From Bacteroidales bacterium (GTDB lineage: Bacteria; Bacteroidota; Bacteroidia; Bacteroidales; VadinHA17): a stretch of 57,066 nt of DNA. The number at the start of each line of letters is the position of its first letter. Positions within the stretch are counted from its first letter, which is position 1. Shown here one piece after another: positions 1-57,066 of this stretch. The notes beneath the pieces were generated by a model. It made no database searches. It was not told where the DNA came from and saw nothing but the letters and a program-made list of their open reading frames with translations. Where the stretch lies: positions 1-57,066 of the forward strand of contig DAOQAX010000001.1 of assembly GCA_035354395.1 (NCBI GenBank). The letters are read 5' to 3'. Both the position numbers and the translations under genes were made by a program.

Positions 1-101
1 CAATTAAATCCCGTCAGTCAGCAGAATAATTATTACCTTAATGCCGTTGTTTGATCACAGATCGAAACAATCAAGACTGCATCAGGCCTTAATAATTTCG
101 A

Positions 102-1553
102 ATGGACATTTTCAAAACCCTAAATCGTCTGCATGTAATTCCATTTATAAAAAAGTGGAATATACTTGGGCTTATTCTTGGGTTAATCGACATTTTCTCA
201 ATCACTCTTGCATATCAGGTAGCCTACTATCTTAATTATTATCAGGGTGGGATGTTTTTCTTTACAAAGTCAAACTTTCTCATTCTCTATATGGCGCTAA
301 TGCCATTCTGGCTTATTGTTCTTTACCTTATAAAGATCTCGGAGATTCCAAGGACAAAACGCTACAGGGATCTTTTCTGGGAGTACCTTGAGTCTGCATC
401 GATTACTTTCATCCTTTTACTGATAATATACTTCATATTTAAGCTTTATTATATCTCCCGTCTCTTCTTAATTGAGCTCACCATTTTTGGCTTCCTATTC
501 CTTTATCTTTCAAGGATCCTTGAGTATAAGATGTTTAAAGGGTATAGGGCAAAGGGGCACAACCTTATCAACGTCGTACTCATTGCCGATGACACTTCGT
601 TAGTATTCATAGAGAAGCTCATCAACAGTAAAGACTGGGGGTTTAAAATCATAGCTATATTCACTGAATCCACTGTCATTAAAGACAAATATGAAAAAGA
701 CATCATTATTCTGCCTGAAGATCAGATCCTGATTCTTAACGATCTTATGGAGGTGAATATAATTGATGAAGTCTTTTATGTAAAGGGGAAAATTATTGCT
801 TCAGAGATAAGGGATGTTGTAAGGTCATGTGAAGAGCTCGGTGTGGTTTTCAGGGTTAAATACAAGGACAGGAAGTTAAACCTCACCAATGCGATAAAGA
901 CTGTCATTGCTGACGAGAAGTTCCTTACTTTCATCAACATTCCTCACAATGTCTATGCTATAGGTATTAAGAGAATCATGGATGTTTGCCTCTCCCTGTT
1001 TTTAATTATTACACTCTCTCCGGCACTTATTGTAATTTCACTTGCAATAAAGTTCACATCGCCCGGGCCACTTATTTACAAACAGACCAGGGTTGGTCTG
1101 CGTGGCCGTCCTTTTGAGCTGCTTAAATTCCGGACTATGGTAATCAATGCTGACCAGCTTCTGGAAAGCCTTAAAGAGGCGAATGAGGCGGATGGCCCGG
1201 CGTTTAAAATTAAAGATGACCCAAGGATAACCAAAATCGGGAAGATACTTCGTAAGACCGGTCTTGATGAGATGCCTCAGCTTTTCAATATTCTCAGAGG
1301 AGAGATGTCGTTGATTGGTCCCCGGCCGCCGCTGCCTGATGAGACCAGACAATATAAGAGGTGGCAGTTGAGAAGACTTTCAATAAAACCAGGGCTCTCA
1401 TGCTTCTGGCAGATTGAACCCGACCGGAATGCCATTAAATTTGACAAATGGATGGAGATGGATCTGGCATATATTGACAACTGGTCTCTGCGTCTTGATT
1501 TTATAATATTTTTTAAAACTATGCTAACAGTATTTAAAAGAACAGGATTATAA
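102..1553 (+). CDS. Polyprenyl-phosphate sugar-1-phosphate transferase (WbaP/EpsB-type bacterial sugar transferase, EPS initiating enzyme)
   Basis: 483-aa ORF with several N-terminal hydrophobic helices. The C-terminal domain has Bac_transf hallmarks SPGPLIYKQTRVGLRGRPFELLKFRTM and DEMPQLFNILRGEMSLIGPRPP. Confidence 0.88.
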   Translation: MDIFKTLNRLHVIPFIKKWNILGLILGLIDIFSITLAYQVAYYLNYYQGGMFFFTKSNFLILYMALMPFWLIVLYLIKISEIPRTKRYRDLFWEYLESASITFILLLIIYFIFKLYYISRLFLIELTIFGFLFLYLSRILEYKMFKGYRAKGHNLINVVLIADDTSLVFIEKLINSKDWGFKIIAIFTESTVIKDKYEKDIIILPEDQILILNDLMEVNIIDEVFYVKGKIIASEIRDVVRSCEELGVVFRVKYKDRKLNLTNAIKTVIADEKFLTFINIPHNVYAIGIKRIMDVCLSLFLIITLSPALIVISLAIKFTSPGPLIYKQTRVGLRGRPFELLKFRTMVINADQLLESLKEANEADGPAFKIKDDPRITKIGKILRKTGLDEMPQLFNILRGEMSLIGPRPPLPDETRQYKRWQLRRLSIKPGLSCFWQIEPDRNAIKFDKWMEMDLAYIDNWSLRLDFIIFFKTMLTVFKRTGL

Positions 1554-1576
1554 TCTCATACTATTTAATTGAAATA

Positions 1577-1730
1577 AATTGTCACAATTTTCTGGTATCA
1601 GGCTGATATTTGATGTCCGATTTTAAATCAATCTTTTATTTTTGACAAATGACAATTTTTGTTTGACAAGAGCGACCCCTTTTTTGATAAAAAAAACTCT
1701 GATTTCTGATAAATAAACTATTTTTGATAT
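1577..1730 (+). promoter_or_regulatory. Operator-like palindrome, phased TTTTTGAYAA repeats and two TAnnTTTG boxes upstream of the small sorting-signal ORF
   Basis: Palindrome AATTGTCACAATT at 1577-1589. TTTTTGACAA at 1639-1648 (plus TGACAATT at 1650-1657), TTTGACAA at 1662-1669, TTTTTGATAA at 1681-1690, TTTCTGATAA at 1703-1712, TTTTTGATAT at 1721-1730. The G of TGA falls at 1644, 1665, 1686, 1708 and 1726, giving spacings of 21, 21, 22 and 18 bp. TAnnTTTG matches at 1637-1644 and 1719-1726. Confidence 0.3.
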
Positions 1731-1765
1731 AGTATTTTATGAGTTATAAATTAAGTACAAAATAT

Positions 1766-1969
1766 ATGAAAAAGGTCGCTCTTCTGGCATTGATGTTAAT
1801 GATAGCTGCCCCGGCTTCTCTAAAAGCCATCACTCCTGGTGACGACGCTTCTCATTACCGTAATCCTCACGTATCTGTTGGAGCTCCTCTTGATGGACTG
1901 CTGCTGCTTGGGCTTGGTGCTGCAGGATTAGCGTATTACGCTGGAAAGAAGAAAAATGCTGTTAAATAA
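1766..1969 (+). CDS. Small secreted protein with PEP-CTERM-like C-terminal sorting signal (putative exosortase substrate)
   Basis: The ORF track gives 1739..1969. The internal ATG at 1766 yields a classic signal peptide, MKKVALLALMLMIAAPASLKA. The C-terminus VGAPLDG + LLLLGLGAAGLAYYAG + KKKN has PEP-CTERM architecture: short motif, Gly/Leu-rich helix, basic cluster. The convergent neighbour is an exosortase-family protein. Confidence 0.55.
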   Translation: MKKVALLALMLMIAAPASLKAITPGDDASHYRNPHVSVGAPLDGLLLLGLGAAGLAYYAGKKKNAVK

Positions 1970-2060
1970 TCACTCTTACAGGGTGTATAAACTTAATAAT
2001 TCCCGGCGCAGGCAAGATCCAAATCCGATATCTTAACAGCTTATTGAGAATAATAAAACA

Positions 2061-2084
2061 GGCTCCTTTTTCCGGAGCTTTTTT
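2061..2084. terminator. Probable bidirectional intrinsic terminator between convergent genes
   Basis: Stem GGCTCC (2061-2066) pairs with GGAGCT (2074-2079, one G-U) around a 7-nt loop. A T-run follows at 2079-2084 and an A-rich stretch precedes it, so it also reads as hairpin plus T-rich on the minus strand. Confidence 0.5.
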
Positions 2085-2167
2085 GTTTCATAATGTTACC
2101 AACGTATTAAGATTTCTCAGGGCTTTCTCCCTTAAGGAGTGTAAATATGGCAGTAAAATTGATGCTG

Positions 2168-3211
2168 TCAGGCTCCGGAAGTATCGGCAAACTTTTCGAA
2201 CCAGATTACCCATAAAATGAATACAAATGAATAGGTGATAAGGTTATACATGTCATGCAGCTCCATGGCCATCGTATAATCTCCATGCTTATACAGGTGT
2301 ATGAACAGAAAGACAAATCTGAAAATATTTACAACATTTAGAAAAATCACTCCACCAATCACATATACCCAGCGATATTTATTTTTATGACCTGTAATTA
2401 AAACCAGCACTGCAAACAATAACATGGTCTGAAACCCCAGGCATCCCTTAATCATGGTAATGGAACATTGCGAGCCCTCCAGTACAAATGGCTTAACCAC
2501 TGCTTCATAACCCATTAATGCAAGAATTCTTCTGGCCGAGTTAAACAAAAAATTAATCCAGGGGAGATAATCAAAAAATACGAACAGAAAATTGGTTAAG
2601 ATTATAAGAAAACATATTGTGAAGTATACAGCATAGCCATTGTCAAAGAGAGATGTATTTATCTTAAGCCTCTCCAGGGTTCTGAAAACGGCATCTTTGT
2701 TTTTTGAAAAGAAGGAGAACATTATGGTAATCAAGATCAATAAACCTATGGTTACCGGAATTGAAAGGTAAGAGAAGTCAGGAGTCTCACTGCCTGAAAT
2801 ATATGCTCCGCAAGCCGTATAAACGACAATAATAAAGAAATGAACCACAAGGAGCACTGCAGCATAGAGAACTCTTTTTATAAAAGAGGTTCTGGTTATA
2901 AATATCAGGAACAAGAAAAGAAGCATCCATTTTTTTAGCCTAATCTCAATTTTGAATCCTTCCAACAGCACTGAATTATTCAAGACATGATGATTCTGTA
3001 CAATGATATCAGATCCAAAAAAATGCAAAATTTTGCTGGCTAAGCCTTCTGCCACAAGCAGGTATTTATCATTCAGTGATGAAAAAAACGGGACAATTGC
3101 ATCAGTATTAAATAAAAAGAGTCTGAACAATATGTATAGTAGTATAAGACCTGAAAAACACAGCCATATGAATTTGTACTTCCCGATAAAAATTTTGTTA
3201 AGAAATCTCAT
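2168..3211 (-). CDS. Exosortase/archaeosortase-family polytopic membrane protein (EpsH-like); subfamily not assignable by eye
   Basis: 347 aa with about 8-9 hydrophobic helices. The C-terminal half has the family signature residues in canonical order: Cys region LEGSQCSITMIKGCLGF (C249/C257), FLNVVNIFRF (N295..R298) and MELHD (H319). Confidence 0.6.
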   Translation of the reverse strand: MRFLNKIFIGKYKFIWLCFSGLILLYILFRLFLFNTDAIVPFFSSLNDKYLLVAEGLASKILHFFGSDIIVQNHHVLNNSVLLEGFKIEIRLKKWMLLFLFLIFITRTSFIKRVLYAAVLLVVHFFIIVVYTACGAYISGSETPDFSYLSIPVTIGLLILITIMFSFFSKNKDAVFRTLERLKINTSLFDNGYAVYFTICFLIILTNFLFVFFDYLPWINFLFNSARRILALMGYEAVVKPFVLEGSQCSITMIKGCLGFQTMLLFAVLVLITGHKNKYRWVYVIGGVIFLNVVNIFRFVFLFIHLYKHGDYTMAMELHDMYNLITYSFVFILWVIWFEKFADTSGA

Positions 3212-3655
3212 ATAACAAATAAAATAAATCAGTGTCTGTGTGCTGTTAACGTATCACTTTATCACAGGAGATGATATGACAGAAATCCTAGTAAAATTAC
3301 CTATATATCATGTCCCATAAACTATCAAATATAAAGTTTTAAAAGTATAAATATCATTGACATATTAAACATTTATAAGAATCATTGTGTTAAAAGGTAT
3401 AACCAAAGATCACAAGCCGGATACCGGCCAATATGTAAATATAAATGTGAAAATTTTACTGACACATGATTTGAGAAATCTAAATAATCATCACCAGGAA
3501 TCAATATTAATACAGGCACACCATTAATTACAATAATTCAAATAATCTAAACTGACAGACAGGACATTAAATAAAGGATTGCAGATGTAGAAATATTGTT
3601 TTTTTCTTTACCTTTATGTAGACAAATTATATCATCATTTATACAGAATCTAAAT

Positions 3656-4420
3656 ATGGAAAAAAAAGGATGGTCAACCCTGAATGTAATAATCATTGCC
3701 AGTCTTCTGCTGATGGTATCTTCCTGTGTACCCTATTCCAAGCTTAAATATTTTAATGATATTGATAAGTTAGATGAACCTGTTGTAAATCCTGTTAAAC
3801 AGAAAAAGATCTCTGTATATGACAGACTTTATATCAGGGTATTAAGTACCGATCAACAGACTGCGGATCTGTTAAACGCATCTGCAAATAATATGACCAC
3901 TACTTTGCCAGGTTATGTTGTTGATGAATCTGGCTGTATTATTTTTCCTTTTGTGGGAGACATTAAAGTTGGTGGTCTGACACTTTCTGAGGCAAGAGAA
4001 GCAATAAAGAAGTCGATAAGCAGTATAATTACCAACCCTGAAGTAATGGTGTCTTATGAAAACAACACCATAACCGTACTGGGCGAAGTAAATAATCAAG
4101 GCTCCTATCCTTTCACCCAGGACTATATCACCATATATCAGTCTTTGGCTATGGCTGGAGGATTCACGCAATATTCCAACAGGAAAAATGTAGTTCTTAT
4201 AAGGAAAGAATCCAATAAGCTTGTCTACTACAAGTTAAATCTTTCCAATTCAAAAATTACTTCAAGTCCGCTTTATTATATTATGCCTGACGATATTATT
4301 ATTGTTGAGCCACTGCGTCAAAAGTCATGGTCGGTTCAGACAACTATCGTTCCCACAATTACATCTGTCATTTCGCTTGTCGTTAGCGTTGTTACCATTT
4401 CAACATTAGCAAATAGATAA
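3656..4420 (+). CDS. wza: Polysaccharide export outer-membrane lipoprotein (Wza-like, Poly_export + SLBB)
   Basis: ATG 3656 gives a lipoprotein-like signal, MEKKGWSTLNVIIIASLLLMVSSC; the track ORF starts at an upstream TTG at 3596. Motifs PGYVVDESGCIIFPFVGDIKVGGLTLSEAREAIKK and ITVLGEVNNQGSYPF...SLAMAGGF, plus a C-terminal hydrophobic helix. Confidence 0.8.
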   Translation: MEKKGWSTLNVIIIASLLLMVSSCVPYSKLKYFNDIDKLDEPVVNPVKQKKISVYDRLYIRVLSTDQQTADLLNASANNMTTTLPGYVVDESGCIIFPFVGDIKVGGLTLSEAREAIKKSISSIITNPEVMVSYENNTITVLGEVNNQGSYPFTQDYITIYQSLAMAGGFTQYSNRKNVVLIRKESNKLVYYKLNLSNSKITSSPLYYIMPDDIIIVEPLRQKSWSVQTTIVPTITSVISLVVSVVTISTLANR

Positions 4421-4427
4421 TTTTACC

Positions 4428-6818
4428 ATGGAAAATAACAATAAAATAGTTGAGCCAACAATTTTCACAAACAATAAGTTATTCATTAAAGAACTATTAT
4501 CATTTAAGTACTTCTATATAATACTTACGTTCTTGTTGCTTGTTGCTGCTTATATTTTTAATAAGAATTCAGCCGCTGAATACCAGGTTTACGCATCAAT
4601 GATGGCAACAAAAAATGAAGCGTCATCAGTTCTTCAGGGATCCAATCAATTATTCAGAGGGATGGACTCTTTTGAAACATTCAGCAGTATAGAAGATGGT
4701 ATAAATAAGCTACGCTCATTTTCCATGATCTCTGCAACCTTGGATGAATTGAATTTTGAAATTGGATACTTCAGCGAGAGGAAAAGTATTTTCAAGACGA
4801 AAAGCGAACTGTACCACAACACACCATTTTATGTAGTTATTCAGAAGTCTCACCTTCAGGCAATAGAAACAAAATTTTACATTACAATTTTAGGTGATTC
4901 AACATTCAGAATCAGTGCAGATAAATCGGACGCCAGCCTGTATGATTTCATCGACAGCAAGATAGCATTCAATAAATATCCTGTTAAGCTCGACAAGATT
5001 TATAAATTCAATGAACCAATAACCCTCAATTTTATCAGTCTTACAGTCTATAAAAACAAAGATTTTGTAGACAATGGGACATCCCGTAATTACAACTACT
5101 ATTTTTTAATGCATAATCCTGACCTTCTGGTAAAATATTACCTGAAGAATTTTGCAGTTACCAGGGCCAATCCGGGTTCCTCTATTATTAACATCTCTTT
5201 TACAGGAAAGAATCTGGAGAAATCAATTTTCTTTGTTGACAGCTATTTGAATTACTATATTGATGAAAGCCTGAAGCAGAAGAATGCTATTGCCAGAAAT
5301 ACTATAGATTTCATTGATAGTCAAATATCCGGGATATCTGACTCTTTGTCACGATCCGAGTCAAAAATTACAAATTTCCGATCTGCAAATCAGGTGATGA
5401 ATCTTAGTTACCAGGCGACCACAGCATATAACAGTCTGCAGGGGCTGGACCAGCAACGGAATGATTTACAGGCGCAGGAAAGGTATTATGCCTACATACT
5501 TGAATACCTCAAAACAACGCATGACATTGCCGGTATTACTCCTCCTTCAGCAATGAGAGTTGATAATCCAGTTATGACTCAGCTTATTACCCAGCTCATG
5601 GACCTTAACTCTCAAAGATCAAACATCATAAGTCTTCGCGGAGAGAAAAATCCTTTTCTTGCTGAAATAGAAAACAAGATCCAGTCTCAAAGGCAATACA
5701 TTACTGAAATTGCATCAAGCAATTTAAATACAGTTAAACAGGCATTAAGTGATCTTGATTACAAATCAACAAAACTGTCTAAAGAAATATCATCTATGCC
5801 CAGACAGGAACTAAGTATGGGTAATATTCAAAGAAAATATAATATTGATGAAGCAATTTATACTTTCTTCCTTCAGAAGAGGTCAGAAGCCACAGTCACC
5901 ATGGCATCCAACCTCCCTGATTTTACCATTTTCGAACCGGCAAGAAATGCAACTTCTTATCAGACAGCTCCTCATGTAAAGCGCAATTACTTAATAGCTC
6001 TTATTCTGGGATTAATTATACCCACAGGAATAATGATTATGAAGAATCTCCTTAACTTTAAAATAAGTAATCCTGAATTTATATATGGTCTTATAGGCCG
6101 TCAACCTATTGCATTCATATATGCAAATCCTGACAAGACTCCAAACGTAATTATTGATAATCCTTCCTCTATCTGTGCAGAATCAATCCGTGGATTGCGA
6201 AGTGTCCTTTTCAGAAAGGTTGCAGACATAAAAACCCCAAAAGTAATTCTTGTAACATCGGCTCAGCCCCAGGATGGCAAGAGCTTTATCTCGCTTAACC
6301 TGGCGACATCTATTGCCCTAGTTGGAAAGAAGACCCTTATTATAGATGCTGATATTAAGCGTCCTGTTCTTCACGACAGATTCAATCTTAAAAACGGCGC
6401 CGGAGTTTCAAATTATATTACCGGAGGTGCTACTATTGAAGAGATAACAAGAGAAACAGGCGTTGAAAACCTCTCTTTCATACCTGCAGGACCAGCCATG
6501 CCAAACGCAACTGAGATTATTGAGGCGGGAGGAATGGATCCGCTTATTGAATCCGCAAAAGAAAAATATGAATATATAATCCTGGATACCAGTCCTATAG
6601 GCCTTATGACCGATGCCCTGGTAATGACACGTTATTCCGATTATATGTTGCTTGTTGTAAGAAATAACACAACACTGAAAGATTTATTCACAAATGTCAT
6701 CAATAACCTGAAGAACAACAATATCTCCAATTTTGATACAGTACTGAATAATAAAGACATTAAAGAGAACTCTTATGGGTACTACTCAAAATATTATACA
6801 AAGGATAAAAAAGCATAA
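4428..6818 (+). CDS. wzc: Chain-length determinant / BY-type tyrosine autokinase (Wzc-like)
   Basis: 796 aa. N-terminal TM helix, long coiled periplasmic region, second TM (YLIALILGLIIPTGIMIM). C-terminal P-loop domain with Walker A SAQPQDGKSFISLNLA, A-prime LIIDADIKRP and B YIILDTSP. Tyr-rich tail SYGYYSKYYTKD. Confidence 0.85.
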   Translation: MENNNKIVEPTIFTNNKLFIKELLSFKYFYIILTFLLLVAAYIFNKNSAAEYQVYASMMATKNEASSVLQGSNQLFRGMDSFETFSSIEDGINKLRSFSMISATLDELNFEIGYFSERKSIFKTKSELYHNTPFYVVIQKSHLQAIETKFYITILGDSTFRISADKSDASLYDFIDSKIAFNKYPVKLDKIYKFNEPITLNFISLTVYKNKDFVDNGTSRNYNYYFLMHNPDLLVKYYLKNFAVTRANPGSSIINISFTGKNLEKSIFFVDSYLNYYIDESLKQKNAIARNTIDFIDSQISGISDSLSRSESKITNFRSANQVMNLSYQATTAYNSLQGLDQQRNDLQAQERYYAYILEYLKTTHDIAGITPPSAMRVDNPVMTQLITQLMDLNSQRSNIISLRGEKNPFLAEIENKIQSQRQYITEIASSNLNTVKQALSDLDYKSTKLSKEISSMPRQELSMGNIQRKYNIDEAIYTFFLQKRSEATVTMASNLPDFTIFEPARNATSYQTAPHVKRNYLIALILGLIIPTGIMIMKNLLNFKISNPEFIYGLIGRQPIAFIYANPDKTPNVIIDNPSSICAESIRGLRSVLFRKVADIKTPKVILVTSAQPQDGKSFISLNLATSIALVGKKTLIIDADIKRPVLHDRFNLKNGAGVSNYITGGATIEEITRETGVENLSFIPAGPAMPNATEIIEAGGMDPLIESAKEKYEYIILDTSPIGLMTDALVMTRYSDYMLLVVRNNTTLKDLFTNVINNLKNNNISNFDTVLNNKDIKENSYGYYSKYYTKDKKA

Positions 6819-6902
6819 TCTTTCCGGTAGCACTATTCAATTATAAATTCGAAACATTGAATATCATAAGGAGGCCTTTTTAGTGGTTCTCCATAAACTA
6901 TA

Positions 6903-6950
6903 AAATAAAAAGCGACTGTCTCATAAAAGAAACAGTCGCTTTTTATTTTA
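6903..6950. terminator. Bidirectional intrinsic terminator closing the plus-strand wza-wzc unit and the long minus-strand array
   Basis: Perfect 9-bp stem AGCGACTGT (6911-6919) / ACAGTCGCT (6932-6940) with a 12-nt loop. It is flanked by TAAAATAAAA upstream and TTTTATTTTA downstream. Confidence 0.65.
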
Positions 6951-6969
6951 TAGCTGTGGATTCCCCGTC

Positions 6970-8106
6970 CTAAAAATTCTGCCAGACCACTCTCCTGATA
7001 TAATCAGTATAAGAGATGATTATCCTTACCACTTTGTCACTCACATTTGGCATTGAGTAATCACTGACTATCCTGAAGTTCCTGTCCTCACCGCAATTCT
7101 GCAACTCCAGTTGTGCAAGTCCCTGCATTACCCGCTCAGGGTTCAGTCCAACCATCATGACACTTGCCTCTTCCATTGCTTCAGGTCTTTCATGAGCCTC
7201 TCTGATATTAAGTGCCCTGAAGTTCAATATCGAAGATTCTTCAGATATTGTTCCACTGTCACTCAGAACGGCTTTTGAATTTATCTGTAGGGCAAGGTAG
7301 TCGCTAAGCCCCATGGGTTTCAGGAGCCGTACATTCTGATTGAACTGAATGCCTCTTGCTTCAATCATTTTTCGTGTTCGTGGATGAGTACTGACGATAA
7401 CAGGCAAATTGTAAACATCAGTCAGATCATTCAGTATCCTTACAAGGCTGAAGAAATTCTTCTCACTGGCTATATTCTCTTCCCGATGAGCTGATATAAC
7501 AAAGTATTTCCCCTTACTAAGATTGAGTTTTTCAAGAATAGTCGATTTCCTGACCTTGGGCATATAATTGTTCAGGACTTCATACATCGGACTTCCTGTC
7601 TTAATTATCCTGTCAGCACTCAGCCCCTCAGCCAGAAGATATTCGCGTGCTATATCGCTGTATGTAAGGTTAATATCAGAGATATGATCAACAATTTTTC
7701 TGTTTGACTCCTCAGGCACCCGCTGGTCAAAGCACCTGTTGCCCGCTTCCATATGAAAAATCGGGATATGTCTTTTCTTTGCCGCAATGGCACACAGGCA
7801 TGAATTTGTATCTCCGAGCACTAAAAATGCATCGGGTTTTGTCTCATCAAGAACCGCATCAATATTTATTAATATCTGGCCTGCTGTGGAAGTCGCATTT
7901 TGACCGGCAGCATTAAGAAAATAATCAGGCTTTCTAAGATTCAGATCCTCAAAAAACACCTCGTTCAGCTCATAATCATAATTTTGACCTGTATGTACCA
8001 GCACATGATCAATTGCAGGACTTGAATCTAATTTCTGGAGGACACAGGAGAGCCTTATTATCTCTGGCCTGGTGCCTACCACTGTCATAACTTTCAGTTT
8101 ATTCAT
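6970..8106 (-). CDS. fnlC: UDP-N-acetylglucosamine 2-epimerase of the FnlC/CapG type (last step of the UDP-L-FucNAc pathway)
   Basis: MNKLKVMTVVGTRPEIIRLS...HVLVHTGQNYDYELNEVFFEDLNLRKPDYFL closely resembles S. aureus CapG as I recall it. It is adjacent to CapF- and CapE-like genes. The ATG at 8106 is preferred over the track start at 8127. Confidence 0.85.
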   Translation of the reverse strand: MNKLKVMTVVGTRPEIIRLSCVLQKLDSSPAIDHVLVHTGQNYDYELNEVFFEDLNLRKPDYFLNAAGQNATSTAGQILINIDAVLDETKPDAFLVLGDTNSCLCAIAAKKRHIPIFHMEAGNRCFDQRVPEESNRKIVDHISDINLTYSDIAREYLLAEGLSADRIIKTGSPMYEVLNNYMPKVRKSTILEKLNLSKGKYFVISAHREENIASEKNFFSLVRILNDLTDVYNLPVIVSTHPRTRKMIEARGIQFNQNVRLLKPMGLSDYLALQINSKAVLSDSGTISEESSILNFRALNIREAHERPEAMEEASVMMVGLNPERVMQGLAQLELQNCGEDRNFRIVSDYSMPNVSDKVVRIIISYTDYIRRVVWQNF

Positions 8107-8163
8107 TTTAACTTTTATAAAACACAATAAGGGAAAAATTACATTATGGGTGAACAGACTATC

Positions 8164-9303
8164 CTATACTGACTCAAACCATGTATCAGGATCATCTGCA
8201 TTGTACTTTTCATTTATCCAGAAAAAGGTGTAGAGATCTTCATTGCCTGTATTTGTGATATTATGTGTATACCAGACAGGCATATCAACAAACGAAGGTT
8301 CTTCGCCATCCAGTTCAAAGCTCAGTTTTTTATCAGTTCCTATACGGCGGATTTCAATCGTGGCTTTCCCCTTTATCACAGCAAATCTTTCTGCCTTACG
8401 TGTATGGAAATGATTACCTCTGGTAATTCCAGGGTGTGTGGTTGAGAAAGAGACCTGGCCACCGCTGCTCAGTTTTATTACTTCAATAAACGACCCGCGG
8501 TTATCGGTGTTTTTTACAAGATGAAAGGGATAAAATTTACTATGGTCAATATAACAGACAAATGTATTGAAGAGGTTTTTCTGAAACTCATTATCCAGAG
8601 AGGGCATCTCACCTTTCTCAAAGTATTTCTGTTTGAACTCTTCCAGCAAGTTAAGAATTTGCGACACTTTAATCTCGGCTGTATGTGGCACCCTGACCTG
8701 TTCCACCCGGGCTCCGCTGGACTCCCTTTCAGGGTCTTTCCCGATAATACCCAGAATGAATGCAACAAGTTCGCCTACATAAATGAGCTTTAGTTCGCCG
8801 TCTGTATCAATTCTGGGTTGCTCTCCATGTGTCAGCTGATGGCAAAAAGTTGCAACTACAGAATTATAATATGGGTTCCCAAAAGGGCCATATACATTAG
8901 GAATAATAAGGCCTGTGAATCTGGCTTTATTTGCCGATGCCCAGTTCCCGAGCATTTCGCGCCCTTCTCTTTTGGATTTTCCATAGGGATTATCCCGCTC
9001 TTCCTGGGTAGATGAGGAAAACAGGATATGAGGCCTGGACTCTGTGGTTTCACAGGCTGATATAAGCTTTTTTACCAGTTCAATGTTTGTGCTGTAAATC
9101 ACATTGGGGTCGTTATGCCGGTTCATTGCGGCAAGATGGACAATTACATCGCATTGACTGACAAAATTATTCAGCAGCTCCTGCTTGCTGAAAAATCCAT
9201 CTTCGAATGGTATTCGTGTATACTTGTCCGGAAATAATCCCAAAGTGTTAAATAAGTGAGAGCCTACAAATCCTGCCTGTCCGGTAATTCCTACTCTTAA
9301 CAT
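8164..9303 (-). CDS. fnlB: CapF/FnlB-type bifunctional reductase/epimerase (SDR domain + C-terminal cupin)
   Basis: N-terminal GITGQAGFVGSHL Rossmann motif, DNPYGKSK and YNSVVATFC. C-terminal cupin NRGSFIEVIK...GQVSFSTTHPGITRGNHFHTRKAERF...DPDTWF. The order matches remembered CapF motifs. Confidence 0.85.
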   Translation of the reverse strand: MLRVGITGQAGFVGSHLFNTLGLFPDKYTRIPFEDGFFSKQELLNNFVSQCDVIVHLAAMNRHNDPNVIYSTNIELVKKLISACETTESRPHILFSSSTQEERDNPYGKSKREGREMLGNWASANKARFTGLIIPNVYGPFGNPYYNSVVATFCHQLTHGEQPRIDTDGELKLIYVGELVAFILGIIGKDPERESSGARVEQVRVPHTAEIKVSQILNLLEEFKQKYFEKGEMPSLDNEFQKNLFNTFVCYIDHSKFYPFHLVKNTDNRGSFIEVIKLSSGGQVSFSTTHPGITRGNHFHTRKAERFAVIKGKATIEIRRIGTDKKLSFELDGEEPSFVDMPVWYTHNITNTGNEDLYTFFWINEKYNADDPDTWFESV

Positions 9304-9394
9304 GATAAAATTCCACTTTCTTTTAAAATGGCCATTCCGGCCGGTTATACTTTATGACAAATCATTGAGAGATAGAGCAAGGCTGCTCATTCTG

Positions 9395-10402
9395 TCAGAT
9401 GTTTTCCCGTACAATATCAAGCTTGAGCAATAGTTTCTTCATCCCCTCGATATCAAGTCTCTGTGTGTTATTAGAGTGATAATCTTCAATTAAGGAAATT
9501 TCCTGTTGCCCTGAGTTAAAGAATTTATCATAATTAAGGTCCCTGGTATCACATGTTATCCTGAAGTAATCTCCAAGATCCTCGGCACGCGACATCTCCT
9601 CCCTTGTTACAAGTGTTTCGTAGAGCTTTTCACCATGTCTGGTTCCAATTATTTTGATTTTTGTATCAGTATGCAATAGTTCCATCAGGGCCTGAGCCAG
9701 AACGCTCAATGTTGCTGCCGGAGCCTTTTGAACAAACAGGTCTCCGTTGTTGGCATGCTCAAAGGCGTACAAAACAAGATCCACCGCATCCTCAAGTGTC
9801 ATCATGAAACGGGTCATATTAGGATCTGTTATTGTTATCTCCTCCCCTTTCTTTATCTGATCAATCCATAAAGGGATAACCGAACCACGGGAAGCCATAA
9901 CGTTTCCATACCTGGTGCAGGAAATTGTTGTAGGACCATTTATCCCAAGCTGCCTTCCTTTGGCGACAGCAACTTTTTCCATTAAGGCTTTGCTCATTCC
10001 CATTGCATTAATAGGATAGGCAGCTTTGTCTGTGCTTAAAACCACAATATTCTTTACACCATGTACAATAGCAGAATCAAGGACATTTTCCGTTCCTATC
10101 ACATTTGTTTTCACCGCCTGCATGGGGAAAAATTCACAGGAAGGCACCTGCTTCAGAGCTGCTGCACTGAAAATATAATCTACTCCCGGCATAACTCCAT
10201 CCACACTTCGTTTGTCCCTTACATCACCAATATAAAACTTAACCTTGTCGTTTTGTAACTGATGACGCATATCATCCTGCTTTTTCTCATCACGCGAGAA
10301 AATCCTTATTTCCTTTATGTCTGAGTCAAGAAACCTTTTGAGAACTGCGTTGCCAAAGGACCCTGTTCCACCTGTGATTAAAAGTACTTTATCTTTAAAC
10401 AT
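9395..10402 (-). CDS. fnlA: UDP-GlcNAc 4,6-dehydratase/5-epimerase (CapE/FnlA type)
   Basis: MFKDKVLLITGGTGSFGNAVLKRFLDSDIKEIRIFSRDEKKQDD..., LKQVPSCEFFP, STDKAAYPINAMGMSKA, TRYGNVMASRGSVIPL and GTRHGEK. This is near-collinear with CapE as remembered. Confidence 0.9.
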   Translation of the reverse strand: MFKDKVLLITGGTGSFGNAVLKRFLDSDIKEIRIFSRDEKKQDDMRHQLQNDKVKFYIGDVRDKRSVDGVMPGVDYIFSAAALKQVPSCEFFPMQAVKTNVIGTENVLDSAIVHGVKNIVVLSTDKAAYPINAMGMSKALMEKVAVAKGRQLGINGPTTISCTRYGNVMASRGSVIPLWIDQIKKGEEITITDPNMTRFMMTLEDAVDLVLYAFEHANNGDLFVQKAPAATLSVLAQALMELLHTDTKIKIIGTRHGEKLYETLVTREEMSRAEDLGDYFRITCDTRDLNYDKFFNSGQQEISLIEDYHSNNTQRLDIEGMKKLLLKLDIVRENI

Positions 10403-10434
10403 ATCGTTTATTTTAGTCTTAACCAGAAAACCGT

Positions 10435-11652
10435 TTATTTAAAATTTAATTTATCAATGAAGTCAACTATCCGTTTCATTGATGTTTTATATTCAAGTAA
10501 GTTATATGCTTTATTATAAGCACTTTCAGAAATATCTTTAACCTGATTTTCATTTTCAAGCATCCACTTTATCTTTGATGCAATCGATTCAGGATTTTCA
10601 CTTTCAGCCAAAATGATATCAGCACCATCATAAAAGTAGGTTTTTATGTCACCAAAGTCGGTAGATAACACCGGCTTTTTCAATGCCATATATTCACCTA
10701 GTTTTGTTGGGAATCCTGCGCGTGTCTGAATATTGTTAGGTCGTGTTATTGCAAGAATTTTACATTGTTCCAGGTACAATTTCACTTCCTCATAACTAAC
10801 CAGACCGGTAAAAAAGACCCTGTCCGGTATGCCCATTTTTTCACATTCTTCCTTCAGCCTTGGAATCATGCTTTTTCCAAAAGTAGCATCCCCTATTATG
10901 ATTACAGTAATGTGGAACTGATCTTTTAATAAACAGACAGCTTTAAACAAATCCATTAAACCATCTTTTCCTCCGGGTGTGCCGCTATAACCAATTGTGT
11001 ATTTTTCCTCCACTTCAGAAGGAGCCCAGAGGTCAAAATCCGTCAGGTTTGGTTGAACCATTACCCTGGACTTATCGAATCCTTTACCGGTGTATACTTC
11101 CTGCAAAAACTTGCTGAAAACGATTAACCCGTTGGACAGAGTGTTTAAGTAGTTTAAGGTAAAGCTGAAGTTAAACCAATGTATTTTACCAAGTATGCCC
11201 CGGTAATAGACTTTGTCAAAATACTCAGGAACAAAAGTAATCAGTTTGATTCTAAAGAGCTTAGCCGTTGAATACAGGAGCAATGCCTGGAAAAAGTCTA
11301 TATGGTAAACCAAAATTGTTACCCTTTTTCTTTTAAACAGCAGAGGAGGAAGAACAAGGAACAAATGAAGGAAACTCAGGAAATCATCAAGAACCTTCAG
11401 AATGCTGTTCTCAGGCCTTAATGTAAGCCCCATGTGAGAATATTTTACGCCGAAAGAGGTTTCTCCTTTCCTTAATACTTTTTCATTAAAATTTCCAAAT
11501 GCAAAACCCTTTGTCAGATAAACCCGCACGGAATGTCCATGAGATATTACCCCTTTACAAAACAAAGACAGATATGCTGCACCGGCTCCACCAGTAGGGA
11601 AATTTTGTGATGTTACCAGTATATATTCCTGGTTTTTACTACTATTAATCAT
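10435..11652 (-). CDS. GT-B (GT4-like) glycosyltransferase, possibly a WbuB-like L-FucNAc transferase
   Basis: 405 aa with C-terminal GFPTKLGEYMALKKPVLSTDFGD, an E-x7-E-like region. It sits immediately upstream of fnlA, as WbuB-type enzymes do in FucNAc loci. The donor sugar is inference. Confidence 0.65.
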   Translation of the reverse strand: MINSSKNQEYILVTSQNFPTGGAGAAYLSLFCKGVISHGHSVRVYLTKGFAFGNFNEKVLRKGETSFGVKYSHMGLTLRPENSILKVLDDFLSFLHLFLVLPPLLFKRKRVTILVYHIDFFQALLLYSTAKLFRIKLITFVPEYFDKVYYRGILGKIHWFNFSFTLNYLNTLSNGLIVFSKFLQEVYTGKGFDKSRVMVQPNLTDFDLWAPSEVEEKYTIGYSGTPGGKDGLMDLFKAVCLLKDQFHITVIIIGDATFGKSMIPRLKEECEKMGIPDRVFFTGLVSYEEVKLYLEQCKILAITRPNNIQTRAGFPTKLGEYMALKKPVLSTDFGDIKTYFYDGADIILAESENPESIASKIKWMLENENQVKDISESAYNKAYNLLEYKTSMKRIVDFIDKLNFK

Positions 11653-11863
11653 ATTTATTACAGAAATCTTAACTCAATTAATCGTCTTATTCCTGGGTAA
11701 ACATACCATCTGACTCTGGTCCTTTTGTGGTAAAATTAACCTTTCCCACAAAACCGGATTATAAAATTAACAAGAATAAGTTTAGCAACCGCTATAAAAA
11801 AATCTTCTTTTGCTCGCCTGCTTCAGGATTGACGTCGGATGAACCTGTTAAATAAATACCGGA

Positions 11864-13207
11864 TCAAGCATCCTTGTCAATTTTAAGAGAGTTAACAATA
11901 CACTGTCTGAACTCCTCCCGAACAATATTGGCATCTTCGCGGCTTAATGCCAGAGACTTAGCCCTTTCCCCAAGCTCCTTCCTCAGTTCCGGTTTTAAAT
12001 AAAGTTTCAGTATTGCATTTTCGAGTAGCTGATCGTTTCTCTCATTTAATAAATATGCCCATTTGTCTTTTTCTGCATATTTTGATGTAGAGGTATCATT
12101 TGGAGCATATACTAAAACAGGGGTGCCGGATATCATATATTCAGAGATCTTCGTCTGGAATGAATATTTTAGAAACCTGATGCTTTTCTTGTCGAAATCA
12201 ATAGGCAAAACCAGAAGATCTGCCGATGCAAATTTTTTGGGCAATTCAGAATATGGCAATGGCTTTGTCCATATAATGTTGTTATTAAACGGCACCTTTC
12301 CATTAAGATCAGCGCCATCGGGGGATAGTATTTCGAAATTAATATCAGGGTATTTCGATGACATTGAGTTTACGACTCTTGCCACATCAACAACTGAATC
12401 CTTCATCCCTAAACCAATACGGCCGGCATACAACACTTTGAACTTCCCATCACACGACCAGTCATTTTTGCTGTAAGGAAGCCACCTTTCCACATCTATA
12501 GGATTATGAAACGGTGTGAAGTCGCGCTTGTATCTTCTCCTGTATTCCTGGCTCATTGCCTCTCCTATGCTCATAAGCAGGGTTGACCTACCAATCAACT
12601 TTTCCAGTTCTGTTTCAGTTTTTCTTCTCCAGTAAAAATCTAATAATCCGAACTTGCCTGAAATTTTGATCCAGTCATCCATAAAATGCAGTGCAACAGG
12701 TGTTTTTAAAGTTTCAGCGATCTCAGAAACCATCTGAATCGAGTTAAGGGATGCAGGCTGAAAATATATAATATCGGGGTTAAACTCCGATATCCAGTTC
12801 AAAAAGTCCCTGTCAACTTTTGCCTTATAAAGAGGTATCAGGATTCCTAAAAAATGCAATATACTCTGAACAATATTGTAAGTCTTCTTAAATCTGCCGG
12901 GCACTGCCTCAGATTGAGAGCCCTGACCATTTGATTTCTGAAAAACAACGGGGCCGCAATTTATCTTTGGCAAAACAATATTTAAAGGGAACGGATGAAG
13001 TTTTCCATTGTATCCCAGCTGATAATAGTTTTCACAGATTTTTGTATCAGCCTCTGCCAGTATATTAGCAAATGAGGCGAGAGCGATTCTGTCTTTCGGC
13101 CAATTAAGGAATAAATTTGACATTGTTATTCCCCCACCTGATTTATTATTAAATGGCGTTCCCAAAATTAAGACTTTGGGGAAGTACTTTGTGTCTTGTG
13201 CATTCAT
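11864..13207 (-). CDS. Glycosyltransferase (GT-B fold, GT4-like C-terminal half)
   Basis: 447 aa. N-terminal KVLILGTPFNNKSGGGITMSNL and C-terminal FQTKISEYMISGTPVLVYAP, a sugar-nucleotide-binding type motif. Confidence 0.6.
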   Translation of the reverse strand: MNAQDTKYFPKVLILGTPFNNKSGGGITMSNLFLNWPKDRIALASFANILAEADTKICENYYQLGYNGKLHPFPLNIVLPKINCGPVVFQKSNGQGSQSEAVPGRFKKTYNIVQSILHFLGILIPLYKAKVDRDFLNWISEFNPDIIYFQPASLNSIQMVSEIAETLKTPVALHFMDDWIKISGKFGLLDFYWRRKTETELEKLIGRSTLLMSIGEAMSQEYRRRYKRDFTPFHNPIDVERWLPYSKNDWSCDGKFKVLYAGRIGLGMKDSVVDVARVVNSMSSKYPDINFEILSPDGADLNGKVPFNNNIIWTKPLPYSELPKKFASADLLVLPIDFDKKSIRFLKYSFQTKISEYMISGTPVLVYAPNDTSTSKYAEKDKWAYLLNERNDQLLENAILKLYLKPELRKELGERAKSLALSREDANIVREEFRQCIVNSLKIDKDA

Positions 13208-13280
13208 GTATACAAAACCTTTAAATTATTTACCGGCAGAATAAATGGGTAATATGATTTATTTAATACCTGATAAAAAG

Positions 13281-14540
13281 TCAGGAATTCCATTCTTTAT
13301 AGACCTCTTCATCAGTCATATCACGGATTTCTTTATTGAAGCATATTCCGATTGATATCCAGATAATGACATAGCTTAAAATAAACCAGTTAATGGTAAT
13401 TGGATAAGAATATAAGAGGAATAGCAAAATCCATGTGCTTGCTGCTTTGCAGAGCATGTTTTTTGAAGCGAAATAGCCTTTAAAGACAGCTGGCAATGCA
13501 AATAAAGCGAAGAGGAATAAACTGATAATTCCTCCGCGGAAAATAACCTGCAGATATCCTGTTTCAATTGTGTTTCTATAAACGGTGATCCTATAGCCTT
13601 CGTCAATGTTAGGACAATAATAATAGCCATCTATACCTTTCCCGATAATCCAGTCTTTAGGTGACATGTCGTTATAGAATGCCCTTTCAACACCCTTTCT
13701 GGTATCTTCATCCATCCTGGAGTTTAAGTTTCCAAAGAAACCATTCCGCTCAACCGCATAAAACACAGCTGTGCCTCCGACCAATAGGAAGATTGCCATT
13801 GCTGAAAGAACAAATTTGAATAGCTTGTCCTTATTATAAATCAGCTGCATTATAAATGCACTGAGTAGCATTGTTGCAATTACAAAAGACAATCCTCTTC
13901 TTGCCCTGACAATTGTAAAATAGAGAGCCAAAAGCATAACGACCACTGCCATTATGTTAACCTTCTTAGAGTTATAAAGATATGTCAGCAAGATAAAGCC
14001 ACAAGGTATAGCAAGACATAATACCAGCCAATCAACGGCTCCGGTAGCATTTCTGATTCCGGTTACTGCATACATCAACACATCCCACACCCGTATACTG
14101 CCAATTATAAAGAAGAGGCCCGATACTAATATCACTACGATAATTTTCCTGAAATATTTCACTTTAAGGGGGAAGAGGAGAATTAATGGTATCAGGTACA
14201 TGAATAACCCATCGTTGCTGTATACAAGAAGCCTTTTAATAAACTCAAAATTCAGATTAAACCCGTTGCATATGATAACAAAATACCATAACAAAGTCAT
14301 TATCAGAACAGACTTTACATATGGATTTACAGTTCTCCAGCTTATGAGTTTGAAAGACGCCGACGCAAATATTACCATACCCACTAACTGGATAACCTGT
14401 AATGTATATACAAACCACTGCGTCTTTGAAGGAAAAACAAATGCAATTGAATATAGACAAAACCCAAGCCAGAAAAAATTCAATGGGGAACTTTCCGGAT
14501 TATCAGTTATTGTTGTCGTATCGTTGCTCATATTAATCAA
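13281..14540 (-). CDS. wzy: O-antigen ligase / Wzy_C-family polytopic membrane protein (putative polymerase)
   Basis: 419 aa with about 10-11 predicted helices. It has the basic loop VRARRGLSF typical of the Wzy_C family and lies next to wzx. Confidence 0.6.
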   Translation of the reverse strand: MINMSNDTTTITDNPESSPLNFFWLGFCLYSIAFVFPSKTQWFVYTLQVIQLVGMVIFASASFKLISWRTVNPYVKSVLIMTLLWYFVIICNGFNLNFEFIKRLLVYSNDGLFMYLIPLILLFPLKVKYFRKIIVVILVSGLFFIIGSIRVWDVLMYAVTGIRNATGAVDWLVLCLAIPCGFILLTYLYNSKKVNIMAVVVMLLALYFTIVRARRGLSFVIATMLLSAFIMQLIYNKDKLFKFVLSAMAIFLLVGGTAVFYAVERNGFFGNLNSRMDEDTRKGVERAFYNDMSPKDWIIGKGIDGYYYCPNIDEGYRITVYRNTIETGYLQVIFRGGIISLFLFALFALPAVFKGYFASKNMLCKAASTWILLFLLYSYPITINWFILSYVIIWISIGICFNKEIRDMTDEEVYKEWNS

Positions 14541-14631
14541 GGTTGTTACATGGGAAAATACAAATAACCATTAGTGTCAGGAACAAAGGCAGCATTCAAT
14601 TGCAAAAATTTAAATGATTATACTGCTGACT

Positions 14632-15996
14632 TCATTTGTTCCATAGGCCGGATGCTCTTCCATTTATTATTTTTTTAAATTGATACGTAGCCCATATGAT
14701 ATTGATAATATTGAATAACACGTTGGCATAAATCACGCCACTTACTCCAAATACCTTACATAGCAGGATTGCAGCAGGTATATATAAGATTATGCTCCAG
14801 ATACCTGCATAAAGTTGCATTTGAATTTTCCCTACCCCGTTAAGGAACTGAGAGTAAAGTATAAAATATGAATAAGTGATTACATATAATGCTAAAGAGA
14901 GCGAGATGGTGAATGGCACTTTTATCTGTGAGCCTACCCAGAGGCGGAAAACGAAATTTGCCAGAACTAACATAGCAATAGCTCCCAGGCATAACAACAT
15001 CCAGTATTTTCTCAGCTTATTCATAACATCGCGGATCCAGTCAACATCCTTAGTTACCCAAGCTTCGGTTATTGCACTCCATATTGGTGAAACCAGGATC
15101 CACCAGAGCATTATCACAACGTTAAAATAGCGATATGCGATATTAAATTTCGTAACATCCTCGGGGCCAAACAACTGAGCAATTATAATATTACTGGCCT
15201 GAATCATAATCAATAGGGAGACCTGTATCACAAAAAATTTAATGCCTAATCCCATTAAATCTTTTGAATATTTAAACTTCACATACTTTATTGAAGGTGC
15301 ATAATCCTTAAACTTCTTCTTATATAGAAAAATGCTGGTGATGAAATAGACAATAACCGGTGATATGCTTATAGCCAAACCTGCCAACAGAAGGCTCCCT
15401 GATGTAGTCTTTGTTAAAATGTAAATAATTATCATCGCCAGAAAGTTGTTCAAAAACCCCAGAAAGGCGGTCTTTTCTGCTTCCTGGTTTGCTGTTAAGA
15501 CAACATTTATTAGCTGGAAAATAATCTGAAGGCAGAAAAAAGTAACAACTATCAACGCCAGCCTGCTTAGTTCTACCGACATATTTTCCGGCGCGTTGAG
15601 AATTTTCACCCAGTTAAGTACAGGATTTATTGCAAAGAACAGGATAAAAATGAACCCAAAAATAACAGCAATAAGAGCATAAGTTGTACTAACGTAAGTC
15701 CTTGCAAGTTCATATTCCTTTTTGGCAACAGCTTCTGCAAATTTGTTCCTCATGCCATTCCCCAATCCAATATCGAAATATGCCAGCCATGCTATTATAG
15801 AGCTTATTGTGATCCATACCCCGTATCTTTCAGTATTCAGATAACCAATGCAGAGGGGTACCAGTAACAATGTTGTTGCAATGCTTAATCCTCTGAATAA
15901 AATTGAGGATACAATTGTTTTCTTGGCTCTTATACTACGGGCATGCCCACTGTTTAAGAAAGAATTGATGGGATTAATTATGTAATTTTTAATCAT
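14632..15996 (-). CDS. wzx: Wzx-type flippase (MOP superfamily polysaccharide biosynthesis protein)
   Basis: 454 aa, about 12-14 hydrophobic helices, basic N-terminus (SGHARSIRAKKT), located in a polysaccharide locus. Confidence 0.75.
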   Translation of the reverse strand: MIKNYIINPINSFLNSGHARSIRAKKTIVSSILFRGLSIATTLLLVPLCIGYLNTERYGVWITISSIIAWLAYFDIGLGNGMRNKFAEAVAKKEYELARTYVSTTYALIAVIFGFIFILFFAINPVLNWVKILNAPENMSVELSRLALIVVTFFCLQIIFQLINVVLTANQEAEKTAFLGFLNNFLAMIIIYILTKTTSGSLLLAGLAISISPVIVYFITSIFLYKKKFKDYAPSIKYVKFKYSKDLMGLGIKFFVIQVSLLIMIQASNIIIAQLFGPEDVTKFNIAYRYFNVVIMLWWILVSPIWSAITEAWVTKDVDWIRDVMNKLRKYWMLLCLGAIAMLVLANFVFRLWVGSQIKVPFTISLSLALYVITYSYFILYSQFLNGVGKIQMQLYAGIWSIILYIPAAILLCKVFGVSGVIYANVLFNIINIIWATYQFKKIINGRASGLWNK

Positions 15997-16102
15997 TTAA
16001 GGATTGAGTATTTCTAATTGAAAACAAATATAGCAATTATGTGGTCTCTGTCAGGTGCCGGAGGAATACAAGAATCAAAGGTCCCTGACAGCCTAAAAAA
16101 AA

Positions 16103-17716
16103 TCATCTGTTTTCTGGCCGTTTGGTTCCTTCAATGGTCTCATAACATCCTATATTTGGTCTGTTACCAACTTTCACACCGTCAAAGTCCAACAAATTAT
16201 CTTCAATTTTCACACCTGCTCTTATTGCAGGGGAATTTCGTTTCAGGTGAAAATTATTTTGTGTACAGAATTTTGGATCGTCTTTTAGATTTCCGTCATT
16301 AATGAAATTTGTGGGAGTTATCTTTACAAGTTCAATGTTATTATAGCTGCCATTCTTAAAAAGAATGTTATTGCGTATAGTTAAATGATCAACTGTCTGT
16401 CCCTCACTCCCATTACCATATATAGCGGCATAGTCAAATCCCTGAAAAATATTATTTGAGATATTAATATGATCAGCCTTGCCTATTGTAAATATAGCCA
16501 CACCAAAGAGATTGCGCTGTTTTTCAGGTACATAAAAAACATTATTGTAGATAGAAATATTAGATGCGACTCGTTTCACACCATGATTTAGGTTATAGAT
16601 TGCGTAATCAGAGATATTTCTGATAATATTATATCTTATTGTAATGTTCTTTGTGCTGCCACCGGGAGATGGAGTAAATACAATTCCTTCTTTTACATTT
16701 CTTATAAGGTTTCTTTCAATCAGCACATTATCGGTATTGAATTCCAGATAAATTCCTGTAGTATTAGGTACGATAGCAGTATCTGCAGGTCCAATAATAT
16801 TATTATATACTTTGACTCCATAACCATAATTACCGGGTAATACTGAAAGAGGATTACCACCCCGTGATGGGTTTGCACAAAGGTCAATTCCGCCGGTCAT
16901 TGTGTTATTGTAAATTTCACAGCCTCCCTCTATTGCCCATAACTCCATCGAAAAATCATAATATGCGTAATTTGTGGTATCCACCGCCCGTACAAATGTG
17001 TTATTATAAATTTTCATCCCCCTGAAATGGCCGTTTGAATAATACTTAAGGTTATAGCCGTTTCTACGGTAACTACGTGATGTCTGGATAAAGGAGTTAT
17101 TATATATCAGAATTCCATCCTGTCCTCCGATCATAAGCTGACCCTGACCGTTCTCAGCCGAGTAGTCAGAGCAATCGTTAAATGTGCAGTCGTGCACAGA
17201 GTTACCGGTAGCATAAATTTGCGGTGCATCGGCCTGAGACACGGTCCCGCTTATGATTATTCCCTGGAAAAAGAAATGTTCAACAGTAACATGATGTATC
17301 TCAACATTGCTTCTTGCATTGACCTGGACTGCCTGCCATGCTGTCGCATTGCCACCATCGAGTTTTACATAACTAAGCGATTGATTTCCTTTTGTCCCTT
17401 CCCTTGAGGAATGATACAAAAGGGTAATACCCCATTGTCCGGTTATGTTAGAGTGAATTATTGATGTTTCTCCGGCACCGGTTATGTTAACGCCCTCCGG
17501 GACTCTCACCTGTATGTCAATATTATGCGTTCCGGGAAGCAGATAGATTGTATCGCCTCTTTCCACGTTGCCAACAGCAAAAACGAGAGTGGCCCATGGG
17601 CTGTCTTTGGTCCCTGGGTTACTGTTCTTGCCGTTTGTTGCAGCGACATAGTATGTTTTCTGTGCCTGACATAGACAGCATACTGATAATATCAGAACGA
17701 TCAGAGTTGCCCTCAT
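16103..17716 (-). CDS. Secreted right-handed parallel beta-helix protein (pectate-lyase fold; glycanase, lyase or epimerase candidate)
   Basis: Signal peptide MRATLIVLILSVCCLCQAQ. Start YYVAATNGKNSNPGTKDSPWATL is typical of DUF1565/beta-helix proteins. Repeated rungs: IYNNSF, IYNNTF, VYNNII, IRYNII, IYNNVF, ISNNIF, IRNNIL. Confidence 0.7.
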   Translation of the reverse strand: MRATLIVLILSVCCLCQAQKTYYVAATNGKNSNPGTKDSPWATLVFAVGNVERGDTIYLLPGTHNIDIQVRVPEGVNITGAGETSIIHSNITGQWGITLLYHSSREGTKGNQSLSYVKLDGGNATAWQAVQVNARSNVEIHHVTVEHFFFQGIIISGTVSQADAPQIYATGNSVHDCTFNDCSDYSAENGQGQLMIGGQDGILIYNNSFIQTSRSYRRNGYNLKYYSNGHFRGMKIYNNTFVRAVDTTNYAYYDFSMELWAIEGGCEIYNNTMTGGIDLCANPSRGGNPLSVLPGNYGYGVKVYNNIIGPADTAIVPNTTGIYLEFNTDNVLIERNLIRNVKEGIVFTPSPGGSTKNITIRYNIIRNISDYAIYNLNHGVKRVASNISIYNNVFYVPEKQRNLFGVAIFTIGKADHINISNNIFQGFDYAAIYGNGSEGQTVDHLTIRNNILFKNGSYNNIELVKITPTNFINDGNLKDDPKFCTQNNFHLKRNSPAIRAGVKIEDNLLDFDGVKVGNRPNIGCYETIEGTKRPENR

Positions 17717-17776
17717 AATTCAGTTTATATCAAACCTGTTATTTTTCATCGCGATTAAGATAAAGCCATGGTTATA

Positions 17777-18514
17777 CTAGGCTCCTCTGAACTTTCTCTT
17801 TAAAACGAGAAAGATGAATTTAGAATTTCCTACCAGGTAGCGCTTCCACATCCTCCCTGGCTCCTGCAGGAATCTGTAAAACCATTCCAATCCCATTCTT
17901 TGCATCCAGGAAGGAGCACGTTTGGTAACTCCGGAAACAACATCAAAGGTTCCTCCTACTCCCATTGTAAAGTTCACCCCTTTAAGCAATTCCCGGTTTT
18001 CATAAAGGAATATCTCCTTTTTAGGTGAAGTTATTGCCACGAATAACATCTGGGCACCACTCTGAGCAATCGATCTGGCTATTTCGGTGCCTTCCGGCTG
18101 AGTAAAATATCCATTCCTGTAACCGGCAATAATACTTTCGCCATATTTATTAGAATAGATCTCAACGACCTTTTTAACAACCTCCTCCCTGGCACCAAAA
18201 AAATAACACTTATAATTGTTTTCCGAGGCAAGCTTTACCAGCTCTTCCATCAGGTCAATCCCGGTTACACGACAGGGTAGTTTTTTACCTAGAAATCTTG
18301 CAGCCCATACAATACTTTGACCATCAGCATTTATCAGGTCACAGTTGGCAACGCTATCGTACAGCTCTTTATCATGCTGCATAGCCACAACTTTGCCAGC
18401 ATTTATAACAACATGATTTATCTTTTTGCCTGTCTTAATAGCCTGGTCAATAACAGCGACCGTCTCTTGCATTGTCAGGGCATCAACAGGGATCCCAAGG
18501 AAATCGATTCTCAT
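17777..18514 (-). CDS. WecG/TagA/CpsF-family (GT26) glycosyltransferase
   Basis: 245 aa with INADGQSIVWAARFLG, MLFVAITSPKKEIF and MGVGGTFDVVSG..KRAPSWMQRMGLEWFYRFLQEPGRMWKRY. Confidence 0.85.
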   Translation of the reverse strand: MRIDFLGIPVDALTMQETVAVIDQAIKTGKKINHVVINAGKVVAMQHDKELYDSVANCDLINADGQSIVWAARFLGKKLPCRVTGIDLMEELVKLASENNYKCYFFGAREEVVKKVVEIYSNKYGESIIAGYRNGYFTQPEGTEIARSIAQSGAQMLFVAITSPKKEIFLYENRELLKGVNFTMGVGGTFDVVSGVTKRAPSWMQRMGLEWFYRFLQEPGRMWKRYLVGNSKFIFLVLKRKFRGA

Positions 18515-18542
18515 AATTTTTCTTTTTTAAATTAACGGAAAC

Positions 18543-19721
18543 CTATTTCACATCAGAATTTCTTACATACTCTGATAAACCATAGAACATCCATGCCTGC
18601 GCCCACCGCATATATGATATCTTTGATGTGAAAAATTTATTTTTCTGAAAGTAAAAGTATCCCTTTTTTGACTGCATATTAGCAATAGTCCAGTATATGA
18701 CCTTTTGAATGACAACCTGGCATTCACTAAATTTATTTAGCCTTGAAGCCGTAATCACTAATTGTGCAGGTATATGAATATCAATAGGGTAAATACTGTT
18801 GTTATAGTATTTGGGGATACCATCTTCTGAAAAAAAGTTATTTATATAATACTCAAAACCTCTTTCAAGATTGGACTTAAAATCTGTCTCTCCTGAGTAT
18901 TTAATGTATTCGGCAATACACTCCAGATTGTAACCTGTATGAAAGTTGTCTATCCAGCTATGGAAATCATATTTACCATATGTCCATGAGCCATCGTTTT
19001 GTTGATTGTCACAGCAAAAAACCACCGATTTTTTTGCAGCACTGATTAATTCTTCTTCATGCGTAAAGCTATATACTCTTGAAAGCAGTCGGCTGCCTAA
19101 AAGCGAAGCATTATATACCACGCTTTTATCCAAAGGAGAATATGAAAAGGCGAAATTGCCTCTATCATCATATGTGCGGTTAAGGTCCTTCAATACAAAA
19201 TCACATGCACTACGGGCTATTTTCAGTAAGCTATCATCACCCAGGATTTCGTAGGCATCGAGCAACGCGCAACTGATAAAAGTTGTAGCCACAACGGTTG
19301 GTGTATTCTTCGGTTGGAAAAAAGCCCTGGCCTGCCAGTCGAAGTTATATCCCCAGCAATAACCGCTCCATTCCGAATTTGCAAGAGTCTTTATTTTGCT
19401 GATGAAAAAATTTATTTTGTCAAGATATTCCTGCTTTTGAGTTATCTGATAAAGATTACAGTATCCTGAGAGGAATAGTCCCAAGGCCTTTGGATTATAC
19501 TCTTTTTTTACTCCTGCAAGAGGCCTTAAATTAATGGGGGAACGTTTAAACAACTGAATGCATGCCAGCCTGGCCATGCGGTTTCCCCGAATAACAGGGA
19601 TTGCCTGAAAAAGCCGGCTATTCAATCCGTCATAAGGATCGTAGCCCTTATAACCTTCACTGGCACAATACGCCTCCAGCTTGTATAGTGAATTCCAAAC
19701 GCTATTTTCCATCCAGATCAA
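18543..19721 (-). CDS. Conserved hypothetical protein, possibly an alpha/alpha-toroid (glycoside hydrolase or epimerase-like) enzyme
   Basis: 392 aa, soluble, rich in aromatic residues and Asp (GYKGYDPYDGLNS, WGYNFDW, DGSWTYGKYDF, HTGYNLE). It overlaps the upstream gene by 20 nt, which suggests translational coupling. The fold assignment is only a guess. Confidence 0.35.
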   Translation of the reverse strand: MIWMENSVWNSLYKLEAYCASEGYKGYDPYDGLNSRLFQAIPVIRGNRMARLACIQLFKRSPINLRPLAGVKKEYNPKALGLFLSGYCNLYQITQKQEYLDKINFFISKIKTLANSEWSGYCWGYNFDWQARAFFQPKNTPTVVATTFISCALLDAYEILGDDSLLKIARSACDFVLKDLNRTYDDRGNFAFSYSPLDKSVVYNASLLGSRLLSRVYSFTHEEELISAAKKSVVFCCDNQQNDGSWTYGKYDFHSWIDNFHTGYNLECIAEYIKYSGETDFKSNLERGFEYYINNFFSEDGIPKYYNNSIYPIDIHIPAQLVITASRLNKFSECQVVIQKVIYWTIANMQSKKGYFYFQKNKFFTSKISYMRWAQAWMFYGLSEYVRNSDVK

Positions 19722-21858
19722 TTTTCTGACATAAACCAGTATGTAAACTATCCAGAATTTTAAAGGTAGTAAGTGTTGTCAGGCAAATTGATCTGAAGCT
19801 AATAGGACTCTCTTTGCCACTGTGTACTGCATCCAGGAATGCGTCCACCTCTTCGCTGTGTCCTTTGCCTGAAGACTTGACTTTTATTGATCTGCCATTC
19901 TTATAAATAACGCCCTCCTTAAAATCATTAATAACACCGACAATTCCGCCTCCGAAGACTTCAATTTTTTCTTTTGGCAAAGACTTGTCACCATTGGCAA
20001 CATAAATAATGTTACCGACTGAACCATCAGAGAATTTTATTACTATTGAAATATTATCCTCCGAAACAATCTTTGAATTTTCAGTATTTATTGAAGCTGC
20101 AAATACATCTACCGGTTCAGCATCAGTGAAAAACTGCAGCAGATCAATAAAGTGACAAACTTCTCCAACAATTCTTCCACCACCAATTTCAGGCTGCTGA
20201 ATCCAATGCTCTTTTGGAATCATCCCGGCATTAATCCTCATATTTATTACCAAAGGCTCATTGAGATTATTAAATTCCTTTTTCAATCTGACACTTACAG
20301 GAGCAAAACGCCTGTTAAAGCCAACCATCAATGGCTGATTGAATTCCTCTTTCGTAGTAAGTACTGAATTAAATTGTTCTTCAGTTATTGCCAGTGGCTT
20401 TTCTACAAACACCTTTTTCCCTGCTTTAAGAGATTCAATAACAAATTCAGAATGCGAATTATGCGGTGTGGCAATAAAGACAGTATTGATGTCCTCCTTC
20501 TTTAAAATATCATTGGCGTCAGTTGAACAGAAATTGAATCCGAACTTATCCAGCACATTTTTTGAAGTGATGCCCCGTGAAGTAACCACACCATCCAGGG
20601 ATGCTCCGAAAGGCTTAATCTTTGGAATGAGATAGCTTTGTGCAAAACTTCCTGCCCCAATAAATCCCACGTTAATATCTTTTATCGGGTTAGAATTTAC
20701 CTTGTTTAATGTGTTTCTTTTGTTCTCATTCTGACTATACTTCAGCAAAATGCCAATATATGGTTCCTGAATTTTCCCCAGGACAATGTCATAGGCTTTT
20801 TCTGCTTCCTGAATGTCAAACACATGGGTAATTAATGGTTTAACATCTATTGATTTGCTTGAGAGCAGCTGCAGGAAGGTCTCCATATTTCTTTGCTCAG
20901 TCCATCTCACATAAGAGAAAGGATAATCAATTCCTCCTTCTTCATATTTCACATCATAGCGTCCCGGGCCATATGAGCATGACATTTTCAACTCCAGCTC
21001 TTTTCTGTAAAAATGAGGATCTCTTGGGAAATCCATATTCACTGCTCCTACAACAATGATTTTGCCTTTCTTTTTTAATACTTCTGATGACAGAATTATA
21101 GGATCGTTTGTAGGAGCGGCAGCGGTTATAATAACAGAATCAAAACCATATCCATTGGTGAAATTTTCACATGCTGTTTTCAGATTGGGATCATTCCTGT
21201 TCATGCTTTTTTCAGCAGCCAGATTACCTGCAAGTTTTACAAGTTCCTGGTTTACATCTATTCCAAAAACAGCACAGCCACCCGCTTTTAAAAGCTGACA
21301 TGTTATTTGTCCAAGAAGGCCCAGCCCAATGACACAAATTTTCTCTCCCAGCCGGGGGTCTGCCTGGCGAATGCCCTGCAAAGCAATAGCTCCCAAAGTA
21401 GTAAATGCTGCTTCCTCTGAAGTGACATTATCCGGTATCTTTGCAACAAGATTTTGTGGTATGGCTACCATCTCAGAATGTGATGCATAATCCTGACCGG
21501 CACAGGCCACACGATCACCGGGTTTAAACTTTCCGTCGCTATCCAATGAAGCAACCACAATGCCGGAGGTGCTATATCCCAGCGCTTTTAATGAATCCAG
21601 CTTGGTTTTTACCTTACCTAATGTTGCTGACAACCCTTCTTTCTTTATATTCTGAATTACCTGGGCTACAAGATCAGGACGTTGTTTGGCTTTGCCCAGT
21701 AATCCGGCTTTAGCAACTTTTACTGTTCCACGTTCGGTGCCTGCACTTATTAACGAATATTCATTTTCAACCAATATCATACCATCAGAAATAGAAGGCA
21801 TTGGTATTTCGTCGACATATAATTCGCCGTTTTTAAAGTTTTGGATGAGCTGTTTCAT
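19702..21858 (-). CDS. Bi-domain oxidoreductase (N-terminal MDR/Zn-ADH-like + C-terminal Gfo/Idh/MocA)
   Basis: 718 aa. The N-terminal half has VIGLGLLGQ (Rossmann). The C-terminal half has VGFIGAGSFAQSYLIP and VFVEKPLA (EKP motif). Confidence 0.8.
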   Translation of the reverse strand: MKQLIQNFKNGELYVDEIPMPSISDGMILVENEYSLISAGTERGTVKVAKAGLLGKAKQRPDLVAQVIQNIKKEGLSATLGKVKTKLDSLKALGYSTSGIVVASLDSDGKFKPGDRVACAGQDYASHSEMVAIPQNLVAKIPDNVTSEEAAFTTLGAIALQGIRQADPRLGEKICVIGLGLLGQITCQLLKAGGCAVFGIDVNQELVKLAGNLAAEKSMNRNDPNLKTACENFTNGYGFDSVIITAAAPTNDPIILSSEVLKKKGKIIVVGAVNMDFPRDPHFYRKELELKMSCSYGPGRYDVKYEEGGIDYPFSYVRWTEQRNMETFLQLLSSKSIDVKPLITHVFDIQEAEKAYDIVLGKIQEPYIGILLKYSQNENKRNTLNKVNSNPIKDINVGFIGAGSFAQSYLIPKIKPFGASLDGVVTSRGITSKNVLDKFGFNFCSTDANDILKKEDINTVFIATPHNSHSEFVIESLKAGKKVFVEKPLAITEEQFNSVLTTKEEFNQPLMVGFNRRFAPVSVRLKKEFNNLNEPLVINMRINAGMIPKEHWIQQPEIGGGRIVGEVCHFIDLLQFFTDAEPVDVFAASINTENSKIVSEDNISIVIKFSDGSVGNIIYVANGDKSLPKEKIEVFGGGIVGVINDFKEGVIYKNGRSIKVKSSGKGHSEEVDAFLDAVHSGKESPISFRSICLTTLTTFKILDSLHTGLCQKIDLDGK

Positions 21859-21862
21859 TGCA

Positions 21863-23188
21863 TTATTTTATTAAAAGGGGGATTTTACCAATATTTGTTT
21901 TAAAGGGTTCATTAATATGTCTGAACATCACATCTAAATCCAGATTCGTGGTGTCAAAATAGTTCATGGGATTTTCAATTGAATCTGAGCTTGAATAATA
22001 GACAATAATTGCACCAGGTTCAATTTGCTGCACCTGGATAAAGTCTACCATATCAAAAAGTTTGTGATGTCTGCCAAAAATCAGTGCGGTAAGAGATATA
22101 CTCTTTTTATTGCGGTCAAGAACGGACTCTCCCAACCGTCCTTCTTTAATTTTAAAAGAGTTTAGCAGCCCGGAATCATCCATCTCCGGATCAATCAGAT
22201 CTTCAGTGTCATATCTTATAAAAGGAGATGCAAAGTTATCGAATGCTGTGCCGACAAGGTGATAACAGCCATCTTTTTCAACTGCCTCAGTATATCCGTA
22301 TGATAAAAAGGGAACATACTCAAATTTCCTGTATAATTCTCCTGCCAGAATCACGCCTTCAGTGTGACCATACCATGAAATGGTGTTTTTAGTCAATAAT
22401 TCCTCAATATAATTTCTGTAATGAGGTGTAGGATATTCCGATCCAAGCATTATCCCTTTTATATTACTCTTTAAGAAGTCCAGTAATGCAGGAGCCTGAA
22501 CCGAAATCTCTTTAAGGAAATTGTATATTGAACTGGGATAACCATGTATAAATTCAGTGTTGTACTTTTTAAAGAGCCTGAGTAAATCATCATATTCCTT
22601 TGTGGTGAAGGAATGGTATGAATTGATCAGGAATTCATTCTGGTTGAAATTATACAGATAAACGTTGTCAAGGTTTCGTCCACGAATTGTTATCTTGGTC
22701 CGGGAAGGTGTATAACCTATCTTTCTCCACATATAATGCATGTGAGCCCACTCCCTGGGATAATAATTCCTGGCTGCATAGAATGAGAGGGGGTTTCCGC
22801 TGGTACCACCTGTATTAAACTGTTTAAGTGCATAATCCTTAATCGTCCTGTCATCAATGGGTACAGCTTTAAGAGAAGATTTTGTCATTAATGGTATCCT
22901 ACAGATATCACTGATGCTGTTTATTTCAGTAACGGACACTCCATTTGCCTTTAGAAACTGACTGTAAAAAGGGCTGCAGGAGCTGAAATGCTTAAGGACC
23001 TTATTGAATCCCTCTAAAAGATAAGCCTGCCTTGTATCCTTATCTGAATTAATAAGCCGTTCTGTAAGCCCTGAATATCTTTTATAGTCACTTCCAAGAC
23101 GAAGGGTGAAAGGAATATAGTTAAGAGCAATCCCTATCTGTGGGGGAATCTTCTCTGATGCCAGCTTAACTTTATTCTTGAAACTCAT
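21863..23188 (-). CDS. CapK / phenylacetate-CoA-ligase-like adenylate-forming enzyme
   Basis: 441 aa with FNTGGTSGNPLSFY, an AMP-binding P-loop-like motif. Size and capsule-locus context match the CapK/PaaK/F390-synthetase family. Confidence 0.65.
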   Translation of the reverse strand: MSFKNKVKLASEKIPPQIGIALNYIPFTLRLGSDYKRYSGLTERLINSDKDTRQAYLLEGFNKVLKHFSSCSPFYSQFLKANGVSVTEINSISDICRIPLMTKSSLKAVPIDDRTIKDYALKQFNTGGTSGNPLSFYAARNYYPREWAHMHYMWRKIGYTPSRTKITIRGRNLDNVYLYNFNQNEFLINSYHSFTTKEYDDLLRLFKKYNTEFIHGYPSSIYNFLKEISVQAPALLDFLKSNIKGIMLGSEYPTPHYRNYIEELLTKNTISWYGHTEGVILAGELYRKFEYVPFLSYGYTEAVEKDGCYHLVGTAFDNFASPFIRYDTEDLIDPEMDDSGLLNSFKIKEGRLGESVLDRNKKSISLTALIFGRHHKLFDMVDFIQVQQIEPGAIIVYYSSSDSIENPMNYFDTTNLDLDVMFRHINEPFKTNIGKIPLLIK

Positions 23189-23217
23189 ACTCAGGCATTA
23201 AGAACGGCAATGAATTT

Positions 23218-25014
23218 TTAAATCTTTGAAAGATATCTGTAACTCAATTCCAGGCACAGAAATGCCCAAATTTTAGTTGAATAATTTACATTTTGATTAA
23301 CATGCAGGTCAAAGCATTTTTCAATAACTGAAATATCAATATACTCTTTCTGCACCGAGTTCTGGATTGATTCTGAAACCAGATCCCTCATCTCGTTAGA
23401 TATCCACTTATGTATTGGCAGGTCAAATCCAACTTTTCTCCTGTAAATCTGATCCTGGTCAAGATACTTTGATGCGAGTTTCTTCATAAGGTACTTTGGC
23501 ACACCATTTTTCATCAGCAGTTTAGCAGGGATGCCGGCAGAGTAATCCACCAGTTGATGAGCAAGGAAAGGAACACGGAGTTCAACCGAAGTGCCCATGG
23601 TTGACCTGTCTGATCTGGTAAGAAGATCATTGGGAAGACGATCCTTGATATCCAGATCCATGGCTTGTTTCACATCCGTGACTTTTAATGAATCATATCC
23701 ATCGCATCCGGGTAGCAGCTGAGACAGCAAATGAGGCTCAAAGATGGTGGCAGTACCGTAGAAATAAGGTGACTTAAGTGAATTTGTTACAAAATTCTGT
23801 GTCTTGGAGTTGTTCTTAAAGGCCTTGATAAATGTATCCGCAAACGGAAGATATTTACCTCCGGAATTATAAATTCTTTTTGACCAGTTGAAGTACTTAT
23901 ATGCATTATATCCACCGAAAAGTTCATCACTCCCCTCCCCTGCCAGTAATGCCCTGTAGTTTAAGCTACTGGCATAATCAGAAATCTTATATAATAATAA
24001 TGCTGATGGGTCTGCCACAATATCATCCTGAATTTTTATCCAGTCTTCAATGCTGTAGAGGAAATCGTTGGCATCAACCCGTATTTCATTGTACTGTATC
24101 CCATACCTTTCACATACTCTTCTGGCATATCCTGATTCATCAAACTGTTTATCATGGAATGCAACAGTAAACGCATTCAAATCCGATTTTTGCCTTGAAG
24201 TAAGTGCTGCTATTAAAGACGAGTCTACTCCGCCGCTCAGGAACAAACCTACCGGGACATCAGCAACAAGCCTGTTTTTAATTGAATCAATGAGTAATTG
24301 CTCGATTGAATCAATAACCTCGTTCTCATCCTTATAAATATCTTCAACAGGCTTACGCTCCCACCACTGCCCGGTTTTGATAATATGAGAACCCCGCATA
24401 TCAAACTCCAGATATGAAGCAGGCGGAATTTCAAAAATATCTTCGAAAATAGTATACGGAGCCTTAAATGCCCGGTTCAGATAATACTGCCATAGTTTAT
24501 CATGATTGAGCCTCTTCTGAGAAAAGATGACCAATGGAGTTAATGTGGATGCAAAGGCAAATACTTCATCATTATCAATATAATAAACCGGTTTTATTCC
24601 GATTCGGTCACGGCACAAAGTCAATAACTGTTTTCCTTTGCTATAGTAGCCAAAACCAAACATCGAGTTGGTTCTCGGAAGAAATCCCAGGTAATCACGA
24701 TGTAATCCCTTAAGAAGCACTTCAGTATCAGAATGCAGATTATATACTTCGTCGCTGTATTTGAGATCCTTATAATTATATATTTCCCCATTATAGGTGA
24801 TGGCGCCATTATCATCATGCATTGGTTGCTTTGCGTTCCCCAGGTCAATAATGGACAGCATGTTATGAAAAAAGAAGAGGTTGGGCTCAACTTCATACAT
24901 ATTGAATTCGTCCGGGCCTCTCTTATATTGATTTGTATTTACCAGATTCCTGAATTTTTCGAGCACAACAGGATTTACTTCTTTCTTAAAATGTAAACCG
25001 GCAATTCCACACAT
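23218..25014 (-). CDS. asnB: Asparagine synthase-family glutamine amidotransferase (AsnB-like)
   Basis: N-terminal MCGIAG (Ntn nucleophile Cys2) and PP-loop LSGGVDSSLIAAL; 598 aa. Confidence 0.85.
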   Translation of the reverse strand: MCGIAGLHFKKEVNPVVLEKFRNLVNTNQYKRGPDEFNMYEVEPNLFFFHNMLSIIDLGNAKQPMHDDNGAITYNGEIYNYKDLKYSDEVYNLHSDTEVLLKGLHRDYLGFLPRTNSMFGFGYYSKGKQLLTLCRDRIGIKPVYYIDNDEVFAFASTLTPLVIFSQKRLNHDKLWQYYLNRAFKAPYTIFEDIFEIPPASYLEFDMRGSHIIKTGQWWERKPVEDIYKDENEVIDSIEQLLIDSIKNRLVADVPVGLFLSGGVDSSLIAALTSRQKSDLNAFTVAFHDKQFDESGYARRVCERYGIQYNEIRVDANDFLYSIEDWIKIQDDIVADPSALLLYKISDYASSLNYRALLAGEGSDELFGGYNAYKYFNWSKRIYNSGGKYLPFADTFIKAFKNNSKTQNFVTNSLKSPYFYGTATIFEPHLLSQLLPGCDGYDSLKVTDVKQAMDLDIKDRLPNDLLTRSDRSTMGTSVELRVPFLAHQLVDYSAGIPAKLLMKNGVPKYLMKKLASKYLDQDQIYRRKVGFDLPIHKWISNEMRDLVSESIQNSVQKEYIDISVIEKCFDLHVNQNVNYSTKIWAFLCLELSYRYLSKI

Positions 25015-25179
25015 ATCTTCTTTTATTTTGTATTTAATACTCTTGCTTTAACAGATACTCCCTTAATATAACAATTATACTAATTAAATCTCTTTAATTA
25101 CTTATAAAAATCTCTGAGTTAGCAGTGATATTGAATTTAAACAATTGGCTTTGATCATCTGACTATGGTGTAAAAATGG

Positions 25180-26205
25180 TTATATCTCATACAAATTTTT
25201 ATAGAAAGAGATATAATTCTCGGTTAAAGGATAACTCAGAGACTCTTTGATCCTTTCTATGTTACCGAGAGTAGTATCAAGTTTTTCAAAAAAATCACGC
25301 TGGCTTCTGGTCTCAAAAAGAATTGTTCCTTCCGGTCTGGCAACAACATCTGAAGCGATAACCGGAACACCTAAATAGAGAGACTCCCTCACAGTCAATG
25401 CATCTCCGTCAATATTCGTTGGTCTTAATACAATATCGCTGAGTTCAATAACTTTTATAAATGACACATTCTCTGTGGTAATCAGTACTTCATCTTCAAC
25501 CTCTAATTCTTTTATGTGTTTGATAGTGTCAAAATAGTATGTATCAGAGTCAGTGACATAAGAAATGGTAAATACGAGTGCCACCTTTTTCTGCAACCTG
25601 TTTTTGAACTCCTTTATTGCCGAAACACACATGTCCAATCCATATAAATCGACATTGTTAATTATATCCAGATGCCACGCATTTGCTGAAATGATGAAGT
25701 ACCCTTTCTCCTTCTTGTCTCTTATCCAATTTTCCGCACTTACCGGCAGAACTTTGTCTTCTTTAGCGCTGGGAGGGATAAAGGCCTCTTTTACGTAAGG
25801 TTTCTTTTTCAGATGCAACATTGCAACAGCTTCTTTATTAACCAGGACTACCTTATCGCAGAGGTTAAGGAGAGATCTGAGAAAGAATAGATTCTGGTTT
25901 ACCGGCGTGTAATGCAATGTAATTACCACTTTTTTAAATAGCAGTTTTGATATGCAGATATGAAGTATTCTGAATACGTTAATAGCACTATGGATATGAA
26001 CTATGTCAGCCCATAAAATAAGTTTTATGTATGCAAAAAGGCGCAGACTGCGGACATTAAAATATTCCTCTTTTCTTACGGATGATTCGTCAATATATCT
26101 TACATCGGCAAAAGGAGAAATCATATCCCCCAAACGAAATATATGTATACTGACGCCGCCCTTTGGATCAGGTAATGGTCCTATAAAAAGTATTTTTCTT
26201 TTCAT
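25180..26205 (-). CDS. GT4-like glycosyltransferase
   Basis: The ATG at 26205 gives MKRKILFIGPLPDPKGGVSIH (the track start at 26277 is probably too long). C-terminal RESLYLGVPVIASD. Confidence 0.6.
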   Translation of the reverse strand: MKRKILFIGPLPDPKGGVSIHIFRLGDMISPFADVRYIDESSVRKEEYFNVRSLRLFAYIKLILWADIVHIHSAINVFRILHICISKLLFKKVVITLHYTPVNQNLFFLRSLLNLCDKVVLVNKEAVAMLHLKKKPYVKEAFIPPSAKEDKVLPVSAENWIRDKKEKGYFIISANAWHLDIINNVDLYGLDMCVSAIKEFKNRLQKKVALVFTISYVTDSDTYYFDTIKHIKELEVEDEVLITTENVSFIKVIELSDIVLRPTNIDGDALTVRESLYLGVPVIASDVVARPEGTILFETRSQRDFFEKLDTTLGNIERIKESLSYPLTENYISFYKNLYEI

Positions 26206-26427
26206 ATATGAGGTATAAATACTATCTGCTCTTTTCGCTTCGGGATTGAGCTTATTTAACATTCCTAAAAGAAACACGCAGCCAATAATTCAATTTAGAA
26301 AACCCGTGCTTTTTTTTAGCCATAATAATTTGTTTATAAAAAGGATATTAAAAAACCGGGCTGTAATCCGGATACTAAAAATCAGATTTCTTCACTCTAA
26401 ATTTAAAATTATGAGTATAATCTCATT

Positions 26428-27375
26428 TCATTGGTGATTGGTATATTCAACCTCCGAAAAGTTTGCTTTTAAAATGTCTGAAATTGATTTTCTGTTATTT
26501 ATCTCATTTCCGGGTTTTATTTTTCTAATCAAATCCCAATAAGAGCCGGTAATAAGTTTAGCGTTAATATAGGGCCTGCTGTCATAACAGGATAAACCGA
26601 TTCTGGGAATACTGTACAGATCAGACCCGCGATTAAAACGACCGGCTGAAGTAGAAAAGGCACATACGCACCCTGAATCTTTAAGTATGCTTATTTCTCT
26701 CTGCCCATAGTCAAAATCATAAAGCCCGTTTGGATATGCGAAATATTTTATATCATGGCCGAGAGAATCTGAAAGCAATTCAAATGATAATTTAATCTCA
26801 TTTTTTGAGACTTCTGAATCCTCATTGGCAAGTATAGGATGAAGTATTGTATGAGCGCCCACAGTCACAAGCCCCGAACTCTCCACTTCCTTTATTTCAT
26901 CTGCCGACATGTTCTTACAGGGCCTCCTGTCCAGATTATTCAATCTCTGATACCGATTGATTATCTCCCATATAAGTTCAATTTTAAGACATTTGAACAC
27001 ATCACATACAGGATATTGCAGGTCTGTTTTTTCGCCTATTCCAAGAACATCCGTTGCCACGCTTAAGAGACTTCGGGCTTCGCATCCTTCTATCTCCTGA
27101 AACCATAAGTTTTTCCTGTTTATAGCGGCATCAGGTGAAACAAACACTGTAGAGGGGACATTGTGTTTCTTTAAAACAGGATAAGCAAACTTATAAAATG
27201 AACTGGCGCCATCGTCAAATGTGAAATGACATACATTTCCAAGGCCGGTACCCTGTCTGTATAAGTTCATCAATTCATCCAGGCTTACAGGTTTATATTT
27301 GCTGGTGAGGTAAAGAACTGTACTGTCAAACCAATTTACATCCTGTAACTCGTGAAAATTAAATATCAGCGCCAT
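26428..27375 (-). CDS. Polysaccharide deacetylase (NodB homology domain)
   Basis: HFTFDDGASSFY (the TFDD motif) and AHTILHP His motif. The ATG at 27375 is preferred; the track ORF starts at a TTG at 27420. Confidence 0.7.
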   Translation of the reverse strand: MALIFNFHELQDVNWFDSTVLYLTSKYKPVSLDELMNLYRQGTGLGNVCHFTFDDGASSFYKFAYPVLKKHNVPSTVFVSPDAAINRKNLWFQEIEGCEARSLLSVATDVLGIGEKTDLQYPVCDVFKCLKIELIWEIINRYQRLNNLDRRPCKNMSADEIKEVESSGLVTVGAHTILHPILANEDSEVSKNEIKLSFELLSDSLGHDIKYFAYPNGLYDFDYGQREISILKDSGCVCAFSTSAGRFNRGSDLYSIPRIGLSCYDSRPYINAKLITGSYWDLIRKIKPGNEINNRKSISDILKANFSEVEYTNHQ

Positions 27376-27449
27376 TTTATACTTCCTTTTAAATAATACT
27401 AAATACTGGCCGAAAGACAATATTCTTTCTTTGCAGAATTCTCTGGCCG

Positions 27450-28460
27450 TTATTTATATAATGATAAGAAGTCAGAGTCTGAATCAGCATTTGTAACAAA
27501 AAATCTCAGGCTTCCTTCATACTCAAAATTTGTAGTTATAATTTCCGCCTTCCCCGTACGGCAAACAAATGGGAAAAAGTCTATTTTCTTATAATCAACC
27601 GATGTCCTGAATGTTACAAGAGGAAACCTGTTACTTCGTCCCAGTTTTGAAGCAGCTTTAAGGATTGCCTTGTACTGCTCGGGTTTTTGAATATTAAATC
27701 TGAAATCGACAACTGACAGTACCGGGAAGCCTCCTTCAATAGAAGAACGCACTACGAAATAGCATTCATCGGGCTTATTGGTTTCGTTGTTTTCAAGTTT
27801 GTATAATGTATAATCAGTCAGGTTATTAAAAAACCTCTTATCCAGAAAATGTTCATCCCTTACAAACTCTATATCCATGTCGGAGTTGCTCCAGTATCCG
27901 TTCTCGGGGATTTTCAGGCTTTTTACGCTATCGACTTTTTCAAATTTATGTTTGCCGGCAATCAGCGTCTGCGGAAGTTTCAGATTATCCTTTTTCTTGC
28001 AGCTCAGAATTTTTAGCTTTATCAGAGGTGCTTTAAAAGTCCAGAAATTGAATATCAAATAAAGCTTTGCCCAACCGGCACTTGGCGTTCCCAGCTCTTT
28101 CTGAATCCTTTTATTTATTTCAGATGCGCCAAAGCCAAACATCGGTTTAATCTCACCGGACTCCACCATCAGATAAAGGCTGGCCTCACCTCTGTAACGC
28201 TCCTCAACAATCAGATCATGGCCCCAAAAGACTTTCACTTCTTTGCCATAAATTCTTGCCTTGGTCACGAACATCAGAATACAGCCAATGATTTCACCGT
28301 CATCATTAATTACTAACAGGTTATTCTCAACATCTTTATTGTCCTCGGGGAAATCAAACAGGCGAAACTTCAGGTATTCCTCAGGCTTCTCAGGCCACAA
28401 TTTTTTTGAAAAAGCTAAAAGCTTTTCATAGTATTTTTCTTCAAAATGTACAACATCCAT
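27450..28460 (-). CDS. Two-lobed GNAT-fold protein (N-acyltransferase, possibly FemAB/Acetyltransf_6-like)
   Basis: 336 aa. The N-terminal lobe has a GNAT motif-A-like segment, DGEIIGCILMF...HDLIVEERYRGEASLYLM. The second ~170-aa lobe has no motif I recognise. The size matches FemX/FemAB-related proteins, but that link is unverified. Confidence 0.5.
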   Translation of the reverse strand: MDVVHFEEKYYEKLLAFSKKLWPEKPEEYLKFRLFDFPEDNKDVENNLLVINDDGEIIGCILMFVTKARIYGKEVKVFWGHDLIVEERYRGEASLYLMVESGEIKPMFGFGASEINKRIQKELGTPSAGWAKLYLIFNFWTFKAPLIKLKILSCKKKDNLKLPQTLIAGKHKFEKVDSVKSLKIPENGYWSNSDMDIEFVRDEHFLDKRFFNNLTDYTLYKLENNETNKPDECYFVVRSSIEGGFPVLSVVDFRFNIQKPEQYKAILKAASKLGRSNRFPLVTFRTSVDYKKIDFFPFVCRTGKAEIITTNFEYEGSLRFFVTNADSDSDFLSLYK

Positions 28461-28572
28461 ATCAGACCGAAGTTAATTAGATTTTTATTAATTGAATCCT
28501 GCTTAAGCAGGGACATTTTCGCTAAATAAGGCATCCGCTTAATGCAAAATTGAAAAAAAGATTATTTCAATC

Positions 28573-29334
28573 CTAAATTTTTCTTTCATTTATTTCATTG
28601 ATCATTATCAATTTTAGCCTTGTTTCCTTTGGAACAGCAACGCTGATAAAATAGTCAAGGACTTTAAATGAGTAGATAAGCTGTTTATCAGAAACAGGCC
28701 TTGCATATTTATTATACAGCAACTCTTTTTTCATATAATTCCTGCTCTGAGACACCTCAACAGAGGGCAGTTCAGCAATAATACCCACTCCAATAGCTTT
28801 AAGCAAGGCTTCTTTTCTTGTCCATAACCTGAAGAAATTATCCTGCAGGTTTTGATCTTTAATCAACGAGGCCCGCTCTTTTTCACTGAAAGCAATTCTG
28901 GCCACTGAGTCTATATCAATTTTTTGTAAAGTATACTCAATATCGATGCCTGAGGGGTAATACTCCGAGAGCACTATTACAAATGCATTTTTTGTGTGAG
29001 AGATATTAAAATAATACTTATCACCTTCCAGCCAGGGCTTGTTGTTCTCATCAATGTAAAAGTCTATTTCGGATGGTTCAATACCCAGTTTACAGGCCAG
29101 AATCTTTCTAAGAAAACCATGACTGGTAATGAAAGTAAACCTGTCTTCAGCAAATTTAAATTTATCTGCTCTTGATCGTTCGTTATCAGACAAAACCTGT
29201 TCATAATCAGCTGCTTTGTCACAAAGCTCATCAACTAACCCAAAATAAACTTCTGTTTCAGTTTCAGACGACAAAGCTGTATCCCCGGTATCAGGTTGAA
29301 AGCAGCATTCAATAGCTTCTGTAAAAGGGTACAC
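28573..29334 (-). CDS. Sfp-type 4-phosphopantetheinyl transferase
   Basis: Motifs GIDIEY, FSEKERASL and WTRKEALLKAIGVGI. The GTG start at 29334 lies 4 nt after the NRPS stop codon (29338-29340). Confidence 0.85.
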   Translation of the reverse strand: MYPFTEAIECCFQPDTGDTALSSETETEVYFGLVDELCDKAADYEQVLSDNERSRADKFKFAEDRFTFITSHGFLRKILACKLGIEPSEIDFYIDENNKPWLEGDKYYFNISHTKNAFVIVLSEYYPSGIDIEYTLQKIDIDSVARIAFSEKERASLIKDQNLQDNFFRLWTRKEALLKAIGVGIIAELPSVEVSQSRNYMKKELLYNKYARPVSDKQLIYSFKVLDYFISVAVPKETRLKLIMINEINERKI

Positions 29335-29337
29335 TTT

Positions 29338-30642
29338 CTATTTTTGCATTAAAGCTTCAACATTTTCAGCAAGTTCCTTAACTCTTGGTGCTTTCAGGAA
29401 AATTTTCAGAGGTAAATTAACATTAAACTCTGATCTGATTCTTGAAATCATAGTTACTGCTTTAAGTGAATCGCCTCCCAAATCAAAGAAGTTATCATTG
29501 ATTGAAATATTTTCATGCTTCAATATTTTGCACCAGATGTCATAAATAGCTGATTCCATCGGTGAAAGAGTTTCATTTGTTTCAATCTCGCTATCCAAAA
29601 GGTCAGATTGGTTAAACTTTAACGCCTTTCTGTCTACTTTCCTGTTTGGAAGACGTGGTAACTCCTTACATATTTGAAATAAAGATGGATGCATATATGA
29701 AGGAAGTTCTCTTGATATGCTCTCAATTATTTTTGCTTTGGAAAGCTCCGCTCTGGCATCCGGAACGACAAAGGCAATTAGTCTTAAGTCGTTCTCTTCT
29801 ATTTCGCAGAGTTTAACTACAGCATCACTTATTTCCGGGATCTTGTTAAGTTGATTTTCAATTTCACCAAGTTCAATTCTAAAACCTCTCAGTTTAACCT
29901 GGTTATCAATCCTGCCAAACAATTCGATATTGCCATCATAAAGAAATCTACCTAAATCTCCGGTTTTATAAATAAGGCCCTTACTATCCAATTGCAGGAA
30001 TTTTTCAGCATTTAGTTCAGGTCTGTTATGGTATCCTTTAGTTACTCCAAGGCCTCCGATAGCTACTTCGCCGATAACTCCCAAAGGAAGTTCCTTATTG
30101 TTTTTGTCAAGTATATGTACTGTAGTGTTGTTTATTGGTTTACCTACAATTATAGGTGCTTCAGGGTCAGTTATCCGATAGCAGGTTGACCATACTGTTG
30201 TTTCTGTAGGACCATACATATTCCATAGTGTGCCTACCCTGGCAAGAAGTTCTTTAACCAAAGAAGGGACTATGGCTTCGCCTCCTGATAAGGCTTTCAG
30301 ATTTTTCTTTCCGGTCCATCCGTCAGCTATCATCAAATTCCAGGTTGCAGGGGTAGCCTGCATCACAGTAATATCATACTTCTCAAGGAGCTTATATAGC
30401 GCATGGCCATCAATAATATTTTCTGATGACGCCATCACCACCTGTGCACCATTGGATATGGGAAGGAACAGCTCCAGCACTGATATATCAAATGATAAAG
30501 TGGTTACTGCCAGCAACCGGTCTTCACCGGTAAGTCCGGGAGTATCCTTCATGCTTAACAGAAAATTCACTACTGCCTGATGATGTACCTTTACTCCCTT
30601 TGGCTTCCCGGTTGACCCTGAGGTATAAATCAGATAAGCAAG
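29338..30642 (-). repeat. Copy 1 of the duplicated A(core)-T segment (C-terminal 434 aa of NRPS-B)
   Basis: It aligns without gaps to the C-terminal 434 aa of the PKS-NRPS (38943-40247). By manual count, 338 of 434 residues are identical. Nucleotide similarity is visibly high at the 3-prime ends. Confidence 0.85.
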
Positions 30643-33600
30643 AGATTGATTACTGATAACCACGTCAGGATTGTTCGAATCGCACCGGTCTATTTTGCCT
30701 CTCTCAGCATCCAGCAGAATCATTCTCTTTTCCGCTGATATGCCAACAAATTTGCTTTTTAATGAGTTCTGGGTAATCAGAATATCAGCTCCGGAGTCTT
30801 CAAACATATAAATCAGCCTGTCGTCCGGGAATGATGGATCCATAGGCAGGTAACAGCATCCTGACTTAAGCACTCCCAATACCGTCACCAGCATCTCAGC
30901 TGTCCTTTCCAGGCTTACTCCGATTGCATCTCCTGGTTTTACTCCCAGGGAAATCAGGTAATGAGCAAGCTGATTCGCTTTTGAATTCAGCTCTTTATAG
31001 GTTATTTGCAACCCTTCAGATATTACTGCAATCTTCCTTGAATTCCGGTCAACCTGCTCTTCAAATAAATTATGCACAACGCAGTCCGGCATGCTTACAC
31101 CGGTATCATTAAACTCAGCAAGTTGTTTTCTTTCATTATCAGAAATAACTGACAGCTCGGCAAGGGAAAGATCGGGAGCTGACACGAATGTCTCAAGCAC
31201 ATGGATAAATGCATCTTTCAGACGAATTGCCGTATTCCTGTTTATGAGATCCATGTTGTACTCCAATAACCCATGTATACAACCATCTGCTTCCCAAAGG
31301 CTCAATATAATATCAAAGGAAGTGGTTCTTTCCTCATTTGAAATCTGTGTACTTTTTATTCCATCGAGTCGTACAGGTACCCCAAGGTTATCCTGCCATG
31401 CAAAAACCACCTGGAACAATGGGTTTACATTCAACGCCCTCTCCGGATTTACTATGTCTACAACTTTATCAAAAGAAATATCCTGATGGCTTATAGCATC
31501 CATCGTCATGTTATGAGTAAATCTAAGGATATCCCTAAAAGTCTGCTCCTTTGAATATATGAGCCTGGCGACCACGTTATTGACAAACATCCCAAAGATA
31601 TTCTCAAGCTTTGAATGTGGCCTGTTTGTTACCCATAAACCAACGTTTAAGTCGTCCTCACCTGAATATTTATGTAATTCAATCCCATAGACACTTAAAA
31701 GAGTTGTATACAATGACACCCCTTCTGTTCTGCTAATTTCCTTAAGGCGTTGGGTAAGTTCCCTGGGTACAAATATTTCTTCATGGGCGCCCCTGTTTGT
31801 TGCCTGAACTTTTCTCTGGTAATCATATGGGAAGTTCAGTACCGAAGAACATCCCTGAAGGTTCTTTTTCCAGTATTCGGCAGATTTCCTGATTCGTTCA
31901 GAATCCCTGGTATCATGTTCCCATTTTGCATAATCGTATTCCTGAAACTCCAGTTCCGGAAGATATGGTTCCGCACCTGTCAAAAAACTATGGTAAATCG
32001 CACTTAAGTCATTTACAAATACGGACCACGACCATCCATCAAAAATGATATGATGGAAACTTATATGAAAATAATACTCTTCAGCTCCTGTAACAGCAAG
32101 CCAATGCCTGAACATAGGACCTTCCGCCAGATTGAATACCTGCATGGAATCTTCATCAAGAAGCTTCCGGATTCTCTCCTCCCTCTTCCCCTCAGGTTGA
32201 GTTTTTAAATCAATAACAGGAAGATCAATTGTTTTAGGTACTATTTCAAAATATGGAGTTCCATTTGACTCTTTTATGACAGAATAGACTACATAATGCC
32301 TCTTGAAGAGTTTATCAAGGCTCCTCCTGAAAATATCAATATCAAGTTTGCCAGTCAGCTTAAAGGTATATGGGATAATGTATGATGGCATATCCGGATC
32401 TATTTTGGATATAAGCCATAATCTCTCCTGATTGGCAGTCAATGGCAGATTGGTCATTTCCGGCAGATGAACCAGTTTAAATGAATCATCCTTCCCGGAA
32501 ATATTATTATCAATAAAATCAGCCAATCCGCTAAATGAAGAATTAGATCGTATTTCCCTGAAGGCTATTTTAACACCAAACTCTTCCCTGATCTTATTTA
32601 CCAGTCTGATAGCAAGAAGTGAGTTGCCCCCTATATTAAAGAAATCATCATTAACACCTATAGAACTTGTTTTCAAGATAGCACACCAGATATTATATAG
32701 TCTCTTCTGTGTCTCACTGAGTGCATTAAGGTCTGTCTCTGAAAGAGGCTCTGACTCTTCTATCTCATACAAGAGGGCTTTCTTGTTTATTTTTCCGTTT
32801 GGCAGTCGTGGGAAGCCATCCATCATCTTGTAATATGACGGGACCATATACCCTGGCACCTGTTGTGACAGGTGAGATATCAGTTCATCTCTTGTCAGTT
32901 TAAACTCAGGCCTGGTATTTAAGTAAGCTACAAGTCGTTCATCGCCTTCACCAAATCGCTGAAGCTTGACAACAGCTTCCCTGACTCCGGTTTCTCTTGA
33001 AAGAAGTATTTCGATCTCGCCGGGTTCAATCCTGAATCCTCTCAGTTTTATCTGATTATCAGCTCTCCCGAAAAGCTCAATATTTCCATCACTTAAGAAA
33101 CGACCCAGGTCACCGGTTTTATACATTCGCACGCCATCTTCCCTTTCAATAAATTTTTCAGCTGTCAGATCCGGCCGGTTACGATATCCCTGTGCAACAC
33201 CTGATCCGCTTATGCATAATTCCCCTACTGCTCCTAAAGGAAGAAGATTGTTGTTTTTATCAAGTATAAAGGCCCTGGTATTATTTATTGGTTTACCTAT
33301 GTGAATTACCGATTCAGGATCATTTATCCTTGTGCATGTGGCATAGACTGTAATTTCAGTAGGCCCATAACAATTCCAGAATTCTGATACTCTGGGTAAC
33401 ATTTGTTGTATCAATGCCGGGCTCACAGGCTCTCCTCCACATAATGCCTTAAGGTCACTTTTCCCTTTCCATCCGGCTGACAGAAGAATGTTCCAAAGCG
33501 AAGGAGTGGCCTGAATAACACTGATATCATAATTGTCGATAAGTTCAATCAGCGACTGGCCGTTTGTAATATCCTGGGTGGAAGCCACCACCAGGGTCGC

Positions 33601-36600
33601 TCCGTTAAGAAGGGTGGTGAATATTTCATACACCGACATATCAAATGATAATGTCACTACTGCAAGCAATCTCTCCTTTTCAGAGAAGCCCGGAGTAACA
33701 GTCATGCTCTTTACCAGGTTTACAACTGACCGGTGAGTAATTGGAACCCCTTTGGGACGACCGGTGGATCCGGAGGTATAAATAATATATGCAAATGAAT
33801 CAGGAGTAGCTGTAACTTCAGGTCGTGATACAGGAAAACCTGAAATTGCATTCCAATCTTTATCAATTAATATTGCTGACACTCCACTAAACGAGTCAAA
33901 CGCCTCAGCAAGTGAACCTTGCGATATCATCACCTTCGAACCTGCGTCCTCAAGCATAAAATTAAGTCGTTCACCCGGGAACAAAGGATCAAGGGGAAGA
34001 TAGCAACATCCTGCCTTTAAGATTCCCAAAACAGCAACGATCATTTCAACATTACGCTCCATGTAAATACCCACTATCTCACCCGGTTTCACGCCAACAG
34101 AAAGCAGATAATTAGCCAGCTGATTGGATCTCTCATCCAGCTGCTTATACGTTAAGCTTTCAACACCCGAGATAACCGCGGGTTTATCGTGATACTTAAC
34201 CGATATATTTTCAAGTTCCTGATGTAAGGTTTGCTCAGGTATGATTGCATCCGTACTGTTAAACTCCAAAAGCTCCCTTATATCATTTTCTGTTGCAACA
34301 GACAGGTTTGAAATGGTTTTATCAGGATTTGTAACAAGATTATTAATCAGAGCAATATAACTATCCCTGATCCTTAAGATAGTCTCCTTCCTAAGAAGGT
34401 CAGAGTTATATTCTATCTCTCCCTCAATAACATCTCCATTCTCCCACAAATAAAGAGAGAGATCAAAAATAGGAGCACGATCTTTTGCCCTTACACTCTC
34501 TGTTGTTATCCCTTCAAAAGTCAGCGGTTTATTAAGGTTATTCTGCCAGACAAAGCCAACCTGGAACAATGGATTAGCGGTAGAGTTACGATCCGGGTTT
34601 ACTATCTCCACCACTTTCTCAAATGGCAGATCCTGGTGCGCAATTGCTGATAATGCCGAACCATTTGTTGCGCGAATCAGACTTTTAAAAGTATCCCCCT
34701 CTTCAAACTGCAGGCGAACCACAACAGTATTGACAAACATGCCAAAAATGTTCTCCAGACCGGGATGAGGCCTGTAGGCTATTGGCAATCCAATATTCAG
34801 ATCATCATCACCGGAATATTTATTCATCTGTATTCCAAATGCTGCCATCAGTGTAGTGAAAAGAGATGCCCCGGCATCCCTGGAAACGCTCCTGATCTTA
34901 TCTGACAATAATTCAGGTATACTGATGGCCTCGAAGCTACCCCTCCCGGTTGGTTTATTGATACGCTGGAAATCATATGGAAAATTCAGAATCGGAGAAC
35001 ATCCCTGCAGTGTCGTTTTCCAGAATTCAATTGATTTGGTTTTATCTGCGATATCGTCAACAGTGGTTTCCCAACCGGCATAATCGTATTGCTGAAACTC
35101 TATTGCATCAAGGTTTGGAGCTTCTCCCTTTACAAGACTATTGTATATTGCACTCAGGTCATCAACCATTACTCCCTGAGACCAGCCATCAAAAACAATA
35201 TGATGAATACTCAGATTAAAATAATGCTCATCCGGAGCAGTCTTTATAAGGGATACACGGAACAATGGCCCGCGTGATAAGTCAAACGGAAGTTTTGAAT
35301 CCTCTGCTAAAAAGTCAGCAACACTATTTAATTTTTCACCTTCATTTATTGAGGTAAAATCAATCAATGGAAGAGTAATATGTTTTTCTGAAATGTTAAA
35401 GTAAGGCTCACCATTTTCTTCATGAATTTCAGAGAACACAATATGATGTCTATGGAATAATGCATTCAGGCTCTTCTCAAACACCTCCGTGTTCAGGTTT
35501 CCTTTTAACCTGTATGTCGACTTGATAATATAATATGGGATATCAGGTTCCGATTGTGAAATGAGCCAGATCCTTTTCTGATTTCTTGTCAATGGCAGCC
35601 CGGATGACTCTTGTAAATGGACCATATCCATTGGTTTTGCCGATCCGAGCACCTGCTTATCAAGGTATGCGCTTAATTGAGCAATTGTTGAGTTGGCAAC
35701 CAAATCCCTGAAGTTGATTGTTATGCCAAACTCACTCCATATCTGATTTATAAGCCTGATGCCAAGAAGTGAGTTACCGCCGGCATCAAAAAAGTCAACA
35801 GAGATTGAAAGCTTTTGCAGCTTAAGGATTGACGACCAAATAGAATATATCTTTTTCTGAGTCTCAGTGAGAGTAGCAAAATCTGCTTCAGCTGTCCTCT
35901 CCTGGTCAGATTCTATAGTTTCATATACCAGAGCTTTTTTATCTATCTTCCCATTTGGCAGCCTGGGGAAACCATCCATTATCCTGAAATATGATGGCAC
36001 CATATACCCGGGCACATGTTGTGAAAGGTATGATATCAGTTCATCTCTTGAATGTTCAGCGTCAGGCTCAGCATTAATGAATGCTACAAGCCGCTCGTCG
36101 CCTTCACTGAATTTTTGTAGTTTAACAACAGCCTCTCTGACGCCAGTCAGGCGTGCAATAAGAGTTTCAATTTCACCCGGCTCTATTCTGAATCCCCTTA
36201 GTTTGATCTGATTATCGATCCTTCCAAATAGTTCGATATTACCGTCTTCGAGGAACCGGCCAAGGTCTCCGGTTTTATAAATAATTCCCTGGCCATTAAG
36301 CGGGATAAACTTCTGGGAGGTCAAATCAGGTAAATTGTTATACCCTTTTGTTACACAGTCACCTCCTATTGCCACCTCTCCAATTACACCAACAGGAAGT
36401 GGCATGTTGTTTTTATCCAGTATAAATATCTTTGTGTTATCCAGCGGTTTACCTATGACAATAGGTGCATCTGCATCGGTAACCCTTCCGATAGAGGCAT
36501 ATACTGTGGTCTCTGTCGGGCCATAGCAATTCCAGAATTCAGCAACTTTAGGAAGCACCTGGCTAACAAGTGATTGTGTCAATGCTTCTCCGCCACATAA

Positions 36601-38784
36601 TGCTTTCAGACCCTTTCTCCCCTTCCATTGGCTGGAAAGGAGAATGTTCCAAAGAGAGGGGGTCGCCTGTAATATTGTCACATTATGTTCATCAATCAAA
36701 CCGGCCAGCGCTTTCCCGTCAACAATATCATTTTTCCCGGCAATTACCAGTGTAGCCCCGTTGGCAAGAGAGGTGAAAATCTCATAAACAGACATATCAA
36801 ATGCGGGAGTGACCACCGCCAGTAAAACGTCATCCTGGTGTATCCCGGGTTTTTTGGACATGCTGTTCACCATGTTGACTACAGCCCTGTGATGTACTTT
36901 TACCCCCTTGGGCCTGCCGGTAGAACCGGAAGTATAAATTATGTAGGCCAGCGAGTCTGCGGATATAGACGGGGAAGGATTTGAAGTGTTTTTACTCAGA
37001 ATTTCAGCCCAAACCCTGTCGATGTATATTACCTTCTTTTCATTAAATTCCTTAAACTTACCTTCCAGCGAGCTATTTGAAATAATAAATTTCGCATCTG
37101 CATCTTTGGTCATATACAGGATGCGGTCATCAGGGAATGAGGTATCAAACGGAAGATAACAGCAGCCTGATTTAAGAATTCCAAGAATCGTAACAATCAT
37201 ATCAGCTGAACGATCGATGCACATACCTATCGCATCACCCGGCCTGACACCCTGGGATTTAAGATACCATGCCAGCTGATTGGCCATTTCATTTAACTCC
37301 CTGTAACTTAAACGGGTTTTGTTGAAAACGACAGCTGGCTTATCCGGCGTTTTTTCAACCTGCCTTTCAACAAGTTCATGCAGCAGGCATTCCGGAAACA
37401 GAGAGTTGGTTTTATTAAATCCTTCAAGAAGTTTTATTTCACTCTCTGAAAGGATTGAAATCTCAGATATAATCTTGTCCGGGTCTCCCGTTAATTCTTC
37501 AACCAGATAAACAAGATTGTGCTTAAGTCTAACTATGGTACTGTTTCGAAGAATATCTGTATTATATTTTATCTCACCTTCAATAACATTCCCGTCTTCC
37601 CATATATAAATAGTAAAGTCAAATGGTGCAACATCATCCGGAACAAATATCCTTTCTGCAACGGCACCGTTAAGATCCATAGGAACAACAACACCATTTA
37701 TAGAGGATATGGTTACCTGGTAAAGCGGATTTACGTTTGATATTCTTTCAGGTCTTACTATTTCAACAATTTTTTCAAAGGAGAGCTTTGACTTTTTTAT
37801 TGCATTGGTTGCCACCTCCCTTACCTGCTTAACAAGGGAGAAGAAGTTATCCTTCTCCTGAAACCTTATTCTGGCTACGGCGGTATCAACATAATACCCC
37901 ATTGCATTTTCAAGAAGCCTGTTATTCCGGCGTTTTGATATAGGAATTCCAAAGCATATATCATCCTCACCGGTATATTTATTCATTAAGACACCAATGG
38001 CCGCAACCATTGTCATGTATAATGATGACCCGGCTTTTTCAGAGATATCTTTCAGCTTTGCTGTAAGAACTTCATCTATCTGAAAATGCTCTCTGTGTCC
38101 AAAACCCGAGGGCTGATTCCTTCGTGGAAAATCATAAGGGAATTTTAACAATGAAGGACAATCTTTCAGCGTTTCCTTCCAGTACTCAGTCAGGCTCTCT
38201 TCTTCCTCATCGCTTAAAGGCTCCTCCTGGTAAATATGCGGAGCACTGTAATCAGAACTATATTTACCTCCTCTGCCATTTACAACATCGGTATAAATAG
38301 TGCAAAAATCATGGGCAAACAGTCTTTCTGATCCACCGTCAAAAATGATATGTAAGATTACTACATGGAAGAAATAACTTGAATCATTTTCTTTAACCAG
38401 ATTTATGCTATAAAGAGGCCCCCTTTCAATATCAAAACGTATTCTTGATTTCTTTCCGAGAAACTCGAGTATCCGTTCCCTCCTTTCCTCTTCTGGAAAA
38501 CCTGAAAAATCTGAATACTCAGCACGTACATCCCGCGGGACAATTTCAATGTGTGGTATTCCATCAATCTGAGGGAATGTTGCAAACAGAATCGTATATC
38601 TTTTAAATAATATGCTTAAGCTTTCATTTAATGCGTCAATATTTACATCTCCTTTAATATTATAGGTCATGCGGATGTTATATTCAGGGTTGGTTCTGTC
38701 CAGCTGATTAACAATCCACAACCTCGTTTGAAGAGATGAAAGTGGATAATGTAAAAACTTTGCTATTTGTTTTTGCTCTCCCAT
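29338..38784 (-). CDS. Trimodular NRPS, (C-A-T)x3, no terminal release domain (NRPS-B)
   Basis: 3148 aa. C motifs LHIIFDGGS, HHIVFDGWS and HHIIFDGWS. Three A cores (YTSGSTGRPKGV x2, YTSGSTGKPKGV; YKTGDLGRF x3; LPNGKIDKKAL type). T motifs FFDAGGNSLLGI, FFNIGGNSLLAI and FFDLGGDSLKAV. The ORF ends about 40 aa after the last carrier Ser. Confidence 0.95.
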   Translation of the reverse strand: MGEQKQIAKFLHYPLSSLQTRLWIVNQLDRTNPEYNIRMTYNIKGDVNIDALNESLSILFKRYTILFATFPQIDGIPHIEIVPRDVRAEYSDFSGFPEEERRERILEFLGKKSRIRFDIERGPLYSINLVKENDSSYFFHVVILHIIFDGGSERLFAHDFCTIYTDVVNGRGGKYSSDYSAPHIYQEEPLSDEEEESLTEYWKETLKDCPSLLKFPYDFPRRNQPSGFGHREHFQIDEVLTAKLKDISEKAGSSLYMTMVAAIGVLMNKYTGEDDICFGIPISKRRNNRLLENAMGYYVDTAVARIRFQEKDNFFSLVKQVREVATNAIKKSKLSFEKIVEIVRPERISNVNPLYQVTISSINGVVVPMDLNGAVAERIFVPDDVAPFDFTIYIWEDGNVIEGEIKYNTDILRNSTIVRLKHNLVYLVEELTGDPDKIISEISILSESEIKLLEGFNKTNSLFPECLLHELVERQVEKTPDKPAVVFNKTRLSYRELNEMANQLAWYLKSQGVRPGDAIGMCIDRSADMIVTILGILKSGCCYLPFDTSFPDDRILYMTKDADAKFIISNSSLEGKFKEFNEKKVIYIDRVWAEILSKNTSNPSPSISADSLAYIIYTSGSTGRPKGVKVHHRAVVNMVNSMSKKPGIHQDDVLLAVVTPAFDMSVYEIFTSLANGATLVIAGKNDIVDGKALAGLIDEHNVTILQATPSLWNILLSSQWKGRKGLKALCGGEALTQSLVSQVLPKVAEFWNCYGPTETTVYASIGRVTDADAPIVIGKPLDNTKIFILDKNNMPLPVGVIGEVAIGGDCVTKGYNNLPDLTSQKFIPLNGQGIIYKTGDLGRFLEDGNIELFGRIDNQIKLRGFRIEPGEIETLIARLTGVREAVVKLQKFSEGDERLVAFINAEPDAEHSRDELISYLSQHVPGYMVPSYFRIMDGFPRLPNGKIDKKALVYETIESDQERTAEADFATLTETQKKIYSIWSSILKLQKLSISVDFFDAGGNSLLGIRLINQIWSEFGITINFRDLVANSTIAQLSAYLDKQVLGSAKPMDMVHLQESSGLPLTRNQKRIWLISQSEPDIPYYIIKSTYRLKGNLNTEVFEKSLNALFHRHHIVFSEIHEENGEPYFNISEKHITLPLIDFTSINEGEKLNSVADFLAEDSKLPFDLSRGPLFRVSLIKTAPDEHYFNLSIHHIVFDGWSQGVMVDDLSAIYNSLVKGEAPNLDAIEFQQYDYAGWETTVDDIADKTKSIEFWKTTLQGCSPILNFPYDFQRINKPTGRGSFEAISIPELLSDKIRSVSRDAGASLFTTLMAAFGIQMNKYSGDDDLNIGLPIAYRPHPGLENIFGMFVNTVVVRLQFEEGDTFKSLIRATNGSALSAIAHQDLPFEKVVEIVNPDRNSTANPLFQVGFVWQNNLNKPLTFEGITTESVRAKDRAPIFDLSLYLWENGDVIEGEIEYNSDLLRKETILRIRDSYIALINNLVTNPDKTISNLSVATENDIRELLEFNSTDAIIPEQTLHQELENISVKYHDKPAVISGVESLTYKQLDERSNQLANYLLSVGVKPGEIVGIYMERNVEMIVAVLGILKAGCCYLPLDPLFPGERLNFMLEDAGSKVMISQGSLAEAFDSFSGVSAILIDKDWNAISGFPVSRPEVTATPDSFAYIIYTSGSTGRPKGVPITHRSVVNLVKSMTVTPGFSEKERLLAVVTLSFDMSVYEIFTTLLNGATLVVASTQDITNGQSLIELIDNYDISVIQATPSLWNILLSAGWKGKSDLKALCGGEPVSPALIQQMLPRVSEFWNCYGPTEITVYATCTRINDPESVIHIGKPINNTRAFILDKNNNLLPLGAVGELCISGSGVAQGYRNRPDLTAEKFIEREDGVRMYKTGDLGRFLSDGNIELFGRADNQIKLRGFRIEPGEIEILLSRETGVREAVVKLQRFGEGDERLVAYLNTRPEFKLTRDELISHLSQQVPGYMVPSYYKMMDGFPRLPNGKINKKALLYEIEESEPLSETDLNALSETQKRLYNIWCAILKTSSIGVNDDFFNIGGNSLLAIRLVNKIREEFGVKIAFREIRSNSSFSGLADFIDNNISGKDDSFKLVHLPEMTNLPLTANQERLWLISKIDPDMPSYIIPYTFKLTGKLDIDIFRRSLDKLFKRHYVVYSVIKESNGTPYFEIVPKTIDLPVIDLKTQPEGKREERIRKLLDEDSMQVFNLAEGPMFRHWLAVTGAEEYYFHISFHHIIFDGWSWSVFVNDLSAIYHSFLTGAEPYLPELEFQEYDYAKWEHDTRDSERIRKSAEYWKKNLQGCSSVLNFPYDYQRKVQATNRGAHEEIFVPRELTQRLKEISRTEGVSLYTTLLSVYGIELHKYSGEDDLNVGLWVTNRPHSKLENIFGMFVNNVVARLIYSKEQTFRDILRFTHNMTMDAISHQDISFDKVVDIVNPERALNVNPLFQVVFAWQDNLGVPVRLDGIKSTQISNEERTTSFDIILSLWEADGCIHGLLEYNMDLINRNTAIRLKDAFIHVLETFVSAPDLSLAELSVISDNERKQLAEFNDTGVSMPDCVVHNLFEEQVDRNSRKIAVISEGLQITYKELNSKANQLAHYLISLGVKPGDAIGVSLERTAEMLVTVLGVLKSGCCYLPMDPSFPDDRLIYMFEDSGADILITQNSLKSKFVGISAEKRMILLDAERGKIDRCDSNNPDVVISNQSLAYLIYTSGSTGKPKGVKVHHQAVVNFLLSMKDTPGLTGEDRLLAVTTLSFDISVLELFLPISNGAQVVMASSENIIDGHALYKLLEKYDITVMQATPATWNLMIADGWTGKKNLKALSGGEAIVPSLVKELLARVGTLWNMYGPTETTVWSTCYRITDPEAPIIVGKPINNTTVHILDKNNKELPLGVIGEVAIGGLGVTKGYHNRPELNAEKFLQLDSKGLIYKTGDLGRFLYDGNIELFGRIDNQVKLRGFRIELGEIENQLNKIPEISDAVVKLCEIEENDLRLIAFVVPDARAELSKAKIIESISRELPSYMHPSLFQICKELPRLPNRKVDRKALKFNQSDLLDSEIETNETLSPMESAIYDIWCKILKHENISINDNFFDLGGDSLKAVTMISRIRSEFNVNLPLKIFLKAPRVKELAENVEALMQK

Positions 38785-38942
38785 GCTAAAAAATGATTTT
38801 TTAAAAGTTACACAAAAAATATTATTATGAACGATGGAAAATTTTAACTTCTATTAAATAGTTTCGCGTATTTACTACACATCTTAAAGAGACTGGAAGT
38901 GGTATAATCCATGACCTGCACTCTTATTGTCACAACCAGAGG

Positions 38943-40247
38943 TTACTTTTGCAGTAAAGATTCAACACTTTCAGCAAGTTCCTTAATCCTGGGTGCTTTG
39001 AGCAAAGCTTTCAGCGGTAAGTCAACCTTAAGTTCAGACTTAATCCTTGCCATTAGTGTTACTGCTTTAAGAGAATCCCCTCCCAGATCAAAGAAATTAT
39101 CATTGACTGAAATATTTTCATGTTTCAGTATTTTACACCAGATGCTATAAATAACTGATTCTGTAGGTGAAAGGACTTCGTTTATTTCGATATCACTATC
39201 CAGAAGGTCAGACTTGTCAAACTTCAGCGCCTTTTTATCTGTTTTCCCGTTTGGAAGACGAGGCAACTCTTTATAGACCTGGAATAAGGACGGAAGCATA
39301 TATGAAGGAAGTTCCCTTGATATTTGCTCAATAATTTTTGTTTTGGACAATTTCTCTTTAGTATCAGTAACGATAAAGGCGATCAATCTAAAGTCGTTCT
39401 CCTCAACCTTACAAAGTTTAACTACTACATCCTTTATTTCAGGCACCTTCATAAGCTGGTTCTCAATCTCGCCCAGCTCAATTCTGAATCCTCTTAGCTT
39501 AACCTGGTTATCAATCCTGCCAAATAATTCAATGTTGCCATCATAAAGATATCTTCCTAAATCCCCGGTTTTATAGACAATACCTTTGCTATCCAGCTGA
39601 ACGAATTTTTCAGCATTTAATTCGGGTCGGTTATGGTATCCTTTAGTGACTCCATCACCACCGATTCCCACTTCCCCAATAACACCGACAGGGAGCTCCC
39701 TGTTAGTATCATCCAGGATATAGACGGTAGTATTATTAATAGGCCGGCCAACCAATATAGGCGCTTCTGAATCTGTTATCTGATAACATGTTGACCATAC
39801 AGTTGTCTCCGTTGGTCCATACATATTCCATAAGGTCTTAACTCTTGGGATAAGCTTTTGGGCAAGAGTTGGGGTAAGTGCTTCTCCGCCACATAATGCT
39901 TTCATGTTTTTCTTTCCCTTCCAGCCTTCTTCCAGCAGAAGGTTCCATGTTGCAGGTGTGGCCTGCATTACTGTAATATCGTGCCTGCTAATGAGCTTTT
40001 CAAGCCGCTGGCCATCAGTAATGTCTTCTGGCACTGCAACAATAACCTGTGCTCCGTTTGACAAGGGTAAAAATATTTCCAGCACAGAAATGTCAAACGA
40101 CAACGTAGTAACGGCCAATAGCCTGTCTTCTCTGCTGAAGCCCGGATTTGTTTTCATACTGAGAAGGAAATTTACCACTCCCCTGTGATGAACTTTCACC
40201 CCTTTGGGTTTTCCGGTCGATCCTGAAGTGTATATTATGTAGGCAAG
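38943..40247 (-). repeat. Copy 2 of the duplicated A(core)-T segment (C-terminal 434 aa of the PKS-NRPS)
   Basis: See copy 1. Both segments start at LAY[LI]IYTSGSTGKPKGV and end at L[ML]QK-stop. Confidence 0.85.
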
Positions 40248-43200
40248 AAACTCAGGTGTCATCGTTACCTTTAAATTTCCAGCATTACCAGCATTGATCT
40301 TTGCTTTTTCTTCATCTGTAAAAACTTCCAACGACACTTTGAAGCCGCGTGCATTTTCTTTCAATGAGGATTGGGTAATGAGAACATTTGCCCCGGAATC
40401 TTCAATCATAAAAGCAAGCCTCTCTCTCGGGAAGGATGGATCCATCGGCAAATAACAGCATCCTGCTTTCAATATACCAAGTACTGAGACAATCATTTCA
40501 ACCGAGCGTTCCATATAGATCCCGACCACTTCACCAGGTTTCACTCCATGTGAAATCAGATATGAGGCTAACTTATCTGACTTTTCACTCAACTCTTTAT
40601 AGGTCAGTTTTGAATCTCCGCAAATAGCAGCTACTGAAGAAGGATATCTCTTCGCCTGTTGTTCAACAAGATCCTGTATAAGGCAATCCGGCAATGGAAC
40701 ATTTGTATGGTTGAATTCATTAAGCATCTTCTTGTCGTTATCAGATATTATTGAAAGATCAGAAATCTTCTGGTCGGAATTGTCAACAGCCGATTGAATC
40801 AATTCAATGAAATTTTCAACCATACTGGTAACAGTACTTTGTTTTAGTACATCAATATTATATTCTACTTCACCTTCTATCAGTTCTTCATTTTCCCATA
40901 GGTTAAAAGTCATATCAAGTGGAGACACGATCTCTTTCACCTCTACTCTTTCAGCACTAAAACCATTAAAATCAACCGGTTTAGCCGAATAAGTAATCCA
41001 CTGAACAGCCATCTGGAATATAGGATTAACATTCAGGAACCTCTCCGGCCGCACCAGCTCGACAATTTTTTCAAATGGTAATTCCTGATGGGTTAGTGAT
41101 TCCAATAAAACATTCCTGACATCCCTGATATAGCTTCGCAAGGTTTGGTCCCTGTCAATATTCAGTCTTATTGGTATAGTGTTAACAAACATCCCGAATA
41201 TCTTTTCGAGACTTGACATAGGACGGTTTGCCACATGTGTTCCGATACATATGTCCGTCTCTCCGGAGTAGCGGTGAAATAATATACCCATAAGCGAAAG
41301 CATCACAGCAAATGGGGTAGCATGTTCTTCCCTGGCAATCTTTTTTATTTTTGCAGTGACCTCAAGTGGAATTTGTATCCTCACCTTTTCTCCAAACCCA
41401 GAAGCAGTCTCCTTCCGGGGATAATCATATGGGAACTCTAATTTAGAAAGACAGCCCTTAAGAGAATTGATCCAGAAATCTTCAGATTCGCGGTTAAAAG
41501 GATTATCTCCTTCACGCTGAAGTTCTTCTGCATAATCAAGATAACATTCTTTAATGTCCTCTAGTTCCAGTTCCTTATTAAGGGAGAGGCTATTATATAT
41601 CGATTTTAAATCATTTAAAAATATGCTATACGACCAACCATCGAAAACCATATGATGGAATGTACAATGAAAGTAGTAATTCGAATCATTGAGTTTATAC
41701 AGGTGCAGCTTGTATAAAGGTCCGCTTTCAAGGTTAAAGCACTTTCGGGAAGCCTGTCCTATGGATTCATAAATCTCTTTTATGCTTCTCTCAATGTTTT
41801 TGCCTGAAAAATCATGCATCTCAACTTCAACAGGCTTAGGTCGGATGAAACAATAGGGAATGCCATCTTTTTCCTTAAACAAGGAAAAGACAATAAAGTG
41901 CCTGTTAAACAGAACATCCAGCGATTTCCTGAAGATATTGATATTTATTTCCCCGGTCAGCTTAAAAGTAAAGGGGATATTATATGCAGGATTTGCCACA
42001 TCCAGTTTTGATACAATCCAGATGCTTTTTTGCATAAATGATAGTGGATAATTCTCCAGATCAATCTTCTGGACAGATTTTTCAACCGGTTCAGGCTTCT
42101 TCTCTTCCAAACTGAATCCTGAACACAATTTATTTACTGTCGGATTGTCAAGAAATTCCTTTAATGTAACCTTTATTCCAAGCTCTTCTTTTAACCGGGT
42201 AATGATCTGCAGGGCCAGTAATGAATGACCACCTAACTCAAAGAAGTCATCATCAAAATCAATCCTGTCAATACCGATTAATTGCTTCCATATTAAAGCT
42301 ACTTTGTCAGCAATCGATGATGCGGCTAAAGTTGTCTCCTGACCTTCCGGTGACGATAAATCTTTGATAATGGGATTCCCCTTACTGCCTTCCGCAGCAG
42401 AATCATCTTCGTTAATTACTCCGGAGGGGCGGTAGTCAATCCAATGGCGTTTATTTTCAAATGGATATACAGGCAATGCCATTTTTTGCTGTTTGCCTTG
42501 TCCGTAAAATGCATTAAAGTTCACTTTATAACCGACATTAAACAAGTGCCCCAGAGCAGCAACAATCTTATATCGTTCATCAGCATTGTCAATCTTACCA
42601 AGAGTGCTGATAATTAGCTTTTTATCTTTAATATCACCTGACTGTTTTGCTAACGAACTTATATGAGTATTAGGACCTACTTCAAGGAAGACAGTTCCTT
42701 CATTTTTTGCAATTTCTGACAGCCCTTTACTAAAAAGAACTGTGTTTCTTAACTGCTGAGCCCAATATGCACCATCAGTAGCCTGACTGTTTGTTATATA
42801 ACTTCCGGTCAGGCAGGATATAAACGGTTTGTCGGGGTTTTTCAAACTAAACTGATTCACATAATCTGCAAATTCTGATAAAATAGGGTCAAAAGCAGCA
42901 GAATGGAAAGCGTGTGAAGTATTAAGCGGGATAAATGGTATACCGTTTTCTTCGAGTAGTTTTTGTACTTTTTCAGCGTTTTCAGGAGTAAAAGATATTG
43001 TGCATGCAGTTGAAGCATTGTCAGCAGCAATTTCAAAACATCCGGTCTTTAATGGCTCAAGCTTTTCAACATTAGCTCTTACTGCCATCATTTTTCCTGA
43101 TGGCATCCGGCCCATGAGCTGACCTCTTTTAATTACAATCCTTAAAGCCGTTGGCAGGTCAAAAACTCCGGCCAGACAAGCTGCGGAATACTCTCCAATA

Positions 43201-45071
43201 CTATGACCAATTAAGTAGTCAGGTTTGATGTCCAGCTCCTCCAATAATTTAGCCAATGCATACTCAATAATAAAAAGAGCTGGCTGTGCCAGTTCAGTTC
43301 TGGCTAAATTAGACTCTGAAGAATCAGTAATATCATTAAATATCAAAGACTTAATATCTTCATTTGTCTCTTGTCTGTATATTTCAAAACATTCATCGAG
43401 GATTTTTCTGAAGGACTGGTTTTTGTTGTACAAATCCATTCCCATTTGTACATACTGAGCTCCCTGTCCCGGAAACAGGAAGGCGATTTTTGAGGGTTGA
43501 CTCACCGCTCTCCCATCAGTAAATACATTTTGATCAGAAATAACATCCTTTACTTCAGATGCAACAGTAAAACTCCGGTATTGCATAAAGCTTCTTCCAT
43601 AGGCCAGAGTATTGGCAACACCGTTTATGTGAAGTTCTTTGCCTGCCTTTAAGAATTCAACCAGGTCCTGCTTGCGTTTGTCTAAAGAATATTCAGATTT
43701 TGCAGATAGCACTAACAATTGTGGCCATTCTGCCTTTGGTTCCATGGTCTTTTCCGGCACAGGTGGTTCCTCCACAATGACATGAGCATTGGTTCCGCCT
43801 ATCCCGAATGAACTGACTCCCATTATCATAGGCTCTTTCCTGGTCCATTCTTTAAGGTGATCCAGAACATAAAAAGGTGTATTTTCAAAGTCTATATGTG
43901 GGTTTGGTTTTGAAAAGTTCAGGCTTGCCGGGATTTTTTTATGATATGCAGAAAGGCATACTTTAATGAAAGAAGCAACTCCTGCTGCCACGTCAGTATG
44001 TCCGATATTGCTTTTGACAGATCCTATGCCGCAAAATTGTTTTCTGGTGGTTTTTCGCGAGAAAGCCTTTGTCAATCCGGCTATTTCAATCGGGTCTCCA
44101 AGCTGAGTAGCAGTTCCGTGAGCCTCAATATAGCCGATCTCATCAGGAGACACCTCGGCAAAGGCCTGTGCCATCATTATCACCTCTGCCTGTCCATCGA
44201 CACTTGGAGCTGTAAAACTCACTTTATTGTTACCATCATTATTAAGAGCCCATCCTCTCACCACAGCATAAATCACATCGCCATCTCTTTCAGCGTCTTC
44301 AAGCCTTTTTAAAACAACAGCTCCCACTCCGTTACCTGGAACCGTACCCTTTGCCATCGCGTCAAAGGGACGGCAGTAACCGTCAGGTGAAGGTATTGCG
44401 CCTTCCTGATAAATATACCCTGTCTCTTGTGGAATGGTAATACATACACCTCCTGCAAGACATATGTCCGATTCAAAGCTGTACAAGCTCTGGCAGGCCT
44501 GTGAAATTGCAACCAGGGAGGTGGAGCAGGCAGTCTGTACATTTATTGCCGGGCCTCTCAGGTTAAATTTGTATGCAGTCTTGGTTGAGATATATGAAGG
44601 GTCATTTCCGGTAGTTATTTGATAAGCATCAGGAGATCTGAATCTTATGAAATTTTCCATTTTTTTCTGACCTCTCAGTACATTATTAAGAAGATATGTA
44701 CTCATTGTTCCCCCGGCGAATACACCTATTGCACCTTTATAGCTGAATGGGTCGCAACCTGCATTTTCCAACGCCTGCCAGGCAGTCTGAAGCCATATCC
44801 TATGCTGAGGATCAGTCCCCGCAGCCTCTGCCGGTGTCATGCCAAAAAATGAGGCATCGAACTTATCAACATCATCAAGAATCCCTTTTGCCTTTACGAA
44901 ATCAGGGTTATTTTTCAGAAGATCAAAATTATATTCAAATTCTGCGAGTTCCTCGTCTGAAAAATGCCTGATAGTGTTTTTCCCGGATATCAGGTTGCTC
45001 CAGTATTCATCAAGGCTGTTGGCTCCCGGATATCTGCAGGCCATTCCAATAACAGCAATTTTATTAGGCAT
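38943..45071 (-). CDS. Hybrid PKS-NRPS: KS-AT-CP-C-A-T
   Basis: 2042 aa. KS: VQTACSTSLVAI, EAHGTATQLGDPIE, SNIGHTDVAAG. AT: GHSIGEYSAACLAG with HAFHS (malonyl-type). Carrier: FFELGGHSLLAL. C: HHMVFDGWS. A: YIIYTSGSTGKPKGV...YKTGDLGRY. T: FFDLGGDSLKAV. No KR, DH, ER or TE. Confidence 0.95.
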   Translation of the reverse strand: MPNKIAVIGMACRYPGANSLDEYWSNLISGKNTIRHFSDEELAEFEYNFDLLKNNPDFVKAKGILDDVDKFDASFFGMTPAEAAGTDPQHRIWLQTAWQALENAGCDPFSYKGAIGVFAGGTMSTYLLNNVLRGQKKMENFIRFRSPDAYQITTGNDPSYISTKTAYKFNLRGPAINVQTACSTSLVAISQACQSLYSFESDICLAGGVCITIPQETGYIYQEGAIPSPDGYCRPFDAMAKGTVPGNGVGAVVLKRLEDAERDGDVIYAVVRGWALNNDGNNKVSFTAPSVDGQAEVIMMAQAFAEVSPDEIGYIEAHGTATQLGDPIEIAGLTKAFSRKTTRKQFCGIGSVKSNIGHTDVAAGVASFIKVCLSAYHKKIPASLNFSKPNPHIDFENTPFYVLDHLKEWTRKEPMIMGVSSFGIGGTNAHVIVEEPPVPEKTMEPKAEWPQLLVLSAKSEYSLDKRKQDLVEFLKAGKELHINGVANTLAYGRSFMQYRSFTVASEVKDVISDQNVFTDGRAVSQPSKIAFLFPGQGAQYVQMGMDLYNKNQSFRKILDECFEIYRQETNEDIKSLIFNDITDSSESNLARTELAQPALFIIEYALAKLLEELDIKPDYLIGHSIGEYSAACLAGVFDLPTALRIVIKRGQLMGRMPSGKMMAVRANVEKLEPLKTGCFEIAADNASTACTISFTPENAEKVQKLLEENGIPFIPLNTSHAFHSAAFDPILSEFADYVNQFSLKNPDKPFISCLTGSYITNSQATDGAYWAQQLRNTVLFSKGLSEIAKNEGTVFLEVGPNTHISSLAKQSGDIKDKKLIISTLGKIDNADERYKIVAALGHLFNVGYKVNFNAFYGQGKQQKMALPVYPFENKRHWIDYRPSGVINEDDSAAEGSKGNPIIKDLSSPEGQETTLAASSIADKVALIWKQLIGIDRIDFDDDFFELGGHSLLALQIITRLKEELGIKVTLKEFLDNPTVNKLCSGFSLEEKKPEPVEKSVQKIDLENYPLSFMQKSIWIVSKLDVANPAYNIPFTFKLTGEININIFRKSLDVLFNRHFIVFSLFKEKDGIPYCFIRPKPVEVEMHDFSGKNIERSIKEIYESIGQASRKCFNLESGPLYKLHLYKLNDSNYYFHCTFHHMVFDGWSYSIFLNDLKSIYNSLSLNKELELEDIKECYLDYAEELQREGDNPFNRESEDFWINSLKGCLSKLEFPYDYPRKETASGFGEKVRIQIPLEVTAKIKKIAREEHATPFAVMLSLMGILFHRYSGETDICIGTHVANRPMSSLEKIFGMFVNTIPIRLNIDRDQTLRSYIRDVRNVLLESLTHQELPFEKIVELVRPERFLNVNPIFQMAVQWITYSAKPVDFNGFSAERVEVKEIVSPLDMTFNLWENEELIEGEVEYNIDVLKQSTVTSMVENFIELIQSAVDNSDQKISDLSIISDNDKKMLNEFNHTNVPLPDCLIQDLVEQQAKRYPSSVAAICGDSKLTYKELSEKSDKLASYLISHGVKPGEVVGIYMERSVEMIVSVLGILKAGCCYLPMDPSFPRERLAFMIEDSGANVLITQSSLKENARGFKVSLEVFTDEEKAKINAGNAGNLKVTMTPEFLAYIIYTSGSTGKPKGVKVHHRGVVNFLLSMKTNPGFSREDRLLAVTTLSFDISVLEIFLPLSNGAQVIVAVPEDITDGQRLEKLISRHDITVMQATPATWNLLLEEGWKGKKNMKALCGGEALTPTLAQKLIPRVKTLWNMYGPTETTVWSTCYQITDSEAPILVGRPINNTTVYILDDTNRELPVGVIGEVGIGGDGVTKGYHNRPELNAEKFVQLDSKGIVYKTGDLGRYLYDGNIELFGRIDNQVKLRGFRIELGEIENQLMKVPEIKDVVVKLCKVEENDFRLIAFIVTDTKEKLSKTKIIEQISRELPSYMLPSLFQVYKELPRLPNGKTDKKALKFDKSDLLDSDIEINEVLSPTESVIYSIWCKILKHENISVNDNFFDLGGDSLKAVTLMARIKSELKVDLPLKALLKAPRIKELAESVESLLQK

Positions 45072-45220
45072 ATTGTGGTGAGTTAATCTGAAAATTTAAA
45101 CGATCGCTGCTTTGCGATTTACATCAACTAAATATAAAAAATAAACTTAATTATGTGTCAATAAAGTAGTCGGTTTGAGACTAAAATCTGTTATTCCCGA
45201 ACCATAAAAAAATCAAAGTT

Positions 45221-45991
45221 TTATTGAGCGCTATATCCGCCATCAATGACTAAGCTCGACCCTGTCACCCATTTTGAAGCATCTGACAGTAAATAGACAG
45301 CGGCAAGGGCCACATCATCAGGATCTCCTATACCCAGGGGGTGCATCCTGGTTATTTCCTGAACTCGTTCATCCGAATATTTCGAGAACATCTTTTCAAT
45401 TAATGGAGTATTACATACTGCAGGCAGGATTGTATTAACCCTGATACCTGAAGGTGATAGTTCAAGTGCCATTGCTTTTGCCCCGCTGATAAGGGCACCT
45501 TTTGAACTGCAATATCCAATTTTCCCTACCTGACCAACCATGCCCATGACAGAAGCGATGAAAACCACAGACGCTTTATTATTTAACCCGCTTTTCCTTA
45601 TCAACTGCCGGCTCACTTCAAAACCTGCAATAACGTTTGTATTAAAAAGCATCTGGTAATCCTTTGGTTTCATCATATAAGCGGGCAGAGTCAGTTCATA
45701 TCCCATTGAAGAAATGAAGCCATCAATTTTCCCATATTTCTGAAGGGCATCTGCGACCATCTTCTCAACGACATCAAACTCGCACAGGTCACCAATATAT
45801 TTGCTGTGATCACCAGGCTTGAGCATCTCATATGTCTCCTGCAGCCGGTTTTCATCACGGCCTGAAATAAGCAGTGATGCTCCTGACATACTGCACCTGA
45901 CAGCACACTGTCTTCCTATGCCCGAAGAGGCTCCGGTTATGATGATTTTCTTCCCCGACAGGGAAAAAGGGCTCTCAGAAACAGATGTCAT
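45221..45991 (-). CDS. Short-chain dehydrogenase/reductase (FabG-like ketoreductase)
   Basis: 256 aa with ITGASSGIGRQ (TGxxxGIG) and catalytic YCSSKGAL (YxxxK). The start lies 1 nt after the upstream KASIII stop. Confidence 0.85.
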   Translation of the reverse strand: MTSVSESPFSLSGKKIIITGASSGIGRQCAVRCSMSGASLLISGRDENRLQETYEMLKPGDHSKYIGDLCEFDVVEKMVADALQKYGKIDGFISSMGYELTLPAYMMKPKDYQMLFNTNVIAGFEVSRQLIRKSGLNNKASVVFIASVMGMVGQVGKIGYCSSKGALISGAKAMALELSPSGIRVNTILPAVCNTPLIEKMFSKYSDERVQEITRMHPLGIGDPDDVALAAVYLLSDASKWVTGSSLVIDGGYSAQ

Positions 45992-45992
45992 T

Positions 45993-47051
45993 TTATATTG
46001 TTATTACAGGAAGTATTTTACAATCATTAAGATCCAGCAACATTGATCCCCATGAAAGGCCAACCCCAAAACCTGACAAAACCAATCTTGTTCTTCCTGC
46101 CCGCAGTTTATTTTCTGCGTCAACTATTGTCAAAGGGATACTCGCTGAACTCGTATTCCCATAAGATGACAACGAAAGCGGATACTTTTCAGCGGGAATT
46201 TTAAGTTTTCGTGCCAGATAGTCAACCATAAATTTGTTTGCCTGATGAAAGAAGAAAAGGTCAATGTCTTCAACAGTGGCATTTGCAGCATCAAGGAGGC
46301 CAATAATATCCTTTGGTATCTCTCTTAAGGTAAAGTTAAAGATTTCGGGGCCATCCATAAATATATTTTCCTTTGAACGCAGGTTTTTGTCAGGGCCCTC
46401 TGTCACTTTTACAGTAAACTCAGAAGAAGGAAGCCTGTACCCCCCGCCCTCAATGATAAGCGATTTTGCTCCCGAACCATCAGAGCTTAAGGAACAATAC
46501 ACCGGGCTCGCAGAACTGTCTTTTTCAATGAGTGTCGCACTTCCTGCATCACCAAACAAAAGATTGCTTGACTTATCCTGTGGAGAAACATTTTTGGACG
46601 ATGTGTCACCAACCAGCAAAAGGACTTTGGAAATAGCAGGTTGATTCAGGAAACTAAACGCCATTGAAAGTCCGTAGACATATCCTGAACATCCTAAATT
46701 TATATCAAAAGCAAGTGTTCCTTTTTTTAAGCCGAGCTTATCCTGAAGAATACATGCTGTTGCGGGCAACCGGTAATCCGGTGTTTGTGACACAAAGATA
46801 ACAGCATTAACATCTTCCCTGTTTACGGAAAGTTTCTCAAGCAGTTCGGAGGCAGCTTCGAAACACAGATCTGATGTGCATATCTCAGATGGAGAAACAT
46901 GCCTCTGATAAACGCCTATGCTGTCGATGGTCTTTTTTAGTTCTTCCTCGGTGAAAAGGCTTGATCCGAACTGGCTGTTTTCAATTGTTTTTGCAGGAAC
47001 ACAGGCTGAAATGCCGGCAATTTTAACACCCTCAAATTTAAGATGTCCCAT
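45993..47051 (-). CDS. KAS III (FabH-like) condensing enzyme or acyltransferase, copy 2
   Basis: 352 aa with Cys-His-Asn triad contexts NLGCSGYVYGL, FFHQANKFM and YGNTSSASIP. Confidence 0.85.
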   Translation of the reverse strand: MGHLKFEGVKIAGISACVPAKTIENSQFGSSLFTEEELKKTIDSIGVYQRHVSPSEICTSDLCFEAASELLEKLSVNREDVNAVIFVSQTPDYRLPATACILQDKLGLKKGTLAFDINLGCSGYVYGLSMAFSFLNQPAISKVLLLVGDTSSKNVSPQDKSSNLLFGDAGSATLIEKDSSASPVYCSLSSDGSGAKSLIIEGGGYRLPSSEFTVKVTEGPDKNLRSKENIFMDGPEIFNFTLREIPKDIIGLLDAANATVEDIDLFFFHQANKFMVDYLARKLKIPAEKYPLSLSSYGNTSSASIPLTIVDAENKLRAGRTRLVLSGFGVGLSWGSMLLDLNDCKILPVITI

Positions 47052-47055
47052 ATTG

Positions 47056-47277
47056 TTATTGTAAGTTTTCCGGGCCTATCAGGCCTATTAAATCACTAAT
47101 CTTGTTAATATTCTTCAGGTCAGCTGTCTTTACCTGTTTATTAAAATGTTCATCAATAAAGGCCATCACTGCAAGAGTTGTTAAAGACGTCAGCTGTACC
47201 GGGGTGTTTTCATTAACTTCACTGGCTTCAATCATTAAAACTTCCTTTATGTCAGAATAAAAATCTACTTTCTTCAT
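47056..47277 (-). CDS. Stand-alone acyl carrier protein
   Basis: 73 aa and acidic. Candidate phosphopantetheine Ser in VQLTSLTTLAVMAFIDEHF. It sits between two KASIII genes with 4- and 39-nt gaps. Confidence 0.65.
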   Translation of the reverse strand: MKKVDFYSDIKEVLMIEASEVNENTPVQLTSLTTLAVMAFIDEHFNKQVKTADLKNINKISDLIGLIGPENLQ

Positions 47278-47316
47278 AGCATCTATCTACTTTAAATAAT
47301 TTGTATACAGTATTTG

Positions 47317-48315
47317 TTAAATTTCAATTATAGTTGCCCCCCAGGAATATCCTACTCCAAAGCCGACAATCAATACTTTGTCGCCAGGTTTAATTCTTTT
47401 GGACGAAATGGACTCCTTTAAAGCAATAGGGATTGTAGAGGAAACCGTATTCCCGGTCTCTTTCATGTCCTGGTAAAATTTTTCATCAGGAAATTTCAGC
47501 TTCCTCTTCAGGTAATCAAGCATGTATTTATTTGCCTGGTGGAAAATTATATAATCGACTTCATCGATACTTAAATTATTTTTCTTCAGTACCGAATCAA
47601 CAAGATGAGGAACTCTTTCCAGGGTAAAGTTAAATATCCCGGGTCCATCCATGAATAAATAATTATCATTTAAAACATTTCCTGCACTATCGTACCGGTC
47701 TGCCTCTTCAGGATCGGGTCGGTTTCTAAGCCCTCCCCTACGGACTATCAGGTTATCTTTTCCTGAACCATCAGTGCCAAGCTCAAAGCCAAAAATATGT
47801 TCCTTTCCCGCGTATGAAATTATTGTAGCCGCGGAACCATCTCCGAAAATACTTCTGTTTGATTTATCCTTAGGATGTATATGCTTTGAATATGTTTCTG
47901 CTGTTACAAGCAGGATGTTTTTACATATTTCGCTGTTTATCAATCCTTTTGCCAGAGCCAGGCCATAAATAAAGCCCGAACATCCCTGATTTATATCCAG
48001 TGCTCCGATATTTGTCCTTAGCTTCAACTTATCCTGTAATATACAGGAGGTTGTTGGAAGGAAATAGTCCGGGCTCTGGGTGCACAGTATTATAAAATCA
48101 ATGGATGAAGGATCAAATTCAGCTAATACCTTACTTGCAGATGCATATGCAAGATCTAGCGCAGTCTCATTATCCCCTGTAATGTGACGACGTTCAATGC
48201 CTATCTTTTCATTTATCTTGTTTGCATCCCACTCCGGAAACTCATTTGACAACTGAATGTTATCCAGAATTTTGTCGGGAAGATAATATCCTATTCCAGA
48301 AATTTTTGCGCCCAT
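47317..48315 (-). CDS. KAS III (FabH-like) condensing enzyme, copy 1
   Basis: 332 aa with triad contexts NQGCSGFIYGL, FHQANKYM and TGNTVSSTIP. Confidence 0.85.
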   Translation of the reverse strand: MGAKISGIGYYLPDKILDNIQLSNEFPEWDANKINEKIGIERRHITGDNETALDLAYASASKVLAEFDPSSIDFIILCTQSPDYFLPTTSCILQDKLKLRTNIGALDINQGCSGFIYGLALAKGLINSEICKNILLVTAETYSKHIHPKDKSNRSIFGDGSAATIISYAGKEHIFGFELGTDGSGKDNLIVRRGGLRNRPDPEEADRYDSAGNVLNDNYLFMDGPGIFNFTLERVPHLVDSVLKKNNLSIDEVDYIIFHQANKYMLDYLKRKLKFPDEKFYQDMKETGNTVSSTIPIALKESISSKRIKPGDKVLIVGFGVGYSWGATIIEI

Positions 48316-48544
48316 TTAGAATATTTCAGTATTAATGGTCAACACAATAAACCGATGTACCAGGTATAAAAAACTTAAATAGAGTCAACTTAATGTGACA
48401 TTATTTAATCGTTTGATATTTAACCCTATAAAAAGTCCTTAAACAAATATAGTGAAAAATATTGATTACTCTTTAGTCATTAGTCCTTTCAGCCTGAAGT
48501 GATCATACTTACATCTGACCGGGTTGTAAATTCTACCAGCCGGG

Positions 48545-51500
48545 TCAGAATCTTCGTTTTTGAAAGTCGACATTCTTCCTCATTTTGATTTTATCCTCAA
48601 TGTTATTATCGCTTTCTATCCTGTCATTTTTGTTAATCAGGCCGGAAATAAATTCACTCTGTCCCTTAATATTAGGGTATTCAAAGACAGTAATTGTGCT
48701 GAATATTATGTTAAACTCTTTTGAGATCAATGTTGCAAGGTTTATGGCAAGAAGTGAATTGCCTCCACTTTCAAAGAAGTTATCGTTGATACTTATGCTT
48801 TCAACCTTAAGGCACTCCTTCCATAACCCGGATAGTGATTTCTCTATACTGTTTGCAGGAAGTACAATCTCATCTGCAGAGCTCTTTCGTTCGGGTTTGG
48901 GCAGGGCCTTCCGGTCTAACTTCCCACTGGTTGTCAGCGGGAGGTGGTCAATGAAGATGAAAAATGAAGGCACCATATAATCCTGAAGCTTTGAGGTCAG
49001 GAATCTTCGCATCTCATCTATATCCGTTTTAGCGCCAGGTTTAAGGCAGGTATAAGCTACCAGGGATTTTGTGTCAGAATTTTCGGTTACTATCACCGCG
49101 CAGTTTGTGACATCGGGGTGTTTATGAATCTGTGACTCAATATCGCCCAATTCGATTCTGAATCCCCTGATCTTCACCTGGTTGTCTATTCTTCCTATAT
49201 AATCTATCTCACCTTCTTTGGTCAGCTTTACCAGGTCGCCGGTGCGATAAGCTCTGACACTCTTCTCTTTTGAAATTTTAAAATCGAAGAATCTTTCAGC
49301 TGTCAGTTCGGGGTGATTCATATATCCTCTTGCGAGATTTACCCCGGTGATCAATAATTCACCCGGGATACCTACCGGTTGAATTTTCATCTTGCTGTTG
49401 ACAACAAATAATTTTGTGTTATCAATAGGCTTTCCGATATATACCTGTTTGATATTGTCTGCCGGGCAATTATAAAAAGAAACATCCACTGTGGCTTCTG
49501 TTGGTCCATAGAGGTTTATTATATCAGGCAGCTTTATCTCACTTCTCATTTCATTGAACTCTTCAACAACCTTCAGCGGCAATGCCTCTCCGCTCATAAA
49601 TATCCTCCTCAGGCCGGTAAGCTTTGAGAACATGTTTCTCGATTTCACCATTCCCTGGAATGCAATGAACATTGACGGCACAAAATGAATTGTTGTAACG
49701 CGGTATTTTTCAATATGCTGAATTATTGTTTCAGGGCTCTTTTCTCCCCCAGGAGGTAAAAGAAGCAGCCTGGCACCATAAAATGACCACCAGAATAATT
49801 CCCAGACTGACACATCAAATGTGGTGGGTGTTTTCTGAATAAGTGTGTCAGACTGATCAATAGGATAAGCCTTTTGCATCCAGCCAAGCCTGTTTAGTAC
49901 AGAGTGATGTTCAATCATTACGCCTTTAGGCACTCCGGTTGATCCAGAGGTATAAATTATATACGCTTTGTTTCTTGATGTAACTTTTGTAGCTGGTTTT
50001 GAGATGTTATCAGAAAGAGGTGTTTTTAAGATGTCTTCAATGAACAAAAGAGGAGTTCCGTCTGGTATATTCACTGATGAACTCTTTGTTGTGAGGATCA
50101 GTTTAGGGTTGGCATCTCCGATAATTGTCTTCAGTCGTTCTGAAGGAGTATCGGGGTTTAGAGGCAGGTAAGCTGCTCCGGCCTTCAGTACACCAAAAAT
50201 ACCTATCATCATCTCAGCCGACCGCTCAAGACATGTGCAGACCACATCCTCAACTTCAATTCCATCCTTAATCAACCGGTTGGCAGTACGGTTGGCATGT
50301 TCGTCGAGCTCCCTGTATGTCAATGATTGATCGTTAAATAAAAGAGCATCAGAGTGCGGTGTCTTTTGAACCTGTTGCTCAAACTTCTCATGAATGCACA
50401 GGCTCTCTTCATAAGCAGCATTTGTGTCATTCAGTTCATTGATGAAAGCCAGGTCCCCATCAGGAGCGATATCCATATCCATTATTGTATGATCCGGCTC
50501 AGTCATCATTGACTTTAATATCGTCTTATATATTCCCCAGATACTTTCTGCCATCTCCCTGTTAAAAAGATCTGAGGAATATTCAAGGTAAACATGATAC
50601 TTACCGCTTATCTCCCACAAAGAAAAGAAGAGATCCAGCTGTGCCCCGTCCCGTTCAATAAACTGTGCATTCACCTCAGCCCCCTCAAGGTCAAGATGGA
50701 CGCCTGGGTCAAAGGTAAATCCAGCCTGAAACAACCCGCTCCCATCGCCAGGACCAAGAAGGGAATTAAGCAACAGATAAGGAACTTCTTCCTTCCGGTC
50801 AACCTTAAACATCGATGAAAGAATCTGCTTCATCAGACCCGTGCCTGTCAAATCATCAGATAACCGGACAGGCAATGGCAATATATTTACAAAGCATCCA
50901 AATGTGTTCCTGAATTCCGTTTTCCTTCTGTTCCTGAACGGTACGCCAATGTTTATCTCTGATTTGTTTGTGAGTTTATTAAGAAGAACGGCATATGCAC
51001 TTAATAAAACAATGAAATCATTAACTGCATTCTTTTCCGCAAACTGAGATATCTCTGCCACCGGAAATTCATCAAGCACCAAATGAATTCTTTTGCCTGC
51101 ATCACTGCTCACTTTTGAGCGACCGGTTGTGTTTGCAAACTCAAGCTTTTCAGGCTTTGACGGAATAAAATTTCTCCACTCTTCAAGCTTTTTCTGTGCG
51201 TTCTCGGTTGTTTGCCAGTCGCGCAGCCAGTCGGAGTACTCAAAATAGTTATTTGCAAGCAGCTCCGCATCAGGCTCTTGTTTCAGGTAATACGATTTAT
51301 ACAGCGCAGACAGCTCTTTGAAAAAATTCCCTGCCGTAACAAGGTCAAATATTATATGATGGAAGACAAGAACCAGAACAGTTTCATTACTATATTCAAA
51401 TACTCCTGCTCTGAAATATGGCCAGCAACCAATATCAAATGGTCTGTGAATCAACTCATATACTTCACATGATAACGGATCACTGACAAAAGAGGTATCA

Positions 51501-51760
51501 ACTTTTGTTATCTCTGTCTTGATTTTACATTCCTCAGGATCTTTCACATACTGAAATACTTTACCACCGTCTTCTGTAAAAATGGTACGCAACATGTCAT
51601 ACCTCGAAACAATAGTATTAATTGCATTGTTAAATGTATCAATACAAAAATCTCCCTTTATTATTGCCATATAGGGAAGGTTATAGGCAGTAGTATCAGG
51701 GTAAAGTTTCTGTAGAACCCAGAATTGTTGTTGAATTTGAGAAATTTCGCATTTTTTCAT
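48545..51760 (-). CDS. Single-module NRPS, C-A-T, A domain with a Ser code (NRPS-A)
   Basis: 1071 aa. The C domain starts at residue 1 (HHIIFDLV at 134-141). A core AYIIYTSGSTGVPKGV (599-614). T FFESGGNSLLAI (Ser1002). No release domain. Confidence 0.95.
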   Translation of the reverse strand: MKKCEISQIQQQFWVLQKLYPDTTAYNLPYMAIIKGDFCIDTFNNAINTIVSRYDMLRTIFTEDGGKVFQYVKDPEECKIKTEITKVDTSFVSDPLSCEVYELIHRPFDIGCWPYFRAGVFEYSNETVLVLVFHHIIFDLVTAGNFFKELSALYKSYYLKQEPDAELLANNYFEYSDWLRDWQTTENAQKKLEEWRNFIPSKPEKLEFANTTGRSKVSSDAGKRIHLVLDEFPVAEISQFAEKNAVNDFIVLLSAYAVLLNKLTNKSEINIGVPFRNRRKTEFRNTFGCFVNILPLPVRLSDDLTGTGLMKQILSSMFKVDRKEEVPYLLLNSLLGPGDGSGLFQAGFTFDPGVHLDLEGAEVNAQFIERDGAQLDLFFSLWEISGKYHVYLEYSSDLFNREMAESIWGIYKTILKSMMTEPDHTIMDMDIAPDGDLAFINELNDTNAAYEESLCIHEKFEQQVQKTPHSDALLFNDQSLTYRELDEHANRTANRLIKDGIEVEDVVCTCLERSAEMMIGIFGVLKAGAAYLPLNPDTPSERLKTIIGDANPKLILTTKSSSVNIPDGTPLLFIEDILKTPLSDNISKPATKVTSRNKAYIIYTSGSTGVPKGVMIEHHSVLNRLGWMQKAYPIDQSDTLIQKTPTTFDVSVWELFWWSFYGARLLLLPPGGEKSPETIIQHIEKYRVTTIHFVPSMFIAFQGMVKSRNMFSKLTGLRRIFMSGEALPLKVVEEFNEMRSEIKLPDIINLYGPTEATVDVSFYNCPADNIKQVYIGKPIDNTKLFVVNSKMKIQPVGIPGELLITGVNLARGYMNHPELTAERFFDFKISKEKSVRAYRTGDLVKLTKEGEIDYIGRIDNQVKIRGFRIELGDIESQIHKHPDVTNCAVIVTENSDTKSLVAYTCLKPGAKTDIDEMRRFLTSKLQDYMVPSFFIFIDHLPLTTSGKLDRKALPKPERKSSADEIVLPANSIEKSLSGLWKECLKVESISINDNFFESGGNSLLAINLATLISKEFNIIFSTITVFEYPNIKGQSEFISGLINKNDRIESDNNIEDKIKMRKNVDFQKRRF

Positions 51761-51884
51761 AATCCTATACAGAGTTGCATTATTGACAGAGATACTAATT
51801 AATGAAATTTAAGGCATTCAATCACACTACCTCTACATATAATTTAAAAAAGCATTGAGACTGAACTTGCACATAATTGTGCTG

Positions 51885-51900
51885 AACATCTTAAGATGTT
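51885..51900. promoter_or_regulatory. Perfect 16-bp palindrome AACATCTTAAGATGTT in a divergent intergenic region (candidate operator)
   Basis: Read directly from the sequence. It is preceded by a GCACA-TAAT-TGTGC hairpin/palindrome at 51869-51882. It lies between the NRPS-A start (51760, minus) and the DUF218-like gene (plus). Confidence 0.3.
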
Positions 51901-51941
51901 TTAATAGATATAAAATAAAATTATTAAGTTTTCCTATTAAT

Positions 51942-51949
51942 TATCTTTG
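51942..51949 (+). promoter_or_regulatory. Bacteroidota -7-type promoter box TAnnTTTG (TATCTTTG)
   Basis: Exact match to the TAnnTTTG consensus. Its 3-prime G is 16 nt upstream of ATG 51965. The paralogous gene has the same motif 17 nt upstream of its ATG. Confidence 0.4.
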
Positions 51950-51964
51950 ACTAAAAAATTCAGA

Positions 51965-52951
51965 ATGAGAGCAAAAACAATAATTAAAACATTAATTCTA
52001 GCAGGTTTCCCGCTCTTAATTGGAGTTATTGTCCTGGCAATATTCTTAAACAAAACAGGATATCTTTCCACCACTGAAAAAACAGATGCCAACATACTGG
52101 TGGTTGAAGGATGGCTTCCAGGAAATGGCATGCAGGAAGCTTATAATGAATTTCTTGAGCATAAATATGATTTCATTATAACCACCGGAGTTGAATCAAA
52201 TTTCGTTCATTGTAATATGTATTGGGATGGGTTCCTTATATTTTATCCCAAAGAGAAATTTTCCCAAAACACCAAAACGGGAAAACACTTAATTGAAGTG
52301 AGAGCATATAGTCAGTTTGGCGGTGAAGATGCCGCATCCTTTAATCTATTTGTAAACAAAACTATAATTGCAAATCTCAAAGCCAATGTAAAAGAAAAAA
52401 AACTTTCGGCTTACTGGACCGGATCCCTTTCAGATATTGATTCTATTACAATTCAATTTGCCAATGATCTGGGAGGCAGAGCCCTTTATGTCAGGGAAAT
52501 CATCATAGACAAGAAGATTGTAATTCCATATTTATATCACTCTGAGTACGATATAGGTGAGCTTGACGGCAAGGACCGGTTTAAAAATGATTTTACCTCT
52601 TATGCCTCGTTAGGAAAAAATGCATTGCTAAGGTTAGGTATGAACCCAAATCAGATTATTGCTGTTTCCGGAGAAAAGACACAAATAAACAGGACTCTAG
52701 CAAGCGCGGTGGCGGTTAAAAAATGGGTTGATACAACAAGGGTAAATGTAACCGGTATGAACATTGTAAGTTATGGAATGCATGCAAGAAGGTCCTGGCT
52801 TATCTATTCCAAAGTTTTAGGGAAAGAAGTAAAAACAGGCATTGTCTCACTAACAGATGATATTGACCAGAATAATTTCAAGAAATCAATAAAAGGGTTT
52901 CGTGAAACATTAGGTTTAATGTACTACTGGATTATTTTATTGTTCTATTAA
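51965..52951 (+). CDS. Membrane-anchored DUF218 (YdcF/ElyC/SanA)-like protein with an inserted CBM-like beta-sandwich module, paralog 1
   Basis: N-terminal TM helix. DUF218-like segments ANILVVEGWLP...DFIITTG and INRTLASAVAVKKW...NIVSYGMHARRSWLIYSKVLG. The insert IEVRAYSQFGGEDAASFNLFVN...SITIQFANDLGGRALYVREIIID resembles Ca-dependent CBM motifs. ATG 51965 is preferred over the track TTG at 51947. Confidence 0.55.
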   Translation: MRAKTIIKTLILAGFPLLIGVIVLAIFLNKTGYLSTTEKTDANILVVEGWLPGNGMQEAYNEFLEHKYDFIITTGVESNFVHCNMYWDGFLIFYPKEKFSQNTKTGKHLIEVRAYSQFGGEDAASFNLFVNKTIIANLKANVKEKKLSAYWTGSLSDIDSITIQFANDLGGRALYVREIIIDKKIVIPYLYHSEYDIGELDGKDRFKNDFTSYASLGKNALLRLGMNPNQIIAVSGEKTQINRTLASAVAVKKWVDTTRVNVTGMNIVSYGMHARRSWLIYSKVLGKEVKTGIVSLTDDIDQNNFKKSIKGFRETLGLMYYWIILLFY

Positions 52952-52953
52952 TT

Positions 52954-54114
52954 TCAGAGTACAGGTTTATACTGAAGTATTTCCTCAAGGCATCTTTCAG
53001 CTGTGTGTCCATCCCATAATTCAGGGCATACCGGATTTCTGCCTTTACTAAGTGCATTCTGATATTCTTTCCTGATGCGGGTTATATTATTTCCCACCAG
53101 AACACTAGCTCCTCCATGTTCGGTCAAAGTAATCGGGCGTTCCGTATTCCATCTCAGTGTAAGGCATGGAGTGCCAAGGACTGTACATTCTTCCTGAAGA
53201 CCGCCACTGTCAGTTAATATCATCCTTGCATGCATGTTAAGTTTAAGCATCTCCAGATACCCAAGTGGTTCAAGAACAAAAAGATTCTTATGTGACATTA
53301 TCTCATCAAGCAAGCCAAAGGAGTCCAGCATTTTGCGGGTACGCGGATGAATGGTCCATATAAGTGGGATTTCCGGACAAACCTCATCAAGCATAAACCT
53401 GACAATAGGTTCCAGTACTTCCTTCCTGTCAACATTTGATGGCCGGTGTAGTGTCATTACAGCAAAATCAGGCACTTTATTATCCATCATAATGAACTCA
53501 TTATGATTAACCGAGTTCTGCTTTATAATCTCAACAATACTTAAACCGGCTGCTTTACTCCGGTTATTCTCCAGGGTATCTATCATTATATTTCCGGTAA
53601 ACTTTATTTTGCTTTCCGGAACTCCCTCTTTTAAAAGATTCTCAGAAGAGAGCCTGTCGGGAGTAAGCAGCAGATCGGATATTCTGTCGGCAACCAGTCT
53701 GTTAATCTCTTCCGGCATTGTCATGTCGCCCGATCGCAGTCCAGCCTCAATATGGCAACAATTTATATGTTCTTTTTTCGCAGTGACGGAACATGCAAGT
53801 ATAGCATTTACATCACCTACAATAACAACCCAGTCGGGCTTTCTCTCTTTTATTACCTTTTCAAATTCAATCATAGTATTTCCAACCTGCTCGGCATGCG
53901 TTCCCGATCCTATCCCAAGGTTAATATCAGCGTTCGGTATTCCAAGCTCGTCAAAAAATGCACGCGACATACGGTCGTCATAATGCTGGCCAGTATGCAC
54001 CAGAACATGTTCGATTTTCTCTGATGAGACCAGGTTATGCTTTTCAATAGCCTTAATAAATGGCGCAATTTTCATAAAATTAGGTCGTGCCCCTACTACG
54101 GAGATAATTTTCAT
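52954..54114 (-). CDS. wecB: UDP-N-acetylglucosamine 2-epimerase (non-hydrolysing, WecB type)
   Basis: MKIISVVGARPNFMKIAPF...HVLVHTGQHYDDRMSRAFFDELGIP...GSGTHAEQ and LTDSGGLQEE; 386 aa. Confidence 0.88.
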   Translation of the reverse strand: MKIISVVGARPNFMKIAPFIKAIEKHNLVSSEKIEHVLVHTGQHYDDRMSRAFFDELGIPNADINLGIGSGTHAEQVGNTMIEFEKVIKERKPDWVVIVGDVNAILACSVTAKKEHINCCHIEAGLRSGDMTMPEEINRLVADRISDLLLTPDRLSSENLLKEGVPESKIKFTGNIMIDTLENNRSKAAGLSIVEIIKQNSVNHNEFIMMDNKVPDFAVMTLHRPSNVDRKEVLEPIVRFMLDEVCPEIPLIWTIHPRTRKMLDSFGLLDEIMSHKNLFVLEPLGYLEMLKLNMHARMILTDSGGLQEECTVLGTPCLTLRWNTERPITLTEHGGASVLVGNNITRIRKEYQNALSKGRNPVCPELWDGHTAERCLEEILQYKPVL

Positions 54115-54183
54115 AATTAAGGAATTAGTTGGTATAAATTAAGGTGAAAGTGCTTTTATAACTTAATTAAATTTTCATTTAAC

Positions 54184-54191
54184 TAATTTTG
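54184..54191 (+). promoter_or_regulatory. Bacteroidota -7-type promoter box TAnnTTTG (TAATTTTG)
   Basis: Exact consensus match. Its 3-prime G is 17 nt upstream of ATG 54208. Confidence 0.4.
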
Positions 54192-54207
54192 ATAATAAAA
54201 CAGCCGA

Positions 54208-55203
54208 ATGAAAAAACAGCTTCTATCAAAATTACTATTTATAACCGGAATACTGTTTACCGGCCTTATTATCCTTTCTGTGGTTTTTGCCCTTACAGGC
54301 TTTCTAAACATGAATAAAAAAACAAATGCCAACATCCTCATTGCCGAAGGCTGGCTTCCTTCTGATGGCATTCAGGCTGCGTGCAACGAGTTTAAAACCA
54401 TTGACTATCAATATTTACTGACAACAGGCTTAGAAACTGATTTTGACGGAGGCTTCATGTATTCCAGAGGGTACCTGATTTTTTATCCGCGAGAAATACT
54501 GGCTGACAATAATGCATCCGGCAAACATATAATCGAAGTCAGCGCCTTCAGCGAACTGGACGGAGAGAATGCAGCCTGTTTTGATCTTTATATAAACGAT
54601 ACTATATTCAAAGCTATCACAACCAGCAAAAGAATCAGAAAATATGAAATAGCCTGGAAAGGCAGGCTTTCGGACATTGATTCGATCACTATCTCATTCA
54701 CCAATGATTCTTTTGGAGATTTTGGAGACAGAAACCTTTATATTAAAAGTATTACTATTGATAAAAAAATCATTATCCCTATTTTAAACTACTCCGAATA
54801 TGACCTGAACGATCTTGACGGTAAGGACCGGATCAAAAACGACTTCACATCCTATGCAGCAAAAGCCAAGGAAGATTTTGAAAGGCATGGGATAGATCCT
54901 CATTGTATTATTTCCCTCCCGGCAAAAAAAACATCCTTAAACAGAACCCTTGCAAGTGCAATCGAAGTCAAAAAATGGCTCGATACTTCCAGTATTAAGG
55001 TGACAGGCGTTAATATCATAAGCTATGGCATGCATGCAAGGAGAACCTGGATCATTTACTCAAAAATACTTGGCAATAAAGCAAATGTAGGTATTGTGTC
55101 ACTGCCTGATAATATTAACCTCTCTCGAACTGATAAAATTTTTAGGGCTTTAAGAGAAACACTGGGAATATTGTATTACCGTCTCATTCTTTTGTTTTAC
55201 TGA
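54208..55203 (+). CDS. Membrane-anchored DUF218-like protein with an inserted CBM-like module, paralog 2
   Basis: Collinear with 51965-52951, with roughly half the residues identical by eye. The insert carries the fuller motif SITISFTNDSFGDFGDRNLYIKSITID (ND....DRNLY type). DUF218-like C-terminal NRTLASAIEVKKW...NIISYGMHARRTWIIYSKILG. Confidence 0.55.
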   Translation: MKKQLLSKLLFITGILFTGLIILSVVFALTGFLNMNKKTNANILIAEGWLPSDGIQAACNEFKTIDYQYLLTTGLETDFDGGFMYSRGYLIFYPREILADNNASGKHIIEVSAFSELDGENAACFDLYINDTIFKAITTSKRIRKYEIAWKGRLSDIDSITISFTNDSFGDFGDRNLYIKSITIDKKIIIPILNYSEYDLNDLDGKDRIKNDFTSYAAKAKEDFERHGIDPHCIISLPAKKTSLNRTLASAIEVKKWLDTSSIKVTGVNIISYGMHARRTWIIYSKILGNKANVGIVSLPDNINLSRTDKIFRALRETLGILYYRLILLFY

Positions 55204-55231
55204 CCTGTGTCACAAAACAATAAAGACAAAA

Positions 55232-57066
55232 CTATTTTAATAAGGTAACAACAACCCGTTGATTTCTTCTTCTTTCTTTTTCTGAGTTATCACGGGCAAA
55301 TGGTCTTGTATCGCCATAGCCTCTGAAAGTAAGCCGTTTAGAATCAATCCCCCTTGAGATCAAGTATTTAACAATGGTCAGATTTCTTTGAACAGAAAGC
55401 TGATGATTAGCCTTTGCGTTTCCTGCTCTGTCAGTTTGAGTCTCAATTAAGAGGTTACAATCAGGGTACCTGTTCAACAATGTTACTATCTGATCCAAAA
55501 AGGTAAAGCCGGTCGAATTCAATCGGGAGTCATACTTCTCGAAAAAATCATCAGCACAATCACCATAAATATGTCTGACCTGATTAAGATTCTGTTCTTC
55601 AGGTGAGGCTATGATATGATGTTGAATTTCAACATCTTTGAAACCCAGTAAGAGAGCATCGTTATATATTGTATAGGCATTCAGAAAATCCAGTTCCTCA
55701 CCTATGATATATTTAAATAAACCCGTTTCGGAGTTATATTCCTCTCTGATAAAGTACTTGTTATCTATATTCCTGAAAGAAGGGTCTTTAAGATCGTTGT
55801 GTGATTTTGAGGAAAATAAAACAACCGAATACAAAATATTGTTACTGCTATCAGAAGCAAATTGAGCGCTGCTGATAATATTAACATGATCATATTCTGA
55901 TACTTCCGGCACAATACTTTCAGGAGAATAGTCTGACAGATGGGACCTTTCCTCAGCCAGACTATTGAATACTCTTATGGTTTTGTAAACATATGGCCGT
56001 GATAACTGGCCGGACTTAAGATCTTCAAGCGAGATAGCAAGTTTAACCCTGTATTCTCCGGCATGGGTAAATTTATGAGAAGCTTTCGCACCATAAGAAA
56101 CAGATCCGTCTCCAAAATCCCAATAATACTTATGTGCCATTTTATCAGTAAAATATGATTTTTGAGTATCGAATTCAATATCTTCATTTACGATAGCAAA
56201 ATCATCTGATGAAATAAATGGCTGCTCAATCTCTTTGATTTCAAAAGAGATCTGCTGCTTAACGAATAGTTTTCGACCTGAATCCTTATTTACAATATGC
56301 TCTTCAGCGTTATAAACTCCCGGGCCCTTAAAACAATGCTCTACATCTTTTCCTTCAATGGTTTTTGTATCATCAAAACTCCATTGATAAAGCATACTTG
56401 AAGGGTCAATATCAATTTCAGGCCCATTTTTAAATTGAAAGCAATAATTGTTTATTCTCTGCTGCTGACAATAGAAGAACTGTGGCATCAATGTAGTAAA
56501 GGAATATATATCATATGAGCCATTTCTGTTTGTGGAAAAATAACCCCGACTCATTATTGGATCAGTAACCAGGCCAAAGTCGTCATACTTAGAATTTATT
56601 GGTGCCTTTAAAAGAACGGGTTCAAGCCATGCAGAATCAACATATTTAGTGAAATATATATCCTTCCCTCCCAAACCGCCCGGTTTGTCAGAGGAGAAAA
56701 ATAATTCGTCTTTATTACCGGCGAAAGGATAGGATTCATTTGCAGGTGTGTTAATAACAGTTCCCGGATTTACAGGTTCGCCCCAGAAATCGCCCATCCA
56801 ATCACAATAATAGATATCTGTTCCTCCATAGCCACCCGATTTATCAGAAACGAAATATAACCGGGTCCCATCCGGCGACAGGCATGGGTCAGTAATATTA
56901 TACCATTCGTTGTTGTACCGGAAACTCTTGGGTTCTTTCCAGTTTCCATCATACTGCGAATAAAACAACCCGAGTTTATTTCTGGTTGAAGACAATTCGC
57001 TTATACTACCTTCGATATAGATATTGCGTGAAAAATATATTGTTTTCCCATCAGAGCTAAATGAAA
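55232..57066 (-). CDS. TolB-like (PD40) repeat / PKD / OmpA-domain envelope protein, 5-prime end outside the window
   Basis: C-terminal OmpA-like NHQLSVQRNLTIVKYLISRGI...GYGDTRPF...RRRNQRVVV. PKD signature YYWDFGDGS. PD40-like repeats (SPDGTRLYFVSDKSGGYGGTDIY, FFSSDKPGGLGGKDIY). The frame stays open upstream of the track TTG (56995) to the window edge, reading ..FSSDGKTIYFSRN.. by my manual translation. Confidence 0.8.
   Translation of the reverse strand, partial: SFSSDGKTIYFSRNIYIEGSISELSSTRNKLGLFYSQYDGNWKEPKSFRYNNEWYNITDPCLSPDGTRLYFVSDKSGGYGGTDIYYCDWMGDFWGEPVNPGTVINTPANESYPFAGNKDELFFSSDKPGGLGGKDIYFTKYVDSAWLEPVLLKAPINSKYDDFGLVTDPIMSRGYFSTNRNGSYDIYSFTTLMPQFFYCQQQRINNYCFQFKNGPEIDIDPSSMLYQWSFDDTKTIEGKDVEHCFKGPGVYNAEEHIVNKDSGRKLFVKQQISFEIKEIEQPFISSDDFAIVNEDIEFDTQKSYFTDKMAHKYYWDFGDGSVSYGAKASHKFTHAGEYRVKLAISLEDLKSGQLSRPYVYKTIRVFNSLAEERSHLSDYSPESIVPEVSEYDHVNIISSAQFASDSSNNILYSVVLFSSKSHNDLKDPSFRNIDNKYFIREEYNSETGLFKYIIGEELDFLNAYTIYNDALLLGFKDVEIQHHIIASPEEQNLNQVRHIYGDCADDFFEKYDSRLNSTGFTFLDQIVTLLNRYPDCNLLIETQTDRAGNAKANHQLSVQRNLTIVKYLISRGIDSKRLTFRGYGDTRPFARDNSEKERRRNQRVVVTLLK

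Follow-up and report, generated by a model that had tools for sequence, protein, structure and literature searches.

On balance, the 24-gene array found in the window (the whole stretch of 57,066 nucleotides analysed here, from an uncultured Bacteroidales bacterium) appears to be one biosynthetic unit for a surface polysaccharide or exopolysaccharide, an amino sugar of which would bear an N-linked polyketide-peptide chain. An assembly line devoid of a thioesterase is located next to genes for a GNAT protein, a CE4 deacetylase, and a polysaccharide pathway, as it is in many diverged relatives, and this arrangement, judged from sequence data, suggests that one of the sugars of the polysaccharide carries the peptide-polyketide. 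The anatomy of the locus points to an amino sugar decorated by N-acylation rather than to priming, capping, or anchoring, the roles considered in the earlier note.

Organization of the array

The ORF listing revealed 24 minus-strand ORFs in an unbroken run from 6970 to 51760, a count that includes an ACP-like ORF of 73 aa at 47056-47277. Plus-strand ORFs of at least 100 aa inside the array each lie within a longer, Pfam-supported minus-strand gene and are therefore considered shadow ORFs. The earlier description of a co-directional array with no opposite-strand gene, with junctions of 1-4 nt and an overlap at 19702-19721, was borne out by the coordinates. The gaps measure 3 nt between the genes for NRPS-B and the phosphopantetheinyl transferase (29335-29337), 1 nt between KASIII-like b and SDR (45992), and 4 nt both between the ACP-like ORF and KASIII-like b (47052-47055) and between the adenylate-forming enzyme and the two-domain oxidoreductase (21859-21862). 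The overlap comprises 20 nt if the longest ORF is taken and 11 nt with the start of public gene callers. The boundary gaps 28461-28572, 26278-26427, and 25015-25179 are 112, 150, and 165 nt long.

The terminator scan confirmed that a strong bidirectional intrinsic terminator with a 20-bp stem and flanking A and T runs (6902-6949) closes the array; the three boundary gaps and all other gaps between 6970 and 29500 were free of terminator-like sites. The sole match in an internal gap, a weak one with a 5-bp stem at 45118-45103, is placed within the NRPS block (gap 45072-45220), and the remaining sites fall within ORFs. The Bacteroidetes -7 motif TAnnTTTG was found on the minus strand in two gaps only, at 16032 and 48451, and was absent from the NRPS/EPS boundary gaps. 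From the missing terminator and promoter motifs we infer that the array is probably co-transcribed, the promoter tool being one that does not model Bacteroidetes promoters.

The NRPS/PKS assembly line

As read from the sequence, the domain set of the assembly line is complete and catalytically intact. NRPS-A (48545..51760; 1071 aa) has the domains C-A-T according to Pfam, motifs, and PDB sequence matches. Its A-domain code, DVWHLGLVD, is Ser-like, and its C domain, in which HHIIFD is present, was LCL-like and not starter-like by motifs and PDB sequence matches. Since this first C domain resembles the LCL type and not starter C domains, the module order is uncertain. Four genes follow, encoding KASIII (FabH-like) a (47317..48315; Pfam, NCBIfam), the ACP-like carrier protein mentioned above (weak ACP match in NCBIfam), KASIII-like b (45993..47051; Pfam, NCBIfam), and an SDR/3-ketoacyl-ACP reductase-like protein (45221..45991; Pfam). 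KASIII a shows 52-55% identity to GNAT-adjacent KASIII proteins of the glycan-only loci L013, L024, and L029, and the ACP-like protein, with LTSL at the Ser site, aligns with the GNAT-adjacent 76-aa ACPs of L013, L014, and L024.

The hybrid PKS-NRPS (38943..45071; Pfam, motifs) is organized as KS-AT-T-C-A-T. Its KS retains the Cys/His/His residues, the AT is of the malonyl type (GHSIG...HAFH), and the A-domain code DILQLGMVW is that for Gly; KR, DH, or ER domains were not found in this protein by Pfam. NRPS-B (29338..38784; Pfam, motifs) consists of three C-A-T modules, the last of which carries the same Gly code. It ends eight residues past the last T domain (PP-binding 3079-3140 of 3148), and neither a release domain (TE or R) nor a terminal C domain was detected in it by Pfam. 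Across the window, ORFs of at least 100 aa likewise yielded no thioesterase or reductase domain. An Sfp/HetI-type phosphopantetheinyl transferase (PPTase) is encoded next (28573..29334; Pfam, NCBIfam).

The tandem-GNAT protein and the glycan genes

The PPTase gene is followed by a gene for a 336-aa protein of an unnamed family (27450..28460) with a weak match to PF00583. AF2 modelled it as a tandem GNAT (pLDDT 88.7), and the best PDB matches in Foldseek were N-myristoyltransferases (TM only 0.55-0.60, rmsd about 7 A), enzymes that acylate an amine with a long chain taken from a pantetheine thioester. The family is small and stems from uncultured bacteria: only 36 close homologues were found among 5.8 billion proteins, and a profile search yielded 328 cluster representatives among 1.84 billion. 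None of these homologues bears a functional name; the few named ones are called 'hypothetical protein' or 'GNAT family N-acetyltransferase'. We propose that the protein N-acylates an amino sugar with a chain bound to a carrier protein and thereby frees the assembly line of its product. Alternatively, the donor could be an acyl-CoA or, as with Fem enzymes, an aminoacyl-tRNA.

The adjacent gene (26428..27420; Pfam, NCBIfam, sequence) specifies a CE4 (NodB-homology) deacetylase, predicted to be cytoplasmic, in which the metal/catalytic motifs TFDD and HTILH are kept. Signal peptides were detected neither in this protein nor in the GNAT. The usual substrates of CE4 enzymes are polymers or oligomers, which counts against the explanation favoured here. 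A GT4-type glycosyltransferase (25180..26277; weak Pfam matches) and an AsnB-family glutamine amidotransferase (23218..25014; Pfam, NCBIfam) follow. The latter resembles the XrtA/PEP-CTERM amidotransferase/WbpS; it exceeds the cut-off of TIGR01536 (363.5 versus 267.1), yet stays below that of TIGR03108 (355.5 versus 816.9).

Further downstream are genes for a PaaK/F390-synthetase-like adenylate-forming enzyme (21863..23188; weak, NCBIfam), a two-domain oxidoreductase with ADH_zinc_N and GFO/IDH/MocA domains (19702..21858; Pfam, NCBIfam), a 392-aa protein with weak GH88/pectate-lyase-like matches (18543..19721; Pfam), a WecG/TagA-family ManNAc(A) transferase (17777..18514; Pfam, NCBIfam), and a right-handed beta-helix protein (16103..17716; Pfam), which is kept directly after CE4 in relatives. 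The Wzx-like flippase (14632..15996; Pfam, NCBIfam) shows 47-66% identity in collinear relatives, and the Wzy-like polymerase candidate (13281..14540; weak TIGR04370 match) and two GT1-family glycosyltransferases (11864-13207 and 10435-11652; Pfam) are also collinear there. FnlA/FnlB/FnlC-like genes for UDP-L-FucNAc synthesis (6970..10402; Pfam) complete the array, with 61-79% identity to the trio directly after CE4-GNAT in L029.

While the NRPS/PKS and Wzx/Wzy content agrees with the earlier note, four components are encoded outside the array, all identified by Pfam and NCBIfam: the initiating polyprenyl glycosylphosphotransferase (102-1553, plus strand), a divergent exosortase (2168-3211, minus strand), Wza (3596-4420, plus strand), and Wzc (4428-6818, plus strand). 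The exosortase is linked to the array by proximity only. Beyond the NRPS end, two paralogous membrane-anchored proteins of about 334 aa (51947-52951 and 54208-55203, plus strand), a second UDP-GlcNAc 2-epimerase (52954-54114, minus strand), and an OmpA/PKD protein (55232-56995, minus strand) are encoded. In relatives, homologues of both the 334-aa proteins and the OmpA/PKD protein are encoded ahead of the PKS/NRPS genes. Because of the second epimerase, the NRPS block lies between glycan genes.

Related loci

All loci compared are from uncultured MAGs or metagenomes. The GNAT gene, in each of about 19 independent loci, adjoins genes of a carrier-protein system and is embedded among glycan genes. 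At its simplest, this system is a lone ACP with KASIII/KR; others are A-domain plus ACP, KS-AT-T, and, at the most elaborate, multimodular NRPS/PKS. In every diverged relative with readable context, differing PKS/NRPS genes are followed by the GNAT and CE4 pair and then, collinearly, by genes for beta-helix protein, Wzx, Wzy-like protein, and two glycosyltransferases. Where the GNATs are 52-59% identical, the upstream architectures differ and include KS-AT-T; C-A-T plus KS-AT-T; MT-ACP plus C-T-KS-AT-T; a 5277-aa NRPS plus KS-AT-T; and AT-T-C-A-T-C-A-T. The most diverged GNATs (26-45% identity) belong to ordinary Wzx/Wzy or capsule loci, beside CE4 and a minimal carrier system made up of ACP, KR, and KASIII in L013, L024, L029, and P0030, and of an ACP-like protein, a stand-alone adenylating enzyme, KR, and PPTase in L030. 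These comparisons support the earlier suggestion that both blocks cooperate on one glycoconjugate; the relatives do not hold them at unlinked loci. Adjacency kept within one lineage could partly mirror shared descent and not function.

Glycan genes on both sides and a slightly higher G+C content of the NRPS part (0.40-0.43 versus 0.35-0.39) could also be left by a mobile NRPS island that was fortuitously inserted into an EPS locus and has no functional meaning. This is very improbable, however, and largely refuted by synteny: the junction of T-ending synthase, optional PPTase, GNAT, CE4, and glycan genes recurs in more than ten diverged loci with different synthases, and protein identities of 52-59% exclude near-clonal relatives. 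In addition, the junctions in the window are tight (3 nt and 112 nt), and mobile-element genes or repeats were not seen at the borders.

A T domain with at most 13 residues left forms the end of all 11 synthases read directly upstream of GNAT or PPTase. None of the 11 contains a release domain, and no hydrolase is encoded in any annotated GNAT context. These observations argue against two independent, co-regulated products, one of them a free secreted peptide-polyketide (such as a signal or surfactant) set free by hydrolysis or in trans, with GNAT and CE4 only tailoring the polysaccharide via acetyl- or acyl-CoA. GNAT and CE4 could indeed be ordinary tailoring enzymes, the weak Pfam match being to acetyltransferases; genes for biofilm matrix and surfactants are often co-expressed, and a type II thioesterase gene could be situated in the genome beyond the window, which spans only 57 kb. 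Yet the GNAT tracks carrier-protein systems in every locus read, even where a plain glycan locus contains only a minimal ACP cassette, and in L009, which contains two assembly lines, each is followed by its own GNAT copy. Two separate products are thus regarded as rather unlikely, and coupling is favoured over a free lipopeptide because the lines lack TE or R release domains and the GNAT family also occurs beside such minimal cassettes.

Proposed pathway

For the favoured N-acylated polysaccharide, KASIII-ACP-KASIII-KR would make a short hydroxyacyl-ACP starter, to which the modular line would add one malonyl unit and five amino acids in the order NRPS-A (C-A(Ser-like)-T), KS-AT(malonyl)-T-C-A(Gly)-T, and NRPS-B ((C-A-T)x3, ending in Gly). 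The chain is probably short and polar, since the starter cassette matches that of Flavobacterium psychrophilum predicted to make a C6 dihydroxyacyl group, and the lipopeptide anchor suggested earlier is therefore doubtful. When finished, the chain would stay bound to the last T domain through a thioester. The cytoplasmic CE4 enzyme may N-deacetylate an amino sugar linked to a nucleotide or to undecaprenyl-PP, for which L-FucNAc, ManNAc, and GlcNAc, made in the locus, are candidates. The tandem GNAT would then pass the carrier-bound chain on to the amine so exposed, thereby releasing the assembly line. After completion by glycosyltransferases, the decorated unit would be flipped by Wzx, joined into a polymer by the Wzy-like protein, and passed to Wza/Wzc for export. 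From an evolutionary viewpoint, the array may be an expansion of a simpler, widespread CE4-GNAT-ACP-KASIII/KR module N-acylating amino sugars of glycans.

Comparison with known systems

In the Wbp/Vim pathway of Porphyromonas gingivalis and Tannerella forsythia, the CE4 protein VimE bares a sugar amine, which VimA N-acylates with Ser or Gly; the glycosyltransferase VimF and the AsnB-like amidotransferase WbpS are associated, and homologous sets adjoin exosortases (Veith et al. 2020, PMC7468200). The window, from the same phylum, likewise has CE4, an N-acyltransferase candidate, a glycosyltransferase, and AsnB, with an exosortase in the locus. GNAT-CE4-GT-AsnB mirrors VimA-VimE-VimF-WbpS and the exosortase-linked homologues (Veith et al.), and the Gly and Ser-like specificities predicted for the last module and the sole NRPS-A A domain, respectively, correspond to the two amino acids of the Vim pathway. 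The array might accordingly be read as specifying a Vim-like linking sugar, to which the GNAT, like VimA/FemX, adds a single amino acid and to whose amine the exosortase joins PEP-CTERM-type proteins, the NRPS/PKS being an aminoacyl donor only or making an unrelated product. Several differences make this decidedly unlikely. The VimA/pep-cterm FemAB model TIGR03019 gave no match to the window GNAT or to any of 10 distant members of its family, the CE4 protein did not match the PEP-CTERM deacetylase model of NCBIfam, and the AsnB score was too low for TIGR03108. Homologues of WbpA and WbpE are absent, neither a PEP-CTERM substrate nor a link to T9SS cargo is apparent, and the GT-AsnB insert is confined to the window, being missing in collinear relatives. 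The donor proposed here is a carrier-bound polyketide-peptide and not a single amino acid.

The Wfp locus of F. psychrophilum contains KAS-ACP-KAS-ketoreductase genes inside a Wzx/Wzy O-antigen locus with fnl (L-FucNAc) genes, and 3,5-dihydroxyhexanoyl-ACP is predicted to be used for acylation of an amino-sugar amine of the O-antigen (Cisar et al. 2019, PMC6519341). All four genes recur in the window in identical order (45221-48315). In contrast, Wfp relies on a PglD-like transferase with a left-handed beta-helix and on an aminotransferase (PglE/F) as the source of the amine, while tandem GNAT and CE4 are found in the window, where the ACP-bound chain would be further extended by a six-module PKS/NRPS.

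Deacetylation followed by N-acylation from an acyl carrier protein is also known from NodB/NodA (with NodE/NodF) for Nod factor and from LpxC/LpxD for lipid A. The CE4/NodB-homology family includes both NodB and the window deacetylase, but NodA and LpxD have unrelated folds, the donors are fatty acyl-ACPs, and the acceptors are chitooligosaccharide or UDP-sugar and not Wzx/Wzy repeat units. By analogy, we infer that the array may follow the N-acylation logic of Vim, Nod factor, and Wfp, scaled up to a modular assembly line.

Direct off-loading of carrier-bound products onto sugars can replace a thioesterase, as exemplified by mycobacterial PapA/glycopeptidolipids and butirosin BtrH. PapA is condensation-domain-like and forms esters on trehalose, glycopeptidolipids are released reductively and then glycosylated, and BtrH acts on an aminoglycoside; to our knowledge, none of these feeds a Wzx/Wzy polymer or uses a tandem GNAT. 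In DltABCD (D-alanylation of teichoic acid) and AlmEFG (glycine on Vibrio cholerae lipid A), a stand-alone adenylation enzyme and a carrier protein decorate a surface glycopolymer. These systems add single amino acids by ester via MBOAT or LpxL-like transferases, unlike the amide linkage to a deacetylated amine via GNAT proposed here. With its A-domain, ACP-like protein, GNAT, and CE4, L030 looks like a minimal version of such a system.

Organisation of the gene array

Between 6970 and 51760, 24 consecutive ORFs were listed on the minus strand, including a 73-aa ORF at 47056-47277, in agreement with the uninterrupted co-directional series described in the earlier note. Every plus-strand ORF within the array is nested in a longer minus-strand gene with family support. 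In transcription order, the array starts with NRPS-A (C-A-T, 48545-51760), followed by a cassette encoding a KASIII (47317-48315), the 73-aa ACP-like protein, a KASIII-like protein (45993-47051) and an SDR (45221-45991). A hybrid KS-AT-T-C-A-T protein (38943-45071), NRPS-B with three C-A-T modules (29338-38784) and an Sfp/HetI-type PPTase (28573-29334; PF01648 and PF22624, HetI-like) come next. At the boundary to the glycan genes lie a 336-aa GNAT-like protein (27450-28460) and a CE4 polysaccharide deacetylase (26428-27420; PF01522). The remainder consists of genes for a GT4 (25180-26277), an AsnB-family amidotransferase (23218-25014), a PaaK/F390-like ligase (21863-23188), a two-domain oxidoreductase including a GFO/IDH/MocA domain (19702-21858), a 392-aa protein (18543-19721), WecG/TagA (17777-18514), a beta-helix protein (16103-17716), a Wzx-like flippase (14632-15996), a Wzy-like protein (13281-14540), two GT1 (11864-13207 and 10435-11652) and FnlA/B/C (6970-10402). 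Wzx exceeded the cut-off for MatE (27.0 bits; cut-off 24.9) and stayed below those for Polysacc_synt (21.4; 28.2) and WZX_like (28; 300); its orthologues in relatives bear PF01943. The Wzy-like protein scored 25.9 bits with TIGR04370, under the cut-off of 40, and the place of its gene after Wzx is kept in relatives.

The tight junctions reported before were recovered: 3 nt separate NRPS-B and PPTase, 1 nt and 4 nt are found inside the KASIII/ACP/SDR cassette, and 4 nt at 21859-21862. The overlap near 19702-19721 amounts to 11-20 nt, varying with the start codon chosen. The gaps PPTase-GNAT, CE4-GT4 and GT4-AsnB measure 112, 150 and 165 nt, and a terminator scan detected no terminator-like site in any of them, as had been claimed. 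The terminator said to close the array is present as a hairpin with a 20-bp stem and flanking A and T runs (6902-6949), in the interval that separates the array's last gene from the convergent Wzc gene. Within internal gaps, the scan yielded one weak match with a 5-bp stem (45118-45103, gap 45072-45220). Of the gaps, only those preceding Wzx (16032) and the first KASIII (48451) contain the Bacteroidetes -7 motif TAnnTTTG on the minus strand, a scan that counts as weak evidence. A sigma-70 promoter scan was not used, since its counts equalled shuffle expectation and the model is unsuited to Bacteroidetes. The absence of such signals is consistent with one transcript across the array without proving it. 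The window matches contig DAONEF010000001.1 of a metagenome-assembled Bacteroidales genome (GCA_035402965.1), and the locus was also assembled from several further samples.

An assembly line without a release domain

Pfam matches and motif reading showed that the catalytic motifs are intact in the C, A, T, KS, and AT domains. HHxxxD is found in four of the five C domains, the first C domain of NRPS-B having LHxxxDG, and GGxS in every T domain. The KS keeps Cys/His/His (TACS/HGT/GHT), and the AT motifs are GHSIG and HAFH, the latter of the malonyl type. KR, DH, and ER domains are absent from the PKS module. A dedicated Sfp-type PPTase is provided by the neighbouring gene. The A-domain codes were read as DVWHLGLVD (Ser-like), DILQLGMVW (Gly), DMYQLGCVY twice, and DILQLGMVW (Gly) in the last module; the Gly and Ser-like calls, read off against a GrsA segment by the Stachelhaus scheme, are provisional. 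The code DMYQLGCVY, shared by the consecutive modules 1 and 2 of NRPS-B, gave no amino-acid call. Assignment of the first C domain as a starter C was rejected: its best PDB sequence matches were PCP-C didomains of the LCL type and Txo, with a far weaker match to the starter C of RzmA. Since this domain looks LCL-type rather than starter-type, the order of the modules is uncertain.

NRPS-B terminates 8 residues past its last T domain (PP-binding 3079-3140 of 3148), and neither a TE nor a reductase or terminal C domain was detected in any scanned ORF of the window. The same applies to relatives, whose loci from uncultured bacteria are designated L007 to L030, P0009 and P0030. All synthases preceding GNAT or PPTase in these loci (11 of 11) end in a T domain with at most 13 residues left and no release domain.

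T domains located directly before GNAT share the tail NFFEIGGDSLLAITV.SKIKSAF.V.LSLRVF.DSP.IKDLAEKV (window 29338-29580; L007, L009, L011, L012, L016, L018, L019), which occurs in KS-AT-T and C-A-T modules alike and may be a docking signature for GNAT. KS-AT-T lines followed by PPTase (L010, L015, L020) have a different, PKS-ACP-like tail.

A tandem-GNAT family and its deacetylase

The GNAT protein showed only a marginal acetyltransferase match in Pfam, no NCBIfam family at E ≤ 0.01, TIGR03019 (pep-cterm_femAB) being unmatched, and one weak single-domain GNAT match among PDB sequences (E 0.003). Close homologues numbered 36 in a set of 5.8 billion proteins, every one of them from uncultured Bacteroidales or Bacteroidetes, and a profile search returned 328 members among 1.84 billion cluster representatives. 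Ten sampled clusters carried no functional names and contained no cultured organisms, and ten distant members gave no TIGR03019 match at E ≤ 1. A scan of genome contigs detected four loci only, all in MAGs; the metagenome scan was seeded with alignment A1, the broader alignment A2 being too diverse.

The AF2 model of the protein (pLDDT 88.7, pTM 0.88) displays two tandem GNAT lobes. A Foldseek search of the PDB placed N-myristoyltransferases at the top (E 7e-12), with moderate TM-scores of 0.55-0.60, followed by Eis-like double GNATs. N-myristoyltransferases acylate an amine with a long chain taken from a pantetheine thioester, and the modelled likeness, moderate as it is, fits the transfer role proposed below. 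The CE4 protein keeps the TFDD and H(T)xxH motifs. Both GNAT and CE4 are devoid of a signal peptide, which allows them to work in the cytoplasm alongside the T domains.

Gene neighbourhoods of relatives

Neighbourhoods were read for every reachable member of the GNAT family. In the close clade (GNAT 52-59% identity), GNAT directly follows PKS/NRPS genes, in some loci with PPTase in between, and the architecture of the synthase varies by locus. It is KS-AT-T in L010 and L020, C-A-T plus KS-AT-T in L019, MT-ACP plus C-T-KS-AT-T in L007, L016, and L018, two C-A-T-KS-AT-T-type lines in the P0009 locus, a 5277-aa NRPS plus KS-AT-T in L015, and AT-T-C-A-T-C-A-T in L011. On the 3' side of GNAT, CE4 is followed by beta-helix, Wzx, Wzy-like, GT1, and GT1 genes collinear with 10435-17716 of the window (35-66% identity). 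CE4 adjoins GNAT in most loci read, the exceptions being L013, P0030, and L009/L017. A fortuitous insertion of the NRPS block next to glycan genes is largely excluded by these synteny data and is regarded as highly improbable.

L009, from a Rikenellaceae MAG, has two assembly lines (3098-9775 and 14527-17562), each followed by its own GNAT copy (9998-11002 and 17785-18495). The terminal T tails of the two lines are identical over the last 60 residues, and the arrangement looks like a recent duplication of a T plus GNAT unit.

The most diverged members (26-45% identity) reside in ordinary glycan loci with a minimal carrier-protein system alongside, and CE4 is present in L014, L024, L029, and L030. 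The gene orders are GT/GNAT/ACP/KR/KASIII in L013, CE4/GNAT/ACP in L014, and CE4/GNAT/ACP/KASIII/KR/KASIII in L024. L029 shows KASIII/KR/KASIII and, further on, Wzx/Wzy/GT/GT/CE4/GNAT/FnlA/FdtA-like/FnlB/FnlC, and L030 shows GNAT/CE4/ACP-like/stand-alone adenylating enzyme/KR with PPTase and Wzx nearby. Judged by identity (KASIII 52-55%, SDR 36-40%), the KASIII-ACP-KASIII-SDR cassette of the window is the counterpart of these minimal cassettes. Apart from the exceptions named above, the GNAT/CE4 pair is the constant element of these neighbourhoods, and the carrier-protein machinery beside it spans a range from one ACP to a six-module line. In L029 (9229-14777), the Fnl trio after CE4-GNAT is 61-79% identical to 6970-10402 of the window, and this adjacency hints that the acceptor could be a sugar of the L-FucNAc pathway.

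The earlier note had proposed a joint NRPS-glycan product, primed, capped or anchored by a lipopeptide. Functional coupling of NRPS and glycan genes is supported by this independent comparative evidence. Instead of a lipid anchor, the predicted chain would probably be a short, polar acyl-peptide in N-linkage to a sugar. That the array specifies independent products, co-located for co-regulation, is considered unlikely.

Comparison with known systems

Within the phylum, the Wbp/Vim pathway is the described system whose logic comes closest. There, the proposed role of the CE4 protein VimE is C-2 deacetylation of a diacetamido uronic acid, VimA attaches Ser or Gly, and the uronamide is formed by the AsnB-like WbpS; homologues of VimA, VimE, and AsnB adjoin exosortases in other phyla (Veith et al. 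2020, PMC7468200). The window unites GNAT-CE4-GT-AsnB and an exosortase in one locus. The latter, a divergent protein of 347 aa (2168-3211, minus strand), passes the general exosortase/archaeosortase signature TIGR04178 only (35.9; cut-off 23) and falls under the cut-offs for XrtX, XrtF, and XrtY. A PEP-CTERM-type substrate protein was not noticed within the 57-kb window. However, no match to TIGR03019, the model related to VimA, was obtained for the GNAT family, whose tandem-GNAT fold would still allow remote kinship, and the AsnB of the window is under the TIGR03108 cut-off. WbpA and WbpE are absent: the window contains no UDP-sugar 6-dehydrogenase or aminotransferase, and only a weakly WbpB-like GFO/IDH/MocA domain. 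The GT-AsnB segment is absent from collinear relatives. For these reasons, the locus resembles Vim in its working and is not assigned to that pathway. A true Vim-like pathway, using a single amino acid and feeding the exosortase, appears improbable.

A second precedent is the O-antigen locus of F. psychrophilum, in which wfpC-D-E-F encode KAS, ACP, KAS, and KR, and a 3,5-dihydroxyhexanoyl group is predicted to be moved from ACP to an amino sugar by a PglD-like transferase (Cisar et al. 2019, PMC6519341). Likened by this published description, the cassette of the window (47317-48315, 47056-47277, 45993-47051, 45221-45991) has the wfpC-D-E-F order. It differs in transferase and amine source, GNAT and CE4 filling the place of the PglD-like enzyme and the PglE/F amine; no hexapeptide transferase or sugar aminotransferase was detected in the window. 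Parts of this logic are common to the NodB/NodA, LpxC/LpxD, mycobacterial PapA, butirosin BtrH, Dlt, and Alm systems. Mycobacterial GPL was rejected as a close model, being released reductively and glycosylated later without Wzx/Wzy.

In the open-access subset of the literature that was searched, no account was found of modular NRPS/PKS lines joined to Wzx/Wzy loci via GNAT and CE4, and the same subset yielded nothing relevant on Bacteroidales NRPS-saccharide clusters, exosortase with FemAB and ACP, off-loading by GNAT, or Rikenellaceae NRPS. On this reading, glycan amino sugars would be N-acylated in the known carrier-protein-dependent manner, here extended to a modular line, with the new tandem-GNAT family as the putative coupler.

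A proposed route from assembly line to polysaccharide

The following route is envisaged. A short hydroxyacyl starter would be supplied by the KASIII/ACP/KR cassette, and the modular line would add one malonyl unit and five amino acids, with Gly last, on the final T domain. CE4 would N-deacetylate an amino sugar, the locus being predicted to make L-FucNAc, ManNAc, and GlcNAc derivatives. GNAT would then move the chain onto the freed amine, thereby releasing the assembly line, and GTs, Wzx, the Wzy-like protein, and Wza/Wzc would complete and export the polymer. Taken as a whole, this mechanism is held to be somewhat more probable than its negation. It would explain why a release domain is missing, why the junction is kept even though the synthase architecture changes, why duplication in L009 is paired, and why the GNAT/CE4 pair also sits beside lone ACPs. 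More tentatively, with a chance rather below even, the tandem-GNAT family may be an unrecognised class of chain-release enzymes, transferring full polyketide-peptide chains off the last T domain of TE-less lines to a CE4-deacetylated amino sugar of a Wzx/Wzy unit. Its product would be a new class, a polysaccharide bearing a non-ribosomal peptide-polyketide on each modified sugar. In a further and less likely step, this peptide could be the acceptor for surface proteins joined by the nearby exosortase, much as the Vim linking sugar is for T9SS cargo.

If true, the release strategies of NRPS/PKS would gain one more, in which a GNAT-fold enzyme trans-amidates the chain onto a glycan sugar, and a set of assembly lines seeming incomplete for want of a TE would be explained. 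A new type of bacterial surface polymer would be predicted, a polysaccharide given peptide-polyketide side chains by a programmable assembly line, and this would bear on antigenic diversity, biofilm properties, and glyco-engineering. A 'dark' family of at least 328 clusters would gain a function and a testable donor, the carrier protein. A graded evolutionary series from ACP only over A-domain plus ACP and one PKS module to a multimodular line would tie together O-antigen N-acylation, the Vim pathway, and secondary metabolism. The combined product would escape genome-mining tools that divide such loci into 'NRPS' and 'saccharide' clusters.

Genes flanking the array

Outside the array, an initiating polyprenyl-phosphate glycosylphosphotransferase (102-1553, plus strand; TIGR03025, 350.1 bits, cut-off 295.55), Wza (3596-4420; Poly_export and SLBB), and the tyrosine autokinase Wzc (4428-6818; TIGR01007, 159.9 bits, cut-off 108) are encoded. 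Past the NRPS start, genes for two paralogous 334-aa membrane proteins, a second UDP-GlcNAc 2-epimerase, and an OmpA/PKD protein are found. Glycan genes therefore bracket the NRPS block. The exosortase is extended N-terminally by about 200 aa and sits between the initiating glycosyltransferase and Wza.

The paralogues of about 334 aa (51947-52951 and 54208-55203, both plus strand) are 51% identical to each other and consist of an N-terminal transmembrane helix, a weakly CBM60-like middle part, and a C-terminal tail that is hydrophobic (...YYWIILLFY). They fell into no known family, and AF2 gave an unusable model for the 334-aa protein (pLDDT 46.9). Homologues with 40-46% identity are read divergently from the PKS/NRPS start in L007 (774-1778), L009 (530-1591), and L016 (166-1176). 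An OmpA/PKD/PD40 protein is encoded upstream of PKS/NRPS both in the window (55232-56995) and in L019 (831-2996), with 40% identity between the two. In L010, the glycan block includes a gene (8409-10523) whose product bears a C-terminal T9SS sorting domain (Por_Secre_tail).

Follow-up and report, generated by a model that had tools for sequence, protein, structure and literature searches.

What a line of NRPS and PKS modules builds when it sits inside a Wzx/Wzy surface-polysaccharide locus, and how its product leaves it, is the question raised by the 57,066-nucleotide stretch of an uncultured Bacteroidales bacterium analysed here (the window). A sequence-only reading had placed the assembly line correctly at positions 29338-51760 and proposed a lipopeptide containing Ser, one ketide unit and several Gly or Gly-like residues.

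Architecture of the assembly line

Six modules make up the hybrid assembly line of this region, whose domains were assigned from Pfam, alignment and motifs; a phosphopantetheinyl transferase (PPTase) gene follows:

48545..51760, minus strand: NRPS-A, C-A-T, 1071 aa
about 48920-50383: A domain of NRPS-A, DVWHFSLVDK (predicted Ser)
38943..45071, minus strand: PKS-NRPS, KS-AT(malonyl)-ACP-C-A-T, 2042 aa
about 39243-40664: A domain of PKS-NRPS, DILQLGMVWK (predicted Gly)
29338..38784, minus strand: NRPS-B, three C-A-T modules, 3148 aa
about 35947-37377: NRPS-B A1, DMYQLGCVYK
about 32791-34200: NRPS-B A2, DMYQLGCVYK
about 29638-31062: NRPS-B A3, DILQLGMVWK
28573..29334, minus strand: Sfp/HetI-type PPTase, 3 nt downstream of NRPS-B

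The KS has TACSTS, HGTAT and NIGHT, and the AT has GHSIGEY (residue 622) and HAFH (residue 720), in agreement with the malonyl extender proposed before. NRPS-A carries HHIIFDL in its C domain and GGNSL in its T domain, and the C1 motif of NRPS-B is LHIIFDG. Pfam recognises only KS, AT and PP-binding domains in the PKS portion, and nothing but C, A and T domains in the remainder. KR, DH, ER, E, MT and TE domains were not found by Pfam in the assembly-line proteins, and the module length of about 1050 aa leaves no space for them; the earlier description of a PKS module without cis reduction, in a line without E or MT, thus holds. NRPS-B ends in a terminal-type T domain without a TE, and the C-terminus of PKS-NRPS is likewise a terminal-type T domain (GGDSLKAVT...LPLK) without a docking tail. 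In a comparison with PDB structures the C domain of NRPS-A is closer to the elongation type than to solved starter C domains, which speaks against the lipoinitiation role considered for it before.

Substrates of the adenylation domains

Alignment to GrsA, in a sequence identical to PDB 1AMU over residues 1-556 except at residue 2, was used to derive the five ten-residue codes anew, and the manual read-out made previously was reproduced in each case. A six-sequence MAFFT alignment gives DILQLGMVWK for the A domain of PKS-NRPS and for module 3 of NRPS-B, and DMYQLGCVYK for modules 1 and 2 of NRPS-B, with the same pocket residue numbers as before. In a 175-sequence alignment F721 and S723 of NRPS-A fall under I299 and A301 of GrsA, and the code is DVWHFSLVDK, which is the EntF serine code. 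In the smaller alignment a misplaced gap makes positions 299/301 of NRPS-A read L and G instead.

Since the code is exactly of the EntF type, NRPS-A is strongly predicted to activate Ser, as had been supposed. The same string occurs in the text of two siderophore/NRPS papers. The EntF-type modules differ in the next step, as here the Ser thioester would be passed to a KS instead of a C or TE domain. For the two modules previously read as Gly, a 2025 survey gives DILQLGMIWK as a Gly code and finds the Gly class variable only at positions 299, 322 and 330; DILQLGMVWK differs from this code at position 330 only. The assignment of both domains to the canonical Gly class, DILQLG[LM][IV]WK, is therefore supported, with sequence identity between solved A domains and those of the window being only moderate.

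The label "Gly-like" for DMYQLGCVYK, on the other hand, is not upheld. Codes of the form DM[YF]Q[LF]GCVYK constitute a conserved class of their own, seen at least 10 times in no fewer than 8 proteins and lacking a characterised counterpart, and they co-occur with canonical Gly codes within the same proteins. This argues for a different substrate, and the residue X specified by these modules is probably small and probably not Gly.

Order of the modules

The earlier reading left two orders of assembly, of which the collinear one, Ser-ketide-Gly-X-X-Gly, is favoured by comparison with related lines. In all seven relatives (L008, L009, L012, L013, L018, P0020 and P0023) the Ser module either immediately precedes the KS or is fused to it. 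Single polypeptides are included here, namely P0020 and P0023 (A-T-KS...) and P0028 (C-A-T-KS-AT-T-C-A-T-TE). The other order, in which the stand-alone ACP primes the KS and NRPS-A acts last (acyl-ketide-Gly-X-X-Gly-Ser), would agree with the elongation-like C domain of NRPS-A and with the position of the ACP cassette immediately upstream of the PKS-NRPS gene. It appears very improbable in view of the seven relatives, single polypeptides included, and because it is NRPS-B and not NRPS-A that has the terminal-type T domain and is adjoined by the PPTase and GNAT-like genes.

The acyl starter

Four genes between NRPS-A and PKS-NRPS form a KASIII-ACP-KASIII-SDR cassette:

47317..48315, minus strand: KASIII (FabH-like) a, 332 aa, active-site GCSG and HQAN
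47056..47277, minus strand: stand-alone ACP, 73 aa, probable attachment Ser in LTSLTTL
45993..47051, minus strand: KASIII b, 352 aa, GCSG, HQAN and GNTSSA
45221..45991, minus strand: SDR/FabG-like ketoreductase, 256 aa, fourth gene of the wfpC-F-like cassette

The metagenomic locus L028 has a cassette of the same order and sizes (332/73/352/256 aa), with identities of 59% (KASIII a), 51% (ACP), 63% (KASIII b) and 63% (SDR), flanked by a PglD-like sugar N-acyltransferase, DegT aminotransferases and FnlABC. Its layout matches, in gene order and family, the published wfpC-G arrangement of Flavobacterium psychrophilum, which is assigned to the 3,5-dihydroxyhexanoyl (C6) group on Qui2NAc4N of the O-antigen (PMC6519341). 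The likeness of the window to wfpC (KAS), wfpD (ACP), wfpE (KAS) and wfpF (KR) is one of gene order and family as given in that paper, sequence homology having been compared with L028. Both are Bacteroidota Wzx/Wzy loci with L-FucNAc genes in which this part varies within an otherwise conserved locus, and in both a carrier-protein-borne acyl group would be bound for a sugar amine. The window differs in having neither a PglD-like transferase (wfpG in F. psychrophilum) nor a PglE/DegT aminotransferase, in the six NRPS/PKS modules between cassette and transfer step, and in the assignment of that step to an unrelated tandem-GNAT enzyme and a CE4 deacetylase.

The cassette is thus orthologous to those paired with PglD-type sugar N-acyltransferases, and the starter, by analogy with wfpC-F, is probably short and polar rather than a lipid. 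As these are the only acyl-building genes, the term "lipopeptide" used before is not supported. The SDR could double as a trans KR on the beta-keto group of the PKS module.

The surrounding polysaccharide locus

The genes from 6970 to 26277 are co-directional with the assembly line and separated by short gaps:

25180-26277, minus strand: glycosyltransferase (GT)
23218-25014, minus strand: AsnB-type amidotransferase
21863-23188, minus strand: PaaK/F390-synthetase-like protein
19702-21858, minus strand: ADH/GFO_IDH_MocA oxidoreductase
18543-19721, minus strand: GH88-like protein
17777-18514, minus strand: WecG/TagA GT
16103-17716, minus strand: beta-helix protein
14632-15996, minus strand: Wzx
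13281-14540, minus strand: Wzy-like protein
10435-13207, minus strand: two GT1
6970-10402, minus strand: FnlA/B/C-like L-FucNAc genes

The end of the locus and the other side of the assembly line comprise:

4428-6818, plus strand: Wzc-like kinase
3596-4420, plus strand: Wza-like exporter
2168-3211, minus strand: exosortase, EpsH-like
102-1553, plus strand: initiating sugar-phosphate transferase
51947-52951, plus strand: membrane protein, weakly DUF218/CBM60-like, position conserved in relatives
52954-54114, minus strand: UDP-GlcNAc 2-epimerase

With the genes at 51947..54114, polysaccharide genes flank the assembly line on both sides. Downstream, the related loci L014 and L018 have the same frame as the window (beta-helix protein, Wzx with 65-66% identity, Wzy with 60-63% and a GT), L014 additionally having WecG and the upstream DUF218-like gene, while their assembly lines differ from that of the window. 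The polysaccharide frame is hence conserved and the line a variable cassette within it.

Release of the product

The 57 kb window contains no thioesterase, R domain, terminal C domain or MBOAT homologue. Next to the PPTase gene lie two genes that could take over the release:

27450..28460, minus strand: acyltransferase with tandem (double) GNAT fold, 336 aa, putative off-loading N-acyltransferase
26428..27420, minus strand: CE4 polysaccharide deacetylase (TFDDG, HTILHP, AYPNG), proposed to uncover the amine of the acceptor

The CE4 motifs of the deacetylase are intact, and a signal peptide is absent; as the window has no DegT aminotransferase, the supply of an acceptor amine would rest entirely on this enzyme. 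The GNAT-like protein as modelled by AF2 (pLDDT 88.7) best matches N-myristoyltransferases and Eis-like tandem-GNAT N-acyltransferases, which likewise have two GNAT domains in one chain and transfer thioester-bound acyl groups to amines, at Foldseek TM-scores of only 0.55-0.60 and 10-15% identity. GNAT enzymes normally take acyl-CoA, the known members of these two families having protein or aminoglycoside acceptors, and we know of no case in which this GNAT family takes its acyl group from an NRPS T domain. The family of the window's protein has only 36 members, all metagenomic, whose named taxa are Bacteroidales or Bacteroidetes only. Its gene adjoins a TE-less carrier-protein system in 10 of the 10 related loci with enough flank, where the following arrangements are found:

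P0127: KS-AT-T, PPTase, GNAT-like, deacetylase
P0129: C-A-T-KS-AT-T, GNAT-like, deacetylase
L014-L018: ...KS-AT-T, GNAT-like, then deacetylase in four of five, C domain instead in L016
L019: AT-ACP, PPTase, GNAT-like, deacetylase
L022: PPTase, GNAT-like
L023: deacetylase, GNAT-like, ACP, KASIII, SDR, KASIII, without NRPS or PKS

The window and L014-L018 have terminal T domains of one and the same distinct subtype. Conversely, L008 and L010 have a stand-alone TubC_N-TE without the GNAT-like/deacetylase pair, and their last T domain bears a "...GEI" docking tail that is missing from the window proteins. The lack of a TE, the Wzx/Wzy locus and the conserved pair, none of them recorded in the earlier reading, together point to a sugar-linked product and not to the free metabolite assumed before.

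A TE-less route to a cell-surface polymer is known from the Dlt system (DltA adenylation, DltC carrier protein, DltB MBOAT, DltD), and L009, the closest relative, has an MBOAT gene and a 301-aa gene inside its NRPS cluster. In contrast to Dlt, the transfer proposed here is cytoplasmic, by a GNAT-fold enzyme, and the cargo is a multi-residue hybrid chain instead of a single amino acid.

Proposed pathway and alternatives

We give about an even chance to the interpretation that the assembly line builds a short polar Ser-ketide-Gly-X-X-Gly N-acyl side chain attached to a sugar of the surface polysaccharide, rather than a free lipopeptide. The cassette would supply a short hydroxylated acyl-ACP, probably of the 3,5-dihydroxyhexanoyl type, by two single-shot condensations without dehydratase or enoyl reductase, and the C domain of NRPS-A would N-acylate Ser on the T domain of NRPS-A. 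KS-AT-ACP would add one malonyl to the seryl thioester to give a gamma-amino-beta-keto unit, possibly reduced by the SDR, and Gly, two X (DMYQLGCVYK) and Gly would be added in turn. The chain would leave the terminal-type T domain by aminolysis, without a thioesterase: in the cytoplasm the deacetylase may free the amine of a HexNAc linked to a nucleotide or lipid, the tandem-GNAT enzyme would move the chain onto it, and the decorated repeat unit would be flipped, polymerised and exported by Wzx, Wzy, Wza and Wzc.

An N-acyl (lipo)peptide-ketide (acyl-Ser-C2-Gly-X-X-Gly) that is set free by hydrolysis or cyclisation, through a trans TE encoded elsewhere or spontaneously, with the polysaccharide genes as mere neighbours, is the less likely reading by a clear distance, at perhaps one chance in a few. 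The line is complete with all catalytic motifs intact and a PPTase present, the related lines L008, L010 and L013 carry a TE and may release free products, and the window covers 57 kb of the genome only, so that a type II TE or other release factor could lie elsewhere. Against this stand the missing release domains and the missing C-terminal docking tail, which in relatives serves the trans TE, the want of a fatty-acyl-AMP ligase or long-chain acyl source beside a cassette of the short R-group type, and the co-occurrence of TE-less lines with the GNAT-like/deacetylase pair in polysaccharide frames.

Less probable still, though not negligible, are two separate products, the pair moving only the KASIII/ACP hydroxyacyl group to a sugar and the NRPS-PKS being primed and released independently. 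The GNAT-like enzyme of L023 presumably acts directly with the adjacent KASIII/ACP cassette, and its counterpart in the window could therefore work with the stand-alone ACP and not with NRPS-B; the equivalent cassette of L028 serves a PglD-like sugar acyltransferase, and the C domain of NRPS-A is not a canonical starter. Yet L014-L019, P0127 and P0129 have the pair without a KASIII cassette, next to a PKS/NRPS line ending in T, the cassette of the window lies between the NRPS-A and PKS-NRPS genes and not beside the GNAT-like gene, and the NRPS line would still be without a release step. A shorter product could also leave at PKS-NRPS, as this protein too ends in a terminal-type T domain.

If the side-chain interpretation is correct, the assembly line represents a more elaborate form of the "R-group" genes that vary among the O-antigen loci of Bacteroidota. 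Mycobacterial glycopeptidolipids and other glycosylated lipopeptides likewise combine NRPS, PKS and sugar-handling genes in one locus, and glycopeptidolipids are cell-surface glycoconjugates, as proposed here. In these, reductive release of a long fatty acyl-peptide core is followed by the addition of a few sugars, whereas the window has a Wzx/Wzy/Wza/Wzc polymer pathway, the acyl group is probably short and the peptide would be a substituent of the glycan.

Position of the assembly line within a polysaccharide locus

The NRPS/PKS genes of the window are located inside a Wzx/Wzy polysaccharide locus and not next to one, since polysaccharide genes flank them on both sides. Every gene from 6970 to 51760 is encoded on the minus strand, and the gaps between genes are short. 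The features of this region are as follows:

Genes of the thiotemplate assembly line and the adjoining polysaccharide region (window coordinates, strand, product; "Pfam" marks assignments made with that database)
48545-51760 (-), NRPS-A, C-A-T (Pfam)
47317-48315 (-), KASIII (Pfam)
47056-47277 (-), ACP, 73 aa (Pfam)
45993-47051 (-), second KASIII (Pfam)
45221-45991 (-), SDR (Pfam)
38943-45071 (-), PKS-NRPS, KS-AT-T-C-A-T (Pfam)
29338-38784 (-), NRPS-B, three C-A-T modules, last domain T (Pfam)
28573-29334 (-), Sfp-type PPTase, 3 nt downstream of NRPS-B (Pfam)
27450-28460 (-), GNAT-like protein, 336 aa (Pfam)
26428-27420 (-), CE4 polysaccharide deacetylase (Pfam PF01522)
6970-26277 (-), polysaccharide genes (Pfam)

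The glycan-side content of 6970-26277 comprises glycosyltransferases, a WecG/TagA transferase, a beta-helix protein, Wzx, a Wzy-like polymerase and FnlA/B/C-like L-FucNAc genes, and the same stretch encodes an AsnB-type amidotransferase, a PaaK/F390-synthetase-like enzyme and an oxidoreductase fusion. An initiating sugar-phosphate transferase, an exosortase-like protein, Wza and a Wzc-like kinase are found at the low-coordinate end of the window; a UDP-GlcNAc 2-epimerase and a small membrane protein lie upstream of NRPS-A, and PorP/SprF is among the neighbour genes of the locus. Several metagenome contigs carry the identical sequence; two of these come from JGI samples, which we take to be anaerobic digesters. 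The proteins are annotated as Bacteroidales at NCBI. At the junction of the NRPS and polysaccharide genes, a sigma-70 promoter scan, which does not cover Bacteroidota promoters, gave counts at chance level, as did a terminator scan, in which every terminator-like site was intragenic.

Adenylation-domain codes

The five A domains were aligned to GrsA, the reference sequence having been checked against PDB 1AMU, and the codes were read at GrsA positions 235, 236, 239, 278, 299, 301, 322, 330, 331 and 517. All five codes and the residue numbering of the sequence-only reading agree with these alignments. NRPS-A carries DVWHFSLVDK, with F721 and S723 under GrsA 299 and 301 in a 175-sequence alignment. 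A small MAFFT alignment placed L and G at these two positions, which we attribute to an indel misplaced before the SGEA motif, and the larger alignment is preferred. DVWHFSLVDK is the EntF serine code, and two papers on NRPS and siderophores contain the string. By this exact code the NRPS-A A domain is predicted to belong to the EntF-type Ser-activating class.

DILQLGMVWK, the most frequent code among the homologues (22 instances), is found in NRPS-B module 3 as well as in the A domain of PKS-NRPS. A 2025 survey assigns DILQLGMIWK to Gly and reports variation at positions 299, 322 and 330 (PMC12283262), and DILQLGMVWK falls within the class DILQ[LVI]G[LM][IV]WK, which suggests Gly as its substrate. 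Searches of the full-text literature and of the survey's supplement gave no match for the strings DILQLGMVWK, DMYQ or GCVYK.

NRPS-B modules 1 and 2 share DMYQLGCVYK. These modules had been called Gly-like, a label that we do not retain, as their code matches no known Gly code and belongs to a conserved class of its own. It is identical to the Gly code at 6 of 10 positions and differs from it at 236, 239, 322 and 331 (I236M, L239Y, M322C, W331Y). DMYQLGCVYK, DMFQFGCVYK, DMYQFGCVYK and DMFQLGCVYK were seen in at least eight homologous proteins, often on one polypeptide with a canonical Gly code. Within the window the two DMYQ A domains are 58% identical overall and the two Gly A domains 69%, each pair with a single code, compared with 49-53% identity between the two classes. 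Two pocket types are thus kept side by side, which argues for two different substrates. The substitutions suggest that the DMYQLGCVYK pocket may be slightly larger than the Gly pocket and that its residue would still be small, perhaps Ala or Ser. When whole A domains were compared with PDB sequences, two-A-domain LgrA entries dominated the ranking, which does not indicate specificity. Independent of any polysaccharide interpretation, the conserved A-domain code DM[YF]Q[LF]GCVYK awaits assignment and is a good target for specificity assays.

PKS module, condensation and carrier domains

The type I PKS module has the Cys-His-His residues of the KS, GHSxG and HAFH in the AT and the Ser of the ACP; throughout the line KS catalytic residues, T-domain serines and C-domain histidines are in place. 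The AT motifs GHSIGEY and HAFH uphold its earlier designation as malonyl-type. Pfam likewise finds no reductive, epimerisation or methylation domain, in agreement with the earlier statement that KR, DH, ER, E and MT are absent. In the first C domain of NRPS-B (about 38320-38340) LHIIFDG replaces HHxxxDG, so that the first His is gone and the second, which is the catalytic one, is kept. The A10 motif of the third NRPS-B A domain reads PNRK, not PNGK (about 29640). Both deviations are probably tolerated.

The C-terminal T domains of PKS-NRPS and NRPS-B are near-identical (61 of 80 residues; window 38943-39180 and 29338-29577). Together with the 69% identity of the Gly A domains this points to an A-T duplication. 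Each of the two ends has the look of a "terminal" carrier. A subtype GGDSLxA(I/V)T...L(P/S)L(K/R)xF is common to both and to the last T domains of L014-L018, five related metagenomic loci. Iterative use of NRPS-B, prompted by the near-identical terminal T domains, is speculation.

Module order and relatives of the assembly line

Homologues of PKS-NRPS are common in Bacteroidota metagenomes (42-63% identity). A scan of GTDB genomes with the same protein returned one true relative only, so the family is almost wholly metagenomic. In every relative that has the DVWHFSLVDK module, this module is fused to the KS or lies directly upstream of it. The related proteins P0020 and P0023 have the architecture A(Ser)-T-KS-AT-T-C-A-T and P0028 (locus L013) has C-A(Ser)-T-KS-AT-T-C-A(Val)-T-TE, and the Ser-module gene immediately precedes the KS gene in L008, L009, L012 and L018. 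As judged from gene and domain order, the Ser-to-KS junction is conserved. The closest relative, L009, has the composition Ser, ketide, Gly, DMFQFGCVYK, DMFQLGCVYK, one more module and Gly, which echoes that of the window.

Two orders had been proposed from the sequence, one collinear with the genes and one with Ser last. The constant position of the Ser module before or within the KS protein favours the collinear, Ser-first order, with a reversed module order as the alternative. The best PDB matches of the NRPS-A C domain are elongation C domains (FscG 7kvw, 1e-35; 5u89; Txo1/2), and starter C domains score lower (SrfA-A 8f7f, 5e-16; RzmA 7c1h, 4e-9); in each of L008 and L013, its closest counterpart is the first C domain of the line. 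The conserved junction of the Ser-first order predicts a building block in the form of a Ser-derived gamma-amino-beta-keto(hydroxy) acid.

At the C terminus of NRPS-A the T domain is followed by a basic tail, KIKMRKNVDFQKRRF (35 aa, window 48545-48650), and P0046 has a similar Arg-rich tail. The KS has no docking domain at its N terminus and begins at residue 3; the tail could serve to dock NRPS-A to it. Many relatives (L008:1-2303, L010:6553-9848, L011:6659-9929) are devoid of the KASIII cassette and have other genes directly upstream of the KS, namely those for an AsnB-like amidotransferase, an ACP of 87-96 aa and a protein of 336-354 aa without family, a set that may represent a different, possibly amide-type, starter unit pathway. 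The TE-less lines of L014 (3115-9741) and L015-L017 consist of a TubC_N docking domain, a C domain, about 600 aa and T-KS-AT-T. The region of about 600 aa has neither a Pfam match nor an A3 motif; it may represent an activating domain of a divergent or non-canonical type. In L014 an MT-ACP protein is encoded upstream.

The acyl starter

The order KASIII-ACP-KASIII-SDR inside a polysaccharide locus is that of wfpC-wfpD-wfpE-wfpF. In the O-antigen locus of Flavobacterium psychrophilum, wfpC-F are assigned to a 3,5-dihydroxyhexanoyl group, which the PglD-like WfpG puts on Qui2NAc4N (PMC6519341). As no F. psychrophilum name appears among the best 120 KASIII homologues, we used the context of L028, the nearest long-contig homologue of the second KASIII. 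Its cassette is 59/51/63/63% identical to that of the window, with the same sizes (332/73/352/256 aa). A PglD-like acyltransferase gene (PglD_N/Hexapep) precedes it, and genes for DegT aminotransferases, FnlABC and Wzx come after it. On this evidence the window's cassette is the orthologue of a cassette for a sugar R-group, one that is linked to an N-acyltransferase of the PglD type and to a sugar aminotransferase.

Two single-shot KASIII and one reductase, with neither a dehydratase nor an enoyl reductase, could not produce a long saturated chain by themselves, and the predicted product of the cassette is 3,5-dihydroxyhexanoyl-ACP. The cassette is the sole set of acyl-building genes in the window, where no FAAL, acyl-CoA ligase or dedicated long-chain system was found; the PaaK-like gene (21863-23188) is of the aryl/F390 type. 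Cassette content and orthology thus make a short, hydroxylated acyl starter most likely, and the lipopeptide originally envisaged for this line is unsupported.

Chain release

Pfam finds no thioesterase, reductase or terminal C domain in the window, and the L008 and L010 TE genes, used as tblastn queries, gave no match there. The relatives fall into two types. In those of the first, the last NRPS gene is followed by a stand-alone TubC_N-TE gene, and the last T domain bears a long tail ending in "...GEI". Those of the second, including the window, lack both the TE and this tail and instead have a GNAT-like gene, with a CE4 deacetylase gene usually coming after it.

The GNAT-like family has 36 members only. 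In all ten contexts with usable flank (P0127, P0129, L014, L015-L019, L022 and L023) its gene lies within a polysaccharide locus, next to a carrier-protein system that has no TE. The protein has a weak Pfam GNAT match (residues 7-93); its AF2 model (pLDDT 88.7) is matched by Foldseek to tandem-GNAT enzymes with probability 1.0 and TM 0.55-0.60, and the predicted fold is accordingly that of a tandem GNAT, most like N-myristoyltransferases and Eis-like enzymes. The gene neighbourhood supports a carrier-protein thioester as its putative donor and a sugar amine as its putative acceptor. The adjoining CE4 deacetylase has intact TFDDG, HxxxH and xYP motifs and no signal peptide. From the comparison of relatives we infer that the chain would be released by aminolysis onto a de-N-acetylated sugar.

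Alternatively, a TE encoded elsewhere might release the chain in trans; the regular pairing of GNAT-like genes with TE-less systems in the ten contexts points to the GNAT-like enzyme. This enzyme might also serve the small ACP only. In L023 its carrier partner is simply ACP-KASIII-SDR-KASIII. A role as a FemX-like, tRNA-dependent Gly transferase was considered and dropped, since NCBIfam and relaxed Pfam scans gave no FemAB or PEP-CTERM family assignment; the tandem-GNAT fold leaves room for it.

A different route may be found in L009 (MAG Bacteroidota), where two genes, one for an MBOAT of 490 aa and one for a protein of 301 aa, lie between the two NRPS genes (11284-13668). The pair recalls DltB/DltD and suggests a trans-membrane route of carrier-bound cargo onto a surface polymer. 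No homologue is present in the window.

A possible decoration of surface glycans

L014 and L018 share the frame of the window, i.e., Wzx (65-66% identity), Wzy (60-63%), the beta-helix protein and a GT, to which L014 adds WecG and an upstream DUF218-like gene. Their assembly lines are shorter than and different from that of the window, the line of L018 being C-A(Ser)-T plus KS-AT-T only. The frame of glycan genes is thus conserved, and the line behaves as a variable cassette within it. Our reading, to which we give slightly less than an even chance, is that interchangeable TE-less NRPS/PKS cassettes in a Wzx/Wzy frame build polysaccharide side chains, which a tandem GNAT off-loads onto a sugar amine exposed by the CE4 enzyme. 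The lines would plug into the frame like serotype-determining "R-group" genes. The side chain of the window would be (dihydroxyacyl)-Ser-C2 ketide-Gly-X-X-Gly, X being the residue of NRPS-B modules 1 and 2. The duplication of the Gly A-T unit with its terminal T domain may provide two exits, with a short product off-loaded after the first Gly and a long one after the second.

The whole locus is similar to Bacteroidota O-antigen R-group systems, but adds a multimodular NRPS/PKS line and has a different transferase. It also echoes Dlt-type surface-polymer decoration and glycopeptidolipid loci. We found no description of NRPS/PKS genes inside polysaccharide loci in the literature, and the "condensation domain" of Aeromonas O11 proved a false lead as a precedent.

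If real, this coupling would join thiotemplate natural-product assembly and Wzx/Wzy glycan assembly, which are usually separate fields. Some "orphan" NRPS/PKS clusters of Bacteroidota metagenomes would then be surface-antigen decorations rather than diffusible metabolites, and the mining and screening of such clusters would need changing. It would likewise imply a new release logic for carrier-bound chains, in which a GNAT-fold transferase replaces the TE, and would provide a mechanism by which capsules or O-antigens could diversify chemically to an extreme degree.

Edges and chromosomal site of the locus

An exosortase (EpsH-like) gene is located at the edge of the polysaccharide locus (2168-3211, minus strand), beside the initiating transferase and Wza/Wzc genes, and the AsnB gene (23218-25014) matches the XrtA/PEP-CTERM amidotransferase model with a score under the cut-off. 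Loci of this type occupy a conserved chromosomal site (window 54208-56995; L001, L010, L011 and the P0023 context), where they are preceded by genes for a large CHU_C/T9SS-type protein, PorP/SprF and a PD40-PKD-OmpA protein; the P0023 context and the lineage of the window have a CBM60-like protein there in addition. The content downstream of this site differs among relatives, resembling a serotype-variable locus.
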